Source: a virus
Strand: one strand, 5' to 3'
Virus record (IMG/VR): IMGVR_UViG_3300020185_004577
Location: 19,145-83,144 of that record
DNA length: 64,000 nt
This document shows positions 1-64,000 of the stretch, piece after piece; the stretch's first letter is position 1, and each line of letters opens with the position of its first letter. Both the position numbers and the translations under genes were made by a program. The notes beneath the pieces were generated by a model. That model saw only the letters and a program-made list of their open reading frames with translations. It was not told the origin of the DNA and searched no databases.

Positions 1-361
1 TCCTTTCTCCGTCAAGACCTTTTCTATTACTTTTTGCTATACTTAAATCTTGACATGGTGAACCACCTATTAGCAAATCTACCTTTCCATTACAAATCTC
101 TAGTATTTTTTTGTAATCTAAAGATTTAACGTCTCCCATTTGAATTATTTCAGGATGATTACTCTTAGACACTTTCATTGCATTAACATCAACCTCTGAG
201 GATATATATAAATTCACTTTTACACCCATTTCTTTTAATGCAACCATAGCACAAGAAGCTCCATCAAATAAACTAACTACATTGATTCCACTATCTTCTT
301 TTGATTTAAAACCAATTATTGATATTAATATTTTAAATATTTTATTAAGCTTACTCATCAT
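1..361 (-). CDS. DNA (cytosine-5) methyltransferase, N-terminal part (runs off window)
   Basis: Not in the ORF track. Manual translation from the ATG at 361 gives ...INVVSLFDGASCAMVAL...YISSEVD...MGDVK...DLLIGGSPCQDLS..., i.e. C5-MTase motif I (SLFxG), motif II, motif III and catalytic motif IV (GGSPC). Confidence 0.9.
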   Translation of the reverse strand, partial: MMSKLNKIFKILISIIGFKSKEDSGINVVSLFDGASCAMVALKEMGVKVNLYISSEVDVNAMKVSKSNHPEIIQMGDVKSLDYKKILEICNGKVDLLIGGSPCQDLSIAKSNRKGLDGER

Positions 362-369
362 TTATTTAT

Positions 370-1434
370 TTATTTATTTAAATTTATTTTTTTTTTTGTT
401 TTGTAAAACTGTTTTTGCTCTAACAAATGTAAACATTCTTCTGGGACTATGTACTTCAGTTTGTCAATCCCATTTTCCTCTCTTAAAATTTGCCTTACCT
501 TAGAAGAGGATATATTTGTCTCTAGCAATCCTTCTATCTTTTTTATATTTTTGTTGATAGACTCAAATCTAACAACTTTATTTATATCATTCATATGAGC
601 ACCACCTCTTTCATAGTAAAATATAGGAAAATTATCTTCTATGTATTGTGAAGACTTTAAATTACCTATATCATACAAGTAATCTGCGCCCATAATTAAA
701 GAAAATTTGTAATCTTTATATTTTGCACTTATCTTTAGTAGAGATTCAGCAACAGAATTATTTTCATCGTTTTTATAATCCAATTTTGCTAATTTAAAAT
801 AAGGATTATCAAGTATAGCATTTTTCAAAAGTAAAATTCTACTTTTTAAACTTAACAACTCTTCACTCTTGTGATTCAAGTCATATCCTTCGTCAGAAAA
901 TAAAAACCAAACTTCATCAAAGTTATAACTATTGACAACTGTATTTGCAACAATTAAATGAGCATTATGTACTGGGTTAAATGAACCTATAAATAGACCT
1001 ATATTAGATGTTTTTTTGCTATTTTTATTACTTAAGCCCTTTATCATTACTATGTCCCTTTCTAGTTGCTGCAATATTTTAGCCTTTTTTTGCTTTAAAT
1101 CCCTTATGGAATAAGATGCTTTATTTGAAACTAATTTGCTTACTAGAAATTTAGAATTTATATTGTTAAATTTCTCAATATACTTTTTGTTAGACTCATA
1201 TAATTCATCATGCTTTTTAATTGAACTTATTATCGTAGCATGGTCTCTTCCTCCCAAAATGTTTCCAATATCACGCAAGCTAACTTTAAAGTTAGACTTT
1301 ATTATAACTGCAAAAACTCTTCTAGCATCAGCATAATCTGGCTTTCTGCTTTTTGAAATAACATCCTCTTTGGAAAGCCCAGTTTCTTTTGCAATTATGG
1401 AAAATAATAAATTTTTCTCTTTATTTGTAAGCAT
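370..1434 (-). CDS. Fusion of DnaA C-terminal (domain IV) HTH and nicotinate/nicotinamide mononucleotide adenylyltransferase (NadD-like)
   Basis: N-term SKSRKPDYADARRV...SLRDIGNILGGRDHATII resembles Bac_DnaA_C. C-term GSFNPVHNAH (HxxH), IMGADYL and ISSSKVR match NadD. Confidence 0.85.
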   Translation of the reverse strand: MLTNKEKNLLFSIIAKETGLSKEDVISKSRKPDYADARRVFAVIIKSNFKVSLRDIGNILGGRDHATIISSIKKHDELYESNKKYIEKFNNINSKFLVSKLVSNKASYSIRDLKQKKAKILQQLERDIVMIKGLSNKNSKKTSNIGLFIGSFNPVHNAHLIVANTVVNSYNFDEVWFLFSDEGYDLNHKSEELLSLKSRILLLKNAILDNPYFKLAKLDYKNDENNSVAESLLKISAKYKDYKFSLIMGADYLYDIGNLKSSQYIEDNFPIFYYERGGAHMNDINKVVRFESINKNIKKIEGLLETNISSSKVRQILREENGIDKLKYIVPEECLHLLEQKQFYKTKKKINLNK

Positions 1435-1495
1435 TTATTTTTTGTTAATTGAGCTCCATACATAATGGTTTTCTCATTTTTTTATAATTAAACAA

Positions 1496-3007
1496 TTATA
1501 GGGAAACCACAAAAGTAAATGGTTTTTTAGAGTTTTGTTTATTAATTAACTCTCTAATTTCACCAATTGTTGTTGTTTTGTAAAATTTACCATCTTTGTA
1601 GATAGTGCCCAAAAGACCACACCCCTCTTCTTCAACAGTACACTGGTCTTTTAGTTTAATTTTACCTTCAGAATCTTGATAAATATGCAAATAACCTTTA
1701 GCGGATTTTTTTACACCATCATCAGTTATTGGGTCTTTAAAAATATCTCTAGACTCGCCATTAACAACAACGTGAGTGGCTTTAACTGCGCCACCCTGGC
1801 TATCTCTAGTTGCATAGCCCATTGAATATGAGCCAATGCCTAACACAACATTTGTAGACGCAAAACCTTTAGCTTCTAGTCTCACACAAATATCTTCAGC
1901 CCTTTCTAAAGTTATACTGTCTCCGTATATTGCTCCAATATGAGAGTCTAAAACCTTATAACCTTGAGAGTTGATAGTTCCTCCAAAAACATCCCAAAGA
2001 AGCTCAATAACACCTTTTGAAACAGCTTCTTCAACAGAAGTTGTAGCATCGTCTGTATAAAACAAATCAATACCACACAATATGTCAACAGGGTCTCCAG
2101 AATCAGGCCTAATAACTAACTTACCATCCCTATTCAAAATATCATCTTTAAGCTCGGTAATAAACTCGGTACAAACTTTCCACAAATCAAAAGAATCAGA
2201 AACAACTGAAAGTATACCAGTTGGATATTGCTTCATCAACCTTCTAAATGCGTTAATTTCATCTTCTTGTCCATATGCAGTCATTACTGCATGCTCAGAA
2301 GCTGGCACACTGAAGCCTATGTCTTTTGAATTGTAATAATGTTCTGCCGCTTGCAAGCAAGGTATGGTGTCTGTTCCACAAAAAGATGTTAAAAAACCTA
2401 AACCAGAACTAATTGCAGACTCTGGGTGCTGCATTCCTCTAAATGAAAAATCATGACCTTGAAAATCAACAAAAGCTAAATTTTCAGCATCAGTTTTCAT
2501 AGCGTGTTTTACCAATATTTGCTTATAAGCATAAGCCAAGGATGCTGAATGCAATGGTTTCCACAATAAAGAAGAAATCATAGTTTCTAAAAAGTTAGGT
2601 AACCAAAAAAAGTCTTTATGCGTGTTTTTTACAGTGAAAAATGGGACTTTTTCATCTATCACAGTTCCTTCTGGCAAAGACTTTACTTGTATAGGTAAAT
2701 ATCCCAAATCATGTAATGATTCAAAGTGAGAAACATCATAATCTGAGCCCAAGTAAGAAGAGAGAAAATCCTTAGCCTCTCCTACAACCTCACTTTTGGG
2801 TCTATTGAAGAAATTTTCATTATATAATTCTTCTATTTTTTGTATAGTATATTGAACACCAAAAACAACTACTTTTTTAGCCTGTTCAGGCATGTATTTT
2901 ACACTTCTAGGAGTAAAGTTTGAATAGACTTCTGTGGTTCCCTCTGGATACATTCTATGGTGACTAGTCTTGTAACCATCTGTCATTAATAGTGGATTAT
3001 TTTTCAT
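1496..3007 (-). CDS. Nicotinamide phosphoribosyltransferase family (NadV/Nampt or NARP1 Namat)
   Basis: TDGYKTSH, HDFSFRGM, VPASEH, SVVSDSFD, VIRPDSGDP, IYGDSIT and KDPITDDGVKKSAKG motifs. Confidence 0.93.
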   Translation of the reverse strand: MKNNPLLMTDGYKTSHHRMYPEGTTEVYSNFTPRSVKYMPEQAKKVVVFGVQYTIQKIEELYNENFFNRPKSEVVGEAKDFLSSYLGSDYDVSHFESLHDLGYLPIQVKSLPEGTVIDEKVPFFTVKNTHKDFFWLPNFLETMISSLLWKPLHSASLAYAYKQILVKHAMKTDAENLAFVDFQGHDFSFRGMQHPESAISSGLGFLTSFCGTDTIPCLQAAEHYYNSKDIGFSVPASEHAVMTAYGQEDEINAFRRLMKQYPTGILSVVSDSFDLWKVCTEFITELKDDILNRDGKLVIRPDSGDPVDILCGIDLFYTDDATTSVEEAVSKGVIELLWDVFGGTINSQGYKVLDSHIGAIYGDSITLERAEDICVRLEAKGFASTNVVLGIGSYSMGYATRDSQGGAVKATHVVVNGESRDIFKDPITDDGVKKSAKGYLHIYQDSEGKIKLKDQCTVEEEGCGLLGTIYKDGKFYKTTTIGEIRELINKQNSKKPFTFVVSL

Positions 3008-3018
3008 TTTTATAGATT

Positions 3019-3933
3019 TTAATTATTATTATTTTTTATCTTAGGTAAATTGCCTTTTCCAATTATGAATATATCATATTGATTTAATTGATTATGCAAT
3101 GGAAACTGATTAACACTATTTGTTGTATATATTTCATCTATGTGTTCAAAAATTGTATCAAGCCCTTTAGAGAATATTCCATGCGTGATAACTAAAGCTA
3201 TTTTTGAGTTTTTGCCATAATCTCTTCTGATAACTTTAGCTAATTCTATAAAAGTTCTACCTCCATCACATATATCGTCCACTATTACAAATGTTTTATT
3301 TTCTGCATTATCAACCTCGCCACTAATTGATGTGTGAGTGATGTTGCCTTTTAGGTCTCTATTTTTAGAGCCTATTATCATATTCTTAATGTCAAATTTT
3401 TGTTGTATTTTGAAAACCTTTTTAAGCGCTCCAGCATCAGGCGATACTAATACTATTCCATCTTTAGCATTGTCAATATTTCTTAAAGCTTGATTAAATA
3501 AATATTGATTATCTCTAGATTCAAAGTTATTTATACAAGCCTCCAAAACATCTGAATGTGGGTCTAAGACTGTAACTTTTTCAAAGTTTTGTGAATTAAG
3601 TATTGGTGCTATAACTGTTTTAATATAATTGATTCCACCCTCTTCAAACTTTCTATCACTTCTACCACCAATACAATAAGGTATATATAATCTAACTTTT
3701 TTTACGCCAATTTCTTTTAAACACTGATTGGCACACACAATTAACTCTAAGTCCTTAAAACTGTTTAGTCTTGATTTAATTGTAATACCTTGGCTGTTGT
3801 TTTTTAGAGAATCAAAAGTAGAATATCCTTTCTCAACAATTTTAAGAGTTTGTTGTCCGTCTGGGAATTTTGAAATCTCATATCCACAAGAAAGTTGGTC
3901 ATTTGAGTCTACTAAGTTTAATGTTTCAGCCAT
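3019..3933 (-). CDS. Ribose-phosphate pyrophosphokinase family (Prs or NARP1 Adps)
   Basis: KFPDGQ, PY..GGRSDRKF, DPHS, VSPDAGA, IVDDICDGGRTF and THGIFSKG motifs. Confidence 0.92.
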   Translation of the reverse strand: MAETLNLVDSNDQLSCGYEISKFPDGQQTLKIVEKGYSTFDSLKNNSQGITIKSRLNSFKDLELIVCANQCLKEIGVKKVRLYIPYCIGGRSDRKFEEGGINYIKTVIAPILNSQNFEKVTVLDPHSDVLEACINNFESRDNQYLFNQALRNIDNAKDGIVLVSPDAGALKKVFKIQQKFDIKNMIIGSKNRDLKGNITHTSISGEVDNAENKTFVIVDDICDGGRTFIELAKVIRRDYGKNSKIALVITHGIFSKGLDTIFEHIDEIYTTNSVNQFPLHNQLNQYDIFIIGKGNLPKIKNNNN

Positions 3934-3949
3934 AATTGTTTTATATACT

Positions 3950-3981
3950 CAAATTTAAAGATAAATTAAAAGAATAGCAAA
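3950..3981 (-). promoter_or_regulatory. Bacteroidota-type primary-sigma promoter upstream of the NAD operon
   Basis: Minus strand reads TTTG-N20-TAAATTTG, matching the -33/-7 consensus TTTG...TAnnTTTG. Confidence 0.7.
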
Positions 3982-4011
3982 TATGAATTCGCTATTTTCT
4001 TTGTTTTTATA

Positions 4012-4040
4012 GTAACGAAAAAATATTAAAAAAATTACAA
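4012..4040 (-). promoter_or_regulatory. Putative TTGTAAT-N14-TTCGTT promoter (class 2)
   Basis: TTG-N18-TTCGTTAC. The same layout occurs at 9251-9279 and 38820-38848. Confidence 0.45.
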
Positions 4041-4045
4041 CAAGC

Positions 4046-4057
4046 TATTTATTTATA
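4046..4057 (+). promoter_or_regulatory. Putative late promoter TATTTAT(A/T)
   Basis: TATTTATTTATA directly before the SNase ATG; the motif recurs before late genes. Confidence 0.55.
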
Positions 4058-4419
4058 TGGAATTAAATTATTTATATCATTACAAAGCAAAAGTCATAGA
4101 TGTTTATGATGGAGACACTGTTAGACTTGAAGTTCAACTTGGTTTCGGACTTACATGGAGAGGTGTGGATAACAAAGGGTTGAAAATTAGGCTATTTGGA
4201 ATAGACACTCCAGAAGTTAGAGGTAAAGAAAGGCCAGAAGGACTTATTTCTAGAGATAGATTAAGAGAGCAAATACTAGGAAAACACATAACCCTTAAAA
4301 CAATAAGAGATAAAACTGGTAAATATGGTAGATATTTAGGAGTCCTAATAAAAGAAGATGGAACCAATATGAACGAATGGCTAATTTCTGAAGGTTTGGC
4401 AGAAAGAAGAGAGTATTAA
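4057..4419 (+). CDS. Thermonuclease (SNase-like)
   Basis: VYDGDT, IRLFGIDTPE, GKYGRYLG and NEWLISEGLA motifs. Confidence 0.92.
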   Translation: MELNYLYHYKAKVIDVYDGDTVRLEVQLGFGLTWRGVDNKGLKIRLFGIDTPEVRGKERPEGLISRDRLREQILGKHITLKTIRDKTGKYGRYLGVLIKEDGTNMNEWLISEGLAERREY

Positions 4420-5879
4420 ATCTGTAGCAACATATAGTACAGCTTTTTCTTAGGTCTTGACACTGCTACATAATGAACATTTTTTTCTTCTTGATACCCA
4501 TCCATACCAGGATAAAAAGTGTAATACTCTTTTTTATCATCTGGTATCTCTATGCCATTTCTTTTTATTAAAGATTCTGGTATTGAATTAACTACAACAC
4601 AAGTATGAAACTCTTTACCTTTGGACTTATGTATTGTGGTTACAAAGTTTTTGTTTTTTTTGTTTTCTTCTATAAAATTAATCAAATCCATAACACCCCC
4701 AGAAAAATTTTCTAAAACATAGTCTAATCGCTTACGTATTAATGGGTTTATATTTCCATTTTTTATGTCTTCAACATCTTTCTCTTTTAGGTAATTAAAG
4801 TATTTTAAAGGAACTTTTCTACTGAGTAGATTGAACTCTATTAATTTAACTATAAAATTAGTCCTTGCTAGAATTACAACCTCATCTTCATTGTTAATTA
4901 ATTCAACTAACCTATCGAAGTCTATGAATTTTTCATTTATTTCACCATCAAAAGTGTGAAAAGATTTTGCGTCTAAACTTGAAAATTCATTAGAATTTGC
5001 AATTATTTGTTTAGCGCTTCTAAAATTAGTAGTCAAACTCATTTTTTCAACCTTTCTCCTTTTTTCTAAAATGTCTTCAATAGCCATACAGTTGCTGCCG
5101 CTATATCCATATATAGATTGGTTTAAGTCGCCAACCAGATAATACTTTTTAGCATTTAACTTCATGAGTATATCCATTTGAATAGTGCTAGTGTCTTGAT
5201 ATTCATCCAGAAAAAGGTAGTCATATTTGTCTTTAAACATTTTCAACCACTTGTTTTCTTTTAGTAAGTTTCTTACATCTAGCAATATATCAGAAAAGTC
5301 TCTTTTTCTTTTTTCTCTTAAGTACTTTGAATACTGAATGTAATAATCTGGTATCCTAACTTTTATTCCATCTGCTGTTTGTAATTTATATGATGAGATT
5401 TGAGAATCTAAAAAATCAGCATCATCATAGAGGTTTGAAATAATTTTATCAAATTTCAAACTCTCTTTTTGAGACGATTTGTAACTGGGTTTATTTGTAT
5501 CTTTATACCAATCTATAAATTCATAAAAATTAGTAACCTTCTTAAACTTGCCCATTCTATGTAGCATCCAAAAACAAAATGAATGTATTGTAGTTATTTT
5601 TATATCTTTGTTGTTTACCCTCTCTTTTAACTCATCTACCGCAGCATTTGTAAAACTAAAAAATATAATCCTTTTAGGGTCTACTCCTTTTTTTAAAAGA
5701 AATTTCAACCTCTGAACACAACAGAAAGACTTACCACTTCCAGCAGTAGAGGAAACTATAACAGACTTTTTACCTTCATATAGAACAAATTGTTTTTGCT
5801 CTTCTGTTAAGCTAGATAAAATATCGTTATCTTCTTTTTCTTGAAAAGCGTCTAATTGTAATTTTGAAACCTTACTCAT
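4416..5879 (-). CDS. UvrD/Rep/PcrA SF1 helicase (compact)
   Basis: AGSGKS, FTNAA, TIHSF, DEYQD, VGDLNQSIYGY, TNFRS, TIHKSKGKEF and YVAVSR motifs. Confidence 0.93.
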   Translation of the reverse strand: MSKVSKLQLDAFQEKEDNDILSSLTEEQKQFVLYEGKKSVIVSSTAGSGKSFCCVQRLKFLLKKGVDPKRIIFFSFTNAAVDELKERVNNKDIKITTIHSFCFWMLHRMGKFKKVTNFYEFIDWYKDTNKPSYKSSQKESLKFDKIISNLYDDADFLDSQISSYKLQTADGIKVRIPDYYIQYSKYLREKRKRDFSDILLDVRNLLKENKWLKMFKDKYDYLFLDEYQDTSTIQMDILMKLNAKKYYLVGDLNQSIYGYSGSNCMAIEDILEKRRKVEKMSLTTNFRSAKQIIANSNEFSSLDAKSFHTFDGEINEKFIDFDRLVELINNEDEVVILARTNFIVKLIEFNLLSRKVPLKYFNYLKEKDVEDIKNGNINPLIRKRLDYVLENFSGGVMDLINFIEENKKNKNFVTTIHKSKGKEFHTCVVVNSIPESLIKRNGIEIPDDKKEYYTFYPGMDGYQEEKNVHYVAVSRPKKKLYYMLLQI

Positions 5880-6348
5880 TCCTAACGTTAATTATACCAC
5901 CTTTTTTATTTTTTTTACACCACAAAAGTAAAAAATCATCTGACAAACCTCTCATATTATTTTTCTCCAAAATTAAACCTCTGCCTTTTTTGAATATACA
6001 TTTACCTGTAAGGTTAATGTCTAAAAACCCCCTTAATTTTCCAACGGGGTACAATTCAACACCACCAACATTATTAGAACCGAACATCTTTGTGGACTCA
6101 TTAAAATGAAACTGATTTCCTAAAATTTCACAAATGAACATACTACTTGATATGGCTGAAACATCAGGTCTGAAATCTGTGTCAGACGATATTCTAAAAT
6201 AAAGTCTATTAATAGTTGTCATAAAAGTTCTATTCCATTCCAATCTACTAGCATAAGGAGTTATGTTTCTAGGTTGTGCAAAGTCATAAGAATACCAATT
6301 TTCTTCAAATAAAACTTTACAAATATTATTATTGTAGCTTGGGCTCAT
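5872..6348 (-). CDS. Hypothetical protein; probable degenerate fragment of a gp23-type major capsid protein
   Basis: EWNRTFMTTINRLYFRI...SSSMFICEIL...VGKLRGFLDI resembles the C-terminal half of gp23-like capsid proteins (recalled pattern, not searched). Confidence 0.5.
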   Translation of the reverse strand: MSPSYNNNICKVLFEENWYSYDFAQPRNITPYASRLEWNRTFMTTINRLYFRISSDTDFRPDVSAISSSMFICEILGNQFHFNESTKMFGSNNVGGVELYPVGKLRGFLDINLTGKCIFKKGRGLILEKNNMRGLSDDFLLLWCKKNKKGGIINVRNE

Positions 6349-7162
6349 TTTGTGTTGCTCTACTTTTCTCCATTATTTTTTCTAAAACTTTTTTTGTGTC
6401 AGTTGAAAAGTCTGACTTCATAAACCAAGTGTAATATCCTGGGTTGTGTTTTAAAACATCAGATACCGATTGGTCTTGGTATTTTCCAAAATTAAATACA
6501 GGAACATCGTTGTCGTTTAAAACAATCCTTCCAGAGTAATCTAACTGCCCTTTGAAGTTTGTAAAATCATGTAGTTTAGACATATCATTTACAATAGGTC
6601 TTTCCTCTATAGTTCCATCAGAATCTTCGTAATTAGAATCTTTGTAGTAATCCAATTGGCTTTCTAATATTTCAGCAGTAGCCCTAATATCATTCATAGC
6701 ATCATGAGCACCTTCTAAATTTTTATTACAATAAAACTTATATGCCGCCTTCAGATTTCTAGGTTCCATTTTTTGAAATATCTTCCACACGTCAATAGAG
6801 CGTCTATCATTCATGTCAAAATCAGAACCAACTCTATAGAACTCCTCTATCAACAAAGGTACATCAAATCTATTACTGTTAAAACCACACAAATCCGCAT
6901 CACCTATAAATGCTTTTATACCTTTCGATATTTGCTTAAAAGTTGGTGCATCTTTAACCATCTCATTTGTTATTCCATGAACAGCAGTAGCTTCTTCAGG
7001 GATGGGTATCATCGGATTTACCAGTCTATTTTTTTCTTCCTTTTCTCTTCCATCAGCGTAGTATTTAACAATTCCTATCTGAACTATTCTATCATTCGAA
7101 ACACTAACACCTGTTGTTTCTAAATCAAAAAATACTAAATCTTTATTTAATTTTAAATTCAT
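6329..7162 (-). CDS. DEDDh 3'-5' exonuclease (DnaQ/PolIII epsilon-like)
   Basis: FFDLETTG, FNSNRFD and HDAMND motifs; C-terminal FNFGKY...PGYYTW domain. Confidence 0.92.
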   Translation of the reverse strand: MNLKLNKDLVFFDLETTGVSVSNDRIVQIGIVKYYADGREKEEKNRLVNPMIPIPEEATAVHGITNEMVKDAPTFKQISKGIKAFIGDADLCGFNSNRFDVPLLIEEFYRVGSDFDMNDRRSIDVWKIFQKMEPRNLKAAYKFYCNKNLEGAHDAMNDIRATAEILESQLDYYKDSNYEDSDGTIEERPIVNDMSKLHDFTNFKGQLDYSGRIVLNDNDVPVFNFGKYQDQSVSDVLKHNPGYYTWFMKSDFSTDTKKVLEKIMEKSRATQNEPKLQ

Positions 7163-7166
7163 AAGT

Positions 7167-7355
7167 TTATATTTTTTTTAAATTATCTTTATTGGCCCAA
7201 AATACTCTTTTAACTTTAACGTTGGACTCGTGTACTGTCTCTAATTTAATCATATTATGCGACAAATCTTGTTCTAACTCTCTTAAAATCACATTTTTAG
7301 ATATTGAATTTCCGTCTTCAAAAAAAATTTCTTTTTTTAATTTATATTTTGACAT
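7167..7355 (-). CDS. Hypothetical protein (62 aa)
   Basis: Fills the gap between co-oriented genes with tight spacing. Confidence 0.6.
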   Translation of the reverse strand: MSKYKLKKEIFFEDGNSISKNVILRELEQDLSHNMIKLETVHESNVKVKRVFWANKDNLKKI

Positions 7356-7359
7356 AATT

Positions 7360-8226
7360 TTAACTCAAATGTTGCTTTAATATATTACTTCTACTCCTAT
7401 GTCTCAAAACCTTTATGGCAGAATCTTTTATTTGACGAACTCTCTCTCTTGTTAATCCAAAATATTCACCCACTTCTTCGAGTGTCATCTTTGGATATCC
7501 CATTATTCCGTAATACATACAAACAACCTCTCTCTGTCTAGGCTGTATTGTTTTAAGTGTTGAAGATAAATCTTGATGTAAAGAGTCTGAGGCCACACTT
7601 ATATCCACATCATTCATCTCTCCTTCTGAAATTTTATCATACAAACTATAACCTTCATCATCAGTTGACAGAGGAGCGTCTAAAGATGCTTGAGGCTGCG
7701 AGGAACGTAATAATCTAGATATTTTCACTACATCCTCTTGCATTATTTCAGCTATCTCTTCCTCTGTAGGCTCTCTTTGATTTCTTTGTTCAAAATCTCT
7801 AGACTCTTGCTTTAACTTATAATAAGTACTGATTTGATTTGTAGGAAGCCTAACCATTCTAGAATTATTTGCCAAAGCTTCTAGTATAGATTGTCTAATC
7901 CACCATACAGCATATGATATAAATTTAAAACCCCTTGTTTGGTCAAATCTTTCGGCAGCCTTTATTAAGCCATAATTACCTTCATTTACTAAATCTTCAA
8001 AATTTATACCCTTACCCTGATATTGTTTTGCAACACTTATAACAAATCTTAAATTGCCAGTAATTAACTTTTCTCTAGACCTTATATTACCTGCTTGTGA
8101 CTCGATGGCTAACTTATGCTCTTCTTCTTCTGTTAGTTGTTTGATTTTATTTATTTCATTTAAATATGACTTTATGGAATCAGAATCTCTATTCGTTATT
8201 TTATTAGTTATTTTCAGTTGCCTCAT
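7360..8226 (-). CDS. RNA polymerase sigma factor, Bacteroidota RpoD-like (paralogue 1)
   Basis: Starts MRQLKIT. Region 2 NLRFVISVAKQY...DLVNEGNYGLIKAAERFD..RGFKFISYAVWWIRQSI; region 4 TLEEVG..FGLTRERVRQI. Confidence 0.95.
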   Translation of the reverse strand: MRQLKITNKITNRDSDSIKSYLNEINKIKQLTEEEEHKLAIESQAGNIRSREKLITGNLRFVISVAKQYQGKGINFEDLVNEGNYGLIKAAERFDQTRGFKFISYAVWWIRQSILEALANNSRMVRLPTNQISTYYKLKQESRDFEQRNQREPTEEEIAEIMQEDVVKISRLLRSSQPQASLDAPLSTDDEGYSLYDKISEGEMNDVDISVASDSLHQDLSSTLKTIQPRQREVVCMYYGIMGYPKMTLEEVGEYFGLTRERVRQIKDSAIKVLRHRSRSNILKQHLS

Positions 8227-8279
8227 TTTAAAATTTTATTTAATTAAATTAGTTCCATTGTTAGATTTTTACGATTAAA

Positions 8280-8308
8280 CAAATATAAGAATTATTTTAA
8301 AGAACAAA
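8280..8308 (-). promoter_or_regulatory. Bacteroidota-type promoter upstream of sigma paralogue 1
   Basis: TTTG-N17-TATATTTG on the minus strand. Confidence 0.6.
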
Positions 8309-8336
8309 AAAAAATACCACACAAAAGCGTGGTATT
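8306..8336 (-). terminator. Intrinsic terminator after sigma paralogue 2
   Basis: AATACCAC/GTGGTATT stem followed by a U-run on the minus strand. Confidence 0.6.
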
Positions 8337-8358
8337 AATACTTTAAAAAGACTTTATT

Positions 8359-9222
8359 TTATAGATATTTTATGAGCAAATCTTTTGTTGAAGTGTTTTC
8401 TAACAACTTTTTCTCAGCCTTTCTTGCAATTTGCCTAATCCTCTCATTGCTATACCCTAGTTTTCTAGCAATTTCCTCTTTAGAATGCGCTTGACAATCT
8501 ATGCCATAAGTGTACCTAATGACTAAAGTTTCATTGTTCGTAAGTATTTCAAATGCTCTGTACATATCTTGTTTTAAAGAATCGTCTAACAATGAAGAGT
8601 CTGGCTTGCCCAAGCTATCATCTTCTATTAAATTCACTAAAGTTGAAGAGTTTTCATCAGAACCTACTTTTGCATCTAAAGATGAATGAAAAGAACTAGC
8701 TTGCTGTAGAAGCTTACCAGATTCAGCGTCTATATCCATATATTCACAAACTTCGAATTCTGTTGGCTCTCTTTCTAAAACTTGCTGCAAGTGCTGTACG
8801 GCTCTTATATATTTCCCAGCTTCTAAATTTTTATTAGAAGGAACTTTTATCATTCTCTTCTTTTCAGATATGGCTTGTATTATAGTTTGTCTAATCCACC
8901 AAACCGCAAAAGATATAAATTTAAAACCTCTAGTTCCATCGAATCTTTCGGCAGCCTTTATGAGTCCCAAATTACCTTCATTTATCAAATCGGCTAATGG
9001 CAATCCTGTATTTTGGTATTTTTTAGCAACACTAATTACGAATTTTAAATTTGATTGAACCAATTCTTTTAAAGCCTCTTCGTCACCTTCTTGAATCAAT
9101 TTAGAAAGCTCAAATTCTCTTTCCGGGGTTATGGAATCAAATTTATTTACATCCGTAAAGTATTGTTCTATTGATTTTTCAGTTCTGTTTGTAAGGCTTT
9201 GTTGAATTTTTAATTGTCTCAT
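8359..9222 (-). CDS. RNA polymerase sigma factor, Bacteroidota RpoD-like (paralogue 2)
   Basis: Starts MRQLKIQ. NLKFVISVAKKY, EGNLGLIKAAERFD and FAVWWIRQTI are present; region 4 is diverged (SKEEIARKLGYSNERIRQI). Confidence 0.94.
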   Translation of the reverse strand: MRQLKIQQSLTNRTEKSIEQYFTDVNKFDSITPEREFELSKLIQEGDEEALKELVQSNLKFVISVAKKYQNTGLPLADLINEGNLGLIKAAERFDGTRGFKFISFAVWWIRQTIIQAISEKKRMIKVPSNKNLEAGKYIRAVQHLQQVLEREPTEFEVCEYMDIDAESGKLLQQASSFHSSLDAKVGSDENSSTLVNLIEDDSLGKPDSSLLDDSLKQDMYRAFEILTNNETLVIRYTYGIDCQAHSKEEIARKLGYSNERIRQIARKAEKKLLENTSTKDLLIKYL

Positions 9223-9250
9223 TTTCGTTTTTTTTTAAAGATTTATAACT

Positions 9251-9279
9251 TAAACGTAAAATGATAAAAAAAATTACAA
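9251..9279 (-). promoter_or_regulatory. Putative class 2 promoter upstream of sigma paralogue 2
   Basis: TTGTAAT...; TTG-N18-TACGTTTA. Confidence 0.5.
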
Positions 9280-10071
9280 TTATTTTGTTTTTTTTATTTT
9301 ATTTATTCTATCTCTTATTTTTGCACAAAGCTCTAGATTATCTTTTTCTATAGCCCCTTCCATTACTTGTTGTAAAAATTTGAGGTCGTATATGTCGTCA
9401 ATTTTGTTCTCTATTACACTTTCCAAGTTCATATAATTACCCTCTTCTCCATAAATGTCTTCAAACTTTAGGCTGGAATACATTTGTTGAATAGGCATTT
9501 CCATAAAAGACAAGCTGCTTACTATACTGTCTATAATTTTATCCCTATCTTCATTTGGTATATTTAATATATTAGAAAAATTGAACATATTACTATTGTC
9601 AAAGTTTAGTTCCTTATTTTCATAATCAGAACACATTTTTTTGAAATTAATAGGAAGGTCGTCAAAATCAAACTTACAAGACACGCTATTAAGAGTGTTG
9701 TATATACTTATGTTTTTTTTAACACTCTTTGATGTTGCAACAATATAACACCCTGTAATATCATATAATAATCCTAAATTTTTAAAAAATGAAGGTTGAG
9801 AATTCTTTTTTCTAATGTGACTCATGAAAGATTCACTATTTTCTTTAGTTCCAAACAATAAATTCATACTATTGGACTCATAATCTATACCCAACTTTTT
9901 GGACACATCTTTACAGTCTATAACAAGAAAATATTTTAAATTTTTAATACCTAACTTTGCTAAATTACCATCTGGGTTCTTTTTTATAAGCTTTTCTATC
10001 TTTTGCTTTATCATAGAAAATCTATTTAATACTTTAGCCTTTTCATAAGCTATTGGCTCAACTAATCTCAT
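9280..10071 (-). CDS. Hypothetical protein with C-terminal UVR (UvrB/UvrC) motif
   Basis: LQQVMEGAIEKDNLELCAKIRDRI; late box at 10084-10091. Confidence 0.7.
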   Translation of the reverse strand: MRLVEPIAYEKAKVLNRFSMIKQKIEKLIKKNPDGNLAKLGIKNLKYFLVIDCKDVSKKLGIDYESNSMNLLFGTKENSESFMSHIRKKNSQPSFFKNLGLLYDITGCYIVATSKSVKKNISIYNTLNSVSCKFDFDDLPINFKKMCSDYENKELNFDNSNMFNFSNILNIPNEDRDKIIDSIVSSLSFMEMPIQQMYSSLKFEDIYGEEGNYMNLESVIENKIDDIYDLKFLQQVMEGAIEKDNLELCAKIRDRINKIKKTK

Positions 10072-10109
10072 AAATTATTTGCTTATAAATAATATAATGT
10101 TTTTAAAAA

Positions 10110-10493
10110 TTAACTATTCCAATCCAAGTTAGAAAAAAACTCTTTTAGCTGCATAAATGATTCTTTATTTATGTTTACAGACTTTTCTATTATTTGCTTA
10201 CTTTTTTCGTCAATTTCAGCAAAATTCATAGTAAGCCTTCTATTTTCCTTGCCTTTTTCACGAGATATTATTAAATCAACCTCCAATACACTCATGGGCT
10301 GCCCAGAATCATCTGTGCTAGCAACTATTTCAATATATGTTTTTTCATTCGGAGATGAATTTTTATTGTAAACAACTTCTTCATTTACTTCATTTACAAT
10401 GTTGCTTGAGGTCTCTAAAGATTCTCCATAAGATGAGCCAGAAACTCGCTCTGTAGTCAATACGCTACCACTTTCTTCAACTATATCATTCAT
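10110..10493 (-). CDS. Hypothetical protein (127 aa)
   Basis: Co-oriented ORF; promoter-like TTG-N19-TATATTGA upstream. Confidence 0.7.
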   Translation of the reverse strand: MNDIVEESGSVLTTERVSGSSYGESLETSSNIVNEVNEEVVYNKNSSPNEKTYIEIVASTDDSGQPMSVLEVDLIISREKGKENRRLTMNFAEIDEKSKQIIEKSVNINKESFMQLKEFFSNLDWNS

Positions 10494-10551
10494 AATATTA
10501 ATATTTCAATCAATATAATTTATAAAAGACAAAAGTCAATATTACTACAAC

Positions 10552-10584
10552 AAAAAAGCTCTTCAATTAGTTAAAGAGCTTTTT
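10552..10584 (-). terminator. Intrinsic terminator
   Basis: AAAAAGCTCTT/AAGAGCTTTTT inverted repeat. Confidence 0.65.
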
Positions 10585-10619
10585 AAAATATTGTATTTAA
10601 GTATTAAATAGTAAAATTT

Positions 10620-11147
10620 CTACTTTTTCTCAACCCAAACAACTTTACCTTCAGACATTACTGGGTTGTGTACTGCACCCTTGAAAGGCTTACCTCCTGT
10701 AAGTTCTGAATATTTAGCTTGCAATTGAGATTCATCACTTTGCATCTTTTTCTTTAATCCTTGAATTTGACTTGCAATATTAGCGATTTCTTTTTGTGCT
10801 TTTTCATATTTTGCTTTATCAGAAGCGTCTGTATATGCTTTTTTAACATCTCCTGCAGCTTTGTTTACTGCATCTTTCGCTTGGCCTGCAGCATCTTTTG
10901 CAGCATCAGCAACTTTTCCAGCGGTCTCTTTAGCTTTTCCACCTATCATTTTACCAACACCCTTAAGTCCAGCACCAATACTTCCAAACAACTCTTGAAG
11001 CTCTTCTTCAGAAATATCTTCTCCTTCATTTATTCTAGATATGGCTTCTGTTAGTTTTGCCTTTTTTTCTTTAAGAGATTGAGCCTTAATGTACTTTGAA
11101 GCCTCTTCACTTATAATAGCCTTCAATTCTTTTCTTGTTATTTTCAT
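10620..11147 (-). CDS. Putative late/internal virion protein with Ala/Lys-rich amphipathic repeats
   Basis: Start moved to the ATG at 11147 (MKITRKELKAIISEE) because the track's start crosses a terminator and the late box at 11176-11183. Confidence 0.7.
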   Translation of the reverse strand: MKITRKELKAIISEEASKYIKAQSLKEKKAKLTEAISRINEGEDISEEELQELFGSIGAGLKGVGKMIGGKAKETAGKVADAAKDAAGQAKDAVNKAAGDVKKAYTDASDKAKYEKAQKEIANIASQIQGLKKKMQSDESQLQAKYSELTGGKPFKGAVHNPVMSEGKVVWVEKK

Positions 11148-11190
11148 TATTTTGTGTTTATCTATATAAAATAAATATAAATAAAAAAAT

Positions 11191-11214
11191 AAAAAGGGGC
11201 AAAAAACCCCTTTT
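11191..11214 (-). terminator. Intrinsic terminator after hsp20
   Basis: AAAAGGGG/CCCCTTTT stem. Confidence 0.65.
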
Positions 11215-11240
11215 AACACACAAATCAATTGAACAATTAA

Positions 11241-11675
11241 TTACTTAATCTCAACAGTTCTTTTTTTGTTTTTAGCAGAATTACTCTTAGGTACATTAAT
11301 GTACAAAATACCATTATCATACTTAGATGTTATCTTGTCTAAATTTGAATCCTTGGGAAGTTTAAACATTTTATCAAAAGAACTTTTTCCAAACTCTCTT
11401 AAAGAATAATTTTTTGAATCTTCACTTTCTTCATCGGTAATTTCGTATTTAACTTTTAAAATAAAGTCTTCTAATGATATATTAATTAATTTTTTGTCTA
11501 TACCAGGTATACACATTTGAATCTCTTGGAAAGATTCTTGATTCAACACATTTGACTTTACGTTATTATTTGTGAATTTAACATCTCTAAACAACTCTTC
11601 AAAAGGTGTGAAACTTTTTAGCTGAGAGTCTATGACAGACTCAATTGGCGACAGCCTTCTTTTAATTGTAAACAT
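11241..11675 (-). CDS. Small heat-shock protein Hsp20/alpha-crystallin
   Basis: IPGIDK, REF..SSFDKMFKLP and ITSKYDNGILYINVPK motifs. Confidence 0.92.
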   Translation of the reverse strand: MFTIKRRLSPIESVIDSQLKSFTPFEELFRDVKFTNNNVKSNVLNQESFQEIQMCIPGIDKKLINISLEDFILKVKYEITDEESEDSKNYSLREFGKSSFDKMFKLPKDSNLDKITSKYDNGILYINVPKSNSAKNKKRTVEIK

Positions 11676-11723
11676 ATTTTTTATTTTTTAATTTACAATT
11701 AACACTTCAAAGTTTATACCAAC

Positions 11724-11764
11724 AAAAAAAACGTCAATTTTATAGACAAATTGACGTTTTTTTT
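11724..11764. terminator. Perfect inverted repeat, probably a terminator
   Basis: AAAAAAAACGTCAATTT-N7-AAATTGACGTTTTTTTT. Confidence 0.65.
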
Positions 11765-11792
11765 AAAAATATATGACAAAAAATCCGATTTT

Positions 11793-12059
11793 TTATCTCT
11801 TTTGATATTTTTTAATATTTTCTGGCCATACTATTATTTTGTTATCAGCAGACACATATCTATAGTCTAATATATTTAAAAAATAACGCTCTCCTTCATT
11901 ATTAGCTACCATAAACCTACAATCACCTTTGAACCCAGTCATTAACTTAGTTGTTGCTTCACAAAATGCTTCTTGAGTTGTGTACTCTAAGTCTATCGTT
12001 CTTACGTTATTGTTTTTTTTGTTTTTCGTTTTATTGGTAAAGTGTCCTAAAAATTCCAT
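11793..12059 (-). CDS. Hypothetical protein (88 aa)
   Basis: Has its own promoter (TTG-N20-TATTTTTG, 12099-12129) and a downstream hairpin. Confidence 0.65.
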   Translation of the reverse strand: MEFLGHFTNKTKNKKNNNVRTIDLEYTTQEAFCEATTKLMTGFKGDCRFMVANNEGERYFLNILDYRYVSADNKIIVWPENIKKYQKR

Positions 12060-12158
12060 ATTAAGTTTTGTTTTTTTCTTTCTTTTAATTTATACAACCA
12101 AAAATATGTAATTACATTAACGAAAGCAAGTTTTATTGAAAAAATAATTTATTTTTTT

Positions 12159-12623
12159 TCAATCAAATATTTTGTAGTAAAACTTAGGTAATAATATTTC
12201 TGAATCTGAATAATTTAATTTGTATTCGTACTTAATGAGTGCAACATCGAAGTCCATACGTTTAACTATAGCTCCAGTAGGGTCTAATAAATCAATTTTA
12301 CAAATATGAACATCTTTATATTCATCAATCCAATCATTTGATGTGATTGCTAACATTGATTCTATGGAGATAATATTACCTTGTTCAGGAGTATAATAAA
12401 AATGTAAAGATTTAATTCTGTCTGGGCTGATTGTTTTATCAGAATATTCATTTTGTAAAAAAACAACAAATCTATTTGCTTTATATGGTTCAAAAGAATT
12501 AAAAAGAGTTCCTTGAGTTAAACGATAAGATTCTGGGTTGTTTATATTATAGTATGCATAACCCGTATAAGGAGAAGATTCTTTTCTTTCAAGAATTAAC
12601 TTTCTTTTTCTCCTTTTATACAT
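12159..12623 (-). CDS. Degenerate tail-tube (gp19-like) paralogue
   Basis: FEPYKANRFVV, IDLLDPTGAIVKRMDF and LNYSDSEI resemble myovirus tail-tube motifs (recalled pattern). Confidence 0.55.
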   Translation of the reverse strand: MYKRRKRKLILERKESSPYTGYAYYNINNPESYRLTQGTLFNSFEPYKANRFVVFLQNEYSDKTISPDRIKSLHFYYTPEQGNIISIESMLAITSNDWIDEYKDVHICKIDLLDPTGAIVKRMDFDVALIKYEYKLNYSDSEILLPKFYYKIFD

Positions 12624-12625
12624 AA

Positions 12626-13270
12626 TTAAATTCTATTCTTATATTTTAATATTTTTTGCATTTTTACAGGAGTAAGAACAAGTCCATTTTTTAGTGTTAA
12701 AGAAAATTGCTTAGCAATAGCCCTTTCTATCAAATCAAAGCTTAATCTAGTATCTCCAACCAAAAACCCTCTGTCAGTAAATTTGACAATAAATGGGAAG
12801 TTTGTTTTAGTGTCAAACCTAACTATCAAATCTTTTTTTGGTACTTTTGGCATTTCCTTAGCTGGATTAGCAACTTTTTTGCTTACAACATTGAGCTCTT
12901 TTTCTTGTTCTGTCAAAGATTCGGCTGCAGATTTCTCTGCTGTTATTTTTTGATTTTCTAAATCTGTAACTCTTTGTTTGGCAGAAGATTCTAATTCTCT
13001 AGTTAAATCCAATTGGTCTTGAGTTATCTTTACCTGCGCATCAGCCATTTTTTTATAATCGGCCCCACTAGCAGAAGTTTGAACTTGTTTGTCCATTTTT
13101 AATTTTTCTGTTAGATTTTTTATGCTTTCCGTAGTTTTTTCTAAAGTATCTTTAGCCAATTCTATTGCATCTTCTAAAGTTGCAACATTGTCAACTTTTG
13201 CATCATCTTCAGACAAATACAAAGAAGCTTCTTTTAATATAAATGAATCTATATCTCTTTTGGTAAACAT
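12626..13270 (-). CDS. Hypothetical late protein, coiled-coil
   Basis: Late box at 13287-13294; N-term KRDIDSFILKEASLYLSE. Confidence 0.7.
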   Translation of the reverse strand: MFTKRDIDSFILKEASLYLSEDDAKVDNVATLEDAIELAKDTLEKTTESIKNLTEKLKMDKQVQTSASGADYKKMADAQVKITQDQLDLTRELESSAKQRVTDLENQKITAEKSAAESLTEQEKELNVVSKKVANPAKEMPKVPKKDLIVRFDTKTNFPFIVKFTDRGFLVGDTRLSFDLIERAIAKQFSLTLKNGLVLTPVKMQKILKYKNRI

Positions 13271-13306
13271 GTTGTTTTGTTTTTAATATAAATAGTTTAT
13301 AAAAGT

Positions 13307-13335
13307 AAAAAAGAGCACTTAAAAGTACTCTCTTT
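13307..13335 (-). terminator. Intrinsic terminator (imperfect)
   Basis: AAGAGCACTT/AAGTACTCTCTT imperfect stem flanked by an A-run. Confidence 0.45.
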
Positions 13336-13346
13336 CATTTATTATA

Positions 13347-13532
13347 CTATTGTGCACCCATTAAATTATCATAATGTTCTTGCCAAATCTTTTCTTCTTT
13401 TCTCTTCAAATCTTCTAAGGCCTTTCTTTTTTGTTCCAAATGCTTTTGAGCCACTTTTTTTCTAGCCGCTTTTTTTTTGCCTTTTTTTACAGATAGTCTA
13501 TTTTTTGTTGCTTTATTTTTAACTTTTTTCAT
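13347..13532 (-). CDS. Small, highly basic protein (61 aa)
   Basis: Lys/Arg-rich; flanked by a promoter-like element and a hairpin. Confidence 0.6.
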   Translation of the reverse strand: MKKVKNKATKNRLSVKKGKKKAARKKVAQKHLEQKRKALEDLKRKEEKIWQEHYDNLMGAQ

Positions 13533-13582
13533 ATTGCTAAATTTTTTAATAAAATTAAATAATTTTTATACAAAGTCAACAA

Positions 13583-15304
13583 TTAAGACATTCTATTATT
13601 GATTTCATCTCTAACTTTAGCAGCTTTTTCATAATCTTCTACTTCCAAAGAAGAGGCTAAAGCATCATTAAGTTCATCAATATTCATATCTGATATGTTT
13701 TTATCAATTTGTGTCTCTTGAACTTCTGGGCTTTCTTCTACTTCAATTCTATCATCACCATCTTCGATAGCCCTTAATATATCATCTGTATTATCAGAAC
13801 CTGCATCAACTATATCTTCTGGGCTAGGTGTTTGACCATTATTTTCTTCTTGATATTCTTCAATATCTTCTTCTATCTCGTCTAACAACTCCTCAAGAGC
13901 AGAAATTCCTGCCTGGCCATCATGTAGTACTTTATCCATTAAATCCAAAAATTCGTCTGGCTCTAGCATGCCAAGCTCATATAACAAGGTGGAAACTATA
14001 GTGTAATCATTTTCTCTATCTTGAACTATATAATCGATTGCATCATGTAAGTATTTCCAAATTCTAGGGCCTAATAATTTCATCCAGTGCTCTTCTTGGT
14101 ATGAATCTGCCCTACCCAATACTGCTTTTTGCATTTTTGGGGTCATATTTTCTAAACTGTATGCAAATAAGTATTCCACCACAGATTTTGCTACTTCATG
14201 AAGTAATATGGGAAACAGATGAGCAGAGGCCTTAGCTCCAGTTACTGGTCTAGTTTGCACCTCATCTTCGCCCTCTTCACCATCTTCGTCTTGAGAGTCT
14301 TCTTCATCTCCAAATTTTAATTCTGATTTACCCATATTAGTTCTCATGCCAGTGGCTTTTGGGTCAAAACTCCAAGTCATCAACTCAACAGTTGGCATAA
14401 TTTCCATATACAAAGCAAATAACTCGGGGTCAATCGCTTCCACTTCAGCTCTTAAGTCAGATATAGTTTTGTGACTTCTATATCCTGCACCCATCGCTAA
14501 TGCGTTTTGCATAAATCTTTTGTCTAAATTCTTTTTTAATTGCTCTTGTTCTTCTGGTGTAAAATCATCTTCTATAGTTTGTTCTAACTGTTGTTGCAAA
14601 TCTTGACCAGAATCATCTTCCATATCCATGTCTGGTCCATTTTCTAAAGGCTTTAAATCGGCTTCTATTTTTTGCATGATTCTATCTTCTACACCAAAAG
14701 TACGCTTCACTACATCTAAAGCAAGTCTTTCAAGCGCTTCTTTATGTCTAGCCTCTAACATGCTAGCCATCATTGTTTTTTGCATAGCATTCATAGGAGC
14801 TATAAGCCCTGCTTCTTGTGCATTTCTTAACACCTCATTAAACTCTTCTGTTCCTAATTTTGATAAAGTCTTGAAATCTGGTTCTCCTTTTTGGAATATT
14901 TCTATATGTTTAAAAGGAGTATCTTCTGCACCCTCCTCTCCAGATAAGCCAGATTTAATTCTTGGGTGTATAAACCTTTCTCCTGAAGCCTCATCTTCTG
15001 GTCTCAATGGAGCTTCATTTATCATCCTTCTATACTTATTATACTCCTCTATTTTTTTATATTTTCTTTCTAATGTATAAACGCTTTCCATCTGAACACT
15101 TTCTGCTTTAGGCTTAGGTTTTTCCGATGGATTTGGGTCTCTATCTGGTATGCCTCTTCTTTTTTTCTTTTTCCCAGTGTCTGTATCTGTATCTGTATCT
15201 GTATCAGTATCGGGATTGGCTATTTCATTTTCTTCCATCTTTTTTTCCATAAGACGCTTAGCAATAGCTTCTTTTAAAAGTTTTTTTAAATCTTTCTTAT
15301 TCAT
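13583..15304 (-). CDS. Acidic late protein with (DT)n tract, HExxK helix and C-terminal UVR motif
   Basis: [14 protein letters not shown]; [13 protein letters not shown]; [21 protein letters not shown]; late box at 15335-15342. Confidence 0.75.
15176..15211. repeat. 6-bp coding microsatellite (Asp-Thr)n
   Basis: Tandem TGTATC-type hexamers encoding [12 protein letters not shown]. Confidence 0.8.
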
Positions 15305-15355
15305 TTTTATTTATTTAATATAAAATATTACTACTATAAATATGATTCAAAAAAG

Positions 15356-15385
15356 AAAAAGCCCTCTGTTTAAAAGAAGGCTTTT
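15356..15385 (-). terminator. Intrinsic terminator after nrdA
   Basis: AAAAGCC...GGCTTTT stem. Confidence 0.6.
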
Positions 15386-15409
15386 ACTTTATTATTTAAC
15401 TTTTATACA

Positions 15410-18067
15410 CTAACTTCCGCAAGCTTCACAATTGTCTGGATTATCTAGACTACAAGCCATTTGAGACATGGCATCCACCTCTTCTTCTGACATATCTGTG
15501 GGAGATGTGGGAGAAACAACTTCAGGTACAGATGTAGAAGATATAAATCTACCATCACTATCTATTTTTTCAACAACTTTTGTTTCTGGAATGCTGTCAA
15601 TCAGAACTTCTGAGTTTATTTCTATATTTTTAATTTCAGAGTCATCTTTTTTCTTTATTGAGTTAACGTCTGTACCTAAAGATTTTCTGGCTTCTGATTT
15701 TGCATTACTTCTAAGATAATACATACCAGTCTTTAGGCCTTTAGACCATCCATAAAATAGAGCTTTATTTACCTTTGCAACATTTGCGTCTCTTAAAAAT
15801 AGGTTCATAGATTGTGACTGGTCTATAAATGCAGCTCTATCAGCAGACATGTCTATAAGATTGCTGGCTTTCATTTCCCAAACAGTTTTATAAGTCATTT
15901 TTATTTCTTCTGGTATTTCTGCTATAGTTTGAATAGAACCATTATTTTGAATCATCTTTATTCTAATATCATCATTCCACAAGTCTATATTTATCAAATC
16001 TTCAACCAAGTGTCTGTTTACCAAAACAAACTCTCCTGACAACACATTTCTTTTATATAAATTATTTGTAAAAGGCTCAAAACACTCATTATTCCCCAAT
16101 ATTTGTGCAGTAGATGCTGTAGGCATAGGTGCTACCAGTAAAGAATTTCTAACACCATGTTTAATTACAGACTTTTTAAGTTTTGACCAATTCCAAAGGC
16201 CAGACAATTCTTCTTCTTTAATTCCCCACATATCATACTGAAATATGCCTTTAGAAACTGGAGAACCTTTAAAAGAAGAGTATGCTCCTGATGTTTCTGG
16301 AGCGTCTGCATTAATGGCGACCTCTTCTTTGTATAAAGATTTTGAAATATCGTTAGAAGCAGTCATGGCAGCAAAGTATATTGTTTCAAAAATATCTTTG
16401 TTTAATTGTTTGGCTGAATTTGACTCAAAAGGAATTCCTAAAAGAGCAAATGTATCAGCTAAGCCTTGAACGCCCAAACCTATAGGCCTATGTCTCATGT
16501 TGGACTTTTTAGTTTCTTTAGTTGGATACCAATTTGCATCTATAACTCTATTTAAATTCAAGGTTGCTTGATATGTAACATCATAAAGCTTCTTGAAATC
16601 ATAAGTTCTAAGACTCTTATCTTTGGACTTAACCTTTCCAGTTGGAATGTCTACCATTTTAGGAAGAGCTATTGAGGCCAAATTGCAAACTGCAGTTTCA
16701 TCTGGAGTACTTACCTCCATGATTTCTGTGCACAAATTAGAAGATTTAATTACTCCTATATTTTTTTGATTACTTTTGTTGTTGGCAGAATCTTTAAAAA
16801 GAACATAAGGTGTTCCAGTTTCTATTTGAGCTTCAAGTATTTTACCCCACAACTCTCTAGCTTTCATCACTTTTTTACCTCTACCTTCTGATTCATATTT
16901 TTCATAAAGTTTGGTAAATTCTAAATTTACTTCTGATTCATTTAATAGTTCACCATCTTCATTGTATTTAGGGTATACATCATATACATCTGAAAGACCT
17001 GGGCATTCGTTGGGGCACATTAAAGTCCAATTAGCATCATCTTTAACTCTTTGCATAAACAAATCAGGAGTCCACAATGCTAAAAACAAATCTCTAGCTC
17101 TTTCCTCTTCTTTTCCGTGGTTTTTTCTTAAATCAATAAAACTTTCTACGTCAAAATGCCAAGGCTCTAGATATATGGCAAACGAACCCTTTCTCTTGCC
17201 CCCTTGATTTATCCATCTAGCTACTTCATTGTAGGTTTTAAGCATAGGGAGTAGACCGTCTGAATTGCCTCCAGTGCCCTTTATATAAGAGCCTTTAGAC
17301 CTTACACCATGAACATGAAGACCTACTCCACCAGACCATTTAGATATTTTTGCCACATCCTTTAAAGTGTCGAACAAAGAATCTATATCATCCCCCTTGT
17401 TAGCAACTAAAAAACATGAAGACAATTGCGGCTTAGGAGTTCCAGAATTAAATAAAGTCGGAGTTGCATGAGTAAATTGTCCTGTAGATAGTAATTCATA
17501 AGTTTTTTGAACCTCCTTTAAGTTCTCACCCCATATGCCCAAAGAAACTCTCATGTACATATGTTGTGGTGTCTCAACAACCATTCCATTAATTTTTAAC
17601 AAATAAGACCTTTCCAGTGTTTTGAATCCAAAATATTCAAAATCCAAATCTCTATCATGAATAATCATGGATTCTATTTTCTTAGCATTTGACTTTACAA
17701 CGTTTAATAACTCTTCGGAAACCAAAGGGGCATGCTCTTTTGTTTTTGGGTCTATATTGTTATACAAGTCTTCTATGGTATCTTTAAAAGATTTTTTTGT
17801 CTCTTTTTTAACAGAAGTTAAAGCTATTCTGGCTGCAAGTATTGAGTAGTCAGGATGTATTCTAGTTAAAGATGCAGCAGTTTCTGCCGCTAAAGTATCT
17901 AATTCTCTAGTGGTAACACCATCATATACCCCTGCAATAACCTTTTTTGCAATTTCCATATAATCAACAAAATCTTGGTCTAATCCATACGTTTGTTTTT
18001 TTATTCTTGCTGATATTTTGTCAAATTTTACTGACTCTTCAGAGCCGTCTCTTTTTATTACTTTCAT
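15410..18067 (-). CDS. nrdA: Ribonucleotide reductase class Ia alpha subunit with ATP cone
   Basis: VIKRDG ATP cone, ATPTLFNSG, LSSCF, SNLCTEI, VCNLAS, PMPTAST, TGMYY and C-terminal CSLDNPDNCEACGS. Confidence 0.97.
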   Translation of the reverse strand: MKVIKRDGSEESVKFDKISARIKKQTYGLDQDFVDYMEIAKKVIAGVYDGVTTRELDTLAAETAASLTRIHPDYSILAARIALTSVKKETKKSFKDTIEDLYNNIDPKTKEHAPLVSEELLNVVKSNAKKIESMIIHDRDLDFEYFGFKTLERSYLLKINGMVVETPQHMYMRVSLGIWGENLKEVQKTYELLSTGQFTHATPTLFNSGTPKPQLSSCFLVANKGDDIDSLFDTLKDVAKISKWSGGVGLHVHGVRSKGSYIKGTGGNSDGLLPMLKTYNEVARWINQGGKRKGSFAIYLEPWHFDVESFIDLRKNHGKEEERARDLFLALWTPDLFMQRVKDDANWTLMCPNECPGLSDVYDVYPKYNEDGELLNESEVNLEFTKLYEKYESEGRGKKVMKARELWGKILEAQIETGTPYVLFKDSANNKSNQKNIGVIKSSNLCTEIMEVSTPDETAVCNLASIALPKMVDIPTGKVKSKDKSLRTYDFKKLYDVTYQATLNLNRVIDANWYPTKETKKSNMRHRPIGLGVQGLADTFALLGIPFESNSAKQLNKDIFETIYFAAMTASNDISKSLYKEEVAINADAPETSGAYSSFKGSPVSKGIFQYDMWGIKEEELSGLWNWSKLKKSVIKHGVRNSLLVAPMPTASTAQILGNNECFEPFTNNLYKRNVLSGEFVLVNRHLVEDLINIDLWNDDIRIKMIQNNGSIQTIAEIPEEIKMTYKTVWEMKASNLIDMSADRAAFIDQSQSMNLFLRDANVAKVNKALFYGWSKGLKTGMYYLRSNAKSEARKSLGTDVNSIKKKDDSEIKNIEINSEVLIDSIPETKVVEKIDSDGRFISSTSVPEVVSPTSPTDMSEEEVDAMSQMACSLDNPDNCEACGS

Positions 18068-18084
18068 CTCTTATTTTTTTAAAA

Positions 18085-19095
18085 TTAAAACTCATCATCT
18101 CCACCATCAAAGCTGATAGTATTCTCTGTTGTATCTCCACCAACTCCAGACTTAGAATAGTCACCTACTCTTTTTTCAAAAAAGTTTGTCTTATTTTCAA
18201 GTGCTATATTTGACATAAAATCAAAAGGATTTTTAGTTCCAAAAATAGGTGTACAATTTAAATCTGACAACAATGCGTCAGCAACGTACTCTAAATATTC
18301 AGACATCAACTTTGAATTCATACCTATTAAGCTAACTGGTAAAGATTCTGTGATAAACTCTTTTTCTATTTCTAGTGCAGAGCCAATTATCTCTTTAATT
18401 CTATCCTTTGAAACTTGATTAATAACATGATTATTGTGTAAGTGTGTTGCAAAATCACAATGTAGAGCTTCATCTCTAGATATTAACTCATTAGAAAAGC
18501 TAAGCCCTGGCATCAACCCTCTGCTTTTTAGCCAAAAAATAGAACAAAAAGACCCAGAAAAGAATATTCCCTCAACAGCTGCAAACGCTATAAGCCTTTC
18601 AGCAAAACTATCTGATTCAATCCACTTTAAAGCCCACTCAGCCTTTTTCTTTACTGCTGGTATTGTGTCTAAAGCGTTAAAAAGTCTATCTTTTTCTTCT
18701 TTATTTTTTACGTAGGTATCTATAAGTAATGAATACGTTTCTGAATGTATGTTTTCCATTGAAATCTGAAATCCATAGAAAAATTTAGCTTCAGGATATT
18801 GCACTTCGCTTAAAAAGTTTTCTGCTAAATTTTCATTTACAATACCATCTGAAGCTGCGAAAAATGCTAAAACATTTTTTATGAAATATCTTTCGTTTTC
18901 ATTTAATTTTTCCCAATCTACTAAGTCTTGTTGTAAATCTATTTCTTCTGCAGTCCAAAAACTTGCCTCTGCTTTTTTGTAAAATTGCCAAATATCATCA
19001 TATTTTATAGGAAATACAACAAATCTATTAGGATTATCTTTTAGTATACTTTCTTCTAATGTACCAACTTTTCGTTCTAGCGTTTTTTCGTTCAT
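18085..19095 (-). CDS. nrdB: Ribonucleotide reductase class Ia beta subunit
   Basis: [34 protein letters not shown] and NFFEKRV motifs. Confidence 0.97.
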
Positions 19096-19130
19096 ATTAT
19101 TTTTTTATTTTATTTTATTTTTAAGCAACA

Positions 19131-19161
19131 CAAATATAGTAATAGTAATTTCTTTACCAAA
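19131..19161 (-). promoter_or_regulatory. Bacteroidota-type promoter upstream of nrdB
   Basis: TTTG-N19-TATATTTG. Confidence 0.72.
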
Positions 19162-19180
19162 ATAATTGCTATTTTTTCAC

Positions 19181-20581
19181 TTAAGATTTTGATATTTTTT
19201 CAATATCTAAACCTGCAATGTTTGAAAGTCCATAATTAGACTGATTAACATCTTGCAAAACTCTTATATCTAAATTAGAAGTGTCAAAATGTAAATCAAT
19301 TGTAAATCCATCTTCTCCATTTCTGTTTTTCAATATCATCATCTTAGCTTTGTTTACAGCCTTATCTTCTTCAGTCCTACCTATACCCAATATTAAATCA
19401 GCAGTTTGAGCTTTACCAAGACTTTCACTAATAACTCTAAGGTCAAATTTTGGAGAGTTTATAGCTTCTCTATTTGCTTGAGTTGCAGTCCATATGGGAA
19501 CATTCAACTCCATAGCCATAGCTCTCAACGTTTCATAAATGCTAGTTAAATTATATCTTCTCTCAGAATATTCTGATGTTGATTTCATTATATCCGCATA
19601 ATCCACAAAAATGACATCTGGTTTAATTCCGTGGTCTCTTTCTAATGATTGTAAGTGAGCTCTTAAGGTGTTAACAGAAGCTGTGCCAGTTGGAAACTCT
19701 TTTATAAAAAGTTGTCCCCCTTTATTTTTTATGTACTGTGATGTCTCTCTAATTTTATCCACATATTCAGTAACATATTTTAAAGGTATATTATTAAGTG
19801 CAGAATCAAATCTGTGACCTATTTTCTCCTCTTTCATTTCTAGGCTATAATAAATGGCTTTTTTACCATCCAACATTGCGTTACTGGCCAACTTTACTAG
19901 CCCCATAGATTTACCCCCTCCAGTAGGAGCTAATATAATAGCCAACTCTCCACCTGCAAGACCCCCACCTATAATATTATCTAACCCTTCCATGGCAGTT
20001 ATCGGCTCTCTACTTTCTATGACTAACCTTTTTTCTACATCATCTAAATAATTGTGACCACTACTTTTTGGCTCACCTAACTTTAGGCTATCACCTATAA
20101 TAACAGATATATTATCATAATCTTCCACCTCCCAAGCTTTTGCAGCTTTTAAGAGTCCTTTTTTTAAACCTTGTCTTTTACAAAATTCTAAAGAAACTTC
20201 TTTAACAAATTTTTGGTCGTTATGCTTATATTTTGAAACAATGTCTATTAACTCTATTAATTGCTCCTGTTGTATTCCAACCTCTTTATACTTAATTAAA
20301 CTAATTAAAGTCTCATAGTTTGGAATGAAATTATATTTTGCTATATATTTGGATATATGCTGAAACAATATCTTATGTTGTATATTGTCAAAGTGCTTAG
20401 CATACAAAATGTCTAATATTTGTTGAGAAAATTCTTCATCTTCAATAAAACACTTTATTAGCTTAGTTTGAAAAGAAGACTCTTTCATAGCCTCTTTTCT
20501 ACCCGAATAGTCATCTACATTGTCAAAAGCATCAACTATTTCATTAGCATTTATTTCTTTCGTGTTTAAATTTTCTTTCAT
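19181..20581 (-). CDS. Replicative DNA helicase, DnaB/T4 gp41-like
   Basis: APTGGGKS, YSLEM, IKEFP, VDYADIM, WTATQANR and KNRNG motifs. Confidence 0.93.
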   Translation of the reverse strand: MKENLNTKEINANEIVDAFDNVDDYSGRKEAMKESSFQTKLIKCFIEDEEFSQQILDILYAKHFDNIQHKILFQHISKYIAKYNFIPNYETLISLIKYKEVGIQQEQLIELIDIVSKYKHNDQKFVKEVSLEFCKRQGLKKGLLKAAKAWEVEDYDNISVIIGDSLKLGEPKSSGHNYLDDVEKRLVIESREPITAMEGLDNIIGGGLAGGELAIILAPTGGGKSMGLVKLASNAMLDGKKAIYYSLEMKEEKIGHRFDSALNNIPLKYVTEYVDKIRETSQYIKNKGGQLFIKEFPTGTASVNTLRAHLQSLERDHGIKPDVIFVDYADIMKSTSEYSERRYNLTSIYETLRAMAMELNVPIWTATQANREAINSPKFDLRVISESLGKAQTADLILGIGRTEEDKAVNKAKMMILKNRNGEDGFTIDLHFDTSNLDIRVLQDVNQSNYGLSNIAGLDIEKISKS

Positions 20582-20700
20582 TAGATATTTGTTGAAGTGT
20601 TAATAAATAAGTTTTTTTTTAAATCTTGTTTTTAATTTGTTTATATTTTTTTTCACCATAAAGGCTGCAAAGTCTGAAAAGGACTTTTATGGTTTATAAG

Positions 20701-21741
20701 TTACTTTTTTGCCCTGTCAATTATCTTAGAAGAATATTCTTTTTCTTTAGAAATTAATCTATGAAAAGGTCTAAAAAATAAAGATAAATCATTTTTAAAA
20801 ATATGCATATTAAATCCATCCTTTACAAATAAATTCATAGCATTATTGATACCCCTTTCCTGCTCTACTGTTGGCATTATAATTATGCACTCAAGTATTT
20901 CGTTTACATCATCTATTGCCTTTTGATTAACCATAGGGCTCTTCAGGTTCATCAATTCTCTATTTAACTCAATCACCTGTCTTCCATTAATGATTTGCTC
21001 ATATATCTTTAAAGGCTTTTCCTCATACTTTTCTTCAGCCTCTTTTATAAGTTCATCTAAAGTATATCTTTCTTCAAAAAACCTGGGGAAATATGATTTC
21101 ATTTTTTTCATACCTACACCTTTTAATCCCGAAATACAGTCTGAAGTATCTCCTTCTATGCACTTAGCAAAAAGTGCATTTTTATGAGTGTAACCAAAAA
21201 TATCTTTAAAATTTTGTACAGTTATAAGTTTACCGTCAGAAGGTCTTATTACAGAAACATTCTCGCCAATTAGTTGATGAAAATCTTTGTCACTGCTGTA
21301 AATCAATACATTTTCATTTTTAGACTTATTTTTTACGTATAAACCCAAAAGGTCATCTGCCTCTACATATTCTACTTCTACCTGCCTAACACACAGCTCT
21401 TCAAGGTAGTTTTTTACTTTTACCTTTTGCTTTAAAGTACTATATTTATTTTTTCTCTCCTCATCTATTTCATCTTCTGTAAAGTAATACGATTCCTCAT
21501 CCCAAGACTTATTTCTATTTCCTTTATAAAGTGGGTATATCTTTTGTCTAAACACTCCAGACATAATACCATCCCAGAAAACTACAACTCTGTCTGGCAT
21601 TGTCTTGTCTACTATAGACCTTAGGCTATCTAAAAATCCATAAGACCCCCCACAATGCTCACCCTTGGAAAAGAGGTCTTGTCGTTTCATGAAATTTCTC
21701 TTAAGATTCCACTCCCCGTCTATTAAAAGAACTTTTCTCAT
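20701..21741 (-). CDS. 5'-3' exonuclease / T4 RNase H-like flap nuclease
   Basis: LLIDG, VFWDG, YKGNR, EADD, SSDKDF and GDTSDCISG motifs. Confidence 0.92.
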   Translation of the reverse strand: MRKVLLIDGEWNLKRNFMKRQDLFSKGEHCGGSYGFLDSLRSIVDKTMPDRVVVFWDGIMSGVFRQKIYPLYKGNRNKSWDEESYYFTEDEIDEERKNKYSTLKQKVKVKNYLEELCVRQVEVEYVEADDLLGLYVKNKSKNENVLIYSSDKDFHQLIGENVSVIRPSDGKLITVQNFKDIFGYTHKNALFAKCIEGDTSDCISGLKGVGMKKMKSYFPRFFEERYTLDELIKEAEEKYEEKPLKIYEQIINGRQVIELNRELMNLKSPMVNQKAIDDVNEILECIIIMPTVEQERGINNAMNLFVKDGFNMHIFKNDLSLFFRPFHRLISKEKEYSSKIIDRAKK

Positions 21742-22706
21742 TACTTGCCACTATACTTACTCCAGTCTTCATCAAATCTTAATTCCCAATCAGACCTATG
21801 CTCTTTTTTATAATTATTTAAGTCGGCAGTAGTATCTCTAACAAAACCATGAGCAGTACATAATATCTTATCCTTTACAGATATGTTAGTAATGTGATTT
21901 TTCTCTACAACAATAGCTGTTTTTATTGCAAAAGAAACATTAACACCTTCTTTAGTGGCGTAAACCTTGGTGGAATTAGAAAGTATGCCTCCCATTCTAA
22001 CAATCAAGCTAGCCGCCTTAGTAATTCCTTTTCCTCCATAAGGAGTTAAAGTGTTTGCAATAGTTCCTTCATATGCATGATTTACAATTAGCAAACTTGC
22101 ACTATAAGGAAAATCGGCACGTTTTGTTGCAGAAATTTGTTTTTCAATAACTCTATGTATTTGTTGAGTTAACACTTTTGCAGTTTTCATAATAGCCCCA
22201 TCTGCTTCTTTTTCAATTGCTTCCCTTTCTGCTTTACTAACTACATTTCCAATTGAGTCTATAATTACTAAAATGTCGGTAGGTAAATTACCTTCTCTTT
22301 GGTCTTTTAATCTATCTCTAACAAACTTTGTAATATCTTCAACCTCTTCAATAGAATCTACATAAAGCATGTCTTCTTGAGATATGCCCATCTCTAGAGC
22401 ATGACCCCAATTAAACTTCTTTTCTGTATTTATGAATATTGGTAAAATATCATTATCAATAGCGCCTTTAGCTGCCTCAAGAGCTAAAGTAGATTTTCCA
22501 GAATCAGGATGTCCATAAACCATAGTAACACCATACATAGGTATTCCTGGCAATTGTGTCGTATCTTGATAAGCTCTTCCTAAAGGAATCCACTCATCCT
22601 CTTTGTATATAACCTCTTCTATATCTAACTTTTGTCTATAATCAGTTATAGAAAATGTTTTTTTTGATTTTACTTTTGGTGTATCTTCTGCTTTTGATTT
22701 TGCCAT
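21741..22706 (-). CDS. RecA/UvsX-like recombinase
   Basis: GHPDSGKST Walker A, INTEKK, IIDSIG, IVNH and YGGKG motifs. Confidence 0.85.
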   Translation of the reverse strand: MAKSKAEDTPKVKSKKTFSITDYRQKLDIEEVIYKEDEWIPLGRAYQDTTQLPGIPMYGVTMVYGHPDSGKSTLALEAAKGAIDNDILPIFINTEKKFNWGHALEMGISQEDMLYVDSIEEVEDITKFVRDRLKDQREGNLPTDILVIIDSIGNVVSKAEREAIEKEADGAIMKTAKVLTQQIHRVIEKQISATKRADFPYSASLLIVNHAYEGTIANTLTPYGGKGITKAASLIVRMGGILSNSTKVYATKEGVNVSFAIKTAIVVEKNHITNISVKDKILCTAHGFVRDTTADLNNYKKEHRSDWELRFDEDWSKYSGK

Positions 22707-22725
22707 TTTATTATTTTTTTATTTA

Positions 22726-23496
22726 TTAATTATTCGTATTATCTGTAGAACTTGGTGCTATAGTTGACTTGTCCAATATTTTTTTAATAGCATCATAAGG
22801 AAGTTCTATAAAAACTTCATTAATAGGCTTTACTAGACTTCTAAGTGTATTTGTCTTTTCCTCATCTGGAAGTCCGTGATGGTCTACCATTAGCGGCGAC
22901 TTAACGGGTACTGGCATTAGGTTTGCAGTGTCAGAATCAATAGGAAAAGTTATATTTATATCATTACCTTGAGATACATGAGATATATCTCCATAGTATT
23001 TGTTTTTATAAAATCCTGCAATAGAATTTAGTACAGTCTTAGAGAACCCCCACCATTTTGGCCCCTCATGCTCTTTACCTCTTATTACTACTGGCAAAAA
23101 GTGTCTGGTTTTGGCCATTTTCTTCTTTTTATCATCACTGTCTGGCTGTGTACTCAAATGCTCACAAATGGGACATGGTCTACCATACATTGATGGACAA
23201 ACAACCATTTTTGATGTACCGACATTCCAGTGAAAATCAATTTTTTGATATGCCTTACCTTCTAGTGGTGGAACTATTCTCAACTCCTCTCCTTCTTCTG
23301 GTAATTTTCCTTTTTTTGGATTATAAGTAACTTCTTTTAAGTCTACTTTTACTCGATTACTTTTGTCATTAAATGAGTTTGCTTCCTCTACATCATTTAA
23401 AAACTGCTCAACATTCATGCCTTGACTTACATGTTGACTTTTTTGATTAGCTCCCCCAAATTCTTCATTTGAGGGAACAGTGTTTCCTTCGTTCAT
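22726..23496 (-). CDS. Single-stranded DNA-binding protein, T4 gp32-like
   Basis: LRIVP, FHW, CPSMYGRPCPICE, PVVIRG.E.EGPKWWGF and YGDI..GND; located in the replication block. Confidence 0.8.
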   Translation of the reverse strand: MNEGNTVPSNEEFGGANQKSQHVSQGMNVEQFLNDVEEANSFNDKSNRVKVDLKEVTYNPKKGKLPEEGEELRIVPPLEGKAYQKIDFHWNVGTSKMVVCPSMYGRPCPICEHLSTQPDSDDKKKKMAKTRHFLPVVIRGKEHEGPKWWGFSKTVLNSIAGFYKNKYYGDISHVSQGNDINITFPIDSDTANLMPVPVKSPLMVDHHGLPDEEKTNTLRSLVKPINEVFIELPYDAIKKILDKSTIAPSSTDNTNN

Positions 23497-23670
23497 TTTT
23501 CTCTTTTTAAAGTTTTAATCAGTCTAAATCGCTATCTTAAGCTTGTTGGCGACTGTGTAAATAACTCTCTATTTTTAGAGTTCAATTATAAATAGAAATA
23601 TTTTTTAATTTCTTGTACAAAGAAACATAAAAGAAGATTAAAATGCAACATATTTTAAAATAAAAATAAA

Positions 23671-23708
23671 ACACTTTTCAACAAAAATATTACAGTGTTG
23701 AAAAGTGT
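23671..23708 (-). terminator. Inverted repeat after the family A polymerase gene
   Basis: ACACTTTTCAACA/TGTTGAAAAGTGT. Confidence 0.6.
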
Positions 23709-23710
23709 AA

Positions 23711-25342
23711 CTATATACACTCCATATAATTTTTGCCCGATGAAAAATCAACATCAAAAACCATATCATTATACTTGGATAATATATTTGTTATTTCATC
23801 AATTGAACTCATATCGTCTGGGTGTATGTCCATAACAAAAGAATCATGAACTTGAAACATGAAAGAGGATTTACTATTTTTAAGCCATAATTTTAACTCT
23901 TGAATTTTATCAACAACTATTTCAGTGGCAGTCGATTGAACATAATTATTAAAAGCTGCATAAGACTTATTGGGCTTAATTAAAGTTCCAAAAGGATTTA
24001 TTATATATCCCAACTCTTTATATACACTGTTTATATATTCTGATGTTGTTAATATTGGAGATAAAAATAATTTTATATTATTTAAACACTCATCTACATC
24101 AACACTGTCTATTTGTGATATTATATTTTTAACTAATTTATCTCCTCCACCATAAAGAATGGCATGATTTACATCTTTTGCTACTTTTCTATGAGTTTTG
24201 GTAATTTCCACATCTAAAAACATTGATTTTGCAGCATTATAATGCAAATCAGAATTCATGTTTTTTAATATAAAATCTTCATCTCTAGACAAATACATAG
24301 AAAGCCTAGTTTCAAAAGACTTATAATCAAAAACTATAATAGTACCATTTTCATATCTAGATATTATTTGATTTCTTATAACACTATCTTTGGGTAGCAT
24401 TTGTGGATTAAAAGAATCAACACAATTTATCCTACCCGTTATAGTTCTTTTGTCAGAATACCTAAGCATTAAATATTTTTTGCCGTTTTCCCAAGTGCTT
24501 CTAACACCATTTGGAACCTTAAAGTTAGGCTCAAAATATATTTTATTAGTAGATAACCATGAAGTTATTTTATCTTTTACGGTCTGTCTCATGCAAGAGT
24601 TTAACTCATCTTTTGTAACCTCGTGATTATCTCTTATTATTTTCATTAAAATAGGTATATTTCTATACATGTTTCTTCCTAAAAACATTCTATTAAAATC
24701 TTTTGGCTCTATATAGTGTGAGTATTTAGACCAGAATATATTTTCTGTTGTCATAACATCTCTTATTTGGTCTATATAAACGTATTTAACAGAATTTTGA
24801 TAACTAAATAACGTACATTCAATTTTATTAATAAGTCCTGTTAATATTTTTCTAGAATCTTTACCCACATATTCTAAACTAGGTATACTTATAGTATAAG
24901 TATCTGATTCATTTTGAATATAGCACACATTTTTGTGAAAATATATAAAAGACCTTGAATTTTTATTTATATTTTTCAATAGAAAATCTCTTAACTCACC
25001 ATCTACTATAGCATCATATGAAATGGGTTTTTTGTGAAAAAATTTTTTTATAGAATACTCTAAAAAAGACTTTATATCAGACTTGTTCTTTTCTTCTTTT
25101 TCAGTTAAACTAAAAGTCCAAAACAAATTATCGCTTATTTTACTAGACAAAATAGACTGTTCTGGGTACATTTCTTTAACTTTATTCCATCCTAAAATTA
25201 AAGTTGGGACTACCGTCTCCAAATTGATATCTATATTATCTATTATATCTAAGGCAAAATCTCCATAATGAGCATTTATATAATCCAAATCATCTGATGA
25301 ATAAGGGAATATTTTACAAATCTTTATCAAATTATGAAGCAT
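23711..25342 (-). CDS. Family A DNA polymerase core with divergent N-terminus
   Basis: TITGRI, motif A VFDYKSFETRL, motif B RKVAKDVNHAILYG, NNYVQSTA and motif C QVHDS. Confidence 0.85.
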   Translation of the reverse strand: MLHNLIKICKIFPYSSDDLDYINAHYGDFALDIIDNIDINLETVVPTLILGWNKVKEMYPEQSILSSKISDNLFWTFSLTEKEEKNKSDIKSFLEYSIKKFFHKKPISYDAIVDGELRDFLLKNINKNSRSFIYFHKNVCYIQNESDTYTISIPSLEYVGKDSRKILTGLINKIECTLFSYQNSVKYVYIDQIRDVMTTENIFWSKYSHYIEPKDFNRMFLGRNMYRNIPILMKIIRDNHEVTKDELNSCMRQTVKDKITSWLSTNKIYFEPNFKVPNGVRSTWENGKKYLMLRYSDKRTITGRINCVDSFNPQMLPKDSVIRNQIISRYENGTIIVFDYKSFETRLSMYLSRDEDFILKNMNSDLHYNAAKSMFLDVEITKTHRKVAKDVNHAILYGGGDKLVKNIISQIDSVDVDECLNNIKLFLSPILTTSEYINSVYKELGYIINPFGTLIKPNKSYAAFNNYVQSTATEIVVDKIQELKLWLKNSKSSFMFQVHDSFVMDIHPDDMSSIDEITNILSKYNDMVFDVDFSSGKNYMECI

Positions 25343-25480
25343 GTGACAAATGTATAAATTATTTGTAATATAAAAAATTATAAACTTATGGTTTTATGTC
25401 TATTCTATTAAAAAAACATTTTTAATAAGTATTTTATTGACTTATGCCTCTTACTTGTTGTCAGATATATAACTACGAAT

Positions 25481-28400
25481 TTAACCTTTTTCCTTAAGTA
25501 TAGTCACTCCTTGTCCTTCAAAGTTTTTGTTAATATATTCAACAAATGCTGGAGCTCTTCCTTGAGCTCTTCTCATTCCTCCTAGTTTGTCATTAGGACT
25601 CAACTTCTTTTTTACTGCAGCAACTGTTTTGCCTGGCCCTGTGTTCAAATGATAATAAAAGAATACTGCGTTTTTTAAATCTGGGAATGTTACACCATTG
25701 TCGGGACATCCATAACCCTCCTGCCTTGTGGTATACCCAGTTTTTTTTGTTCCAAATCTTGATGTCCTTCTTCTGCCATTAAAAAAACCAACTAAAGCAG
25801 CTGTCGCTACATCTTCTTCTAACAATCTTTCAGGATACCTTATAAGGTCAACTCCTGAGTTTTTGGCAGCCTTTTCATATCCAGATTTAAACGTGATTTG
25901 ATTGTATCCTCTTCCTCTATATTTCCAACCATCACCTTTACGTGTGTTCCCATAACCATTTGTTCTTATACCTACTGGCTTTTGTGTATAAACAATATTT
26001 GCAATTTTTTCTTGATATTTGTCTGAATCAGCCTTTTTTGTTTTTGGATTAACAAAACCACCTTTTACAGGGTCGTTCTTTTTAAAATAACTCCAAACTT
26101 CTGGCAGTCTACTGGCGCTGTAAAGAAACCCTTCTGACTTTAAATCGAAACTACTTTCTTTGCTACATATAGATAATACCGATGCGATAGCAAAATTACT
26201 CGTAATACCTTCTTCTACGCATTTTTTTATAATTTTATCTATTCTTCTCTTTTTGGTGCTGCTTCTTAAGTATGATGCAACAGTTTTAGAGCCTTTATCA
26301 GTACCAGTGACTGCGTAGTCTCCACCAGTTCCGCCGCCACCACCAGCACCTCCACCATCACTAGCGGGGTCTTCTGAATTAAGCTTCTCTTGTAACTCCT
26401 TGTCTTCTGCAGCTGAACTTGTTGACGCTTTTTCTAAAGGAGCTTCTTTAGCTATTCCTGCAGCATCCTCAAAGTCTTGAAGAGTTATTGGTAGAACTCC
26501 ACCATAACTATTTCCTCCATATCTCATTTTTATTCCCGACAAATCTGTAGTCATATCGTTGGGAGTTATTTTGTGATTCACTTTAATAATTTGATATAGA
26601 CCAGTAAAAATAGTGTGATTTTCTAAAAAGAAAAACTGAAGAGGTGATATTTGGGAATTTCCAATAGTTTCAACCCCAGCCTTGTAACTTCTTCCCTCAA
26701 AAACAGAAAGTAAACTACAGTCAGTGGTTACGGTTTTATTTTTGTTATCGTTATCTACAATTGCTTGTAAATTAACTATACTTTCAGCTGTAACCTTATT
26801 TTCATCAGTGCTAACTTGTACATTTTTAATAATTTTATTTGTAGGGTCTCCAAATGCTATTGGGAAAGCTTCAACTTCAAAGGTTCTTAAATCTTTTACA
26901 GCAGACTGCTTTTTTTCCGTATCATTACCCACTAAAGTTCTACTTTCTGGTGTTGGTTGGAACATAACTTGGAAAAAGTTACCTATTCTTGGACCCATCA
27001 TTTCATGGGGTCTAAAAATGTCAGTCACTTTATCGTATCTTGCATTTCCACATATAGGGAAAAACATAAAGTTATTTTTGGTACACAATTGCTGAAACAT
27101 ATTTAATGTGGTAGTATTTGCTTTTGCCGCATAAAGTGGAGCTAAACTAATTAATGCATCTTTCACTTTAACATCACTAGCCCCAATAGCCTGAAGAGGA
27201 TAGTCATACCTAAAACCTCCACCAAGAACACTTCCATTATTCCTTTCTCTAGAAGAGGGGGTTTTAGCGGGGGGAACTTCGCTTCCATAAACTTTCTGCA
27301 TTTCTATTGCTACATTCGGAGTTAGCGTTGCTGGTTCTCCTACTTGATTTATTCTACTTCCATCACTTTTTCCTCCCAATATTTGCCACTGATGAAAAAG
27401 TGTGTGCATTTGTTTATATATCAAATCTTCATGCTCTCCAGCTTTGCCTAATATTTGTCCAAAAACTTTATCTACTTCATCTTGTATTTTTTGTATTTTA
27501 GGCAACAATCCCAAAGCTAACTTTCTCAAAAAGACTAAAGCCATCTGAGAATAATCACCCTCATCGTTGAATGCACTAATTGGATTGTTTTTATTTCGAG
27601 TAGAGCCAACTGGTGCTCTGTTTTCTTTTGCATTCAAACCTCCCGCAATTGGAGTAAATGATTGACTTGTTTCATCCCTTGATGGATATTGAGCATATGG
27701 AGCTATAATTACTGGTGTCTGTTCGACATTAATAAAGTTGCCTTGTGCTCCACCGTCTGAACTTGATTCACCATGTGTTGGTCCAAAATATTGTCGCCAA
27801 CTAAAAGTATCAGGCCTAAAATATTCGGGTACTGAGCTTCTAGTGTCTACACTACTTGCCTTTTTGTAATTATATAATGAAAAGCCAACACCGTTACCTC
27901 CATACTTTGACGAATCACCAAAACCAAAAAGAATGTCTCCTCCACCAGTGTATCCTGCCAATCTTTTGTTAAAAAAAAGAAGAAATTGATTTGTTACTTT
28001 GGCTCCATCTGGCTCTTGTTCGTCTTCTGGCACTCGTGTTGAATCTAAAGTTATTACTTTGGCCACCTCATCTTCTACAGCTTCATTATCCTTTTGTTCA
28101 TCTTCTTCTTCATCGCCTGTTGCTGTTGGCACAAGCCCCGGATTTTCTAATGCGCCACCAACTCTTGAAACATCTCCAGAATCACTAAAAACAACATATT
28201 CTGTATAATTACCTTCCTCTCGAGAGCCGAAACCTGGGGTTCCTCCATATCCAGTATGAGCAAACACAACGCCACCCATTCCTACCCACGAACCTAAGCT
28301 GGTCTTAAAATCCATACCATTACCCCAAGTAGGAGATACAGTTGTACCTTTTTTACCAAGATTTTTTTGTTTTGTAGTTTGTCCAAAAAATGCTTTTTCA

Positions 28401-30502
28401 CTGCCAATTAAATTTGCAAAAACTTCCTCAAATGTATACATTATCACACCTGCATTTTTCAATTCTGTACCAAGAGCGTTGGTTCTATTCATTACATTAT
28501 TTTTATTATCATAGAATGAACCTAATTTACTTTTCATAGAAGAATATGTAATCATTCTTACATCTGGAAAACCGTCTCTTAAAAAATTTACAATTCTTTT
28601 ACCTTGAGCCGTTGTGGTCAAAGCAGCTAATCCTGGGTTAATTACAATGCCTCGCCTCATAACTCCACCAGAGCCAAAATTCCACATGCGAACAGAATCA
28701 AGGTCAGCGTCTGGCCTTTGTATCCAAGCTCTTATTGCGATGCAAAATTCTTTTAACTTCTGCAAGCCTTCAGTGTCTAATTGAGCTAGAACAACGTCTG
28801 TAATGTTAGCCAAATCTGAACTCGCCAAACTTCTTATTTTATCATAATCTTGATTTTTCTTATAATCTCCAGTATAAAACCTAGTATTACCATTTGGCTC
28901 TAAATTACCAGGTAATGCAGGATTAAAGCTTTGAGTTAAAAAACCAGCTATACCCGCTCTTTTAACCATTATAGACGCTATCATAGACCAATCATTCTGT
29001 CCCAAATAAGGATTGTCAGCGCCTATTTCCATATTATTTATAATATGTTTTATAGTTTTGTCACCACCCTCAGCAGCTTCTTTTTGCAAAGCCCTATTTT
29101 CTGCAATACCAAAACTTATAGCTGTAATAAAATCATTAACAAACTTTTTTTCAAAATTTTCAGTACCCAAGCCTTTTGCTGGTATTTGGTTTCCCAAATC
29201 TTTTTTTCCATCTTTTGACTTATCAAATATCATAGGATAATATCTTCCTATGGTTTTATTTTCTTCTGCCTTATTTCTCTCTTCAACGTTATTAAGGTAA
29301 CCTTGCTCTCCTGCATCTATTATGTACCCCATTATATAGGCAGTGTCTCTAGCGATTCTGCTAAACACTTCAGAAATAGTCAACTTTTGCAACTCGCTTC
29401 TATTTTCTTTATAAAGATTAGCCTTTATTGCATTCTCTATTATTTCTAAATTCGAATCTATTATAGGATTAAGCTTTTTAGCTCCTGTTTTTAATTTTTC
29501 TATATCAGTATTACTTACATTACCTCCAAACTTTGGCAGCTTGATATTAGAAGCTCCTGGAGTTGAGGAAATTTTAACTTTCCAATTTTCTATATTACGT
29601 AAACTAGGACTTAAATTTTTCAATGCAGGGATTAATATTTCATCATCTTCCGTGTAAGCATTATCTTTAGGTTTAGTAATTTTTATAGGTACAAAATCAG
29701 GTATTTCACCTCTACCAGGTATTTTACTTGATATTATATTTTCTCCTCCATCTTCATTAAATGTTAATTCTCCACTTACAACGCCTTGTATTGGGTCTCT
29801 TTTGGCTAGTTGTAATTTGGCAACTATTTCATCGTACTCTTTAGTTAAATTTGCAGTCTCAACCTCTATCGTCTTACCAATGTACATCAAATCAATAATA
29901 CTTTCTGTTGCTTCTATATAAGTTTTACTATCTTTTCCTATGTTAGTGTCTAACCTATCGGCTCTCAATTTTTTAGCAGCATACAAATATAAAAACGGTA
30001 TATCTGCAAACATACCCCATTGATTAGGCACAAAAGTTGCCTTTATAGTATAACTTCCATCATCAGAATTGTATTGAGTAGATGTGGTTTTCATATTTAG
30101 CAACCATGTAACAGGAGCTCCTAAATATCCTTTAAATGTAAATACAAACTTAGGTGGAGGCCACTGAAAAAGAGCAGCATAATTAACTCCATCAGCATCG
30201 ACATCATACGTTTCTCCAAAAACTGTTTTTCCAAACAAGTCTTTAAACTCTATTTCCACAATAGGCTGAAGAGATGTATTTGTTTCAATTTTTACGTTAG
30301 TAATTCCAAAACCTATCTGCCTTCTAAAAAAACCAGTTTTAAAAGTGGGTAATCCTGTAAAGTCTTCAACTTGACTTATAAACCCAGTGTCTGGGTCTGT
30401 TACTACAGCACCTTCATTGCTTATAGTTGTCAGTCTAACATCTAAATATAAATCTCTCTCATCAAACTGTAAATCAGCTATATTTTCTGGGATTACTGGC
30501 AT
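25481..30502 (-). CDS. Large baseplate hub / tail-associated lysin with C-terminal GH19 muramidase
   Basis: FGITNVKI..P.V.I.F.D N-term; TIGNSQISP...GLYQIIKVNHKI hub-like segment; C-term KESS...GNTRKGDGWKYRGRGYNQITFK (GH19). Confidence 0.8.
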   Translation of the reverse strand: MPVIPENIADLQFDERDLYLDVRLTTISNEGAVVTDPDTGFISQVEDFTGLPTFKTGFFRRQIGFGITNVKIETNTSLQPIVEIEFKDLFGKTVFGETYDVDADGVNYAALFQWPPPKFVFTFKGYLGAPVTWLLNMKTTSTQYNSDDGSYTIKATFVPNQWGMFADIPFLYLYAAKKLRADRLDTNIGKDSKTYIEATESIIDLMYIGKTIEVETANLTKEYDEIVAKLQLAKRDPIQGVVSGELTFNEDGGENIISSKIPGRGEIPDFVPIKITKPKDNAYTEDDEILIPALKNLSPSLRNIENWKVKISSTPGASNIKLPKFGGNVSNTDIEKLKTGAKKLNPIIDSNLEIIENAIKANLYKENRSELQKLTISEVFSRIARDTAYIMGYIIDAGEQGYLNNVEERNKAEENKTIGRYYPMIFDKSKDGKKDLGNQIPAKGLGTENFEKKFVNDFITAISFGIAENRALQKEAAEGGDKTIKHIINNMEIGADNPYLGQNDWSMIASIMVKRAGIAGFLTQSFNPALPGNLEPNGNTRFYTGDYKKNQDYDKIRSLASSDLANITDVVLAQLDTEGLQKLKEFCIAIRAWIQRPDADLDSVRMWNFGSGGVMRRGIVINPGLAALTTTAQGKRIVNFLRDGFPDVRMITYSSMKSKLGSFYDNKNNVMNRTNALGTELKNAGVIMYTFEEVFANLIGSEKAFFGQTTKQKNLGKKGTTVSPTWGNGMDFKTSLGSWVGMGGVVFAHTGYGGTPGFGSREEGNYTEYVVFSDSGDVSRVGGALENPGLVPTATGDEEEDEQKDNEAVEDEVAKVITLDSTRVPEDEQEPDGAKVTNQFLLFFNKRLAGYTGGGDILFGFGDSSKYGGNGVGFSLYNYKKASSVDTRSSVPEYFRPDTFSWRQYFGPTHGESSSDGGAQGNFINVEQTPVIIAPYAQYPSRDETSQSFTPIAGGLNAKENRAPVGSTRNKNNPISAFNDEGDYSQMALVFLRKLALGLLPKIQKIQDEVDKVFGQILGKAGEHEDLIYKQMHTLFHQWQILGGKSDGSRINQVGEPATLTPNVAIEMQKVYGSEVPPAKTPSSRERNNGSVLGGGFRYDYPLQAIGASDVKVKDALISLAPLYAAKANTTTLNMFQQLCTKNNFMFFPICGNARYDKVTDIFRPHEMMGPRIGNFFQVMFQPTPESRTLVGNDTEKKQSAVKDLRTFEVEAFPIAFGDPTNKIIKNVQVSTDENKVTAESIVNLQAIVDNDNKNKTVTTDCSLLSVFEGRSYKAGVETIGNSQISPLQFFFLENHTIFTGLYQIIKVNHKITPNDMTTDLSGIKMRYGGNSYGGVLPITLQDFEDAAGIAKEAPLEKASTSSAAEDKELQEKLNSEDPASDGGGAGGGGGTGGDYAVTGTDKGSKTVASYLRSSTKKRRIDKIIKKCVEEGITSNFAIASVLSICSKESSFDLKSEGFLYSASRLPEVWSYFKKNDPVKGGFVNPKTKKADSDKYQEKIANIVYTQKPVGIRTNGYGNTRKGDGWKYRGRGYNQITFKSGYEKAAKNSGVDLIRYPERLLEEDVATAALVGFFNGRRRTSRFGTKKTGYTTRQEGYGCPDNGVTFPDLKNAVFFYYHLNTGPGKTVAAVKKKLSPNDKLGGMRRAQGRAPAFVEYINKNFEGQGVTILKEKG

Positions 30503-30511
30503 TTTCTGTAT

Positions 30512-30823
30512 TTAGTTTATTGATTTTTTTCTTAACAACTTACCCTCCACTTCGGTCAAAACTTCTCTTAAAGGCAGTGGGATTCGAATCACAGCTTCCT
30601 TAGGAATGTCAAATTCCATATAGTACTCTGGGTTTGCCATCAAAATAAGCCATCCGTAAGTATCATCTTCGTAAACTTCTGCAGATATTCTGTCTAATCT
30701 AGTTTTATCAGAATTATAAACCCTAAAAACATCAGTATCTCTTTCATTTATTTTTATAGGAGGCATTATCTCTGTGCCTTTTGCGTTTTTTGTCCTTAAC
30801 AACTTATATCTATCTCTTCCCAT
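30512..30823 (-). CDS. Baseplate wedge protein, gp53/LysM-like
   Basis: RLDRISAEVYED..YGWLILMANP...IRIP. Confidence 0.75.
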   Translation of the reverse strand: MGRDRYKLLRTKNAKGTEIMPPIKINERDTDVFRVYNSDKTRLDRISAEVYEDDTYGWLILMANPEYYMEFDIPKEAVIRIPLPLREVLTEVEGKLLRKKSIN

Positions 30824-30906
30824 TATTGTTTAATATATACTATCAATAAATATTATTAGTTATTTTTTATACAAAATAAAACAAAAAAATAAAATGTAAA
30901 CAGAAG

Positions 30907-33900
30907 TTACTTACTAACTCTTCTACTGAAATATCCTCCCACATCTGTAGATAGTGGTGGGTCTTCTCCTGCTTCTCCGCCATAAGCTCCAATTATATTA
31001 AAGGTTAACGTAACTTTGCACCACATCGGCTGAACTTTTCCACCGTCAAATGTCCATGGAGAGCTTGCATAATCGTATGCAACACTACTAACTAATATAT
31101 CATGGTCTAGCCAATCACCCAAAGTTAAATGACATACTGGCGGTCTTGAAAAAGAGAATCCAGACTGTTGTCTATCAGATAGTCTATTTCTTGCTGGTCT
31201 TGTCATTTTTGAAATAAATTCCATTCTCTTTAAGAAATCAACCTTACTACCAGAAAAATATGATGGCTGAAAAATGCTTCTCTTTTTCATTTCAGCAAGC
31301 TTGTCCATAGTGTTTTCCACAGAGCTTTCTACATAATTTTCTTCTTTTTTTGTAGTTGAAAAAGTATCAAAAAGTTTATATATATTTGTGCCTCCTGCAC
31401 TTTCTCTAAACCTCTGATTTCTTTGTGCTGCTAAATTAGCAGATTCAGCAGCTGCATCTGCCGCTTCATCCAATTCTGCAGCTTGCTCATTTAGTTCCCT
31501 ATTTTGTTCTGCTTGAAACTTTCTTCTTTCAAAGTAAGAAGCAGACTCTGGTGTAAATGGCTTCGTCCCAGGCTTTAATCTTGGTAATCTTTTTCTGTTA
31601 TTTAAGGCAGCGTTGGCTTCAGCTCTTAACTCATCTGCTTCAGCACTGTCTTGAGTTCTTATTGATGAAAATTTATTGCCAAACGATTCAGTAATCTTAC
31701 TAACTTGACCAGTTGTCTCATCGAATTTGTATCCAATATCTACCCTTTGTGCGAAATCAGTTAAAACCCAAAAAGAAACACTTCCATCCCTAGAAGAAGA
31801 GCCATATGTATATATTGGTTCTGGTCTACCTAAAAAAGAAGTAGAGTTCCATGTTGCACTGTCTCCATGGTTAAACGACTCTATATATGCAGGAAATGAC
31901 ATTGCAGAACCTTCTATTGCGGGTATTGAATAATTAGTCAAAACAAACCTTAACGTTTCGGCACCCTCTGGTGCATATGGGTTTTTAATGCTATATCTAT
32001 TATAAGATTTTTTGTAACTTCCATCTTTTTTTTTGCCTAAAACAAAAACGCTAGAAGAATTCTCAGTTCCTTGTACGTTGAAATTTTTAGCAAAAGAAAT
32101 TTTATCTTCATCAGTATTTGCAATGGTATCTATAACATGCCTAACTCCCCTTCTTCTACTTCCTCCTTTGTCAAAATCTTGTTCTATTGCATCTGAAGTG
32201 TCTGTTTGAGACACCATATTTAAGCCTGTAATTTCACCTTCAGAATCATCTAAGTTAGATGGGTTCAATGGTTTTAGTATTTTTTCGGCAGAATCAGCTA
32301 AGTAAGTTCCACCATTTTCTGAAATAACTTCTGCAGGCGTAGTGTTAGTCCTTTGTTGCAATCTTTTATTTATCCCAGTCTTGCTCAACAACTCTTGAAA
32401 ACCAGCTGAACCAAAGTTTCTCAACCCTTCTATTGCACTCTGTACTCCTTTGTCATATGTTTCACCAGGCTTACTTTGAAAAGTGTTTTGTTGTATATTG
32501 TGTAAAGAAATTAGATTAGTAACAAATCCCACACTAGATGGTGAAGAATAAAACCCTAAACCATCATCAACTCTAGATGTGTCATCAATGAGAGATGTTC
32601 CATAAGTTCCAATAATGTTTTCGCCTCCTTCTATCGTATTTAAACTATTAATAGAATTTCTTTTAGTTAAATATTCTCTACCTCCTGGACTGAGTTGATT
32701 CGATGATGTTTCATCTAAAAAATCTATAGACTCTTCATCGTCAAAAACAGATTTAATGTTTTCTTTATCACCATTTAAAAGATTTTGAGTAGCCCTAAAT
32801 ATGGCTCCTGAAATTTCCAATCTAGAAACTCCAACAAAGGTACTAGTACCCTCTAGTATTATATTTGCTCCTAAATTGAATCTACTAGGATTTTTTGCTA
32901 GTTGGTCATTTCTAAAAACTTTAGAAACTTGATTTATATCTTTAGTGTTAGAAACATTTGAAGATGTCTGGTCTTCCCTTTCTGGTTTGGCGATTACTAA
33001 TAAGTTAGTATCATTTTCTACATTGTTACTTGTGTTATTTGCCCGAAACCCTATAGAGTTGTCGCCCAAATCTTCAGGCTGAGTTATGTTACTGTATAAG
33101 TTGTTTAATCTATCTCCAGAAGAATCTTCCTCCAAATTACTATCGTTAGGTAAGTTGGCAGCTAAACTAGTTGACAAATACTGAAAACTGTCGCCAATTA
33201 ATTCAGAATTTGAGGGAACATTTGGCACTAAATTATTATCTCTAAACGCTTCTGAATCTTCCTCCAAACTTGAGTCTATTGGAGAATTAGAAGAAATGTC
33301 ATCATTTCTGAATGGAATAGAATCTTCAAATAGATTAGTATCATTTTTTTTATTTGACGAAAGGTCTTGTTGTCTAAACTCTTCAGATTCACTTTCTAAG
33401 TCAGTTTTTCTCAAATTATTATTTGACAAATCATCTTCTCTATAAGGAAAACTATCCGACTCCAAGTCACTTTTTGTAGGCGTATTGTACGAAAGGTCGT
33501 CACTTCTGTAAACGCTAGAATCAAAATCTAAATTTGAAGAAATTTTCTTATTTGCAGAAAGGTCTTGCTCTCTAAATTCTTGAGAATCATTTTTAAGATT
33601 ATTACTATTTGAAACATTACTTTGCAAATCTTCTTGCCTAAACGGTTTTGAAGTATCTTCTAAACTTGAAGTTTTTGATTCGTTTCTGGATGTGGTGTCA
33701 CTTCTAAAATTCTCTGAAACTTTTTCTAAATCGGTGTTTACAATTTTGTTTTTTGAAGTTACAGAATCTCTATATTGTGAAGATTCCACATCTAAATTCG
33801 TTTTATTTTCAGAATTTTTACTTAAAACATTAGCTCTTAACTCCTCTGAATCACTCAATAAATTACTATTTTTTGTAGTATTTTTAGTTAAAGTATCTTC

Positions 33901-34878
33901 TCTGTATTTTTCATTTTCAGATTCTGCATCATAATTTTTATCAGTGTTTTTTGACTGATTTATACTTTTATAATTAGAAGAGTCAGATTCTAAATTTGTA
34001 TTTTTTTCTCTATTGTTTTTTAATAAATTAGACCTATATAAAGAACTTTCGTTTTCTATACTGTTATTTGTTTTTAAGTTTTTGGAATTATTATTAGCTC
34101 TAATGTCTTCTGAAATAGATTCAATGCTTGCATTTTCTGATTTATTTTTTAAAATCAAATTGCTTCTACTTGATTCTGAATCGTTTAATAAATCATTAAT
34201 ACTACTTAAATTTTTTGATTCATTAACTTCTCTGGGGGTTCGTGAATCTATTTCTAAATTTGTTATTTTTTCTTTGTTATATTTAAGATTTATATCCCTA
34301 TCTACTTTACTTTGATTGTCTGAAGAAGCGATTTTATTATATGGGTCATTGTCTCTTACTAAATTTTTAGACAACAAATTATCTCTATAATCAGAAGAGA
34401 AAGAATCAATATTTAATTTTGATTCTGAATTTTTTCTAAAATTTTCATTTCTAGCTACTTTAGATATGGAGTCTACATTTTTAGATATATCATTATTTTT
34501 AAGTATTGCGCTTTTCCTAGACTCTTCTGCAAAATCTTCTAAACTCTTAGAAGATTCAACAAGCTTATTTTTAGACTCTAACCTTTTTCTTTGTAAGTCT
34601 CCACTTTCCTCTAAACTTTTTTGTTTAGAAACAAGATTTTTAGTTAAAGCTTCTCTTATTATTTGTGAATCTATTTCTAAATCGCTACTTGAAATAACAT
34701 TTTTAGAGAGATTATCTTCTCTCATTTGTGGATATATCACATCATAAATGTCTTTAGGCTTCTCTAAATTTTTAGACAACAACTTACCCCTAACTTCATT
34801 AGAATAGTCTGAAAAAAAGGCATCTAACCCAGTTCTTCTTTCAAATTCTTCAAATGTTTCATCATAAGGTACAGACAT
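30907..34878 (-). CDS. Baseplate/tail-tube initiator (gp48-like C-terminal domain) with long N-terminal 22-aa repeat region
   Basis: FPAYIESFNH.DSATWNSTSFLGRPEPIYTY...R.GSVSF and PPVCHLTLGD; lies next to the tape measure gene; late box at 34895-34902. Confidence 0.7.
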   Translation of the reverse strand: MSVPYDETFEEFERRTGLDAFFSDYSNEVRGKLLSKNLEKPKDIYDVIYPQMREDNLSKNVISSSDLEIDSQIIREALTKNLVSKQKSLEESGDLQRKRLESKNKLVESSKSLEDFAEESRKSAILKNNDISKNVDSISKVARNENFRKNSESKLNIDSFSSDYRDNLLSKNLVRDNDPYNKIASSDNQSKVDRDINLKYNKEKITNLEIDSRTPREVNESKNLSSINDLLNDSESSRSNLILKNKSENASIESISEDIRANNNSKNLKTNNSIENESSLYRSNLLKNNREKNTNLESDSSNYKSINQSKNTDKNYDAESENEKYREDTLTKNTTKNSNLLSDSEELRANVLSKNSENKTNLDVESSQYRDSVTSKNKIVNTDLEKVSENFRSDTTSRNESKTSSLEDTSKPFRQEDLQSNVSNSNNLKNDSQEFREQDLSANKKISSNLDFDSSVYRSDDLSYNTPTKSDLESDSFPYREDDLSNNNLRKTDLESESEEFRQQDLSSNKKNDTNLFEDSIPFRNDDISSNSPIDSSLEEDSEAFRDNNLVPNVPSNSELIGDSFQYLSTSLAANLPNDSNLEEDSSGDRLNNLYSNITQPEDLGDNSIGFRANNTSNNVENDTNLLVIAKPEREDQTSSNVSNTKDINQVSKVFRNDQLAKNPSRFNLGANIILEGTSTFVGVSRLEISGAIFRATQNLLNGDKENIKSVFDDEESIDFLDETSSNQLSPGGREYLTKRNSINSLNTIEGGENIIGTYGTSLIDDTSRVDDGLGFYSSPSSVGFVTNLISLHNIQQNTFQSKPGETYDKGVQSAIEGLRNFGSAGFQELLSKTGINKRLQQRTNTTPAEVISENGGTYLADSAEKILKPLNPSNLDDSEGEITGLNMVSQTDTSDAIEQDFDKGGSRRRGVRHVIDTIANTDEDKISFAKNFNVQGTENSSSVFVLGKKKDGSYKKSYNRYSIKNPYAPEGAETLRFVLTNYSIPAIEGSAMSFPAYIESFNHGDSATWNSTSFLGRPEPIYTYGSSSRDGSVSFWVLTDFAQRVDIGYKFDETTGQVSKITESFGNKFSSIRTQDSAEADELRAEANAALNNRKRLPRLKPGTKPFTPESASYFERRKFQAEQNRELNEQAAELDEAADAAAESANLAAQRNQRFRESAGGTNIYKLFDTFSTTKKEENYVESSVENTMDKLAEMKKRSIFQPSYFSGSKVDFLKRMEFISKMTRPARNRLSDRQQSGFSFSRPPVCHLTLGDWLDHDILVSSVAYDYASSPWTFDGGKVQPMWCKVTLTFNIIGAYGGEAGEDPPLSTDVGGYFSRRVSK
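32890..34760 (-). repeat. Degenerate 22-aa coding tandem repeat (roughly 25-30 copies)
   Basis: Units such as SNLLSDSEELRANVLSKNSENK, TDLEKVSENFRSDTTSRNESKT and SDLESDSFPYREDDLSNNNLRK. Confidence 0.8.
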
Positions 34879-34931
34879 AGTTGTGTTCTTTGTATATAAA
34901 TATTTTTAAATAAAAATAATGCGATTAATTA

Positions 34932-37900
34932 TTAAGTACTATGCTTAGTGTCTTTTAGAATTATTTCCTGTAAATCTTTACCATCTATTTGTAACTTTAC
35001 AACATGTGTCACTTTTGATGATTCTGCTTTATTTACTTCTGCAACAAACTTACCCATTTCAGCACCACCTTCGGCCATAATCTCTGCTAACTTTTCTAAT
35101 TTAGAAACATTCATACCTTTTACGGCAGACTCTAATTGCAATACTCCTGCAGCCATTCTTTCAATTCCATCAGCCCCCATTGCTAAATTAGGGCCAAGAC
35201 TAACCATAACACTTCTAAGCTCCCATAAAGCTTCTAACATCAATGCTATACCAAATAAAACAAATGGATTAAAGAACATTAAACCTGCAAAAGCAAAACC
35301 TATTAAAGCAGGACCTAAAGTATTCAATCCACTGGCTAGGGTTACCAATCCTTTCCAATCAGTTTCAGCCAAAGATATCAACATAGGCGCTGCCATCGCT
35401 AACATTGGTGCTGCCGCAGCCAGCATTGCAGACCCTATAAGAAGGCCTATACCTGCAGCTATAGTTCCAAAACCAAAAGAAGAAAGGGCTGCTGCGAAAG
35501 GATATAAACCACTCCAATCGGCTTCTTTAATCATTTCTAAAGGCCCTATTGCTTTCAATAAATAATCTCCTGCCATACCCATCAAAACAGCGCCAACCAA
35601 TAGTGCAACTCCTGCTATAGCTAATGCTGCAGCCCCGTAAAGTAAAAGAGGCATCCCAAACACCATAGCCCAACCTAAGGCTGTTAATGCGAGTATAACT
35701 AACATTGCAACACCAACGCCAGCAAGAACATTTACCCAATCTACTTCACTCATCATTAGTGCAGCATATGCAAAAGGTATTAATGCCACACCCATAATTG
35801 CCATCGCGGCTGCTCCCAAAAGAACATCTTTCATGCTCATTTTACCCATTATCTTAGTTGCCAACCATAAACCGCCAGCCATAATAATCATAGAAGCTGC
35901 TGCTGCAGCAAGCTGAGCACCATCAGGACTTCCTGTTGCAGCTATTCCTAACATAAATACAGCAACTGCAGCACCAATCACTGTCAATGCAAAACCAAGC
36001 ATTAAAATATCTTTCATTTTTACTCTACTAAAAGATTTTATACCCATAGCCAATTTGGCTATCCAACCTTGACCAGCCCCTCCTCCTGGTGAAGGTGGTG
36101 GCTTGGGGCCCTGAACAGCACCAGCAGCACCAGCAGCACCACCACCGCCCTTGAAAACACTTTTAATTCCTTTTAAAAATCCGCCACCTTTACTTCCTAT
36201 GGCAAAACCTCTACCTTGAGCAATTCCATTAAGATAAGCTTTAGCTGGTCCGAACAGAACTGCCATAGTTGCCATAAGAATACCAAAAACACCCTTCAAG
36301 AAAGGGCCTGCAGTATTAATTGCTTGAATCATACCTGTTAACCATTCTATAACAGGTTGGAAAAATGGCACTAAAGTGTTGATAACAGAATTCTTTAAAG
36401 CATCAACAGCATCCATAAGACCTTGATTTTGTTTAGCTTGGTCTTCTAATGTCTTTTTCTTTTTTTCTTCGGCAGCAATTGCTTCTTGAATTGAAGTTGC
36501 TGATATTTGTGAAAAATCATCAATACCTTCCATTTCACCCGTAAATTCAAGCTTGCCCCCTTCTCCAACTTTAGTCATTTGCATTAAATACGCCTTTTGC
36601 TTATCATCTAAACCATCCAAGCTCGCACCAAGACCTCCAAGTAGGTCCATTTTATTCATATCTTCTGCATTTTGACCAATCATATTAGTCAAACTTTCCA
36701 TAGATTGACCAGTTGCATCTGAAACCATTTGTAGTCTGTCAGTATCTACTGCATCAAACTCTAATTTCCCAGTTTCAGAGTTAAACGTACCTATGTCTTT
36801 ACCCATTTCACCCAACAACTTCTGAAGTTCCTCTGGACCTTTACGTGCAGCAGAAAGCAATTGCATTGGGTCTATAGCAGCAAAAGAGCCTCCTGCAAGT
36901 TGTAGTTCAGCAGCCATCTCCATAGCTCCTTCAATATTTCTTGCTCTTTTACCAGTTTCAAAAATTTCATCAACATTCATACCTAAACGCTTAGACTCTA
37001 AAACCATTTTTCTTAAAGAAGCCTCTCCTCCTGTGAAACCCATTGTACGCATTTTAGACATGTTTTTTGACATCTCTTGCATTACTTCATTTCCACTAAC
37101 ACCATAAACTCTAGCATCATTCATAGTTGCAGCCGCATCTTCCTCAAGTTGTTTGATGCCTCCACCAAATTTTACATATTCCTTTTGTAATTTAGACATT
37201 TCTGCCGTGTTTAAACCAGTTGACTTACCCAGGGCAGCCATACTCTCAGCAGCTTCTGCCAAAACTTCAAAATTTGTTGTACGAAGGTCTACACTCAATT
37301 GACCCATAGCTTCGGTAGTTTCTCCAACGCTCATTCCAAATCTGGCTGTTTCAGAAGTTAGTGCAGCCATGCCAGCAGTATTTTCACTAAAATTTATACT
37401 AGTTTTCTGTTGGGCATCTTTTATTGTTTTATCGTAATCTAAAGCCGATTTTATTAAAGAATCTAACTTAAATGATTTAGTCAAATTCTTGCCCATAGCA
37501 CTCAAACCTTTGCTGATGTCAAATGTTGTTTCTTGAACATTTTTCATTTGGTCATTAGTTATATCTAGTTGAGTATTTAAATCTTGACTCTCAGCCAAAG
37601 CATCTTGAAAAGGCTTTACTAAATTTTCTGGCAAATCTCCTTCATTAACTATTTTGTCAACCAAGTCATCTGCGCCATCCTTCATTTGGTCTAATACGCC
37701 ACTAAAAGTAGCGCCATCACCTCCAGCTTTTTCAAAAGCTTCTGCAAGTTTATCAGCCTCCTCAGTGGTTAAACCTAACTTATCAGCCAACTCTACAGAA
37801 TTATCTAAAGATATCCCTAGGTTTTCTGCTATATCATCAAAGGTTTTGTCTAAAGCAGCTGAAGCAGTTTCGGCATCAGCCTCAATAGATTGGGCCGTGG

Positions 37901-38108
37901 CTTCTAAATCTTTTAATTTCGCATTATATTCATCGGTAGTTAGGTTTCTAAAAAACTCATTTCCTCCAATACCAAGAAAAGTGCTAGACATAGAATTAAC
38001 GAAATCCTGCTGTTGCTCCATAGACTTAGCAGCTCTATCCATAGCAGCATTGTAAGCCTGAGCTCTCTTCAGAGCATCACCACTAATTCCTTTTTCGTTT
38101 GCTGCCAT
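34932..38108 (-). CDS. Tail tape measure protein
   Basis: 1058 aa, Ala/Gly/Met-rich helical N-half and hydrophobic repetitive C-half; between the chaperone and baseplate genes. Confidence 0.88.
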   Translation of the reverse strand: MAANEKGISGDALKRAQAYNAAMDRAAKSMEQQQDFVNSMSSTFLGIGGNEFFRNLTTDEYNAKLKDLEATAQSIEADAETASAALDKTFDDIAENLGISLDNSVELADKLGLTTEEADKLAEAFEKAGGDGATFSGVLDQMKDGADDLVDKIVNEGDLPENLVKPFQDALAESQDLNTQLDITNDQMKNVQETTFDISKGLSAMGKNLTKSFKLDSLIKSALDYDKTIKDAQQKTSINFSENTAGMAALTSETARFGMSVGETTEAMGQLSVDLRTTNFEVLAEAAESMAALGKSTGLNTAEMSKLQKEYVKFGGGIKQLEEDAAATMNDARVYGVSGNEVMQEMSKNMSKMRTMGFTGGEASLRKMVLESKRLGMNVDEIFETGKRARNIEGAMEMAAELQLAGGSFAAIDPMQLLSAARKGPEELQKLLGEMGKDIGTFNSETGKLEFDAVDTDRLQMVSDATGQSMESLTNMIGQNAEDMNKMDLLGGLGASLDGLDDKQKAYLMQMTKVGEGGKLEFTGEMEGIDDFSQISATSIQEAIAAEEKKKKTLEDQAKQNQGLMDAVDALKNSVINTLVPFFQPVIEWLTGMIQAINTAGPFLKGVFGILMATMAVLFGPAKAYLNGIAQGRGFAIGSKGGGFLKGIKSVFKGGGGAAGAAGAVQGPKPPPSPGGGAGQGWIAKLAMGIKSFSRVKMKDILMLGFALTVIGAAVAVFMLGIAATGSPDGAQLAAAAASMIIMAGGLWLATKIMGKMSMKDVLLGAAAMAIMGVALIPFAYAALMMSEVDWVNVLAGVGVAMLVILALTALGWAMVFGMPLLLYGAAALAIAGVALLVGAVLMGMAGDYLLKAIGPLEMIKEADWSGLYPFAAALSSFGFGTIAAGIGLLIGSAMLAAAAPMLAMAAPMLISLAETDWKGLVTLASGLNTLGPALIGFAFAGLMFFNPFVLFGIALMLEALWELRSVMVSLGPNLAMGADGIERMAAGVLQLESAVKGMNVSKLEKLAEIMAEGGAEMGKFVAEVNKAESSKVTHVVKLQIDGKDLQEIILKDTKHST

Positions 38109-38174
38109 TTATTAAACTTATATTACTAATAAATATAGTTCAATAAAAATAATTAATTGAAAAATAAAGTAAAC

Positions 38175-38201
38175 AAAAAAGGGTAGCGATTGCTACCCTT
38201 T
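38175..38201 (-). terminator. Intrinsic terminator
   Basis: AAAGGGTAGC/GCTACCCTTT stem. Confidence 0.75.
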
Positions 38202-38227
38202 ATATTATATAAATTAAATATATATCC

Positions 38228-38794
38228 CTACTTCTTTTTGCCTCCGTAAAAATCTCTAAGATAACTTTCTCTTTGATTATTAGTCATAGATTGCATTTGT
38301 GAATTCATCCAAGATTGTGTTGAACCTATAGCGTCATCTAAGTGATTTGTATTTGTTTTGTAATAATCCCTAGAACCACCTCTTACAATACCTCCAGCAC
38401 CAGGAATAACATTTAAAGGTCTTCCAATTGGATTTTGATTCCACCCACCAATTATCCAAATACCCCTAATGCACTGAATGATTAAATATATACAAAATAC
38501 CCCACTCATTAACGCTTTGATACTATCTCCAAAGTTGAAAAAGTCTACCAAAGAATTGAACATACTTTGATTAAACAAAAGAAATATATGTAAACCAAGA
38601 AACATAAGACCCATAACAACTACAGAAAGTGGGTTTCTCCAATTTTTATTTGGACCTGTAAAAAATAACTGAAAAATGAAAGCAATAAATGTTGCTATAA
38701 AATTAGATTTATCATTATTTTTAACATCATTAACTACTACGTCATCACCTGGGTGTTTTCCGTATCTTTTATCATATTCTTTAAACTTGCTCAT
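38228..38794 (-). CDS. Membrane protein (about 3 hydrophobic segments)
   Basis: Hydrophobic stretches; own class 2 promoter (38820-38848) and terminator. Confidence 0.7.
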   Translation of the reverse strand: MSKFKEYDKRYGKHPGDDVVVNDVKNNDKSNFIATFIAFIFQLFFTGPNKNWRNPLSVVVMGLMFLGLHIFLLFNQSMFNSLVDFFNFGDSIKALMSGVFCIYLIIQCIRGIWIIGGWNQNPIGRPLNVIPGAGGIVRGGSRDYYKTNTNHLDDAIGSTQSWMNSQMQSMTNNQRESYLRDFYGGKKK

Positions 38795-38850
38795 AATTAT
38801 AATTTTTATCTTTATTATATAAACGAATTAATATGAAAAATATTACAATA

Positions 38851-40383
38851 TTAAATAATTTTTTTTAAGATTTTAGATATTGATAATGCAGAATCATCCT
38901 CTTTAAGATTTGCACTCACAATACTTTTGGGGGATATTTTTGGTTTAACAATTGTATTTTTAGAGGATTTTTTAGAAGTTTTCTTAACCTTTGGTTTTGA
39001 ATTTATTTCTTTTTTTATGCTATCCATATAGCGTTGAGATATAGGGTCAGAAACGATATTGTTAATGACTTGTTGTCTAAAATTAGAAAAATAAGACATT
39101 ACCCTGTCTCTCTCTGCATCTTTATCCTTAAATGATTCACCCTTTTGCTTAGGGTATATAAAAGCCAATGCTGGATAATTGCCGTAACCATCTATCCTTC
39201 CTTCATTTGCTAATCTTTTGAAAAAATTTATATACTTAAAAAACCTTTCAGAATCTATATCTTCTATAAATTTTGACACTTTTTCTGACAACTCTTTATC
39301 GTCATTTAAGTCTATTTTATATCCATTAGATGTAGTTCCGAAGCCTTTTCTTTTTGTTTTTAAAAGAAATCTACTAAGAACTTCTTCTTTTTTGGAACTA
39401 GACTCCTTACCTTTTTCCACTTCTTTTTCTTCGTAATCAGATGTTTTTACCTCTATTGATTGGACACCTTTATCTATGTTTATTATTCCCGGTATATCAA
39501 AATTGCTTCCAACAGTTATATAAGACTTTTCAAAGTCTCCAGCACTTCTATTGTAAAGTTCCCAAGAAACATCTATATCATTTATTTTCATATCCAAAGA
39601 ATCATAATCAACTCCTTTATCTATTTTAAGCAAATGTTCTATATCATTGTTGTCTACTATCTTTATTTGCAAACCTTTCTTAACTTGTATAATAGATAAC
39701 TTTTTGTGTTTAGTATTTTCTTTCGCCATTCTAAGACCCATAACAAATCCAGAACCAATAGATGAACCTCCCGACTTAAAGTCCCAAGGCTCTATTTTAT
39801 AGCCATCTGCACTTCCCAAATAATAACCATCTATCATCTGTCCGCCCGTAATGGCACCACCTTTAAAAACGCCCATAAAAGCGCCACTCAACCACTCTCC
39901 TCTAAACGTAATTAATTGCCCTTTTATTGAACCTCTAGCCTTTCTTTTAGTTTTAGTCAAACCTAAAGTCTCAGCTTTCCAAGAGCCTTTAAGTATCCAA
40001 CTTAAAGATGGAAACAGCTTTTCAACTTTTGCCTGATTTGATGTGTGAACCAAAGTTCCCTTTGCATTTGTTTCTTTCTCGTCAACCTCAAAAGCCAAAT
40101 AAGGAATTAATTCTTTGTCAATTTTTTTTGCATAATTTTCTCCAACCTTATAAAGACCCGGCTTTCCCATGACTGCCTTTTTCTCACTATCCGAACCAGT
40201 TGAGGCTACATATTTTAAGTAATTTTGATTTGGAGTCTTAGGATTAGAACCCTTTGCATCAGCGTCTGTGTAACGATTTCCACCTAATCCACTAGCAAAA
40301 GATTTTAGTTTGTGACCAATATTACCCAAAATCTCATCTAAACGCTTTTCTATATCCTCTACATTTTCTTCGTAATTTTCCAT
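38851..40383 (-). CDS. Hypothetical late protein (510 aa)
   Basis: Long ORF with a Gly-rich GEWLSGAFMGVFKGG segment; co-transcribed from the late box at 40905. Confidence 0.75.
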   Translation of the reverse strand: MENYEENVEDIEKRLDEILGNIGHKLKSFASGLGGNRYTDADAKGSNPKTPNQNYLKYVASTGSDSEKKAVMGKPGLYKVGENYAKKIDKELIPYLAFEVDEKETNAKGTLVHTSNQAKVEKLFPSLSWILKGSWKAETLGLTKTKRKARGSIKGQLITFRGEWLSGAFMGVFKGGAITGGQMIDGYYLGSADGYKIEPWDFKSGGSSIGSGFVMGLRMAKENTKHKKLSIIQVKKGLQIKIVDNNDIEHLLKIDKGVDYDSLDMKINDIDVSWELYNRSAGDFEKSYITVGSNFDIPGIINIDKGVQSIEVKTSDYEEKEVEKGKESSSKKEEVLSRFLLKTKRKGFGTTSNGYKIDLNDDKELSEKVSKFIEDIDSERFFKYINFFKRLANEGRIDGYGNYPALAFIYPKQKGESFKDKDAERDRVMSYFSNFRQQVINNIVSDPISQRYMDSIKKEINSKPKVKKTSKKSSKNTIVKPKISPKSIVSANLKEDDSALSISKILKKII

Positions 40384-40390
40384 TGTATTA

Positions 40391-40885
40391 CTATTTAGTT
40401 TGCAACCAATTAACTACATAATTATTTGATGCTGCAATAGGATTTTTTTGAGACAATATTTTTTTGGCATCTAAAGACAAACTTCTCAAGTCTCTAATAG
40501 TACTTGAGCTTATAGCTCCATCCCGACCAGATATGTCATTAAAACCTCTTTTCATTAATGATTTGTATTTTTTAAATAAATCTTTTATTTTTTCAGAAAA
40601 AGATTCTTTATCAATGCCGAAATATGAAGATAATAAAATAGACTCAATTTTTTTAAAAGCATCTTCCATCATATTTTCACTTTCTTTATTCAAAACATTA
40701 CTCTTATCAAAAACAGGATGTTCATACCAACTTTTAACATCTCCCAAATCATTGCTAGATGACATTTTGTGTCCATTTTTGTTATTTTTTTTCAAATGTT
40801 TGAAATTTCCAAACATACCTCCAGGAGGAGCTTCATTCAAAAACGATTCTCTAACCAACTTTCTTATATAATATTTACTATCCAT
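40391..40885 (-). CDS. Hypothetical late protein (164 aa)
   Basis: N-term YIRKLVRESFLNE; late box at 40905-40912. Confidence 0.7.
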   Translation of the reverse strand: MDSKYYIRKLVRESFLNEAPPGGMFGNFKHLKKNNKNGHKMSSSNDLGDVKSWYEHPVFDKSNVLNKESENMMEDAFKKIESILLSSYFGIDKESFSEKIKDLFKKYKSLMKRGFNDISGRDGAISSSTIRDLRSLSLDAKKILSQKNPIAASNNYVVNWLQTK

Positions 40886-40925
40886 AATGATATGTGTGTA
40901 TAGATATAAATAGTAAAATTTTTAT

Positions 40926-40957
40926 AAAAAAAAGGCTCAAAATTTAAGTTGAGCCTT
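40926..40957 (-). terminator. Intrinsic terminator
   Basis: AAGGCTCAA/TTGAGCCTT stem with a U-run on the minus strand. Confidence 0.7.
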
Positions 40958-40981
40958 GTGTAATATTATTTTTTGTTTTGT

Positions 40982-41194
40982 CTATCTAAAGTTTTTGACT
41001 TCTATGACACTATAAATCCAGCCACTATCAGTATTTGAGTTTAATATTTCGCACATCCTATTAACCTCTTTAATATCATTAGATTCGTAAACCTCAGAAT
41101 TTCCATCTAACATTAAAACATGAACAGGTCTTCCGTAAAGATATTTCATAGTTTTCTTTATTTGATAAGAGCTTTTTTTTGCTTTAATCAACAT
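40982..41194 (-). CDS. Hypothetical protein (70 aa)
   Basis: Co-oriented, tight spacing. Confidence 0.65.
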   Translation of the reverse strand: MLIKAKKSSYQIKKTMKYLYGRPVHVLMLDGNSEVYESNDIKEVNRMCEILNSNTDSGWIYSVIEVKNFR

Positions 41195-41198
41195 AAGG

Positions 41199-41576
41199 CT
41201 ATTGATTAATCAAATGATAAAACTCACTCTCCTTTGCCTCAACAATAGACTTCACTTTCTCATTCAATAAACTATTTCTTGAACTAGTAAATAAATTTGC
41301 TAAAGAATCAAATTCAGACTGATTCATTGAGAAATCTTTATAATTTACAAACTCTCCAAAAACTACACCTAAAGAATAGTCATAACCAGTCGTTCCTTTT
41401 GTAGTTTCTTGTGCAGATATATAAAGAGATATTCCATCTGATATATTTAACACATAATAAGGACTTCCATCAGAACCTTCAACCAAAAATGAAGTTTCTT
41501 GACTTAATGTGTTGCACATTCTCGTCCACAATGATATTATTTGCTCTTTTCTAAGTGTTGATTTTTCGTGTCTCAT
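41199..41576 (-). CDS. Hypothetical protein (125 aa)
   Basis: Upstream TTTG-N19-TAAATTAG promoter-like element. Confidence 0.65.
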   Translation of the reverse strand: MRHEKSTLRKEQIISLWTRMCNTLSQETSFLVEGSDGSPYYVLNISDGISLYISAQETTKGTTGYDYSLGVVFGEFVNYKDFSMNQSEFDSLANLFTSSRNSLLNEKVKSIVEAKESEFYHLINQ

Positions 41577-41658
41577 TTTAATATAATTAATTTATACGCT
41601 AATTTACATATAATATTCTGTTTTACAAAATGTAAAAAATTTATTTTATTTGAATTAA

Positions 41659-42648
41659 CTATCTAGATTTTGACTTAGCTTCACTTCTAGCTTTGCTTGC
41701 CGCTTGTCTATCTGCTTTGTTTTTCTTTTCTACTTCCTCCTGTATTCTTTGCATTACCCACCTTCTCTCATATACAGGCATATTAAAAACATCATCTCTA
41801 GAAAATCCACCCTTTCCATAATAGGTAATTAAAAAAATCTCATCCATCATGTGTTGTCGGTATTCTGGATTTAGTCCGAAAAAATTAGTGTCTATAGGTA
41901 TTTTGTTTGAAGCAACATGTCCACAAGATGGACAAGTTGTATGTATTGTATTATCAACTCCTGGCTCTACACTATCCATGTGAGACCTTAGTTTTGCTGA
42001 ATCAGACAAAGACATTGCCTTAATTACTTTTCTAATAAAACCTTTATCTTTTATGCCGCTTATACTGGTTATCTGACTTCTATAAGTCACAGCTATTCTG
42101 TTTTCTAATTTTAAATCTCCAATTTTTTTAGACTCTTTTTCAACGGTTTTTATTATATTCCTTTCATCAGCTAATGTTTTAGGTCTAAATTTTACAATAA
42201 TTTTTTCACCTTTAATTTTCATTGTGGGCATTGTAAATTGGTATTCCAAGTTTTCGTCTGGCTGTTCTTTTATTTCTTTCATCTCTAATTCAGATAAATT
42301 AAAACTTGTTTGTGTTTCTGAATTGCAATTTCCGCACTTAAAATCAAAAGTAACTTTATCACCATAAGAAGTAGACCTTAAATAAACCATAAAAGCATCT
42401 CTATCTCCAACTAATAACTTGTCTATATTTCCGCTCCAATCTAAAAGACAAGAACTCATTAGCATTTCTAGAGCTCTACCAGAATCTATTAAAGTTGGAG
42501 AAGTTAGTAAATTTTCTTCTTTAGCAGTAACGTATTTAACTAAAAAAGTTTCCTTTTTGTCTTTATAAAAAATACCCCTTGATGGAATTGAAATCTCATC
42601 AAAGGGTACATTGTTTTCTTTTACTATGTGTTTATATGAAATGCTCAT
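41659..42648 (-). CDS. Baseplate hub/tail assembly chaperone, gp26-like with C-terminal gp51/T-like extension
   Basis: IPSRGIFY, VKYVTAKEENLL, GDRDA, two CxxC motifs; extension FFGLNPEYR...EIF...GGFS.DDVFNMPVYERRW. Confidence 0.78.
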   Translation of the reverse strand: MSISYKHIVKENNVPFDEISIPSRGIFYKDKKETFLVKYVTAKEENLLTSPTLIDSGRALEMLMSSCLLDWSGNIDKLLVGDRDAFMVYLRSTSYGDKVTFDFKCGNCNSETQTSFNLSELEMKEIKEQPDENLEYQFTMPTMKIKGEKIIVKFRPKTLADERNIIKTVEKESKKIGDLKLENRIAVTYRSQITSISGIKDKGFIRKVIKAMSLSDSAKLRSHMDSVEPGVDNTIHTTCPSCGHVASNKIPIDTNFFGLNPEYRQHMMDEIFLITYYGKGGFSRDDVFNMPVYERRWVMQRIQEEVEKKNKADRQAASKARSEAKSKSR

Positions 42649-42660
42649 ATTACATATTCA

Positions 42661-43563
42661 TTAAACATTTGCGTTAGGCCAAAATAACTTAGCTGTTATA
42701 GGAATTTCTTGACGATATGGCGTCCCACAATTGTTACATTCAAAATCATGATTTAAATCAATACCAGGCTCCATATCTTTTAGATATTCTCTAAAAAAGA
42801 AACTATCTGCTATAGGCATAACTCCTATAAACTTCTTAATATACGTCTTATCTCTATTTCCATTTACATCCATGATTTGCAATAAATATCTTTCAGTAAG
42901 AACAGTAGCAACTTTAAGCCTTCCCTTAACTGTCTTTTTGCCCGTTTCATTTATTTTTTGCAACCTAGTTTCATCGGCTCCATTTAGTAGTCTAAATCTT
43001 ATGTTTGCCTTTGACTTAGGCAGCATAACACTAAAAAGTCCTTCTGAGTCTGGCTTGTCAAACACTTCTCTATTTGATAAAGAAGAAAGTAATATGGAAT
43101 TTTCATTAACCTCTGAACAATTAGGACACGTAGTTTTAGTTTCGTAATCATCTCCATAACCTGTAATTCTTAAATTAATTAGAACAGCATTTCTGTCGCC
43201 AGTAAGCATTTCATCTGCCGTTATGTCTTTATCGATAAGTGCATTTTGAAGTAATACATCTAAAACTTTACCGCTTTTTATCAAATCAGTACTTGTTAAA
43301 ATGTTTTCATCTTCTGCCGTTAAATACTTTACCTCTACTGTTTTTTTTCCATTTGGATAAAATATGCCCCCAGATGGTAAGTCAATATAATCTGTTGGAA
43401 CTTCAAATTCAGTATCAATAAACTGAGCTGGTATGTCGTGCTTTTCCGCAACTGATTGAGCTCTAGATTGAGATGTGTTATCTTGTACATTTTGAGCCTG
43501 CTGCTCTTGAGAAGGTCTAGTTCTTGATTGAACAGTTGGTTCTAAAGGATTATTTTCTTCCAT
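42661..43563 (-). CDS. Baseplate hub/tail assembly chaperone, gp26-like
   Basis: LPSGGIFY, VKYLTAEDENIL, GDRNA..INLRITGYG and two CxxC motifs; ends LFWPNANV; late box at 43592-43599. Confidence 0.8.
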   Translation of the reverse strand: MEENNPLEPTVQSRTRPSQEQQAQNVQDNTSQSRAQSVAEKHDIPAQFIDTEFEVPTDYIDLPSGGIFYPNGKKTVEVKYLTAEDENILTSTDLIKSGKVLDVLLQNALIDKDITADEMLTGDRNAVLINLRITGYGDDYETKTTCPNCSEVNENSILLSSLSNREVFDKPDSEGLFSVMLPKSKANIRFRLLNGADETRLQKINETGKKTVKGRLKVATVLTERYLLQIMDVNGNRDKTYIKKFIGVMPIADSFFFREYLKDMEPGIDLNHDFECNNCGTPYRQEIPITAKLFWPNANV

Positions 43564-43659
43564 AATTTGTTTTTATTTATTAATTAGTAATTATAAATAG
43601 TGTTGTCTAATTTTTATCAAAAATAAGAATGCATTATCAAAAGTAAATAGTAGTTTGTT

Positions 43660-44127
43660 ATGAATGAAGAAGAAAAAAAGAAAAAAGTAGCCTCTATATT
43701 GAGGAGAACTAAAAAAAGGTTACTGAAACCGAAAAACAAAATAAAAAAAATAAAATACCTTCAAGCTCAGTCTTATAGAATGAGCAAAAACACCACTTGG
43801 CCTGAGAGGGAATTTGAATCATTACTAAAAGAAATGGGTATAGAATATGAGTCTCAAAAAATATTGAAAGGTAAAATATTCGATTACTACATACCTTCTT
43901 GCAATATGCTATGTGAAGTTGACGGAGATTACTATCATGGTAATGAAGACAAATATAGCACTTTGAACGAAATGCAAAAAAAAATAAAACAAAACGACAG
44001 ATACAAAAACATAATATCCAAAGGTATGGGCTATGGAATATTTAGAGTTTGGGAATCTGAACTAAAGGATAACAGAGAGCTTGTAAAAGAAAGAATTAGA
44101 AATGAAATACTAATCCAAAAACTCTAA
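43660..44127 (+). CDS. Vsr/DUF559-like endonuclease
   Basis: TWPE, FDYY, EVDGDYYHG, D.YKN and RVWESE motifs. Confidence 0.8.
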   Translation: MNEEEKKKKVASILRRTKKRLLKPKNKIKKIKYLQAQSYRMSKNTTWPEREFESLLKEMGIEYESQKILKGKIFDYYIPSCNMLCEVDGDYYHGNEDKYSTLNEMQKKIKQNDRYKNIISKGMGYGIFRVWESELKDNRELVKERIRNEILIQKL

Positions 44128-46410
44128 CTCAGCTTCAGCCTCTTCGTAGTGTTCTTTTAAAAATGTTTTTAACGAAGTCTGTCTAGAATTTGGATTTACA
44201 TTTTCAACACCTCTATAAAAAGCTTCTCTTTCTCCTATTAAAATTGCCATTTTTCTCGCTCTAGTTATACCTGTGTATATCAAATTTCTATACAACATAA
44301 TATTGTGCTCACTAAGAACTGGCATAATTACAACCTCAAACTCAGAACCTTGAGACTTATGTATGCTAATACTATAAGCCAGCTCTATTTCTATTACATT
44401 CTGCCTTTCATACTGAACAAGTTTAGAATTATTAGAATTACCATAATCTATAATAAGGCTAGAATCTTTCGAATTTATTTTTTTTATATAACCTATATCT
44501 CCATTAAAAACATTTAAATCATAGTTATTTGAAGTTTGTATAACTCTGTCACCCTCCCTATAAGTTCTATCTCCTATTTTTATTTCTTTTTTATTTTTTG
44601 ACTCAGGATTAACCTCTTTTTGTATTCTTTTGTTTATTTCTCTAGTTCCTATAGAACCCTTATTCATAGGAGTAAGTATCTGAATTTCACACTTATTACC
44701 CATATATTTTTTAACAGTATCCTTATATAGTTTGACAATCATATCAAGAGCATTCATTCCATATCTAAAAGTTGAAAAGTCAGAAACCTTGCTTAAGCTT
44801 TTTTCCATGGAAGAATCTATAAACATACAATCAATGTCATCCTTCCATATAGAAGGGGACTTTATTGGCGTGTCTATATTTGGTGTTTCGCCCTTATTTA
44901 TTTGATGTGCGTAAGTTATGATTTTAGACTTTTCTGCTTGCCTAAAAACTTTTTGTAGATTATAAATTTGTATACAATTACTTTGAATTAAATCTGACAT
45001 TAAATTTCCAATACCTACAGATGGCAATTGGTCTTTATCTCCGACCAACAATATTTGAGTACTTGGAGATATAGCTCTAAAAAAAGAGGATGCTAATCTT
45101 ATGTCTATCATAGAAGACTCATCCAAAATAATAAAATCACAATCTAACATATCTTTTTCTGACTTTCTGAAATTACCACTACCAGCATCCCACTTTAAAA
45201 GTCTATGAATAGTTTTTGACTGAGAACCTATGACTTCAGACATTCTTTGAGCGGCTCTACCTGTTGGTGCGGCCAATAAAACCTCTTTACCCATAGACAC
45301 CAGCATGTCATATACGTATTTTACCGTTGTTGTCTTACCAACTCCTGGGCCGCCTGTTAGAACGGATAATCCATTTGATAAAACACCTATTACTGACTCA
45401 GACTGTTCTTCACTTAATTTTATGTCAGACATTTTCAACATTGAATCAAGCCTATCCTTAAGCTCTTCTTTATTGTTAGCATATATTTTTTTAGAAAGTC
45501 TAATAACTTTTTCTGCAACATATTTTTCATCATAAAAAACATCTCTTGAATAGTACCTTTTTTCTTCATTTTGATTCTCAGAAATTTTTACACAAACTAT
45601 ACTATCTGACAATTCTTCTGCTTCCAATATATTAGAAATCTTTTCTACTGAAGATATGTTTATTAATTTAAACAATTTTTTATTAATCTGTTTTTTGGTC
45701 AAATAACAATGTCCATCAGAATGATTGTTGGATAATATGTGATGTATTGCAGAAGATATTCTTTCTTCACTATCTTTCTTAAAACCTAAACTCATAGCGA
45801 GTTTATCTGCCATTGTAAAACCAAAACCGTTAATATCAGAAGATAATTTATAAGGGTTCTTTTTTATTATAGGGATGGAGCTAATTCCATATTCTTTATA
45901 AATCTTTACAGAAAAAATAGTGCTAATCATATGCTCTTGAAGGAATAGCATTATACTATTCATTTCTTGATTACTTTTCCAACTATCTTTTAATACCTTT
46001 AATTTACTTATATGTATTCCTCTCACTTCTGTAAGTCTCTCAATATTGTTTCTAAAAACATCCAAAGCTTCATCTCCAAAATATTTTACAATCTTTTTTG
46101 CAGTAACAGGCCCTATTCCTGGAAAAAATCCAGAACTTAGGTATTTTATAACAGCTTCAGTAGTTGCTGGGGGTATTTCTTGACAACAATCTGCTTTAAA
46201 CTGCTTTCCAAACTTAGGATGTTTAATCCATGAACCAGAAAATTTCATAGTAACTCCCTCAAACACTTTAGGCTGATTAACGGTTACTGTTATATTGTCT
46301 TTTATATTCTTTTCACCAACCACCTCAACGCTTAATATTCCATAACCATTTAAAGGATTATGAAATTTTATTCTTTTTATTATGCCAGTTAAATTATTTG
46401 AGTTTGTCAT
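44110..46410 (-). CDS. recD2: RecD2-like SF1B helicase
   Basis: GIGPVTAKKIV HhH, TGGPGVGKTT, APTGRAA, TIHRLL, DESSM, VGDKDQLPSVG and SIHKSQGSEF. Confidence 0.95.
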   Translation of the reverse strand: MTNSNNLTGIIKRIKFHNPLNGYGILSVEVVGEKNIKDNITVTVNQPKVFEGVTMKFSGSWIKHPKFGKQFKADCCQEIPPATTEAVIKYLSSGFFPGIGPVTAKKIVKYFGDEALDVFRNNIERLTEVRGIHISKLKVLKDSWKSNQEMNSIMLFLQEHMISTIFSVKIYKEYGISSIPIIKKNPYKLSSDINGFGFTMADKLAMSLGFKKDSEERISSAIHHILSNNHSDGHCYLTKKQINKKLFKLINISSVEKISNILEAEELSDSIVCVKISENQNEEKRYYSRDVFYDEKYVAEKVIRLSKKIYANNKEELKDRLDSMLKMSDIKLSEEQSESVIGVLSNGLSVLTGGPGVGKTTTVKYVYDMLVSMGKEVLLAAPTGRAAQRMSEVIGSQSKTIHRLLKWDAGSGNFRKSEKDMLDCDFIILDESSMIDIRLASSFFRAISPSTQILLVGDKDQLPSVGIGNLMSDLIQSNCIQIYNLQKVFRQAEKSKIITYAHQINKGETPNIDTPIKSPSIWKDDIDCMFIDSSMEKSLSKVSDFSTFRYGMNALDMIVKLYKDTVKKYMGNKCEIQILTPMNKGSIGTREINKRIQKEVNPESKNKKEIKIGDRTYREGDRVIQTSNNYDLNVFNGDIGYIKKINSKDSSLIIDYGNSNNSKLVQYERQNVIEIELAYSISIHKSQGSEFEVVIMPVLSEHNIMLYRNLIYTGITRARKMAILIGEREAFYRGVENVNPNSRQTSLKTFLKEHYEEAEAELEFLD

Positions 46411-46417
46411 TTTATTT

Positions 46418-47533
46418 TTATTTAATATTAACGTCTATATCGTCTACCAAAAACATACCTAAGGATTTCATTCCTAAAATTAAATCTTCCATCATTCCTG
46501 ACAAAAACGTTTTAACGTTATCATCTTGGTTCAAATCATAATCTGAATTTTCTAAAATCTCATTTATTTTTTGGCAGTGAACCATTAATGATTTATATAA
46601 AATATTAGGATTAAAATACCAAGAAGATTTACTTTTATGATAAGACAAAACATTAGAGTTAAAAGTATCTTTTGGAAATGATACTATTCCCAAATCAGAT
46701 AATTTAGCGTATGTATTTGTAATAAAAAGACCTCCAGAGTCTATGAGATTTTTTTTATCAGAAAAATCTATTTCTATTTCTTCAGACTGTAAATCAAAAG
46801 AAAATATAGCACCAACTATTATATTATAATATAATTTATAATTTTCGGCTCCAAAAAAATCGTTTAACTTATTTATTATATTTTCAAAAAGTTCTCCTTC
46901 CAAACCCTTAACTACTAGGTTAGGCAAGTGTATTTTTTTTATTTGCAAATCTATAGATGAAGAATCACTTTTAACATTTTCTGATTTTACAATTTCTAAA
47001 ATGTTATAATCGAGTTTAGCCTTTAAAAGTCTAGACTTAACAAAATCAATTGGTTCAACCATAGATTTTAAATCATTAGTAAAAATTTTTTCATCTGAAT
47101 CATTGTCAAAAACTTTACTCATTGTATTAAAATACTTTAATTTTGATTTTGGATAACTTGATTCTGAATAATCAAAAATATATGAATAACTTTTTTCACA
47201 AACACCTGATGATTTTAGGAATTTTGAAAATATGAATACAAAAAAATCGTTTTTACTTAACTTTACATTTTTAGTTTTATTAAAACCAGAAACGTACTTA
47301 AATACATCTCTCTCCTCAAAACATGATGCCACATCAAATCCAAAAGGATATATTATATCTGTTCTTTTCTTGTTGACAATTTTATGCCTAAATCCGAAAC
47401 CATCTAACCAAAACTTATTTTTAATAATATCTGGATTCGCTTTAAAGTCTAAGTTATGTGGGAAGTATAAATTTAGCTTTCCATCTTTAACCTCATCACA
47501 AACATAATTGTGAAGTATTTTTACATCTGACAT
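46418..47533 (-). CDS. Hypothetical protein; possible catalytically degenerate arginyl-tRNA synthetase-like (DALR anticodon-binding) protein
   Basis: SGGLFITNTYAKL and the C-terminal LILGMKSLGMFLVDDI resemble the ArgRS anticodon domain; no HIGH motif. Confidence 0.45.
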   Translation of the reverse strand: MSDVKILHNYVCDEVKDGKLNLYFPHNLDFKANPDIIKNKFWLDGFGFRHKIVNKKRTDIIYPFGFDVASCFEERDVFKYVSGFNKTKNVKLSKNDFFVFIFSKFLKSSGVCEKSYSYIFDYSESSYPKSKLKYFNTMSKVFDNDSDEKIFTNDLKSMVEPIDFVKSRLLKAKLDYNILEIVKSENVKSDSSSIDLQIKKIHLPNLVVKGLEGELFENIINKLNDFFGAENYKLYYNIIVGAIFSFDLQSEEIEIDFSDKKNLIDSGGLFITNTYAKLSDLGIVSFPKDTFNSNVLSYHKSKSSWYFNPNILYKSLMVHCQKINEILENSDYDLNQDDNVKTFLSGMMEDLILGMKSLGMFLVDDIDVNIK

Positions 47534-47536
47534 ATA

Positions 47537-47896
47537 TTATATATTTTCGTTATTTTCATCATTTTCACCTTCATCATGTGAGCCTAACAAACTTCTTAAA
47601 CCACCTAAATCCTGACTGCTATGAACAATAAAATTAGCAGAACCACTACATCTGTCACTAATAATTTCAGAATATTTTTTTAAACCATCAGTCAAAACAT
47701 TTTTCCATTCCTTGGTCATATCTTCTTTAATTTTTTTATTGAAAAGTTCTAACAACAGAAATCTTTTATTTGAATTATTTGAAGCAGGAATAGATTTTTT
47801 TGACTTGGAAAATGGTGATACAAAGCTCTTTTTTGACATGTCCCAAAGAGAGCTTTTGTTTTTATCTTTATCATTTTCTTCTTCACTTTTCAACAT
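47537..47896 (-). CDS. Hypothetical protein; possible short major-capsid-like fragment
   Basis: KEWKNVL...SEII...GSANFIVHSS resembles the gp23 segment GxGNFIIAS. Confidence 0.45.
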   Translation of the reverse strand: MLKSEEENDKDKNKSSLWDMSKKSFVSPFSKSKKSIPASNNSNKRFLLLELFNKKIKEDMTKEWKNVLTDGLKKYSEIISDRCSGSANFIVHSSQDLGGLRSLLGSHDEGENDENNENI

Positions 47897-47908
47897 GTTT
47901 CCAAATTT

Positions 47909-48256
47909 TTATAAATTATCTTTTATTATCTTGTGATTTTTAACACCCTCTTTTTTAAAAGATTTTTGCTTTATCCTTTTATATTCCAAGCCCAAATCGT
48001 TGAAGTACTCTTCCATTGTTGGAAGGGCTAAACTAAAATAATCGCATATAGTTTCTTCATATTCTTTTACTTCTTCAGAATCCAAACCATGAGTGTCTAT
48101 TTCAAATCCAGACACGTATTTAACCTGCTCTTTGTCTATTTCTGAAAAAGAATTAAAAGATTCTTTAAGAAATTTAGGAGCAATAATGTTTCTTACAGAT
48201 TCTTCACCATCTTTTTTAGTGTAATCAAAAATTATTTTCCTTATAAAATCAGGCAT
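47909..48256 (-). CDS. Hypothetical protein, WYL-like
   Basis: IIFDYTKKDGEESVRNIIAP...YVSGF resembles the WYL/SH3-like fold pattern. Confidence 0.45.
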   Translation of the reverse strand: MPDFIRKIIFDYTKKDGEESVRNIIAPKFLKESFNSFSEIDKEQVKYVSGFEIDTHGLDSEEVKEYEETICDYFSLALPTMEEYFNDLGLEYKRIKQKSFKKEGVKNHKIIKDNL

Positions 48257-48324
48257 TGAGAGATATTTTTTAATATTATTGACTATTTATATATAACAAC
48301 AAAAATACGAAAAATAATATTGAT

Positions 48325-48807
48325 ATGAAAGAGAATAAGCTAATTTTAGGCTTTGGTAGCGTGAAAGAGCTGATGGATTCTGCTCTTGGATTAAAAAACT
48401 CATTTGTAAACTTCATACTTGCTGGGTGTACAGCTTTAACATCATTTATAACACAATACATATGGGATGACGCTTCTGCAGTATACTTTATGTTATTTTT
48501 AATTTTAATAGATGCAGGTACTGGTGTTTGGAAATCAATCATACGTAGAAGCTTTAGTAGTAGTAAGTTACCTAGAGTTTTTGTTATTTCAATAATATAC
48601 GTTTTAATGCTTGCAATAAGTTGGAATGCCGCAAAGCATTCAGACTTATTTGTGTGGCTACCAGGCATGGTTTATGGAGGACTAATAGGAACTCCATTAG
48701 TTTCTATATATGAAAACTTTGCAGAGTTAGGATATGTACCTAAAGGTCTTATTTATGATATTAAAGAAAAAATAAAAAATTACTTTAATAAAAAATATAA
48801 AAACTAA
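48325..48807 (+). CDS. Phage holin (holin family 4-like)
   Basis: Hydrophobic segments, LIDAGTGVWKS...SSSKL and LVSIYENFAELG; late box at 48284-48291. Confidence 0.82.
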   Translation: MKENKLILGFGSVKELMDSALGLKNSFVNFILAGCTALTSFITQYIWDDASAVYFMLFLILIDAGTGVWKSIIRRSFSSSKLPRVFVISIIYVLMLAISWNAAKHSDLFVWLPGMVYGGLIGTPLVSIYENFAELGYVPKGLIYDIKEKIKNYFNKKYKN

Positions 48808-51800
48808 TATACTCTTCTGAATTGACATCCATCTTGAAATTTTAACCAGTTTCTATCTTTAGAAAACTTGGTCAAATATATACCCCCTTTTTCTACTAAA
48901 TCTTTTATTCTGTCATAAGCATCCGACCAAACTACCATTTTTACAGAAGTGCCCCCATCGCTAAGTTCAAGTGACCAATATTTTTTATTATTTTTAGAAA
49001 TTTTTTCTAAAACGTCTTTTATTACAAAATAATAATATTTATTTGGGTTGTCAAAAGAAGTTACTGCTTCAATAGTAAAATCGTACTCTTCTTTAAATTG
49101 TTGTTTTATTTTAGATATTTTATTAAACAGTTGTAAGTCCAAAATACAAACATCCATAAAATCCTTATACTTTACATCCTTAGGGGTTGGCTCAAACTTT
49201 TCCTTAAGACTTTCTTCTATAATGTCAAATCTATTTTGTCCAAACAAATCCATTTGCATAGTATTACTTTTTATTTTGAACTTACGAAATTCCATCAACT
49301 CGTCTCTAGAGTCTGACCAATCGTCAAAAACTCCAGCCTTTAAACATGCTTCAAAATTTGCCTTATTAAATTTAGAAAACTTATGCATAAAAAATTTATC
49401 CTTACCCACATTGGCAATGTCTACCTTTTGTAACTCCTCATAAGCAATCTCTCCCATTCCATTTATACTAGAGAAGCCCATTAAAATAGTTTCTTCGTCT
49501 AACATGCCCCACTCCCAGCTTGACTTCCTATTAGGAGGTAAAACCTTAATCCCTTTAGTGAATGCACCCATTATAGCAGAAGACAACCATGATTCATCAT
49601 CTTTAGCATGATTGAGCAATGCGGTATAAAATTCTGTAGGATAGTACCTTTTCATGAATAATGTTTGCATAGCCACATAACTATAACTTACTGAATGTGA
49701 GCGATTAAAAGAGTATCCTAAATACTTTACCAACCACTCTTCTATATCTTTGACTTCATTTTCTTTAAGACCTTTTTCCTTACATCCTGACTTGAACTTT
49801 TCCCAAAGCACTAAATATTCCTTATAATTCTTGTTGTTATATTCTTTTTCTTCTAACACATCTCCAGATAAGTTTTTCTTTATGATTTTAGAAGCTTTAT
49901 CCATTACCTTTCTTAAATTATCGCCTTCTCCCAAAGTCATTCCAGCCAACTCATGTGCTATAAACATTAATTGCTCTTGAAATATAAGTACACCATTAGT
50001 GTTTCTAAGTAAAGGTTCTAGAGAAGGATGTACTAAACTTATCTCTTCTGGATTTTTCTTATTTCTAATATATTCTTCATGAGCACCCACACCCATAGGG
50101 CCAGGTCTATATAGAGCATTTGCGGCAACCATTTCCTCAAAGCTTTCTATATGCATTCTCTTTATAAGTTTGGACATACCATCAGATTCAAACTGAAATA
50201 CACCCTGATTGTTTCCGCTTCTAATTTCTTCGAATAAATCTGAATTATCTAAATCAACATATTTTACCTGCTCAGAAACATCTATGCCCCTATTTTCTTT
50301 AACTAACTTTATGGCCTCTTTAAGTATGTTTAGTGTGGTTAAGTTCAATCTGTCCAACTTTAATATTCCTAAATCAGACAAATCTTTACCACTGCCAGAT
50401 TCTTGAAAACCAGAAACAGTTACTCCTTTTACCATATTTACAGGCATATACTCCCAAACAGGACCAGGTGTTATAACTATACCAGCCGCATGTTTACCTA
50501 GGTTCCTAACTTGACCTTGTAGTGTTAGGGTTGTCTCTATTGTCTTTTTATTATTGGGATTTTCTATCCATTTTTTAACTAAATCAGATGCTTCTGGTGT
50601 GTTTGGGTGCTGTTCTAGCCAATCTTTTAAATCACCATCATATTTCATAAACATTTTAGGCATCTCTTTTGTAACAGCGAATATTTCAGAATCAAAACCA
50701 GCATCTCCTCCAAAAGCTTTAACAACATCTTTTATACATCCTTTCTCATTAAATGTGGAAAATGTTATAACTGGGAAAACGCATTCCTTTCCATATTTGT
50801 TATACAAAAACTCATCAGTCTTTACATCTGAACCAGTCTCAAAGTCTATGTCAATATCGGGAGGCGAGTTTCTGGCTGGGTTCAAGAATCTCTCAAAATA
50901 TAAATCAAATCTTAATGGGTCAATTTTAGTTATGTCTAAACACCAAGATAAAAGACTTCCTGCAGCACTACCTCTGCCTGGGCCAACTTCTATATCATTG
51001 TCAGCACAAAATCTTATCAACTCCCAAACCACAAGAAAATAATCTAACATTTTCTTTTCTTTTATGACGCCTAATTCATAGTCTAACCTCTCTCTATATT
51101 GAACCACTTTGTCATCATCTATTTCAATTGGCCCACGCTTCCTATATATGTTAAGCTTTTGATTGAGCTTAGCATGTGACAATCTTCTTATAATCTCTTC
51201 TCCATCATTGGTCTTAAAAAAATCGTAAACATCTTTTGTGGGCTTATAATTAGGATATTTCTCTACGTCTGTTTCAAATTCAAAATTACATATAGAAGCA
51301 ATTTTTTCACTTGTAATCATACACATTTTCAAAAATTCTTCACTATAATTAAACTCATAATCTTTATTAATTTCTAATAGCTGTACTTCGTCAACATAGT
51401 ACATATCTCTACTATCTTTAGTTCTAGCTTTTTTTATAGACCTTTTTTGGTTTATTGAAATCAAAACATCTTGAAGTACTTTGTCTTTTTTTTCTGGGTA
51501 ATATATATCATTAGAAACTATTATGGCCATGCTATACTTGTCAGACATGTTTATTATAAAATCATTATAATTCCTTTGTATTTCATTGTCTTCTAAAGAT
51601 ATTTCAGCTATATAAGATTTTTTACCAAATACATTTAACATGTTTACTAAATAATCTTCCGCCTCTTTGTATTTGCCCATTTGTAAATACTTTGATATAG
51701 TTCCATTTTTAGATGATGTTGTCAATATTAGACCCTCTTTATTCTCTAGAATCCATGAAGTTTTTATTCTAGGAACTCTATAAAAACCTTCTGCAAATGA

Positions 51801-52787
51801 TAAGTAATTTATTTTGTTAATATTAACAAAACCTTCTTTGTTTGTGACAATTATTTTTTGAAGAACATTTTTGTCTTGTTGCTTAGGCTCATAATCACCA
51901 CCTATACTATCATTTAAATGAAATTCACAACCTATTATTGGTTTTATATCTTTTGATTTACATTTTTGATAAAAAGAAAAAGCACCAGACAAGCTACCCT
52001 TATCTGTTAAAACTAAAGATTTATGATTGTATTTTTTGGCTAAATTAATGTAGTCAGAAGTAGAACCAGCACCCTCTAAAACAGAGTGATAAGTATGAAC
52101 CCCAAAATTAACCATAGAAAAATCTTTATCAAATTCTCCATTTTTCATTTTCCACTTATGAATCATGTTTTTTTCAGAATTTTCTGAAAAAATATAATTT
52201 CTAAAATCTTCACCAAAACCTAATGCACCAATTCTTCTAAGTTCAAAGAAACATCTAGCTAGAGCTTCCACATCAACTAAAGCGTCATGTGCGTCTTCGA
52301 ATGTTTTGTTAAAAAGCTTTTTGTGTAACTCGGTAAGAGTTGGAGGCTTTAACCCCATCTTACCTTGTATTCTGCAAAAATCTATAGTAGAATTCATAGT
52401 ACAAACATTAACTATGTCTCTCATTGAGTTTTTCATTTTTAATCTAAAAAACTCAGAGGCCGTGACTTTATTGTCAAAGCTGATGTTGTGAGCAACTATA
52501 AAGCTAGAATTTTCTATATCTTTAGAAAAAGCCTGCAAAACCTCTCTTATAGGCTGTCCTTCCCTATTGGCTCTATCGTTAGTTATCCTATGAATTCTAA
52601 TACTTTCATCAGGTATAACAAAACCATCTGGTTTTACTATCCTATTATTAGAGCCTATAACCTTTCCATTTATGTCATAAACCTTCCATGCTAACTGCAC
52701 TATCCTAGGCCAGTTGTCAGTGTCGCTAATAGGTGCACTAAAATCTTCAGGCAACCCAGTTGTTTCTGTGTCAAATACTATAAACAT
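48804..52787 (-). CDS. dnaE: DNA polymerase III alpha subunit with N-terminal DEDDh exonuclease
   Basis: N-term VFDTETTG/AHNISFD/HDALVD; PHP domain; GRGSAAGSL, PPDIDIDF, KHAAG, GVFQFES and YSFNRSH. Start set at the ATG at 52787 because the track's TTG start lies inside the -7 promoter box. Confidence 0.95.
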   Translation of the reverse strand: MFIVFDTETTGLPEDFSAPISDTDNWPRIVQLAWKVYDINGKVIGSNNRIVKPDGFVIPDESIRIHRITNDRANREGQPIREVLQAFSKDIENSSFIVAHNISFDNKVTASEFFRLKMKNSMRDIVNVCTMNSTIDFCRIQGKMGLKPPTLTELHKKLFNKTFEDAHDALVDVEALARCFFELRRIGALGFGEDFRNYIFSENSEKNMIHKWKMKNGEFDKDFSMVNFGVHTYHSVLEGAGSTSDYINLAKKYNHKSLVLTDKGSLSGAFSFYQKCKSKDIKPIIGCEFHLNDSIGGDYEPKQQDKNVLQKIIVTNKEGFVNINKINYLSFAEGFYRVPRIKTSWILENKEGLILTTSSKNGTISKYLQMGKYKEAEDYLVNMLNVFGKKSYIAEISLEDNEIQRNYNDFIINMSDKYSMAIIVSNDIYYPEKKDKVLQDVLISINQKRSIKKARTKDSRDMYYVDEVQLLEINKDYEFNYSEEFLKMCMITSEKIASICNFEFETDVEKYPNYKPTKDVYDFFKTNDGEEIIRRLSHAKLNQKLNIYRKRGPIEIDDDKVVQYRERLDYELGVIKEKKMLDYFLVVWELIRFCADNDIEVGPGRGSAAGSLLSWCLDITKIDPLRFDLYFERFLNPARNSPPDIDIDFETGSDVKTDEFLYNKYGKECVFPVITFSTFNEKGCIKDVVKAFGGDAGFDSEIFAVTKEMPKMFMKYDGDLKDWLEQHPNTPEASDLVKKWIENPNNKKTIETTLTLQGQVRNLGKHAAGIVITPGPVWEYMPVNMVKGVTVSGFQESGSGKDLSDLGILKLDRLNLTTLNILKEAIKLVKENRGIDVSEQVKYVDLDNSDLFEEIRSGNNQGVFQFESDGMSKLIKRMHIESFEEMVAANALYRPGPMGVGAHEEYIRNKKNPEEISLVHPSLEPLLRNTNGVLIFQEQLMFIAHELAGMTLGEGDNLRKVMDKASKIIKKNLSGDVLEEKEYNNKNYKEYLVLWEKFKSGCKEKGLKENEVKDIEEWLVKYLGYSFNRSHSVSYSYVAMQTLFMKRYYPTEFYTALLNHAKDDESWLSSAIMGAFTKGIKVLPPNRKSSWEWGMLDEETILMGFSSINGMGEIAYEELQKVDIANVGKDKFFMHKFSKFNKANFEACLKAGVFDDWSDSRDELMEFRKFKIKSNTMQMDLFGQNRFDIIEESLKEKFEPTPKDVKYKDFMDVCILDLQLFNKISKIKQQFKEEYDFTIEAVTSFDNPNKYYYFVIKDVLEKISKNNKKYWSLELSDGGTSVKMVVWSDAYDRIKDLVEKGGIYLTKFSKDRNWLKFQDGCQFRRVY

Positions 52788-52793
52788 ATGATA

Positions 52794-52824
52794 CAAATAT
52801 AATAATTATAATTTTTCAGTACAA
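52794..52824 (-). promoter_or_regulatory. Bacteroidota-type promoter of dnaE
   Basis: TTG-N20-TATATTTG. Confidence 0.68.
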
Positions 52825-52846
52825 TTTTTTTGTAATATTTATTATT

Positions 52847-53455
52847 ATGAACTTAATATCTAAAAAAGAATTTAAAAAATTAAGCACAGAAGAGCAAAAA
52901 AAATTTTTAGAATACCTAATATATTTAAAAGGTGGAGTAGATGAATATTTTTTTAAGCAAATGAGCAAAAGTCAGCAACAAGACTACATAGAAAATAGAA
53001 TCAAAAGTGCTGATTGGTTAGACGATTATGAATTCACCATTATGTCTAATGACCAAAAACAAAGATATATATACAGAAAGAGATTTTTAACTAATAATGA
53101 ATTTTTAAAACTAAACGATACCCTACAAGAATATTATTTACAAATGGCATCTTATATTAAATTACAATTAAGTGATAATGAGTTTAATATATTAAGTCCA
53201 AAAATGAAAAAAATATATTGTAATTTTACATTTGAATTCCCTTTAGTTTTAGATGTAGAAAAAGTTGATTATTTGAGCAAAAAAAATCAAAAAAGATATG
53301 TTCAAAAACAAATAGAAAGAGGAATCTCTTTTTCGAAAAAACAATACAACACACTTCCTGTTGACGCCAAAAAAGAATATGATAAACTAAAAAACTCTAA
53401 CTTGAATGAAGCTAGAGTTTTTGTTAGAAAAATCATAAAAGAGTTCTTAAACTAA
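52847..53455 (+). CDS. Hypothetical late protein with short helical repeats
   Basis: About 7 copies of EFxxLSxxxQxxYI; C-term LNEARVFVRKIIKEFLN; late box TATTTATT at 52836-52843. Confidence 0.7.
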   Translation: MNLISKKEFKKLSTEEQKKFLEYLIYLKGGVDEYFFKQMSKSQQQDYIENRIKSADWLDDYEFTIMSNDQKQRYIYRKRFLTNNEFLKLNDTLQEYYLQMASYIKLQLSDNEFNILSPKMKKIYCNFTFEFPLVLDVEKVDYLSKKNQKRYVQKQIERGISFSKKQYNTLPVDAKKEYDKLKNSNLNEARVFVRKIIKEFLN

Positions 53456-53751
53456 GAGTAATCACTTTGGTTATCTTGTCTTTGTTTCAGTATACTAGAC
53501 CTAAGTTCTACGCAAAGTTTTCTTATTTCATTTAAATCATTTCTCGCATCTATTGAGGCGTCAACAGTACCTTTAAACATGAACTTGTAAAGTCTGGGCT
53601 CTGTTTTTTCAATTAAAAACTTTATTTTTTGAAAAATTTCATCAATATTATACTCATCATCTTCAATGCTTTTATTAATTGAAGAATTTGAACCAGTCTT
53701 CAAACCCAGTCTTTTATCTCTTATTTGCTTTTTTAAATCATCGTAACTCAT
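53452..53751 (-). CDS. Small helical protein, Bacteroidota histone-H1-like (Hc1) family-like
   Basis: KF..KGTVDASIDARNDLNEIRKL..ELR resembles KF..KGNKAAGTRARK (recalled pattern). Confidence 0.45.
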   Translation of the reverse strand: MSYDDLKKQIRDKRLGLKTGSNSSINKSIEDDEYNIDEIFQKIKFLIEKTEPRLYKFMFKGTVDASIDARNDLNEIRKLCVELRSSILKQRQDNQSDYS

Positions 53752-53768
53752 AAAATATTTTTTAATAA

Positions 53769-55598
53769 TTAATCATTAGAACCAACACTATTTCCTTCAT
53801 TAAGCAAGTCGTTTCCATCACTATCTAAACCTGTTTGTTCATTTATATTATTTAATTTAGCAGTTATTGAATCCATTAATGTCTTTGTTTTTGTATTCAA
53901 ACTTTTATTTTTTTTATTTAAAATATCTGACTTATCAACATCACTAACAGCATCATCTATAGCATCAACTCTTATGACATTATTTTCTTGCTCTAAAAAT
54001 AAAAAATTCTCCTCCAATGGCTCATCACCAGCGGGCTCGTCCACCTCAGGTTCAGAGCCAGACATGTCGTCACCAGTATCGGTGGATGATGGTGCTGATG
54101 CGCCTTCACCATCTGGTGATTCTTTAAATTTGTCATCTATATCAGAAAAAATACCAGTTTGCATATATTCCTCTGGTGCCGTCTCTATTTCAGAGAACAT
54201 TTTTTTCTCTACTTTTTTCTGTCTTAATATTTGTTTTATTTCCGCTTTAGAGAATCCCATAACAAACTCCATTGCCCAAGTATAAGAAACTGGTGATGTA
54301 GGCTCTGCTGTATACATTTCCTTAAAAACTTCAAGCCTTGCTTTCATTGTCTCCAATTTTAAAAGCTCTTGCTGAGTTGATGGATTTGTTAACTTTAAGT
54401 CAAAATTATCCATGTCATCTTCAAAGCCTAACAAAAACAAATGAACGTTTGCAATTCTTCTAAGCTCAATTATAACATTTTCTTGTATTCTGTTTATAGT
54501 TCTACTAAACCTTAAATCAGCTTGAGATAAGGCTGAACCACCAGGCATTGATTCTGCATAATTAAGGTAAGGCTTAGGAACTTTTAATGCTGCAAAAAGC
54601 TTATTTTGTAAATATTCAACATCTTGTATTTCTCCCAAATTTGAAGCACCAGGTAAAGTTTCTATCCTAGAAGATTTGTCTCCTCTAATGGGTAAAAAAT
54701 AATCCTCCTCCATAGTTAAAGGATTATACTTTAAATTCATTTGTCCTGTCTTCTGGTCTACAATAGGAGATTTTTTTAACTCTCTTTTAATTCTCTCAAC
54801 ATATTGTTGCACGTCAGCAGACTCTAAATTACCAACCTCAATATAGTGAACCCTTCTTTCTGGAGCTCTAATAATTCTATAAACTAACATAGCATCTTCT
54901 GCCAACTGAAGTTGTTTCCACAATTTTCTAGCTGGGTCTAACACACTCCTTCCGTATGGTAATTTGGTACCATCAGAAACTAATCTAAAATGAGCTATTT
55001 GAAACTCTTCGAAATACATATTATTAATATCCCACTTAAATCTAGAAGAGTTTACATTACCGTCAAAAGCTTCTTCTCTATGAATTTCTGCAACTGGCAA
55101 CATTCTGACATCATAAATACCTTCTTGTTGGTCTATTTCCAACTTAGCAAAAGCGTCTCCAAACTTAATCATCTCTCTAATCCAAAATGTTAAGTTATAT
55201 TCTATGTTTAATCTGCCGTGAAACAAATCTTTTAATACTGTTTTTATTCTATCATTTTCTGAATATATTGACAATATATCACCCCTCTCGTCTCTGGTTA
55301 CAGTTTCATCAGTTATAATATCTAATGCGGCAGACACCTCTGGAGACATGTCCATTGCTCTGTAGTCATTATATGCGCCAAGTCTGTCCGTGTCGTAATA
55401 TACACTTCTAGAGTATATATCTTGAGCAATCTTTTGAGACTGAACGTCCAAAAAGTCTTGTTGCCTTTGTTGTACTGGTGTTGACTGTGGACTAGAAATG
55501 TTTCCAGAAATAACTTGCTTCTCTTGAGGCAATGGTCTGGAGGTTCTTCCTCTCTTCAATCTATCCAGTAGATTTATAAATACACTTTCTTCTGCCAT
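53769..55598 (-). CDS. Portal protein, T4 gp20-like
   Basis: PEVSAALDII, LAEDAMLVYRIIRAPERRV, EEDYFLP.RG, IETLPGASNLGEIQDVEY and ALKVPK. Confidence 0.95.
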   Translation of the reverse strand: MAEESVFINLLDRLKRGRTSRPLPQEKQVISGNISSPQSTPVQQRQQDFLDVQSQKIAQDIYSRSVYYDTDRLGAYNDYRAMDMSPEVSAALDIITDETVTRDERGDILSIYSENDRIKTVLKDLFHGRLNIEYNLTFWIREMIKFGDAFAKLEIDQQEGIYDVRMLPVAEIHREEAFDGNVNSSRFKWDINNMYFEEFQIAHFRLVSDGTKLPYGRSVLDPARKLWKQLQLAEDAMLVYRIIRAPERRVHYIEVGNLESADVQQYVERIKRELKKSPIVDQKTGQMNLKYNPLTMEEDYFLPIRGDKSSRIETLPGASNLGEIQDVEYLQNKLFAALKVPKPYLNYAESMPGGSALSQADLRFSRTINRIQENVIIELRRIANVHLFLLGFEDDMDNFDLKLTNPSTQQELLKLETMKARLEVFKEMYTAEPTSPVSYTWAMEFVMGFSKAEIKQILRQKKVEKKMFSEIETAPEEYMQTGIFSDIDDKFKESPDGEGASAPSSTDTGDDMSGSEPEVDEPAGDEPLEENFLFLEQENNVIRVDAIDDAVSDVDKSDILNKKNKSLNTKTKTLMDSITAKLNNINEQTGLDSDGNDLLNEGNSVGSND

Positions 55599-55607
55599 GT
55601 TTTTTTA

Positions 55608-56303
55608 TTAATAAATATTAAGTTTTTCTTTTTTAAGCTCTGTAGAAGGTTTTTTATAACACCTTAAACTAACCGAATGAGGTATTCGACCATTAACTGT
55701 ACTTACATTTAGAGCATCTTTTTTTTCTATAAGTAAATCTTTTTTATAAAATTCTAAAGCATTATTTAATTTAAAGTGAAAATTTTCAAAATTTAAATCA
55801 CTTATTCCTCCAAGTGAAGATATACATATTAACTTTCCTTTGCTTGTTAATGCTTGTGATGCATAAGTCAATATATGTTCTAAATTTTTATGATAAGCAG
55901 CTTCATCTATAATGATAACATCAAACTTAGCCCCTCTTAACTTGTAGTAATCTTGTATAACCTTAAAATAAGCACCTTCTAAATACAAATCTTTTCTATT
56001 AACTCTTAAATTATTTTCATAATAACCTCTCAATAAAAATCCTAATTTTTTTAAAAAATTTTCTGAAGTATCGCTATCAAAACTAAAATAAGCTATACTT
56101 TTTTTATCATTTGAAAGTTTCATTAATGAAGCTACATAATACAAAATAACAGTAGTTATGCCTGCCTGTCTTGGTTTAATTACAGAAACTACATCACTAT
56201 TTATAATCGCATTTAGAATTGATTTTTGATTTAAATCAAAAACAGACTTTAAGTGATTTTTCTGACTCAAACAATCTTTTATTTTATTTAATATACTTGT
56301 CAT
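55608..56303 (-). CDS. Truncated terminase-ATPase paralogue (no nuclease domain)
   Basis: IKPRQAGITT (compare LKSRQMGLS in TerL), LRG, IIIDEAAY and ICISS; only 231 aa. Confidence 0.78.
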   Translation of the reverse strand: MTSILNKIKDCLSQKNHLKSVFDLNQKSILNAIINSDVVSVIKPRQAGITTVILYYVASLMKLSNDKKSIAYFSFDSDTSENFLKKLGFLLRGYYENNLRVNRKDLYLEGAYFKVIQDYYKLRGAKFDVIIIDEAAYHKNLEHILTYASQALTSKGKLICISSLGGISDLNFENFHFKLNNALEFYKKDLLIEKKDALNVSTVNGRIPHSVSLRCYKKPSTELKKEKLNIY

Positions 56304-56343
56304 TTTATGACAATAAAAGACTTTTTTTAAAAAAGTAAATAGA

Positions 56344-58005
56344 TTATACTTTTATTGGCCCATAAAGCCAAGAAGTATCATTAAAATCATCATCATCATC
56401 CCAATTTTCTTTTGTTGAACCATCTAAACTTAAAGAGCTAACATCTTTTTGACTAAAACTTATCATATCTAACATTTCTTTAGTCTTCTTCTTGTTCCAA
56501 AATACAGACTCAAACTCCGTATCTCTAATTAACAAAGCAATAGCAAGACCAAATATTAAGTCATCATTAAATCCATTTTCATGCTCAGCTTTATCTCCTT
56601 TATATATGAATGTTTCAAATTCAATGAGTAATCTTGGAGAATTTATTTTAATTTCCATCTCTCTCATGTACTTAACTAGAGAGCTCATAAGTAATGGTCT
56701 AGTTTTTACAGTAGTCTGAAACCCTGGTACGTCTGTATCTTTATCAACAACATAGTTATGAGTTCTGTTGTATAGTTTAACTGCAGATTTAGATATATAC
56801 ATTCTATCTTTTGGATATTTTAAAGTATTTTTTAGCATCAAAGTTGTTGCCAAACCAAAACTGTTGCACTCTACAGCCATAAATGCGTTATTATAATCGC
56901 TTCCAACCTTATAAAGTAGTTCCGCAAATACATCAGGAACTATTTTTCCTTGGTACTCTGCAACTTGTTCCAAACTATCAGCGTCTATTACTTGAACGGT
57001 AGAGTAATCGGCACCATCTCCCCTTCCAACATCAGCTCCTATTATATAATTGCCATCTTCTTTTGGTTTTTTCCACACATGAAAAGATGTTACATAATCA
57101 CAAAATCTATTATCATTCTTCTTAAAATCGTAGTAACATATAGGTTTTTTATCACCTATATCTTTTACATATTTTTGTATTATTGAATTATCTATAACAA
57201 CAGCGGTTGAACCTTCAAATGACAAATCTAGCTCTTGTGCTATTTTAATTGTGTTATGATGCATCCTTTGGCACTCACCTTCGTACCAAGGACTCCATGG
57301 ATATTCTTTTCCATCAGAATCTACACGAGTCTCTAAACCCTTAGATAATATAGGGTGTATAGACCAGTGAAGTTTAATTGGATTAAAGTTTCCCTTACCC
57401 TTATTTGCCTGAGTCCAAGTTTGATGATATAAGTTACCAGTACCTTTTGGTGTAGAAATCATAATACACTTACCTTGTGTTGCAGCTAAAGCCAATCCAG
57501 CACCCATCCATATATCTTGAGCATGTTCAATAAATGCAGTTTCATCTAATATTAAGCAAGTTAAAGACTCCCCTCTACCAGCTTGCTTGCTACTAGCCAC
57601 AGCCTTAACCCATGAACCATTTGAAAATGCTATTTGTTTAGTGTTGTTGATTAACCTTTCTTCTGGCAACATCCAATCGGGTAGTCTGTCCAAAAATTGT
57701 CTAACTGTATTTAAAAACCTAACCGCACCATTTCCGTTGTCGGCAACTACCAATATTCTTTCATCAGGACAGAAGACTAATCTCCAAGCAACATATAGCG
57801 CAGATATAACAGAAAGCCCCATCTGTCTAGATTTTAACACTATTGAATTTTGGTTATCATTAAATTGATTTAAACACATTTCTTGATATGGAAAACATGT
57901 CATTTTTCCAATTTGCTGTTTTTCCATGTCAAAAACATAACCATATGAGTTAGCAAAATGTACAGGGCTTTTTACGCAATTAACGTATTCTTCAATATAA
58001 TTCAT
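56344..58005 (-). CDS. Terminase large subunit, T4 gp17-like
   Basis: PYQ, KSRQMGLS, GRG, ILDETAF, ISTPKG; nuclease GADVGRGDGADYS, VECN and NDDL; late box at 58021-58028. Confidence 0.95.
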   Translation of the reverse strand: MNYIEEYVNCVKSPVHFANSYGYVFDMEKQQIGKMTCFPYQEMCLNQFNDNQNSIVLKSRQMGLSVISALYVAWRLVFCPDERILVVADNGNGAVRFLNTVRQFLDRLPDWMLPEERLINNTKQIAFSNGSWVKAVASSKQAGRGESLTCLILDETAFIEHAQDIWMGAGLALAATQGKCIMISTPKGTGNLYHQTWTQANKGKGNFNPIKLHWSIHPILSKGLETRVDSDGKEYPWSPWYEGECQRMHHNTIKIAQELDLSFEGSTAVVIDNSIIQKYVKDIGDKKPICYYDFKKNDNRFCDYVTSFHVWKKPKEDGNYIIGADVGRGDGADYSTVQVIDADSLEQVAEYQGKIVPDVFAELLYKVGSDYNNAFMAVECNSFGLATTLMLKNTLKYPKDRMYISKSAVKLYNRTHNYVVDKDTDVPGFQTTVKTRPLLMSSLVKYMREMEIKINSPRLLIEFETFIYKGDKAEHENGFNDDLIFGLAIALLIRDTEFESVFWNKKKTKEMLDMISFSQKDVSSLSLDGSTKENWDDDDDFNDTSWLYGPIKV

Positions 58006-58071
58006 AATAACACTTATTATTATAAATACTAAGTAATTATTAAAATACTACAGAGGCCCTGAAACGTATTT

Positions 58072-58611
58072 TTAATCCATAATTCCAGAGGTTGTGTTAG
58101 ATAAATTTTTTATTGTTCTAGGCTCTAATGTTACAGATAGTTGTTTTTTAACATTTTTATTTCTGTAATAGAATATGGGACTTCTTGGTATGCAAGATAT
58201 TAAATTTATTTTTACTCTTTTTTTAAAACTTTTATTTATAGCATAAACATGTATATCTTTGGCTTTTTTATTAAAAATGTTTTGTTCGTAATACTTGTTT
58301 TTTTTATTATAAAAACCATATATCCAATCACTTATTTCAGAACCATCTGTAGAGCCATTATTGCTAATAATATGAAATTTATAACTGTACTCTTTATATA
58401 TTTCTGGAATATATGATGAATTTATTAAACGATTATAATCTATTGCAATCGCTAAAACTTGACTATTTGTATTAGAATATGGTTCAAAATCAATAATAAC
58501 ATAATTTTCCCATAAAATATCCATTGTTGAATCAAATTTTTCAACTAATAAGTTGCTTGTTGTATATAAGTCTTTATATAAAGGAAGAAAAGATAAACTT
58601 GAATATGCCAT
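58072..58611 (-). CDS. Hypothetical protein; possible degenerate tail-tube-like paralogue
   Basis: DWIYGFYN...KDIHVYAIN...KINLISCIP...LSVTL matches the tube-fold layout (recalled pattern). Confidence 0.4.
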   Translation of the reverse strand: MAYSSLSFLPLYKDLYTTSNLLVEKFDSTMDILWENYVIIDFEPYSNTNSQVLAIAIDYNRLINSSYIPEIYKEYSYKFHIISNNGSTDGSEISDWIYGFYNKKNKYYEQNIFNKKAKDIHVYAINKSFKKRVKINLISCIPRSPIFYYRNKNVKKQLSVTLEPRTIKNLSNTTSGIMD

Positions 58612-58650
58612 CTATTAAAAATAGATAATATTATTAAAAAGTAAACAAAA

Positions 58651-58968
58651 CTACAATCCTACATATATTGTTGGAGAAGGATTAATTTCGGAATCAGTTT
58701 TAACGTTATATATTTCAGAAACATAAACAACACTAGTTGTATCATTTTCTACATTCAACTGATAAGTTCCTAAAGTAGATGCGGACCATGAAATTGAATA
58801 TATGCCTTCTGATGGACTTGAGAGAAATGAATTAACAGTAACGCCAGTATTTACAACTCCATTAGTATATACAGTTGAACTAAAAGTTGCTGGCGTAACT
58901 GGTGTGTTCGTTGTGGGATTAAACGACCTTACCAATTCGTATACTGTTTGACCTGTTGTTATGTTCAT
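58651..58968 (-). CDS. Small Thr/Ser-rich beta-sandwich virion protein
   Basis: Ig-like composition (GIYSISW...GTYQL); late box at 58972-58979. Confidence 0.65.
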   Translation of the reverse strand: MNITTGQTVYELVRSFNPTTNTPVTPATFSSTVYTNGVVNTGVTVNSFLSSPSEGIYSISWSASTLGTYQLNVENDTTSVVYVSEIYNVKTDSEINPSPTIYVGL

Positions 58969-59013
58969 GTATATAAATATTATGTTTTTTTAATTTTACA
59001 CATTTTAAATAGC

Positions 59014-59508
59014 CTACTTTAAAATATACCAATTACCTCTAGTTTTTGTATAGGTTTTTTCTATATTCTCTGTTTTAAAATATTTACCCCTATTCTCTAT
59101 AGCCCTACATCTCCTACCACATATAAAAAGACACCCTTTTGGAACCATGTCCCAAACTTTATTACCTATCTCTCTAGGAATACCTTCATTGGCGAAAAAA
59201 ACTATAGTCGCATCCGATATGTCAATATCCAAAAAGTCATAATTTAAAAACGTTATATTTTTTAAATTAGTTTTAGATAAACTCCCAACTGAAGTGTTGT
59301 ATCTTTCTTTATGAAGTTCTATACCAAAAACTTTATTTACATTGGTTAACATAGATACGTTAATACACAAGTCTCCATTACCAGAACCTAAATCATAAAA
59401 TACGCCATTTGGATTATTAAAGTATTCGTTAAAAATATTTATTATTTTTTTAGTGCCTTCAATAGTTATTTCTCCATACACACTACCAGGGAATGTTTGT
59501 TCCTCCAC
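59014..59508 (-). CDS. Class I SAM-dependent methyltransferase, DOT1-like
   Basis: VYGEI, FYDLGSGNG, GIEL and DFLDIDISDATIVF; GTG start abutting the upstream stop codon. Confidence 0.8.
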   Translation of the reverse strand: MEEQTFPGSVYGEITIEGTKKIINIFNEYFNNPNGVFYDLGSGNGDLCINVSMLTNVNKVFGIELHKERYNTSVGSLSKTNLKNITFLNYDFLDIDISDATIVFFANEGIPREIGNKVWDMVPKGCLFICGRRCRAIENRGKYFKTENIEKTYTKTRGNWYILK

Positions 59509-60975
59509 CTATTCTCTAATTAGTATTTTATAACCTGTAACTAACATGTCATCATCACTAGAGGTGTTTTCTACCCACAACTCTATATAATCATTTGTAT
59601 TAATTAATGTTCCATATACCAAACCTAAACCACCCTCAATATCATCCAAATCTCTTAGTGGTGTTTCGCTGGCTGGTATGACTGAACCATTTAATGCTAT
59701 ATAGAATACATAATCATCAGTACCCTTACCTTGTTTTAGGAAAGTTAGTGTTATGTGGATTGATAGGTATAATTGTTTTGTACCAGTATATGTTGCCCTA
59801 CCAGCACTTGTAACATCAAACCTAACTCCAGCCTGTTGAACAGCACCACCCCCAGAATTTACAATTACGGGTGTATTTACAGATAGAGATGTGTCAGTTG
59901 TATTTCCAACTAAGGTATATATAGTACCAGCTTTAGAATCTAACAGACCTTGATTTGAATAAATATCATAAGTAGTTGTGGAAGTATATGAATAATCAGG
60001 TAGTGCGGCTGAAATAACTGGTAAAAAAACTTCCCCAGTTGTAAGACCAGCATTTATAAAAGCATTTGAGGATATTGTAGCAAACCCTGTTGTGGAACCT
60101 GTAGAAACCTCAATACCATTTTGAGTTTGTTGTGGGTGTATTATACAACCATTAATATTTACAGCTCCAAATGATGCTAAATTATTAGATTGAAATTCAA
60201 TCATAGATACTGTAGACCATCCTGATGGTGTAGGTATTGTAGACTCATCAAACCATCTAATTAATTCACAAGATGTAATTTCCACTTTAGATGCGTCTCT
60301 AAACCTTAAACCAAAATTAACTGCTTTAATATAAAAGAATAAACAGTTAGTTACATCAATTAAATCATAACCGTTTATATCCCAAACATCATAAACTCCC
60401 CTAAATTGACAATTATTAATTGTAAGGACTTTAAGTCTATTATTGTTATATCCTGATACTGAAATGTTTGTGGCACTTAAAATGCTATTTCCTGGTAATG
60501 CGCTTGATACCTTAATTCCCTGTAAGTTAAAATTACAGTCTGTAAGCGTTAAAAAAGCGCCTGTGCCAGCCCAAACTATCTCATCAACATCCCTGTTAAA
60601 TCCTATAAATTCTACGCCCTCAACATTACAAGTGTGATTTGTAGAAGTTGTAACTTGGCCCCTAATTATATAAGTGGTATTAGATTCCAATGCCGTTGGG
60701 ATATCTGAAGCTTGAGTCACTTCTTTCATTGTTCTGCCATTTACAATTCTAGATTCAGAGCCTCCAGACCAAGTTAGGCTATCTGTAATAATTGCTACTC
60801 TATTTGTTCCAATAGTATTGTTCTGAGTATATATGCTAGGCGTACTTGTTAAATTACTTCCATCACCATAAAATGTACCCCCAGATATGCTTGTAGAGCT
60901 TATAGTTGTGGCAGATATAGTTGTCCCAGTAATGCCGCCTTCAGAAAGTATGTTTGATGTTATAAAAGTTCCCAT
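59509..60975 (-). CDS. Tail fibre/spike-like structural protein
   Basis: Thr/Ser/Gly-rich; SATT and GTFYGDGSNLT motifs shared with the upstream fibre gene; beta-helix-like core. Confidence 0.7.
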   Translation of the reverse strand: MGTFITSNILSEGGITGTTISATTISSTSISGGTFYGDGSNLTSTPSIYTQNNTIGTNRVAIITDSLTWSGGSESRIVNGRTMKEVTQASDIPTALESNTTYIIRGQVTTSTNHTCNVEGVEFIGFNRDVDEIVWAGTGAFLTLTDCNFNLQGIKVSSALPGNSILSATNISVSGYNNNRLKVLTINNCQFRGVYDVWDINGYDLIDVTNCLFFYIKAVNFGLRFRDASKVEITSCELIRWFDESTIPTPSGWSTVSMIEFQSNNLASFGAVNINGCIIHPQQTQNGIEVSTGSTTGFATISSNAFINAGLTTGEVFLPVISAALPDYSYTSTTTYDIYSNQGLLDSKAGTIYTLVGNTTDTSLSVNTPVIVNSGGGAVQQAGVRFDVTSAGRATYTGTKQLYLSIHITLTFLKQGKGTDDYVFYIALNGSVIPASETPLRDLDDIEGGLGLVYGTLINTNDYIELWVENTSSDDDMLVTGYKILIRE

Positions 60976-60985
60976 ATATTATAAT

Positions 60986-63900
60986 TTATTGTTCTCCATA
61001 TTTTATTGTAGACCAGTCTACGTCATCTGAAAAAGAAGTGCTAGAATTTGCGTTTATAATAAAGCTAGCAGCAGTCTTACTTTGAAAAGTAAAATTCCTA
61101 TTTACGCTACCTGTAATACTAACACTATAATCTGAATCTGGGTATGGAGTTGTAAATGTTACTTTTAATGTTAGAGGGGTTCCTGTAAAATCTACACCCC
61201 TAACCGTCCCAGACTTTATACCTAAATCTAATCCTAATTTAATTTGATTTGCAGAAGGATTGGATAATACAACATTTGTACCACCAGTCAATTTAAAAAC
61301 TTCAGTACCATCGTTTCTTGTTAATGTGGCTTGATTACTAGCGAATGTTGTTCCAGATGTATATGTATCTTCAAAAGGTAGAGTTCTAGGTATGCCATCA
61401 GAATCTTTATAGAATAACCCTATAGTACCATCATTACTGTTATTTGTTGCTGATATTGAAACGGTACCGCCAGTAACATATGTGTTAGTAACTCCTGTTA
61501 CATTTACAAAGTTTCCATCATTTCTTAGTAATGCGATAGTATTTGTAGAATCTATATAAGTTCCCCCAACCACAAAAGTATTTGTGTCAGGAGTGATTCC
61601 ACTAACTGGGCGGTATTCCACTTCACCCGTAATATTATTTCTTACTAGTACATCAGTTGCGGAATTATTAAGAGTTGGCGTGGTTGTTAAGAATGCGGTT
61701 TGTGCTGACAATACACCATCTACAATGGTATCACTATTTATGTACGTGTCATAACCAGCGTTACCAACAAATACTCTATCTTGATTGTCTACACCTATTA
61801 GGGATACATTGACATCAGCAACCGTTCTACCTTGTAAGAAATAAGAATTATCTCTTAAATTAATATGTCCATTAAATACATTTATTGCTGAGTTTGATGT
61901 AATAGTAGTTGCTGTCAGCGCATTAAGTGTTGTATCAACTGTAACATCTAAATCACCATTAATGGTTAAGCCACTAACTTGATTAATTGTAGAACTAAAC
62001 GAACCACCATTATCATCAGTTATTGTAAATGTATTGTTATTATTATATGTGAATCCTGTAGTGGTTATACCAACATCAGTCTTTAGAACCTCTTGTGGTG
62101 TATCATCACCGTTACCAACCCATAAATAATCAGTTGTTAAGTTTGGTAAACCAGCCGTTCTAGAGGTGTTGAATATAAATAATTGACCATCATTAACACC
62201 AACCTTTAATACCTTAGCAACTCTTTGTATTTGTGTATTTGTTCCAGATGGTCTAAACTTAGTTAATCCACCATCAGTTTTTGCCATATAAAGGACATCA
62301 TTTATAGCCCAAGTCTCACCAAATGGATTAATTACGGTTGTAGCACTTGTTGTATCTATACCAGTTAACTTACCGAAAGTAATTAAAGGATAAACACCAG
62401 CGTTATCAAAATCCTCACCTGTAAAACCAATCACAGGCATTGTTGATGCGGTTATTGAGTTTGCTAACTCAACTTCATGTATATCACTATCAAAACCAAC
62501 AATATAAACTGGACACCCCTTATCAATAGTTCCCACAGAACCTTTTTTACCCCATATTGTTACATTACCTGTTGATACGTATTCTTCACCAGTAACCCAC
62601 AGATTATTCGTAACATCAAAATAAAGTATTCGACCTTGATATGTGTTGTCAGGTGTTGTAGGGATATTTGATGTTACGTCATCTAAATCAGTTAAAGTTA
62701 GTCCCGTATAAGTAGTTGCAGACAAAATACCGTCAATCGTTAATCCAGTTAATGTGTTAATTGATGCAGATATGTCCATACCATCATTTCTACTTATTGT
62801 AAACGTATTAGCATTGTCATATGTAAATCCAGTGACATAAGTGTTTCCTGTTGTAAAAGCAGATAAAGCAGGGCTTAAGTCTACATTATAAAAATTAGAA
62901 CCTTGTATGTTGTTGTTAAATTCTATTACATTTCCATTAAGGTTTGCAGCATTTGTATAACTGTCTGTCATGCCAGTAGTGAAACCACTAACATTAAAAG
63001 TTCCTCCGCTAGAGTTTGTATAAGTAACAATTCCAGTAGAAGAACTATAAACACCACTAACAACAAAAATATCAGAAGCTAATACTGACAAATCAGTATT
63101 TAAAACACTTCCATTATTTAAAGAAGAGGTTAATATGTAATTGGAATCATCAAAAGTTTGACCCGTTAAATAAAAATCAGTTATTCCTGATAAATTAGAA
63201 CCGTCTCCAAAATAAGTAGTTGCAGAAACTGATTGAAAACTAGAAACCCCAGACACGCTTATGTTGTCTACGGTTAACCCAGTAATATTTACTGTAGGAT
63301 TGTTTCCTGTTCCTCCTGTGAATGTGTTTATTCCACTAGATACTCTTGTAATATCGTTACCGTCTGCTGTTGTGAGGAATATATCAGAAAGGTCAGTTGA
63401 ACCAGAATATATAGTTCCACCACTTAATGTTGTTGCAGAGACAGAGCTTAAAGAAATATCATCATCAAGATTAACAATAGGATTGTTTGCAGTTCCACCA
63501 GTTGATATGTTTATTCCACCAGATACTCTTGTAATATCGTTTCCGTCAGCCGTGGTTAAGAAAATATCGTATAAATCAGTTGAACCAGAATATATAGTTC
63601 CACCGCTTAGTGTATTTCCAGAAACGGAATTTAATAAGATGTCATCATCAAGATTGACAATCGGATTGTTTGCAGTTCCACCAGTTGATATGTTTATTCC
63701 ACCAGATACTCTTGTAATATCGTTACCGTCTGCTGTTGTGAGGAATATATCAGAAAGGTCAGTTGAACCAGAATATATAGTTCCACCACTTAATGTTGTT
63801 GCAGAGACAGAGCTTAAAGAAATATCATCATCAAGATTAACAATAGGATTGTTTGCAGTTCCACCAGTTGATATGTTTATTCCACCAGATACTCTTGTAA

Positions 63901-64000
63901 TATCGTTTCCGTCAGCCGTGGTTAAGAAAATATCGTATAAATCAGTTGAACCAGAATATATAGTTCCACCGCTTAGTGTATTTCCAGAAACGGAATTTAA
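60986..64000 (-). CDS. Long tail fibre-like protein (5' end outside window)
   Basis: The frame stays open from 64000 through the track's GTG start at 63256; YVTGFTY, SATT and FGDGSNL repeats. Confidence 0.85.
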   Translation of the reverse strand, partial: LNSVSGNTLSGGTIYSGSTDLYDIFLTTADGNDITRVSGGINISTGGTANNPIVNLDDDISLSSVSATTLSGGTIYSGSTDLSDIFLTTADGNDITRVSGGINISTGGTANNPIVNLDDDILLNSVSGNTLSGGTIYSGSTDLYDIFLTTADGNDITRVSGGINISTGGTANNPIVNLDDDISLSSVSATTLSGGTIYSGSTDLSDIFLTTADGNDITRVSSGINTFTGGTGNNPTVNITGLTVDNISVSGVSSFQSVSATTYFGDGSNLSGITDFYLTGQTFDDSNYILTSSLNNGSVLNTDLSVLASDIFVVSGVYSSSTGIVTYTNSSGGTFNVSGFTTGMTDSYTNAANLNGNVIEFNNNIQGSNFYNVDLSPALSAFTTGNTYVTGFTYDNANTFTISRNDGMDISASINTLTGLTIDGILSATTYTGLTLTDLDDVTSNIPTTPDNTYQGRILYFDVTNNLWVTGEEYVSTGNVTIWGKKGSVGTIDKGCPVYIVGFDSDIHEVELANSITASTMPVIGFTGEDFDNAGVYPLITFGKLTGIDTTSATTVINPFGETWAINDVLYMAKTDGGLTKFRPSGTNTQIQRVAKVLKVGVNDGQLFIFNTSRTAGLPNLTTDYLWVGNGDDTPQEVLKTDVGITTTGFTYNNNNTFTITDDNGGSFSSTINQVSGLTINGDLDVTVDTTLNALTATTITSNSAINVFNGHINLRDNSYFLQGRTVADVNVSLIGVDNQDRVFVGNAGYDTYINSDTIVDGVLSAQTAFLTTTPTLNNSATDVLVRNNITGEVEYRPVSGITPDTNTFVVGGTYIDSTNTIALLRNDGNFVNVTGVTNTYVTGGTVSISATNNSNDGTIGLFYKDSDGIPRTLPFEDTYTSGTTFASNQATLTRNDGTEVFKLTGGTNVVLSNPSANQIKLGLDLGIKSGTVRGVDFTGTPLTLKVTFTTPYPDSDYSVSITGSVNRNFTFQSKTAASFIINANSSTSFSDDVDWSTIKYGEQ
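63341..64000 (-). repeat. 183-bp (61-aa) coding tandem repeat in an A-B-A-B 366-bp higher-order array
   Basis: Unit starts at 63341, 63524, 63707 and 63890. Units 1 and 3 share GTTACCGTCTGCTGTTGTGAGG; units 2 and 4 share GTTTCCGTCAGCCGTGGTTAAG. Confidence 0.93.

Follow-up and report, generated by a model that had tools for sequence, protein, structure and literature searches.

A phage NAD operon encodes a rare fusion of a DnaA domain IV-type helix-turn-helix and a NadD-like domain

NadR, the NAD repressor, NMN adenylyltransferase and ribosylnicotinamide kinase of enterobacteria, joins an N-terminal helix-turn-helix (HTH) to an NMNAT-type nucleotidyltransferase and is linked to NAD metabolism; its enzyme domain also senses nucleotides. 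In NrtR the fold of a NAD-pathway enzyme, a Nudix domain that is often catalytically dead, serves as the effector domain of a winged-helix DNA binder and responds to ADP-ribose. BirA, biotin protein ligase and repressor in one, forms an adenylate and carries its HTH at the N terminus; the reaction intermediate governs its binding to DNA.

Among the major strategies of bacteria against phages is the depletion of NAD+. The phage pathways that counter it (NARP1-3) were described only recently, as enzyme sets. NARP1, which comprises Adps and Namat, yields NAD+ without an NMNAT, Namat enzymes also form NMN from PRPP, and deletion of the NARP1 operon of the Bacillus phage FADO is reported (10.1101/2024.02.11.579819). 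NARP2 comprises Nampt and Nmnat; the survey for its Nmnat used the KVP40 sequence alone as a query, and no phage carrying both NARP1 and NARP2 was reported (10.1101/2024.02.11.579819). The phage NadR-like enzyme of NARP3 works with a transporter and was not described as a DNA binder (PMC13464706).

The fusion gene and its operon

The window analysed here is a stretch of 64,000 nucleotides (positions 19,145 to 83,144 of IMG/VR record IMGVR_UViG_3300020185_004577). It comes from an uncultured marine phage and contains an operon of co-oriented genes in which the third and last metabolic gene, following a PRS-like and a Namat-like gene, encodes a DnaA-NadD fusion. The features are listed below with their window coordinates.

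4014..4040 (-), promoter-like element TTGTAAT-N16-CGTT, approximately 80 nt upstream of the first ATG of the operon
3019..3933 (-), PRS-like gene, 304 aa; probably Adps (ADP-ribose diphosphokinase), not PRPP synthetase
1496..3007 (-), Namat/Nampt-family gene, 503 aa; phrog_448; resembles NARP1 Namat more than NARP2 Nampt
370..1434 (-), fusion gene, 354 aa (P0001); DnaA domain IV HTH, long helix and NadD-like domain
1141..1434 (-), DnaA domain IV-type HTH, aa 1-98 of the fusion (Pfam Bac_DnaA_C, alignment to 1J1V, family columns)
1009..1140 (-), basic connector, aa 99-142; 12 K+R and 3 D+E; predicted helix
373..1008 (-), NadD-derived nucleotidyltransferase domain, aa 143-354 (Pfam, NCBIfam, Foldseek)
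2..361 (-), 5' part of a C5 DNA methyltransferase gene (phrog_116/363)

The fusion open reading frame began with ATG and had no internal stop codon. Bac_DnaA_C (PF08299) matched aa 12-74 across 63 of its 69 profile positions (59.7 bits against a cut-off of 31.5, 2.9e-16; 60.2 bits in a six-frame search) and CTP_transf_like matched aa 147-315 (51.1 bits, cut-off 21). This bore out the original prediction that a DnaA domain IV is joined to a NadD-type domain. The motifs which that prediction had quoted were likewise present: the DnaA signature SLRDIGNILGGRDHATII at aa 52-69 (nt 1228-1281), HxxH as HNAH at aa 156-159 (nt 958-969) and ISSS at aa 308-311 (nt 502-513), the last within ISSSKVR (aa 308-314). 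The NCBIfam DnaA models aligned to the fusion via their last ~85 positions only. The protein lacked the AAA+ domain III and domains I-II, the remainder being NadD-like, and was therefore not a full-length DnaA initiator. NadD models of NCBIfam covered aa 140-346; the best of these, TIGR00482, scored 99.7 bits, which is below its equivalog cut-off of 112.45. Between the two domains, where a coiled linker had been proposed, an AlphaFold2 model (m76fd4ba0587f, mean pLDDT 88.4) predicted a single basic helix of 37 residues (aa 100-136); the coiled coil is putative.

The possibility that a sequencing or assembly error had fused two separate genes is practically negligible, and nothing was found in its favour. 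Both Pfam domains were found in one uninterrupted protein of 341-365 aa in ~25 clusters (90% identity level) from five data sources (JGI, ENA, Tara, NCBI and Logan), with identities from 99% down to 38%. Two further marine studies supplied contigs for comparison. Those from an estuary run (X4) tiled nt 409-2266, crossing both domain junctions with zero indels; those from a sediment run (X6) spanned nt 479-1027 and 1254-1825, also indel-free, with neither junction bridged. The family alignment showed that the connector kept its length and character. The fusion is a single gene and not an assembly artefact.

The methyltransferase gene begins 9 nt past the stop codon of the fusion, and ORF maps of two related loci (L002 and L082) revealed an identical gene order. 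The Namat-like protein had 50% identity (481 bits) to fado_77 of phage FADO and 37% identity (196 bits) to the KVP40 Nampt homologue. The PRS-like protein shared 32% identity with FADO fado_78 and 38% with homologues in phi92-type phages; it scored only 30-50 bits against cellular PRS chains and fell below the NCBIfam PRS cut-offs. The two genes are adjacent and co-oriented and by identity resemble the phage clades of the NARP1 pair. Judged by these scores, the NAMPT-like protein is not of the KVP40 clade found in NARP2. The transferase, for its part, is NadD-type and had no PHROG match. On sequence similarity, the first two genes of the operon thus resemble NARP1 (Adps/Namat) rather than Prs/Nampt, while the NMNAT-family third gene recalls the Nampt and Nmnat pair of NARP2. 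A DNA-binding domain has been described in neither pathway, in contrast to the DnaA domain IV HTH of the fusion.

It follows that NARP1-like pairs can come with an NMNAT-family gene; the original survey was blind to such a gene beside a NARP1 pair because only KVP40-type Nmnat was queried. Since NARP1 needs no NMNAT, partners of this type leave room for a role of the fusion other than that of an NMNAT. No second NMNAT-family gene was found in this record or in a 125-kb sister record.

The fusion architecture is rare as well as real and conserved. Only four full-length matches were found among 1.84 billion representatives. The fusion was not found in the GTDB genomes or INPHARED phages searched, it had no match in PHROGs, and the whole protein as a query gave no usable match in the ESM Atlas. 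Searches for further loci returned only L002 from IMG/VR, from which the catalytically dead lineages described below were absent, and only L082 among the listed matches of a metagenome scan. A literature search revealed no paper describing a DnaA domain IV and NadD architecture, which agreed with the earlier impression that it is undescribed. Dehalococcoidia MAGs and some metagenome contigs carry dnaA and nadD 0.7-1.9 kb apart; these were rejected as a split form of the fusion because each of the two is a complete gene in its own right and a further gene intervenes. A 386 aa protein (P0020) with an aminotransferase and a NadD part, encoded on contigs of up to 1.9 kb, was not interpretable and is possibly chimeric.

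The NadD-like domain across the fusion family

The C-terminal domain has the same fold as bacterial NadD (B. subtilis 1KAM/1KAQ and B. anthracis 3DV2), and Foldseek matched it to NadD chains with TM scores of 0.8-0.88 on the target. As in NadD, the fusion keeps GxFxPxHxxH, ISSxxR, R199, G249, D251 and R276. All residues of the ATP-side motifs were intact (G150, F152, P154, H156, H159, G249, D251, R276, S309-S311 and R314), and none of the 12 members of the subclade to which the window protein belongs had lost an ATP-side or catalytic motif residue. The fusion differs from NadD in scoring below the equivalog cut-off, in an additional N-terminal extension of 142 residues that is predicted to bind DNA, and in its pyridine contacts. 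In E. coli NadD, H45 and W117 stack on the pyridine ring (PMC8035330). The acceptor pocket of the fusion has L259 in place of the stacking Trp, N-N-S-V in place of P-S-Y-T and D181/Y184 in place of the PP-x-K prolines. The stacking position was Leu in 11 of the 12 subclade members as opposed to Trp in 69 of 70 stand-alone NadD proteins; D181 was present in 12/12, and Y184, V228, S231 and L259 in 11/12 each. Because the subclade is shallow (61-99% identity), the conservation of these replacements weighs little as evidence.

The motifs named in the original prediction of an NMN/NaMN adenylyltransferase, HxxH and ISSS, belong to the ATP side and are common to the entire superfamily. Given the replacement of the stacking Trp, the PSYT loop and the PP-x-K prolines in the subclade, and partners of a NARP1-like type that need no NMNAT, this label is not secure for the window protein.

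In a tree of the NadD domain all fusion proteins formed one clade (SH-aLRT 92), which points to one fusion event. Within this clade, P0021-26 and P0033 form a sister subclade in which the enzyme domain is fully canonical and the pyridine-nucleotide pocket is intact. The branch leading to the subclade of the window protein is, at 0.54, the longest internal one in the clade. In P0034/P0192 the motifs were destroyed, with both histidines of HxxH changed to Asp and GxD and SST lost, and the catalytic motifs of P0035 were lost in a similar manner. The HTH contacts of P0034 were kept except at T52, T54 and N62; in P0035, roughly half of the tabulated HTH positions had diverged. Two lineages therefore appear, from their residues, to be catalytically dead while the HTH contacts mostly persist. 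Such retention of the HTH with loss of catalysis is typically seen where the fold of an enzyme has been co-opted for sensing, as with the Nudix domain of NrtR. The family forms a natural series from a canonical enzyme via a remodelled pocket to a dead enzyme, which makes the question of an enzyme-to-sensor transition directly testable.

The DnaA-type HTH and the search for its target

The HTH belongs to the same Pfam family as DnaA domain IV, and its basic loop and recognition helix are conserved in part. It differs from DnaA in that domains I-III are missing, three base-contact positions are altered and an enzyme domain is attached. Mapping through a phmmer alignment to 1J1V (2.1e-7) showed that the DNA-contact positions R399, R407, K415, D433, H434 and T436 of E. 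coli DnaA are kept (R30, R38, K46, D64, H65 and T67), and that P423, T435 and H439 are altered (R54, A66 and S70). Of these, R399 is the Arg of the basic loop, and D433, H434, T435 and T436 make up the D-H-T-T signature of the recognition helix. The roles of the DnaA residues were taken from the literature on 1J1V; P423, T435 and H439 are base-specific contacts. Across the family the T435 position is Ala/Ser, the H439 position is Ser/Asn and the P423 position is variable.

Nine residues were invariant in an alignment of 14 family sequences (A1): S27, R30, K31, D36, A37, R38, G57, H65 and T67. Pairwise identity averaged 64% in the HTH, 51% in the NadD part and 45% in the connector, and against the six most distant aligned members the HTH retained 55% identity versus 37%. 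No other part of the fusion family is conserved as well as the HTH, which suggests that the HTH is under the strongest constraint. It is most closely related to viral DnaA_C proteins that stand alone (100-220 aa) and not to cellular DnaA. The genes for these relatives lie in DNA-metabolism modules, adjoining helicase, primase and methylase genes and not NAD genes, and they lack the enzyme domain that the fusion bears.

The promoter-like element lies in the 123-bp divergent intergenic region upstream of the operon (3934-4056) and is conserved in L002. TTGTAAT-N16-CGTT has three exact copies in the window (4014, 9253 and 38822), all of which are intergenic and on the coding strand; with one mismatch allowed there were seven matches compared to 1.7 expected, and none of 100 shuffles reached this number. 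It may be a phage-specific promoter that is common to two other genes, in which case an extra regulator of the operon would not be required.

No operator for the fusion was found by way of DnaA boxes, repeats, k-mers or footprinting. The proposal that DnaA boxes are its targets gained no support: consensus boxes (TTATCCACA, with at most one mismatch) numbered 22 in the window compared to 21.9 expected, a count that is silent on the true target of the protein, and the two boxes flanking the operon start (3880 and 4164) were changed at 2-3 positions in L002 and were attributed to chance. Footprinting of 3934-4056 was uninformative since only the window and L002 include the region and they are 96% identical there. 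An inverted repeat in the 5' leader of the operon (AATAGC-N12-GCTATT) was short and weakened in L002. The k-mers enriched in the intergenic DNA of the 83-kb record were only A/T-rich words and TATAAATA, and clustered 9-mers considered as iterons proved to be two coding tandem repeats.

Possible roles of the fusion protein

The reading we prefer, with a probability of roughly 0.4, is that the fusion is a ligand-responsive, sequence-specific DNA binder in which the NadD-derived domain is the effector module, following the logic of NadR, NrtR and BirA. The HTH would bind double-stranded DNA through its basic loop (S-R-K) and recognition helix (G-G-R-D-H-A-T), and the long basic helix would carry the NadD-like domain. 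The ligands of this domain would be ATP and a member of the NAD/ADP-ribose nucleotide family, and the domain may have retained AMP transfer. Its ligand state would modulate DNA binding, or act where the protein is bound, and NAD/ATP status would thereby be coupled to phage transcription, most obviously to that of the NAD operon. The original prediction of a NAD-sensing DNA binder is favoured by the conservation of the HTH, which exceeds that of the rest of the protein, and by its retention in the two dead-enzyme lineages; the search for an operator lent it nothing.

Resemblance to NadR is functional and not homologous. In NadR the HTH is not of the DnaA domain IV type and the transferase is of the NadR/NadM type, while Pfam and NCBIfam revealed only Bac_DnaA_C and a NadD-type transferase in the phage-encoded fusion, with no kinase domain. 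The fusion arose independently, as one clade inside NadD. The dead-enzyme lineages P0034 and P0035 parallel the dead Nudix domain of NrtR, although the folds are unrelated (Nudix and winged helix versus NadD and DnaA domain IV); the catalytic fold and pathway of BirA are also unrelated to those of the fusion.

The intact ATP-side and catalytic residues of all 12 subclade members are as compatible with an active enzyme as with a sensor. The protein could thus be a working adenylyltransferase (NMN and ATP to NAD+, with NMN from PRPP via Namat) which the HTH anchors on phage or host DNA, where it would feed DNA-bound consumers such as a NAD-dependent ligase while NADases drain the cell. Eukaryotic NMNAT1 is comparably recruited to chromatin and feeds PARP1. 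This role is possible, if rather unlikely. It gains from the whole pocket being intact in the canonical subclade, from a gene arrangement suited to co-transcription with the NAD genes and from the second activity of Namat enzymes (10.1101/2024.02.11.579819). RNA-library contigs that match both neighbouring genes (PRS-like and Namat-like) and the NadD part add a little to it but are no proof of transcription, as they are short, come in some cases from relatives and may be DNA carry-over. It is harder to reconcile with the loss of the pyridine-binding Trp and PSYT loop in the window subclade, and a pure tether does not explain why two lineages lost catalysis yet keep the HTH. Nor was a NAD-dependent ligase gene found in the 83-kb record, which represents ~26% of the genome.

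The pocket might instead have acquired a new acceptor, adenylylating ribose 5-phosphate to ADP-ribose, the substrate of Adps, or binding ADP-ribose or ADPR-PP as an effector. The selective loss of pyridine contacts with retention of the AMP-side residues, replacements that are conserved within the subclade, and an adjoining Adps/Namat-like pair that uses ADP-ribose are all consistent with this. We nevertheless consider it very unlikely, as it is read from residue patterns in a shallow subclade and we know of no NadD-family enzyme with this activity. Competition with host DnaA, in which the HTH would occupy boxes at oriC or DnaA-regulated promoters and stop replication and the NadD-like domain would be unrelated, is highly improbable. 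The HTH is a true DnaA domain IV homologue with a conserved minor-groove Arg and recognition-helix D-H pair, and its high conservation would fit a conserved host target; however, the three positions equivalent to P423, T435 and H439 have changed, its nearest relatives are viral, and consensus boxes occur in the phage at chance frequency. As these three base-contacting positions differ, the suggestion that the protein occupies host oriC found no support.

A more specific form of the ligand-responsive DNA binder is speculative and unlikely: a pocket without a nicotinamide site would bind or make ADP-ribose or ADPR-PP, which host NADase immunity produces, and the HTH would accordingly switch the NAD operon, or replication from a phage origin, on or off. 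If this were true, the protein would tell the phage, as a transcription or replication factor, whether a NAD-depleting host defence has been triggered. More generally, a NAD operon with a DNA-binding member would offer the first sign that phages control their NAD counter-defence or direct it to a location, and a ligand-responsive fusion would represent an independent reinvention of the NadR/NrtR principle, built from the origin-binding domain of DnaA.

The fusion gene and its distribution

P0001, the fusion protein, was encoded by the third gene of an NAD operon in the window, which was organised as follows:

4014–4040, minus strand: TTGTAAT-N16-CGTT, in the 123-bp divergent intergenic region upstream of the operon
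3019–3933, co-oriented with the fusion gene: PRS-like gene, first of the cluster
1496–3007, co-oriented with the fusion gene: NAMPT-like gene, second of the cluster
370–1434, minus strand: fusion gene, third of the cluster; single ORF, ATG start, 354 codons
beginning 9 nt after the fusion gene: C5 DNA methyltransferase gene

This gene order was kept in L002, a sister phage locus in IMG/VR, and, up to the contig end, in L082, a metagenome contig with a related locus. A 10-codon mini-ORF (1464–1496; ATG 1496–1494, TAA 1466–1464) overlapped the stop codon of the NAMPT-like gene and ended 29 nt before the fusion gene's ATG. The GGAG nearest to this ATG was 19–22 nt upstream, so the ribosome-binding site is weak or atypical.

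Pfam analysis revealed Bac_DnaA_C at amino acids 12–74 (59.7 bits; cut-off 31.5) and CTP_transf_like at amino acids 147–315 (51.1 bits; cut-off 21). Among NCBIfam models, amino acids 5–99 matched DnaA models over their last ~85 positions and amino acids 140–346 matched NadD models, the best of which, TIGR00482, scored 99.7 bits, below its equivalog cut-off of 112.45. The AlphaFold2 model (mean pLDDT 88.4; 95-sequence alignment as input) predicted a helical N-domain (amino acids 4–98), an unbroken helix (100–136) and a Rossmann-type domain (144–340). The latter gave target TM-scores of 0.8–0.88 against NadD crystal structures in Foldseek, and the N-domain aligned with E. coli DnaA domain IV (1J1V) in phmmer (E = 2e-7). 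The original prediction of a DnaA domain IV–NadD-type fusion was thus confirmed as a sequence observation, with both domains in one ORF and the quoted motifs at amino acids 52–69, 156–159 and 308–311.

Among 5.8 billion proteins, a word-indexed search revealed ~25 fusion clusters (341–365 amino acids, 38–99% identity; from JGI, ENA, Tara, NCBI and Logan), all with both Pfam domains, and this stretch of DNA was present in marine metagenomes from 13 studies. Contigs from an estuary sequencing run (X4) tiled nt 409–2266 with zero indels and therefore crossed both domain junctions; together with the ~25 clusters, this excluded an artefactual joining of two genes. Contigs from a sediment run (X6) spanned nt 479–1027 and 1254–1825, also indel-free, and did not bridge the junctions.

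When 1.84 billion representatives clustered at 50% identity were searched exhaustively with phmmer, only five matches fell below 1e-30, four of them full-length (P0017, P0033, P0034 and P0035) and the fifth an odd short-contig protein, P0020; below these were ordinary NadD proteins of ~190 amino acids or DnaA_C-only proteins of ~120 amino acids. IMG/VR contained one other fusion only, that of L002 (86% identity). No full-length match was found in GTDB species genomes or among 50,697 phage records, and the protein had no PHROG match. Source databases annotated the family just as nicotinate-nucleotide adenylyltransferase, and a full-text literature search found no description of the architecture. 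These searches agree with the original suggestion of an undescribed architecture, which is rare, restricted to uncultured marine phages and uncharacterised.

P0020 (386 amino acids; contigs ≤1.9 kb) joined an aminotransferase-family N-terminal part to a NadD-like part 79–88% identical to that of the window, and could be either an assembly chimera or a second architecture. In Dehalococcoidia MAGs (L174, L179, L180, L188) and metagenome contigs (L084, L094, L097), nadD had a DnaA C-terminal match on its own strand, 0.7–1.9 kb upstream. The two loci with ORFs listed (L179, 4959–8603; L094, 101–2752) encoded full-length dnaA, then one gene, then nadD; being separate genes, these were rejected as a split form of the fusion.

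Divergence of the enzyme domain

The fusion family was compared column by column with 70 stand-alone NadD proteins. In 12/12 members of the window's subclade, the positions on the ATP side and those for catalysis were intact (G150, F152, P154, H156, H159, R199, G249, D251, R276, S309, S310 and R314), so that the window's protein may still be catalytic. In the same subclade, the Trp found in 69/70 stand-alone NadD proteins was Leu259, N-N-S-V stood in place of P-S-Y-T, the pair of prolines that precedes the conserved Lys was Asp181 and Tyr184, and the conserved Glu was Asp or Asn; the replaced positions were near-universal in stand-alone NadD. In E. coli NadD, H45 and W117 stack against the pyridine ring of NaMN or NMN, whose carboxyl or amide group forms a hydrogen bond with Y118 (PMC8035330). 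As the pyridine pocket was remodelled, it cannot be taken for granted that the acceptor is NMN or NaMN. The earlier label of NMN/NaMN adenylyltransferase is therefore not secure for the window's protein: the fold and ATP motifs agree with it, the pocket and the TIGR00482 score do not.

The sister subclade (P0021–P0026 and P0033) retained every one of the replaced NadD residues. The P0034/P0192 cluster, with 8 members and contigs of up to 40 kb, had Asp in place of both His residues of HxxH and lacked the GxD and SST motifs; P0035 had lost its catalytic motifs in much the same way. Judged from these motifs, both lineages appear to have lost catalysis outright. Most HTH contact residues were still present in P0034, and P0035 kept the S-R-K loop, D-A-R and the recognition-helix His while other positions had drifted.

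In a NadD-domain tree built by a quick maximum-likelihood search, every fusion protein fell in one clade (SH-aLRT 92), with the window's subclade nested inside behind the clade's longest internal branch (0.54); this topology argues for a single fusion event involving a canonical enzyme.

The DNA-binding domain and intergenic elements

Alignment to 1J1V showed that the equivalents of E. coli DnaA R399, R407, K415, D433, H434 and T436 were retained, whereas three others were changed, P423 being variable in the family, T435 being Ala or Ser, and H439 being Ser or Asn; these residues have roles in DnaA-box recognition. S27, R30, K31, D36–R38, G57, G61–R63, H65 and T67 were invariant in the 14-sequence family alignment. 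Mean pairwise identity was highest in the N-domain (64%), against 51% in the enzyme part and 45% in the connector. The closest look-alikes of the N-domain were stand-alone viral DnaA_C proteins of 100–220 amino acids, whose genes on sampled contigs neighboured DnaB or SNF2 helicases, a primase-like gene, homing endonucleases and C5 or N6 methyltransferases. At L014 (5953–8079), L018 (2569–5633) and L016 (5878–9724), such a gene lay within one or two genes of a C5/N6 DNA methyltransferase; the fusion gene is likewise directly followed by one of the C5 type.

Consensus DnaA boxes occurred at chance frequency in the window, and the two near the operon start were not conserved in L002. Upstream-region comparison and intergenic k-mer and clustered-word scans of the record identified no target site for the HTH.

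TTGTAAT-N16-CGTT had three exact copies in the window (4014–4040, 9253–9279 and 38822–38848), all of them intergenic, minus-strand and oriented as the coding strand. Allowing one mismatch gave 7 matches against 1.7 expected, and 0/100 shuffles scored as high. The NAD-operon copy was conserved in L002, the promoter region being compared in these two near-identical copies only. The element is probably a promoter class for a phage-encoded sigma factor. For TATAAATA, the T4 late-promoter consensus, 15/31 copies in the 83-kb record fell in 14 intergenic regions, while intergenic DNA makes up only ~7% of the record; one copy (4049–4056) abutted the SNase start codon. A tandem repeat of period 183 bp (at least four copies, ~63338–63900) lay within a plus-strand ORF running off the window end. 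Outside the window, a 15-bp tandem repeat (G000:C1:3842–3957; ~8 copies, core CACCACAAGCTGCTG) within a 165-codon minus-strand ORF probably encodes a 5-residue peptide repeat.

The NAD operon and the proposed role of the fusion

The 83-kb IMG/VR virus record that contains the window (estimated 26% complete) encodes ribonucleotide reductase, a DnaB-like helicase, portal and large terminase. Compared with Bacillus phage FADO, the NAMPT-like protein was 50% identical to fado_77 (481 bits) and the PRS-like protein 32% identical to fado_78. The NAMPT-like protein showed only 37% identity (196 bits) to the KVP40 homologue representing NARP2 Nampt, and the PRS-like protein only 30–50 bits against cellular PRPP synthetases. 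On these similarities the pair is best read as putative Adps and Namat. According to a preprint (10.1101/2024.02.11.579819), these two enzymes restore NAD+ using ADP-ribose and nicotinamide and need no NMNAT. It also reports deletion of FADO's NARP1 operon, and detected no phage carrying NARP1 together with NARP2, the KVP40 sequence being its only Nmnat query. Here the NARP1-like pair (1496–3933) is accompanied by an NMNAT-family gene (370–1434). RNA-library contigs for the operon were short and constituted weak evidence.

We favour, at a probability of about 0.4, a ligand-responsive DNA-binding protein, because DNA binding is the constant element of the family and the enzyme fold behaves as an effector or sensor module. 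A working NMNAT tethered to DNA is a less probable alternative, consistent with the intact ATP motifs and the canonical sister subclade, with the replaced pocket and the dead lineages on the other side. An enzyme with a new acceptor that feeds Adps would suit the remodelled pocket and the neighbouring genes, and is unlikely. Competition at host DnaA boxes, to which the retained DnaA residues might point, is the least probable of these, the boxes in the window being at chance frequency.

For the ligand-responsive DNA-binding protein, the NadD-derived fold would act as effector or sensor, with the NAD operon as the obvious candidate target. An attractive, if purely inferential, ligand would be one without the nicotinamide ring (ADP-ribose, ADPR-PP or ribose 5-phosphate). 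The drifting enzyme fold beside a constant HTH resembles NrtR, in which a dead Nudix domain is the effector module, and NadR and BirA likewise combine DNA binding with an enzyme fold serving as effector or sensor. The idea of an NAD-sensing DNA binder is thus partly supported, by the conserved HTH and drifting enzyme fold, but not by a target site or by DnaA boxes. From the sequence comparisons, the enzyme module appears to have drifted after fusion while the DNA-binding module was held constant, and the fusion would be a variant on a known principle in NAD metabolism, the coupling of an HTH to a sensor derived from an enzyme.

Follow-up and report, generated by a model that had tools for sequence, protein, structure and literature searches.

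The stretch of DNA analysed here (64,000 nt, hereafter the window) represents about one quarter of the genome of a huge phage of marine origin whose core is of T4 type, and raises the question of what five short genes that resemble parts of virion and packaging proteins are doing in it. In capsid, tube, portal and terminase proteins, bacterial immunity recognises folds that are conserved, and an earlier, sequence-only reading had taken the five ORFs to be damaged, truncated copies of such proteins that might act as decoys. On re-examination of the window all five were found at the coordinates listed in Table 1 with intact reading frames, and the dN/dS comparison across relatives that the earlier reading had called for gave values <1 for every ORF. 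The genes are also intact in marine metagenomes of independent studies. Database searches returned little: ORF1-4 had no match in PHROG or Pfam, PDB sequence-profile searches with the families of ORF1, ORF3 and ORF4 gave zero matches at E 10, and a phage collection searched in near and protein mode yielded no match. BLASTP among ORF1-4 found no mutual paralogy, and neither did hhalign between ORF1 and ORF2. Our reading is that all five are real, selected genes derived from, or containing pieces of, the phage's own virion and packaging proteins, and that they divide into two classes, ORF3 on one side and ORF1, ORF2, ORF4 and ORF5 on the other.

Table 1. Positions in the window of the five ORFs and of the neighbouring genes that bear on their interpretation.
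Feature	Position	Strand	Remarks
ORF1, 158 aa, accessory	5872..6348	-	Between helicase and DnaQ-like exonuclease genes, overlaps both
ORF3, 154 aa, predicted tail-tube/Hcp fold (core residues 51-154)	12159..12623	-	Second gene of a late-box operon
214-aa gene	12626..13270	-	Heads the ORF3 operon; late box at 13287-13294
ORF2, 119 aa	47537..47896	-	Conserved N-terminal half, fast-evolving C-terminal half
Portal protein, 609 aa	53769..55598	-	phrog_213, E 7e-73
ORF5, 231 aa, ATPase-only TerL paralogue	55608..56303	-	Between terL and the portal gene
TerL, full-length, 553 aa, ATPase + nuclease; parent of ORF5	56344..58005	-
ORF4, 179 aa, probable full-length, diverged tail tube paralogue	58072..58611	-	Directly upstream of terL
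Conserved 105-aa gene	58651..58968	-	Heads the unit containing ORF4; late box at 58972-58979

The relationship to a parent protein is closest for ORF5, where the proposal of a terminase ATPase lacking its nuclease domain was strongly corroborated. The protein matches the adjoining full-length TerL (BLASTP, E 7e-8) and phrog_2 (E 9e-8), its family aligns with TerL in hhalign (probability 98%, E 2.8e-14), and it was the sole non-self match (E 4e-9) when a TerL N-domain HMM was run over 958 frames. Alignment is confined to TerL residues 8-208, so that ORF5 is not a complete TerL, having no C-terminal RNase H-fold nuclease domain, and family members are 215-240 aa throughout. The elements of a terminase ATPase domain (Terminase_6N / ASCE P-loop), namely an adenine-binding Q, a Walker A-type K-x-R-Q-x-G-x-[ST], a Walker B hhhhDE with the catalytic Glu and a C (coupling) motif, are present in ORF5 in alignment with TerL. 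Among 22 family members, with identity down to 26%, residues Q26, K43, R45, Q46, G48, E134, S162 and G166 do not vary, and conservation of D133 is at least 90%. With its nucleotide-binding motifs intact, ORF5 does not fit the description 'damaged'. ATP binding is probably retained, and hydrolysis may be as well. ORF5 scores below the Pfam PF03237 (Terminase_6N) cut-off (17 bits, E 0.0049, against the curated 22 bits), and a precomputed PF03237 match exists for a few of its relatives.

A stand-alone protein of similar size occurs in another T4-type phage, T4 itself: vs.8 (NP_049732, 219 aa) is likewise homologous to the TerL ATPase domain, keeps the Walker A and B motifs and lacks a nuclease domain (PMC13601566). 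Direct similarity between the two is without significance (BLASTP E 5.5; hhalign E 0.015, in the Walker B region only), ORF5 is nearer to its own TerL than to vs.8, and in T4 a long distance separates vs.8 from gene 17, unlike ORF5, which is placed between terL and the portal gene. The terL gene has a TATTTATA box at 58021-58028, and a box-like TATTTATT (55610-55617), 11 nt ahead of the portal ATG, is overlapped by the final codons of ORF5. The earlier statement that none of the five ORFs has its own late box is correct in that no TATTTATA lies directly upstream of any of them, but ORF3, ORF4 and ORF5 sit inside box-driven units. Relative to its flanks, ORF5 is unusually divergent in one relative (72% nucleotide identity against 96% for the flanks, L002) and unusually similar in another (96% against 86%, L003). 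The ORF5 alleles are exchanged by recombination, and the gene is an accessory allele cassette. Among the joints in contigs from four studies, none that deleted ORF4 or ORF5 was well supported, the short side being <30 letters in all.

The capsid likeness of ORF1 and ORF2 is supported, at the level of sequence, for a local segment only. Both match the major capsid protein (MCP) at about residues 333-406 (hhalign): ORF1 residues ~8-57 (possibly to 126) resemble MCP 333-385 (possibly to 459), and ORF2 residues 61-103 resemble the helix-strand-helix element of the MCP A-domain (MCP 363-406). The scores (36.0 for ORF1, 42.7 for ORF2) exceed the shuffle maxima of 26.0 and 20.1, respectively, and among 80 real proteins ORF1 ranks second and ORF2 first against MCP. 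When the two family profiles were run against the complete 519-kb genome of a relative (G005) with HMMER, the MCP gene was the only match of each; the reverse search, an MCP profile against the single sequences, was without significance (E 0.23 and 2.9). PF07068 had no match over the contig, even at E 10, and MCP segment 386-428 also draws ORF5 weakly (E 0.065).

Like gp23 and gp24 (PF07068), ORF1 and ORF2 would have the A-domain helix, the GxAN-beta-strand and the short helix, but they are far smaller than the 519-aa MCP, and the likeness spans only ~45-115 residues. A complete gp23 HK97 fold has an N-arm or E-loop equivalent, a P-domain with spine helix, and an A-domain; in ORF1 and ORF2 only MCP 333-406 (possibly to 459) is matched, and because the P-domain, spine helix, I-domain and N-arm are missing they are not shell subunits. 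They also differ from gp24, which is a full-length paralogue of gp23. The element concerned in T4 gp23 contains the gp24-bypass sites N381 and A387 and lies at the intracapsomer interface (PMC9546572). The MCP segment matched by ORF1 and ORF2 maps onto this A-domain interface helix with N381 and A387. The AF2 model of ORF1 has a pLDDT of 40. We know of no previous description of small proteins with an isolated MCP A-domain interface element. The ORF1 family comprises at least 15 clusters, whose lengths all fall within 155-162 aa; numerous W, C, G and P positions in it are invariant, and its dN/dS is 0.42. In ORF2 omega is 0.15 for the N-terminal half and 1.37 for the MCP-like C-terminal half, the latter value coming from 59 codons, and an ANxFIV motif is kept in a homologue only 30% identical (L012). 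Both genes are placed in replication operons and without a late box, in agreement with the sequence-only reading.

ORF3 and ORF4 are of full tube size, and cannot be called truncated. That ORF4 is a tube paralogue is moderately supported by profile comparison. In hhalign with a 13-sequence profile, ORF4 residues 19-168 aligned to residues 3-156 of 159 of the real tube protein (probability 53%, E 1.4e-4, score 33), a score reached in 0 of 150 shuffles (12.1 +/- 2.3, maximum 20). This likeness was detected profile-to-profile only; with a 7-sequence profile it was weak, the observed score being reached in 3 of 120 shuffles. The ORF4 profile also aligned with ORF3. No protein of the window matched PF06841 (Phage_T4_gp19), ORF3 and ORF4 both missing its cut-off of 28.2 bits, and relatives of ORF4 reached only 13-16 bits. 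A short repeated motif is common to ORF4 and an OmpA-family, CarboxypepD_reg-containing protein (P0057), and with this motif shared the tube fold of ORF4 is no more than putative. An Atlas search with ORF4 returned only unnamed clusters, below 0.9. What ORF4 has in common with T4 gp19 is its full-length alignment to the lineage's real gp19-like tube; unlike gp19, ORF4 is dispensable, and it neighbours terL and not the gene for the real tube, found off this contig. It co-occurs with ORF5 and is accessory. Its position suggested a small terminase subunit, and this was rejected, as close relatives have no such gene, and terL there directly adjoins the 105-aa gene.

ORF3 belongs to the conserved core genes; its late operon has a late box, and both synteny and operon are kept. 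It starts 2 nt after the 214-aa gene, a pair kept in G002 and G005, and its dN/dS is 0.14. Its predicted structure is a beta-sandwich with a flanking helix that matches solved tube proteins, i.e., the tail tube/Hcp fold seen in T4 gp19 and gp48/gp54, Afp1/5/7 and Hcp; against the tube profile the match was weak (observed score reached in 2 of 120 shuffles). It differs from gp19 in an extra 50-residue N-terminus, which is basic and disordered, and its basic N-terminal peptide is invariant. ORF3 is most likely an ordinary structural part, a minor tube or baseplate-tube junction component, with a role most likely comparable to that of gp48/gp54 or Afp5/Afp7. As a core gene whose late operon is likewise conserved, and with this dN/dS, it falls outside any accessory or decoy set. 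The homology proposed in the earlier reading holds, strongly for ORF5, moderately for ORF4 and over one local segment for ORF1 and ORF2, while its grouping of all five into one set fails at ORF3.

The other four genes have a different distribution. In one clade (L008/G002) the sites of ORF1, ORF4 and ORF5 are cleanly empty and ORF2 is reduced to an N-terminal version of 61 aa, and the relatives without ORF1, ORF4 and ORF5 still have a 90% identical TerL. As this clade is nested among gene-bearing lineages, the absences are losses, the correlated loss being that of one lineage (n = 1). Searches of the complete genome of G005 detected the parent genes but no copy of any of the four. Their dN/dS values of 0.2-0.8 compare with 0.02-0.09 for TerL, portal and PolC, and they evolve ~3-20x faster than core genes, although dS is saturated in several comparisons. 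Selection on them is relaxed but purifying; for ORF4 dN/dS is 0.20-0.26 and frames are intact down to 37% identity. Pseudogene decay of ORF1, ORF3, ORF4 and ORF5 was rejected on dN/dS and frame conservation. The lineage is full of mobile insertions, e.g., split PolC genes. We read the four as accessory genes, dispensable and quick to evolve, that have been inserted among core genes which are themselves conserved. Their accessory distribution and fast evolution, together with the swapping of ORF5 alleles and the omega of the MCP-like half of ORF2, fit a conflict role.

The explanation we favour, with confidence that is neither high nor low, is that ORF1, ORF2, ORF4 and ORF5 are accessory paralogues that act on the partners of their parent proteins. 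ORF5 would be the TerL ATPase domain alone, with active-site residues retained; ORF4 would be a paralogue of the tube over its whole length; and ORF1 and ORF2 would each be a small protein with the helix-strand-short-helix element of the MCP A-domain from the intracapsomer interface. Since in each case the parent's interaction surface appears to be kept and its full function not, each would most likely occupy a partner of its parent, by competitive or dominant-negative-type mimicry. Candidate partners are host factors, including immune sensors, or the assembly and packaging machinery of the phage itself or of a competitor. Against this, fast evolution and loss are also compatible with relaxed constraint on redundant paralogues, the fold model of ORF1 is poor, and the MCP likeness is short and the loss a single event.

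Another proposal, which we think somewhat unlikely, is that each of the five is an ordinary part of the virion or of its assembly. Under it, and with the same reserve, ORF3 and ORF4 would encode minor parts of the tube or baseplate, ORF5 would assist TerL and portal as an auxiliary ATPase in packaging or as a regulator, and ORF1 and ORF2 would be MCP-binding assembly factors or chaperones. The location of ORF4 and ORF5 in late-box units adjoining terL and portal, the conserved late operon of ORF3 and the catalytic residues of ORF5, which are strictly conserved, are in line with this; several tube-fold paralogues are normal in contractile-tail machines, according to the structure match lists, and T4 keeps the analogous vs.8 (PMC13601566). 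It accounts poorly for relatives that cleanly lack ORF1, ORF4 and ORF5 and have a truncated ORF2 along with a 90% identical TerL, for a complete 519-kb genome in which no homologue of the four was detected, for the position of ORF1 and ORF2 in replication operons, and for dN/dS values several-fold above those of structural genes.

The decoy system of the sequence-only reading, in which the accessory paralogues bind host pattern-recognition sensors without activating them and compete with the true triggers, we regard as improbable. The targets proposed, each with little likelihood, are Avs2/3/Upx for TerL, Avs7/8/10 or CapRel/Lit for MCP and DSR2/Avs16 for the tube. The accessory, fast-evolving and allele-swapped nature of the genes suits such a role, as does the NAD-salvage operon also present in the phage, and what has been copied corresponds to what sensors recognise, namely the ATPase domain of TerL (PMC13601566) and, in the A-domain of MCP, the capsomer interface (PMC13581612). 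The ATP-site residues kept in ORF5 would be required for Avs2-type recognition (PMC13601566). The mechanism has a precedent in DSAD1, which occupies the trigger site on the tail-tube sensor DSR2 competitively and without activating it, although the part of the account available to us gives no indication of homology between DSAD1 and a tube protein (PMC11087589). However, for activation of EcAvs2 and Upx the ATPase domain of TerL is sufficient, and vs.8, the analogous ATPase-only protein, is toxic together with EcAvs2, of which it is a trigger (PMC13601566); Avs proteins are generally activated by truncated core folds (PMC13581612). A mimic is thus no less likely to trigger a sensor than to block it. 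Decoys would also need to out-compete MCP and tube, both of them produced in great abundance, ORF3 belongs to the core genes, ORF3-5 share late-box units with real structural genes, and the catalogued anti-Avs proteins that were found (DNA ligase, DprA/Smf-like) are not trigger homologues (10.1101/2025.06.06.658234). A decoy role is rather doubtful. There is equally a slim chance that ORF1, ORF2, ORF4 and ORF5 mimic triggers as a coordinated set, displaying the surfaces of MCP, tube and TerL by which sensors recognise them and so blocking or titrating receptors, and that the set was gained once in this lineage and lost together when unneeded.

Very improbable, finally, is that ORF1, ORF2 and ORF4 are relics of partial duplication or recombination drifting to loss, or that their MCP and tube likeness is coincidental: the MCP-like half of ORF2 is near-neutral and deleted in the L008 clade, mobile insertions abound in the lineage, and the similarities are short, weak in one-directional HMM searches and in part shared by ORF5 (MCP 386-428), but against this stand the uniform length, invariant residues and dN/dS of the ORF1 family, the constraint and intact frames of ORF4, the persistence of ANxFIV in the distant ORF2 homologue, and scores never reached by the shuffle or real-protein nulls.

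If the accessory paralogues did prove to be decoys, they would be the first anti-defence strategy made from copies of the triggers themselves; if they are minor structural parts, they would show huge phages expanding their virion gene families by duplication. ORF5 provides, beside T4 vs.8, a second and independent case of an ATPase-only TerL paralogue. With its dispensable, rapidly diversifying copies of surfaces that sensors read, the lineage offers a testable system in which such proteins may be decoys, extra triggers or assembly regulators.

The five short open reading frames ORF1 to ORF5 (Table) are present exactly as the sequence-only reading had placed them; its treatment of them as one set of degenerate virion-protein copies does not hold, as ORF3 looks like an ordinary conserved structural protein with a tube fold and the other four are dispensable accessory genes. 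An all-against-all BLASTP search of the 80 proteins of the contig revealed only one paralogy among the five, between ORF5 and the terminase large subunit (TerL); the capsid- and tube-type resemblances are invisible to BLASTP and were assessed by profiles and structure. The same search paired two sigma factors (40% identity), two phrog_150 'baseplate hub' proteins (36% identity), and a stand-alone DnaQ-like exonuclease with the N-terminus of PolC (28% identity), and gene duplication seems to be common in this genome.

The contig is a single viral sequence of 83,144 bp (the window is its bases 19145-83144) without a terminal repeat, with a completeness of 26% (CheckV), a G+C content of about 30% and almost all genes on the minus strand. 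It encodes a PolC-type polymerase, RecD- and UvrD-like helicases, DnaB, a RecA/UvsX-like protein, RNR, two sigma factors, an NAD-salvage operon, Hsp20, large tail/baseplate proteins and a terL-portal block. The NAD-salvage operon has three genes, for a PRPP-synthetase-like protein, for Nampt, and for a protein in which DnaA domain IV (Bac_DnaA_C) is joined to a cytidylyltransferase-like (NMNAT-type) domain. No similar phage was found in the isolate-phage collection searched. Relatives in IMG/VR are contigs of 125-675 kb, including G005, which is complete at 518,809 bp and has direct terminal repeats, and about ten studies of marine and estuary metagenomes contain the same phage. [quoted passage not shown] In the related loci L004 (15239-20798) and L014 the PolC gene is split, with a 366-aa ORF, resembling a plus-strand gene of the window, between two 741-aa halves, and in L006 and L008 it is in pieces of 702 and 757 aa (e.g., L008:14003-18506), which suggests insertion of a homing-endonuclease, intron or intein type in an essential gene.

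Table. Positions of features in the window and dN/dS values; dS is saturated in more distant pairs.
Feature	Position	Strand	dN/dS
ORF1	5872-6348	minus	0.42
ORF2, whole gene	47537-47896	minus	0.21-0.81
ORF2, N-terminal half			0.15
ORF2, MCP-like half			1.37 (against L002; estimate from 59 codons)
ORF3	12159-12623	minus	0.14
ORF4	58072-58611	minus	0.20-0.26
ORF5	55608-56303	minus	0.28-0.55
TerL	56344-58005		0.02-0.09 (range for TerL, portal and PolC)
Portal	53769-55598		as TerL
PolC			as TerL
105-aa gene	58651-58968
214-aa gene	12626-13270
Spacer before ORF4	58612-58650
Spacer before ORF5	56304-56343
Exact TATTTATA in portal ORF	55575-55582
NAD-salvage operon	370-3933
Gene resembling 366-aa ORF	43660-44127	plus
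Regions of other paralogue pairs	7360-9222; 41659-43563; 6329-7162 vs 48804-52796

ORF5 aligns with residues 8-208 of the adjacent TerL (24% identity, E 7e-8, BLASTP), and matches phrog_2 at 9e-8 and AAA_14 and Terminase_6N weakly. Its family profile matches TerL with a probability of 98% (E 2.8e-14), and a TerL N-domain HMM had ORF5 as its sole other match in 958 frames (E 4e-9). The family is narrow, with about 25 clusters, every one of 215-240 aa. In the 22 members compared, whose identity falls as low as 26%, the invariant positions coincide exactly with the adenine-binding Q, K-x-RQ-x-G, the catalytic Glu and the C-motif. As judged from sequence, these alignments and invariant residues identify ORF5 as an ATPase-only TerL paralogue with a preserved active site; the TerL likeness noted earlier stands, and the description as a damaged copy is contradicted by the invariant motifs. 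ORF5 shares 72% nucleotide identity with L002, where the flanks share 96%, and 96% with L003, where the flanks share 86%, and its alleles have therefore been exchanged by recombination via the conserved flanks. There is a precedent in T4 vs.8, an ATPase-only TerL relative with Walker A and B motifs (PMC13601566), which is analogous to ORF5 but not a demonstrated orthologue. Among distant huge-phage relatives, TerL is about 913 aa, with ~350 extra residues, in L020, L025 and L026, and separate ATPase-sized TerL-like ORFs of ~285-300 aa occur in L040, L042, L053 and L070; inteins or split terminases may account for them.

Against a 71-sequence MCP alignment, the family profile of ORF2 matched at residues 61-103 (MCP 363-406; probability 82%, E 1e-5, score 42.7) and that of ORF1 with a probability of 46% (E 2e-4, score 36.0), its core, ORF1 37-53 against MCP 365-381, lying on a collinear path to MCP 343-459. 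Column shuffles scored 13.8 ± 2.3 (maximum 20.1) for ORF2 and 15.6 ± 2.8 (maximum 26.0) for ORF1, and none of 150 reached the observed value in either case. When the MCP profile was run against all 80 contig proteins as single sequences, ORF2 ranked first and ORF1 second, and in HMMER searches of the complete 519-kb G005 each family profile had a single match, inside the MCP gene (residues 333-384, E 9e-4, for ORF1; about 363-406, E 5.6e-3, for ORF2). The reverse search, with an MCP HMM over 958 frames, placed ORF1 first and ORF2 fifth, with non-significant E-values. By these nulls, ranks and G005 matches the sequence similarity to the MCP is real but short, so that the earlier label of capsid-like proteins is retained for this segment and does not extend beyond it; outside the shared element, ORF1 and ORF2 have no similarity to each other. 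In the alignment to T4 gp23 the segment falls at gp23 ~345-390, with N381 and A387 correctly placed, residues of a short A-domain helix at the interface of neighbouring capsomer subunits (PMC9546572).

ORF3 has close relatives only. The core of its AF2 model is residues 51-154 (pLDDT ~77), and the PDB proteins returned by Foldseek were nearly all of the tube, Hcp or CIS-tube kind (best E 1.5e-3), including tube-fold proteins of both tubes and baseplates from several contractile machines. T4 and AFP each have several tube-fold paralogues, and gp48/gp54 and Afp5/7 are precedents for extra ones. The neighbourhood (p573, p61, p214, ORF3, p88, Hsp20) is the same in G002, a relative of 232 kb that is 88% complete, and in the complete G005, and the dN/dS of ORF3 is similar to that of its neighbours. 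Residues 1-12 form an invariant basic peptide, M-x-KRRKRKLI-x-E, followed by a stretch of ~40 residues with predicted disorder. Its L-I-L-E is similar to the (L/I)-x-E cleavage/targeting motif of T4 prohead protease substrates, and a capsid-targeting-like tag on a tube-fold protein would be odd.

For ORF4, no more than 11 representative clusters came out of an exhaustive HMM search. In hhalign, a 13-sequence alignment matched ORF4 19-168 to residues 3-156 of the 159 of the real tube (probability 53%, E 1.4e-4, score 33.0), with control E-values of at least 0.08 and 150 column shuffles scoring 12.1 ± 2.3 (maximum 20.0). A second match of ORF4 is to the ORF3 family (score 26.8, shuffle maximum 21.0), and relatives of ORF4 have sub-threshold PF06841 matches over the same profile region. 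A candidate rival to the tube match is a ~45-aa repeated motif common to ORF4 and P0057, a 1309-aa OmpA-family protein, where it overlaps a CarboxypepD_reg domain. P0057, from the representative library, has five copies of a G...SEFIDxI.SFY..K.K.Y motif, ~175 aa apart, which is also found in ORF4.

The late box TATTTATA occurs in sense orientation in 13 copies on the gene strand, ten of them in short gaps between genes, 11-38 nt ahead of a start codon; terL, the 105-aa gene, the 214-aa gene and tail/baseplate genes are among those so preceded. As had been noted, the five ORFs all lack a box of their own, and ORF1 and ORF2 lie, boxless, in strings of replication genes. The other three fall within boxed units, ORF3 starting 2 nt after the 214-aa gene, ORF4 following the 105-aa gene and ORF5 following terL. 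Within its 3' end ORF5 carries a box-like TATTTATT, 11 nt ahead of the portal ATG. The first codons of the portal ORF themselves contain an exact TATTTATA, and the portal may have a second promoter or another start further downstream. The spacers before ORF4 and ORF5 both contain a TTTACTTTTT(T)AA motif, the ORF5-side copy of which is retained at the L008 empty site; the motif may have a regulatory role or be a landmark of recombination.

In one clade (L006-L009/L013, including G002), with TerL 90% identical, no gene separates the 105-aa gene from terL or terL from the portal gene. The 95-nt terL-portal spacer corresponds to the spacer between terL and ORF5 in the window together with the final ~45 nt of ORF5, making it a clean empty site and explaining the invariant ORF5 C-terminus. 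In the same clade the helicase abuts the exonuclease where the window has ORF1, and ORF2 has shrunk to a 61-aa N-terminal version. In G005, the family profiles of ORF1, ORF2, ORF4 and ORF5 matched only the parent genes, terL and MCP. In a TerL tree the G002 clade branches between two clades that have ORF4 and ORF5, (L011, L012) and the crown clade, which makes the empty sites losses, the joint loss counting as a single event. ORF1, ORF2, ORF4 and ORF5 are dispensable paralogue-derived genes inserted between core genes, and they bear an evolutionary signature usual in conflict genes.

Each of the four would keep an interaction surface of its parent and not the rest: the ATP-bound ATPase core of TerL in ORF5, the tube protomer in ORF4 and the A-domain interface element of the MCP in ORF1 and ORF2. 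Competitive occupation by each paralogue of the partner of its parent protein would therefore be the most economical mechanism, and the partner could be a host sensor or the phage's own packaging or assembly machinery; this general reading as mimics or accessory paralogues stands at about an even chance. Some role around packaging is favoured by the strict conservation of the ORF5 active site and by the placement of ORF4 and ORF5 in late units. Ordinary structural or assembly roles are unlikely. The putative decoy system of the sequence-only reading, with a host immune sensor as the partner, is decidedly doubtful. The copied regions do match those read by sensors, the ATPase domain by Avs2 and Upx (PMC13601566) and the MCP A-domain capsomer interface by Avs7, Avs8 and Avs10 (PMC13581612), and DSAD1 provides a case of competitive blocking at a trigger site (PMC11087589). 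However, isolated ATPase domains activate EcAvs2 and Upx, and vs.8 is toxic with EcAvs2 (PMC13601566), so that a mimic may equally be a liability, driven to diversify or be lost. That the copies are relics, or their resemblances chance, is very improbable, with the capsid matches above every shuffle.

To our knowledge, small proteins with an isolated MCP A-domain interface element have not been described before, and we know of no earlier case in which all four such accessory genes are absent or truncated in one nested clade. The finding is of moderate interest, which would rise sharply if the decoy function were true.
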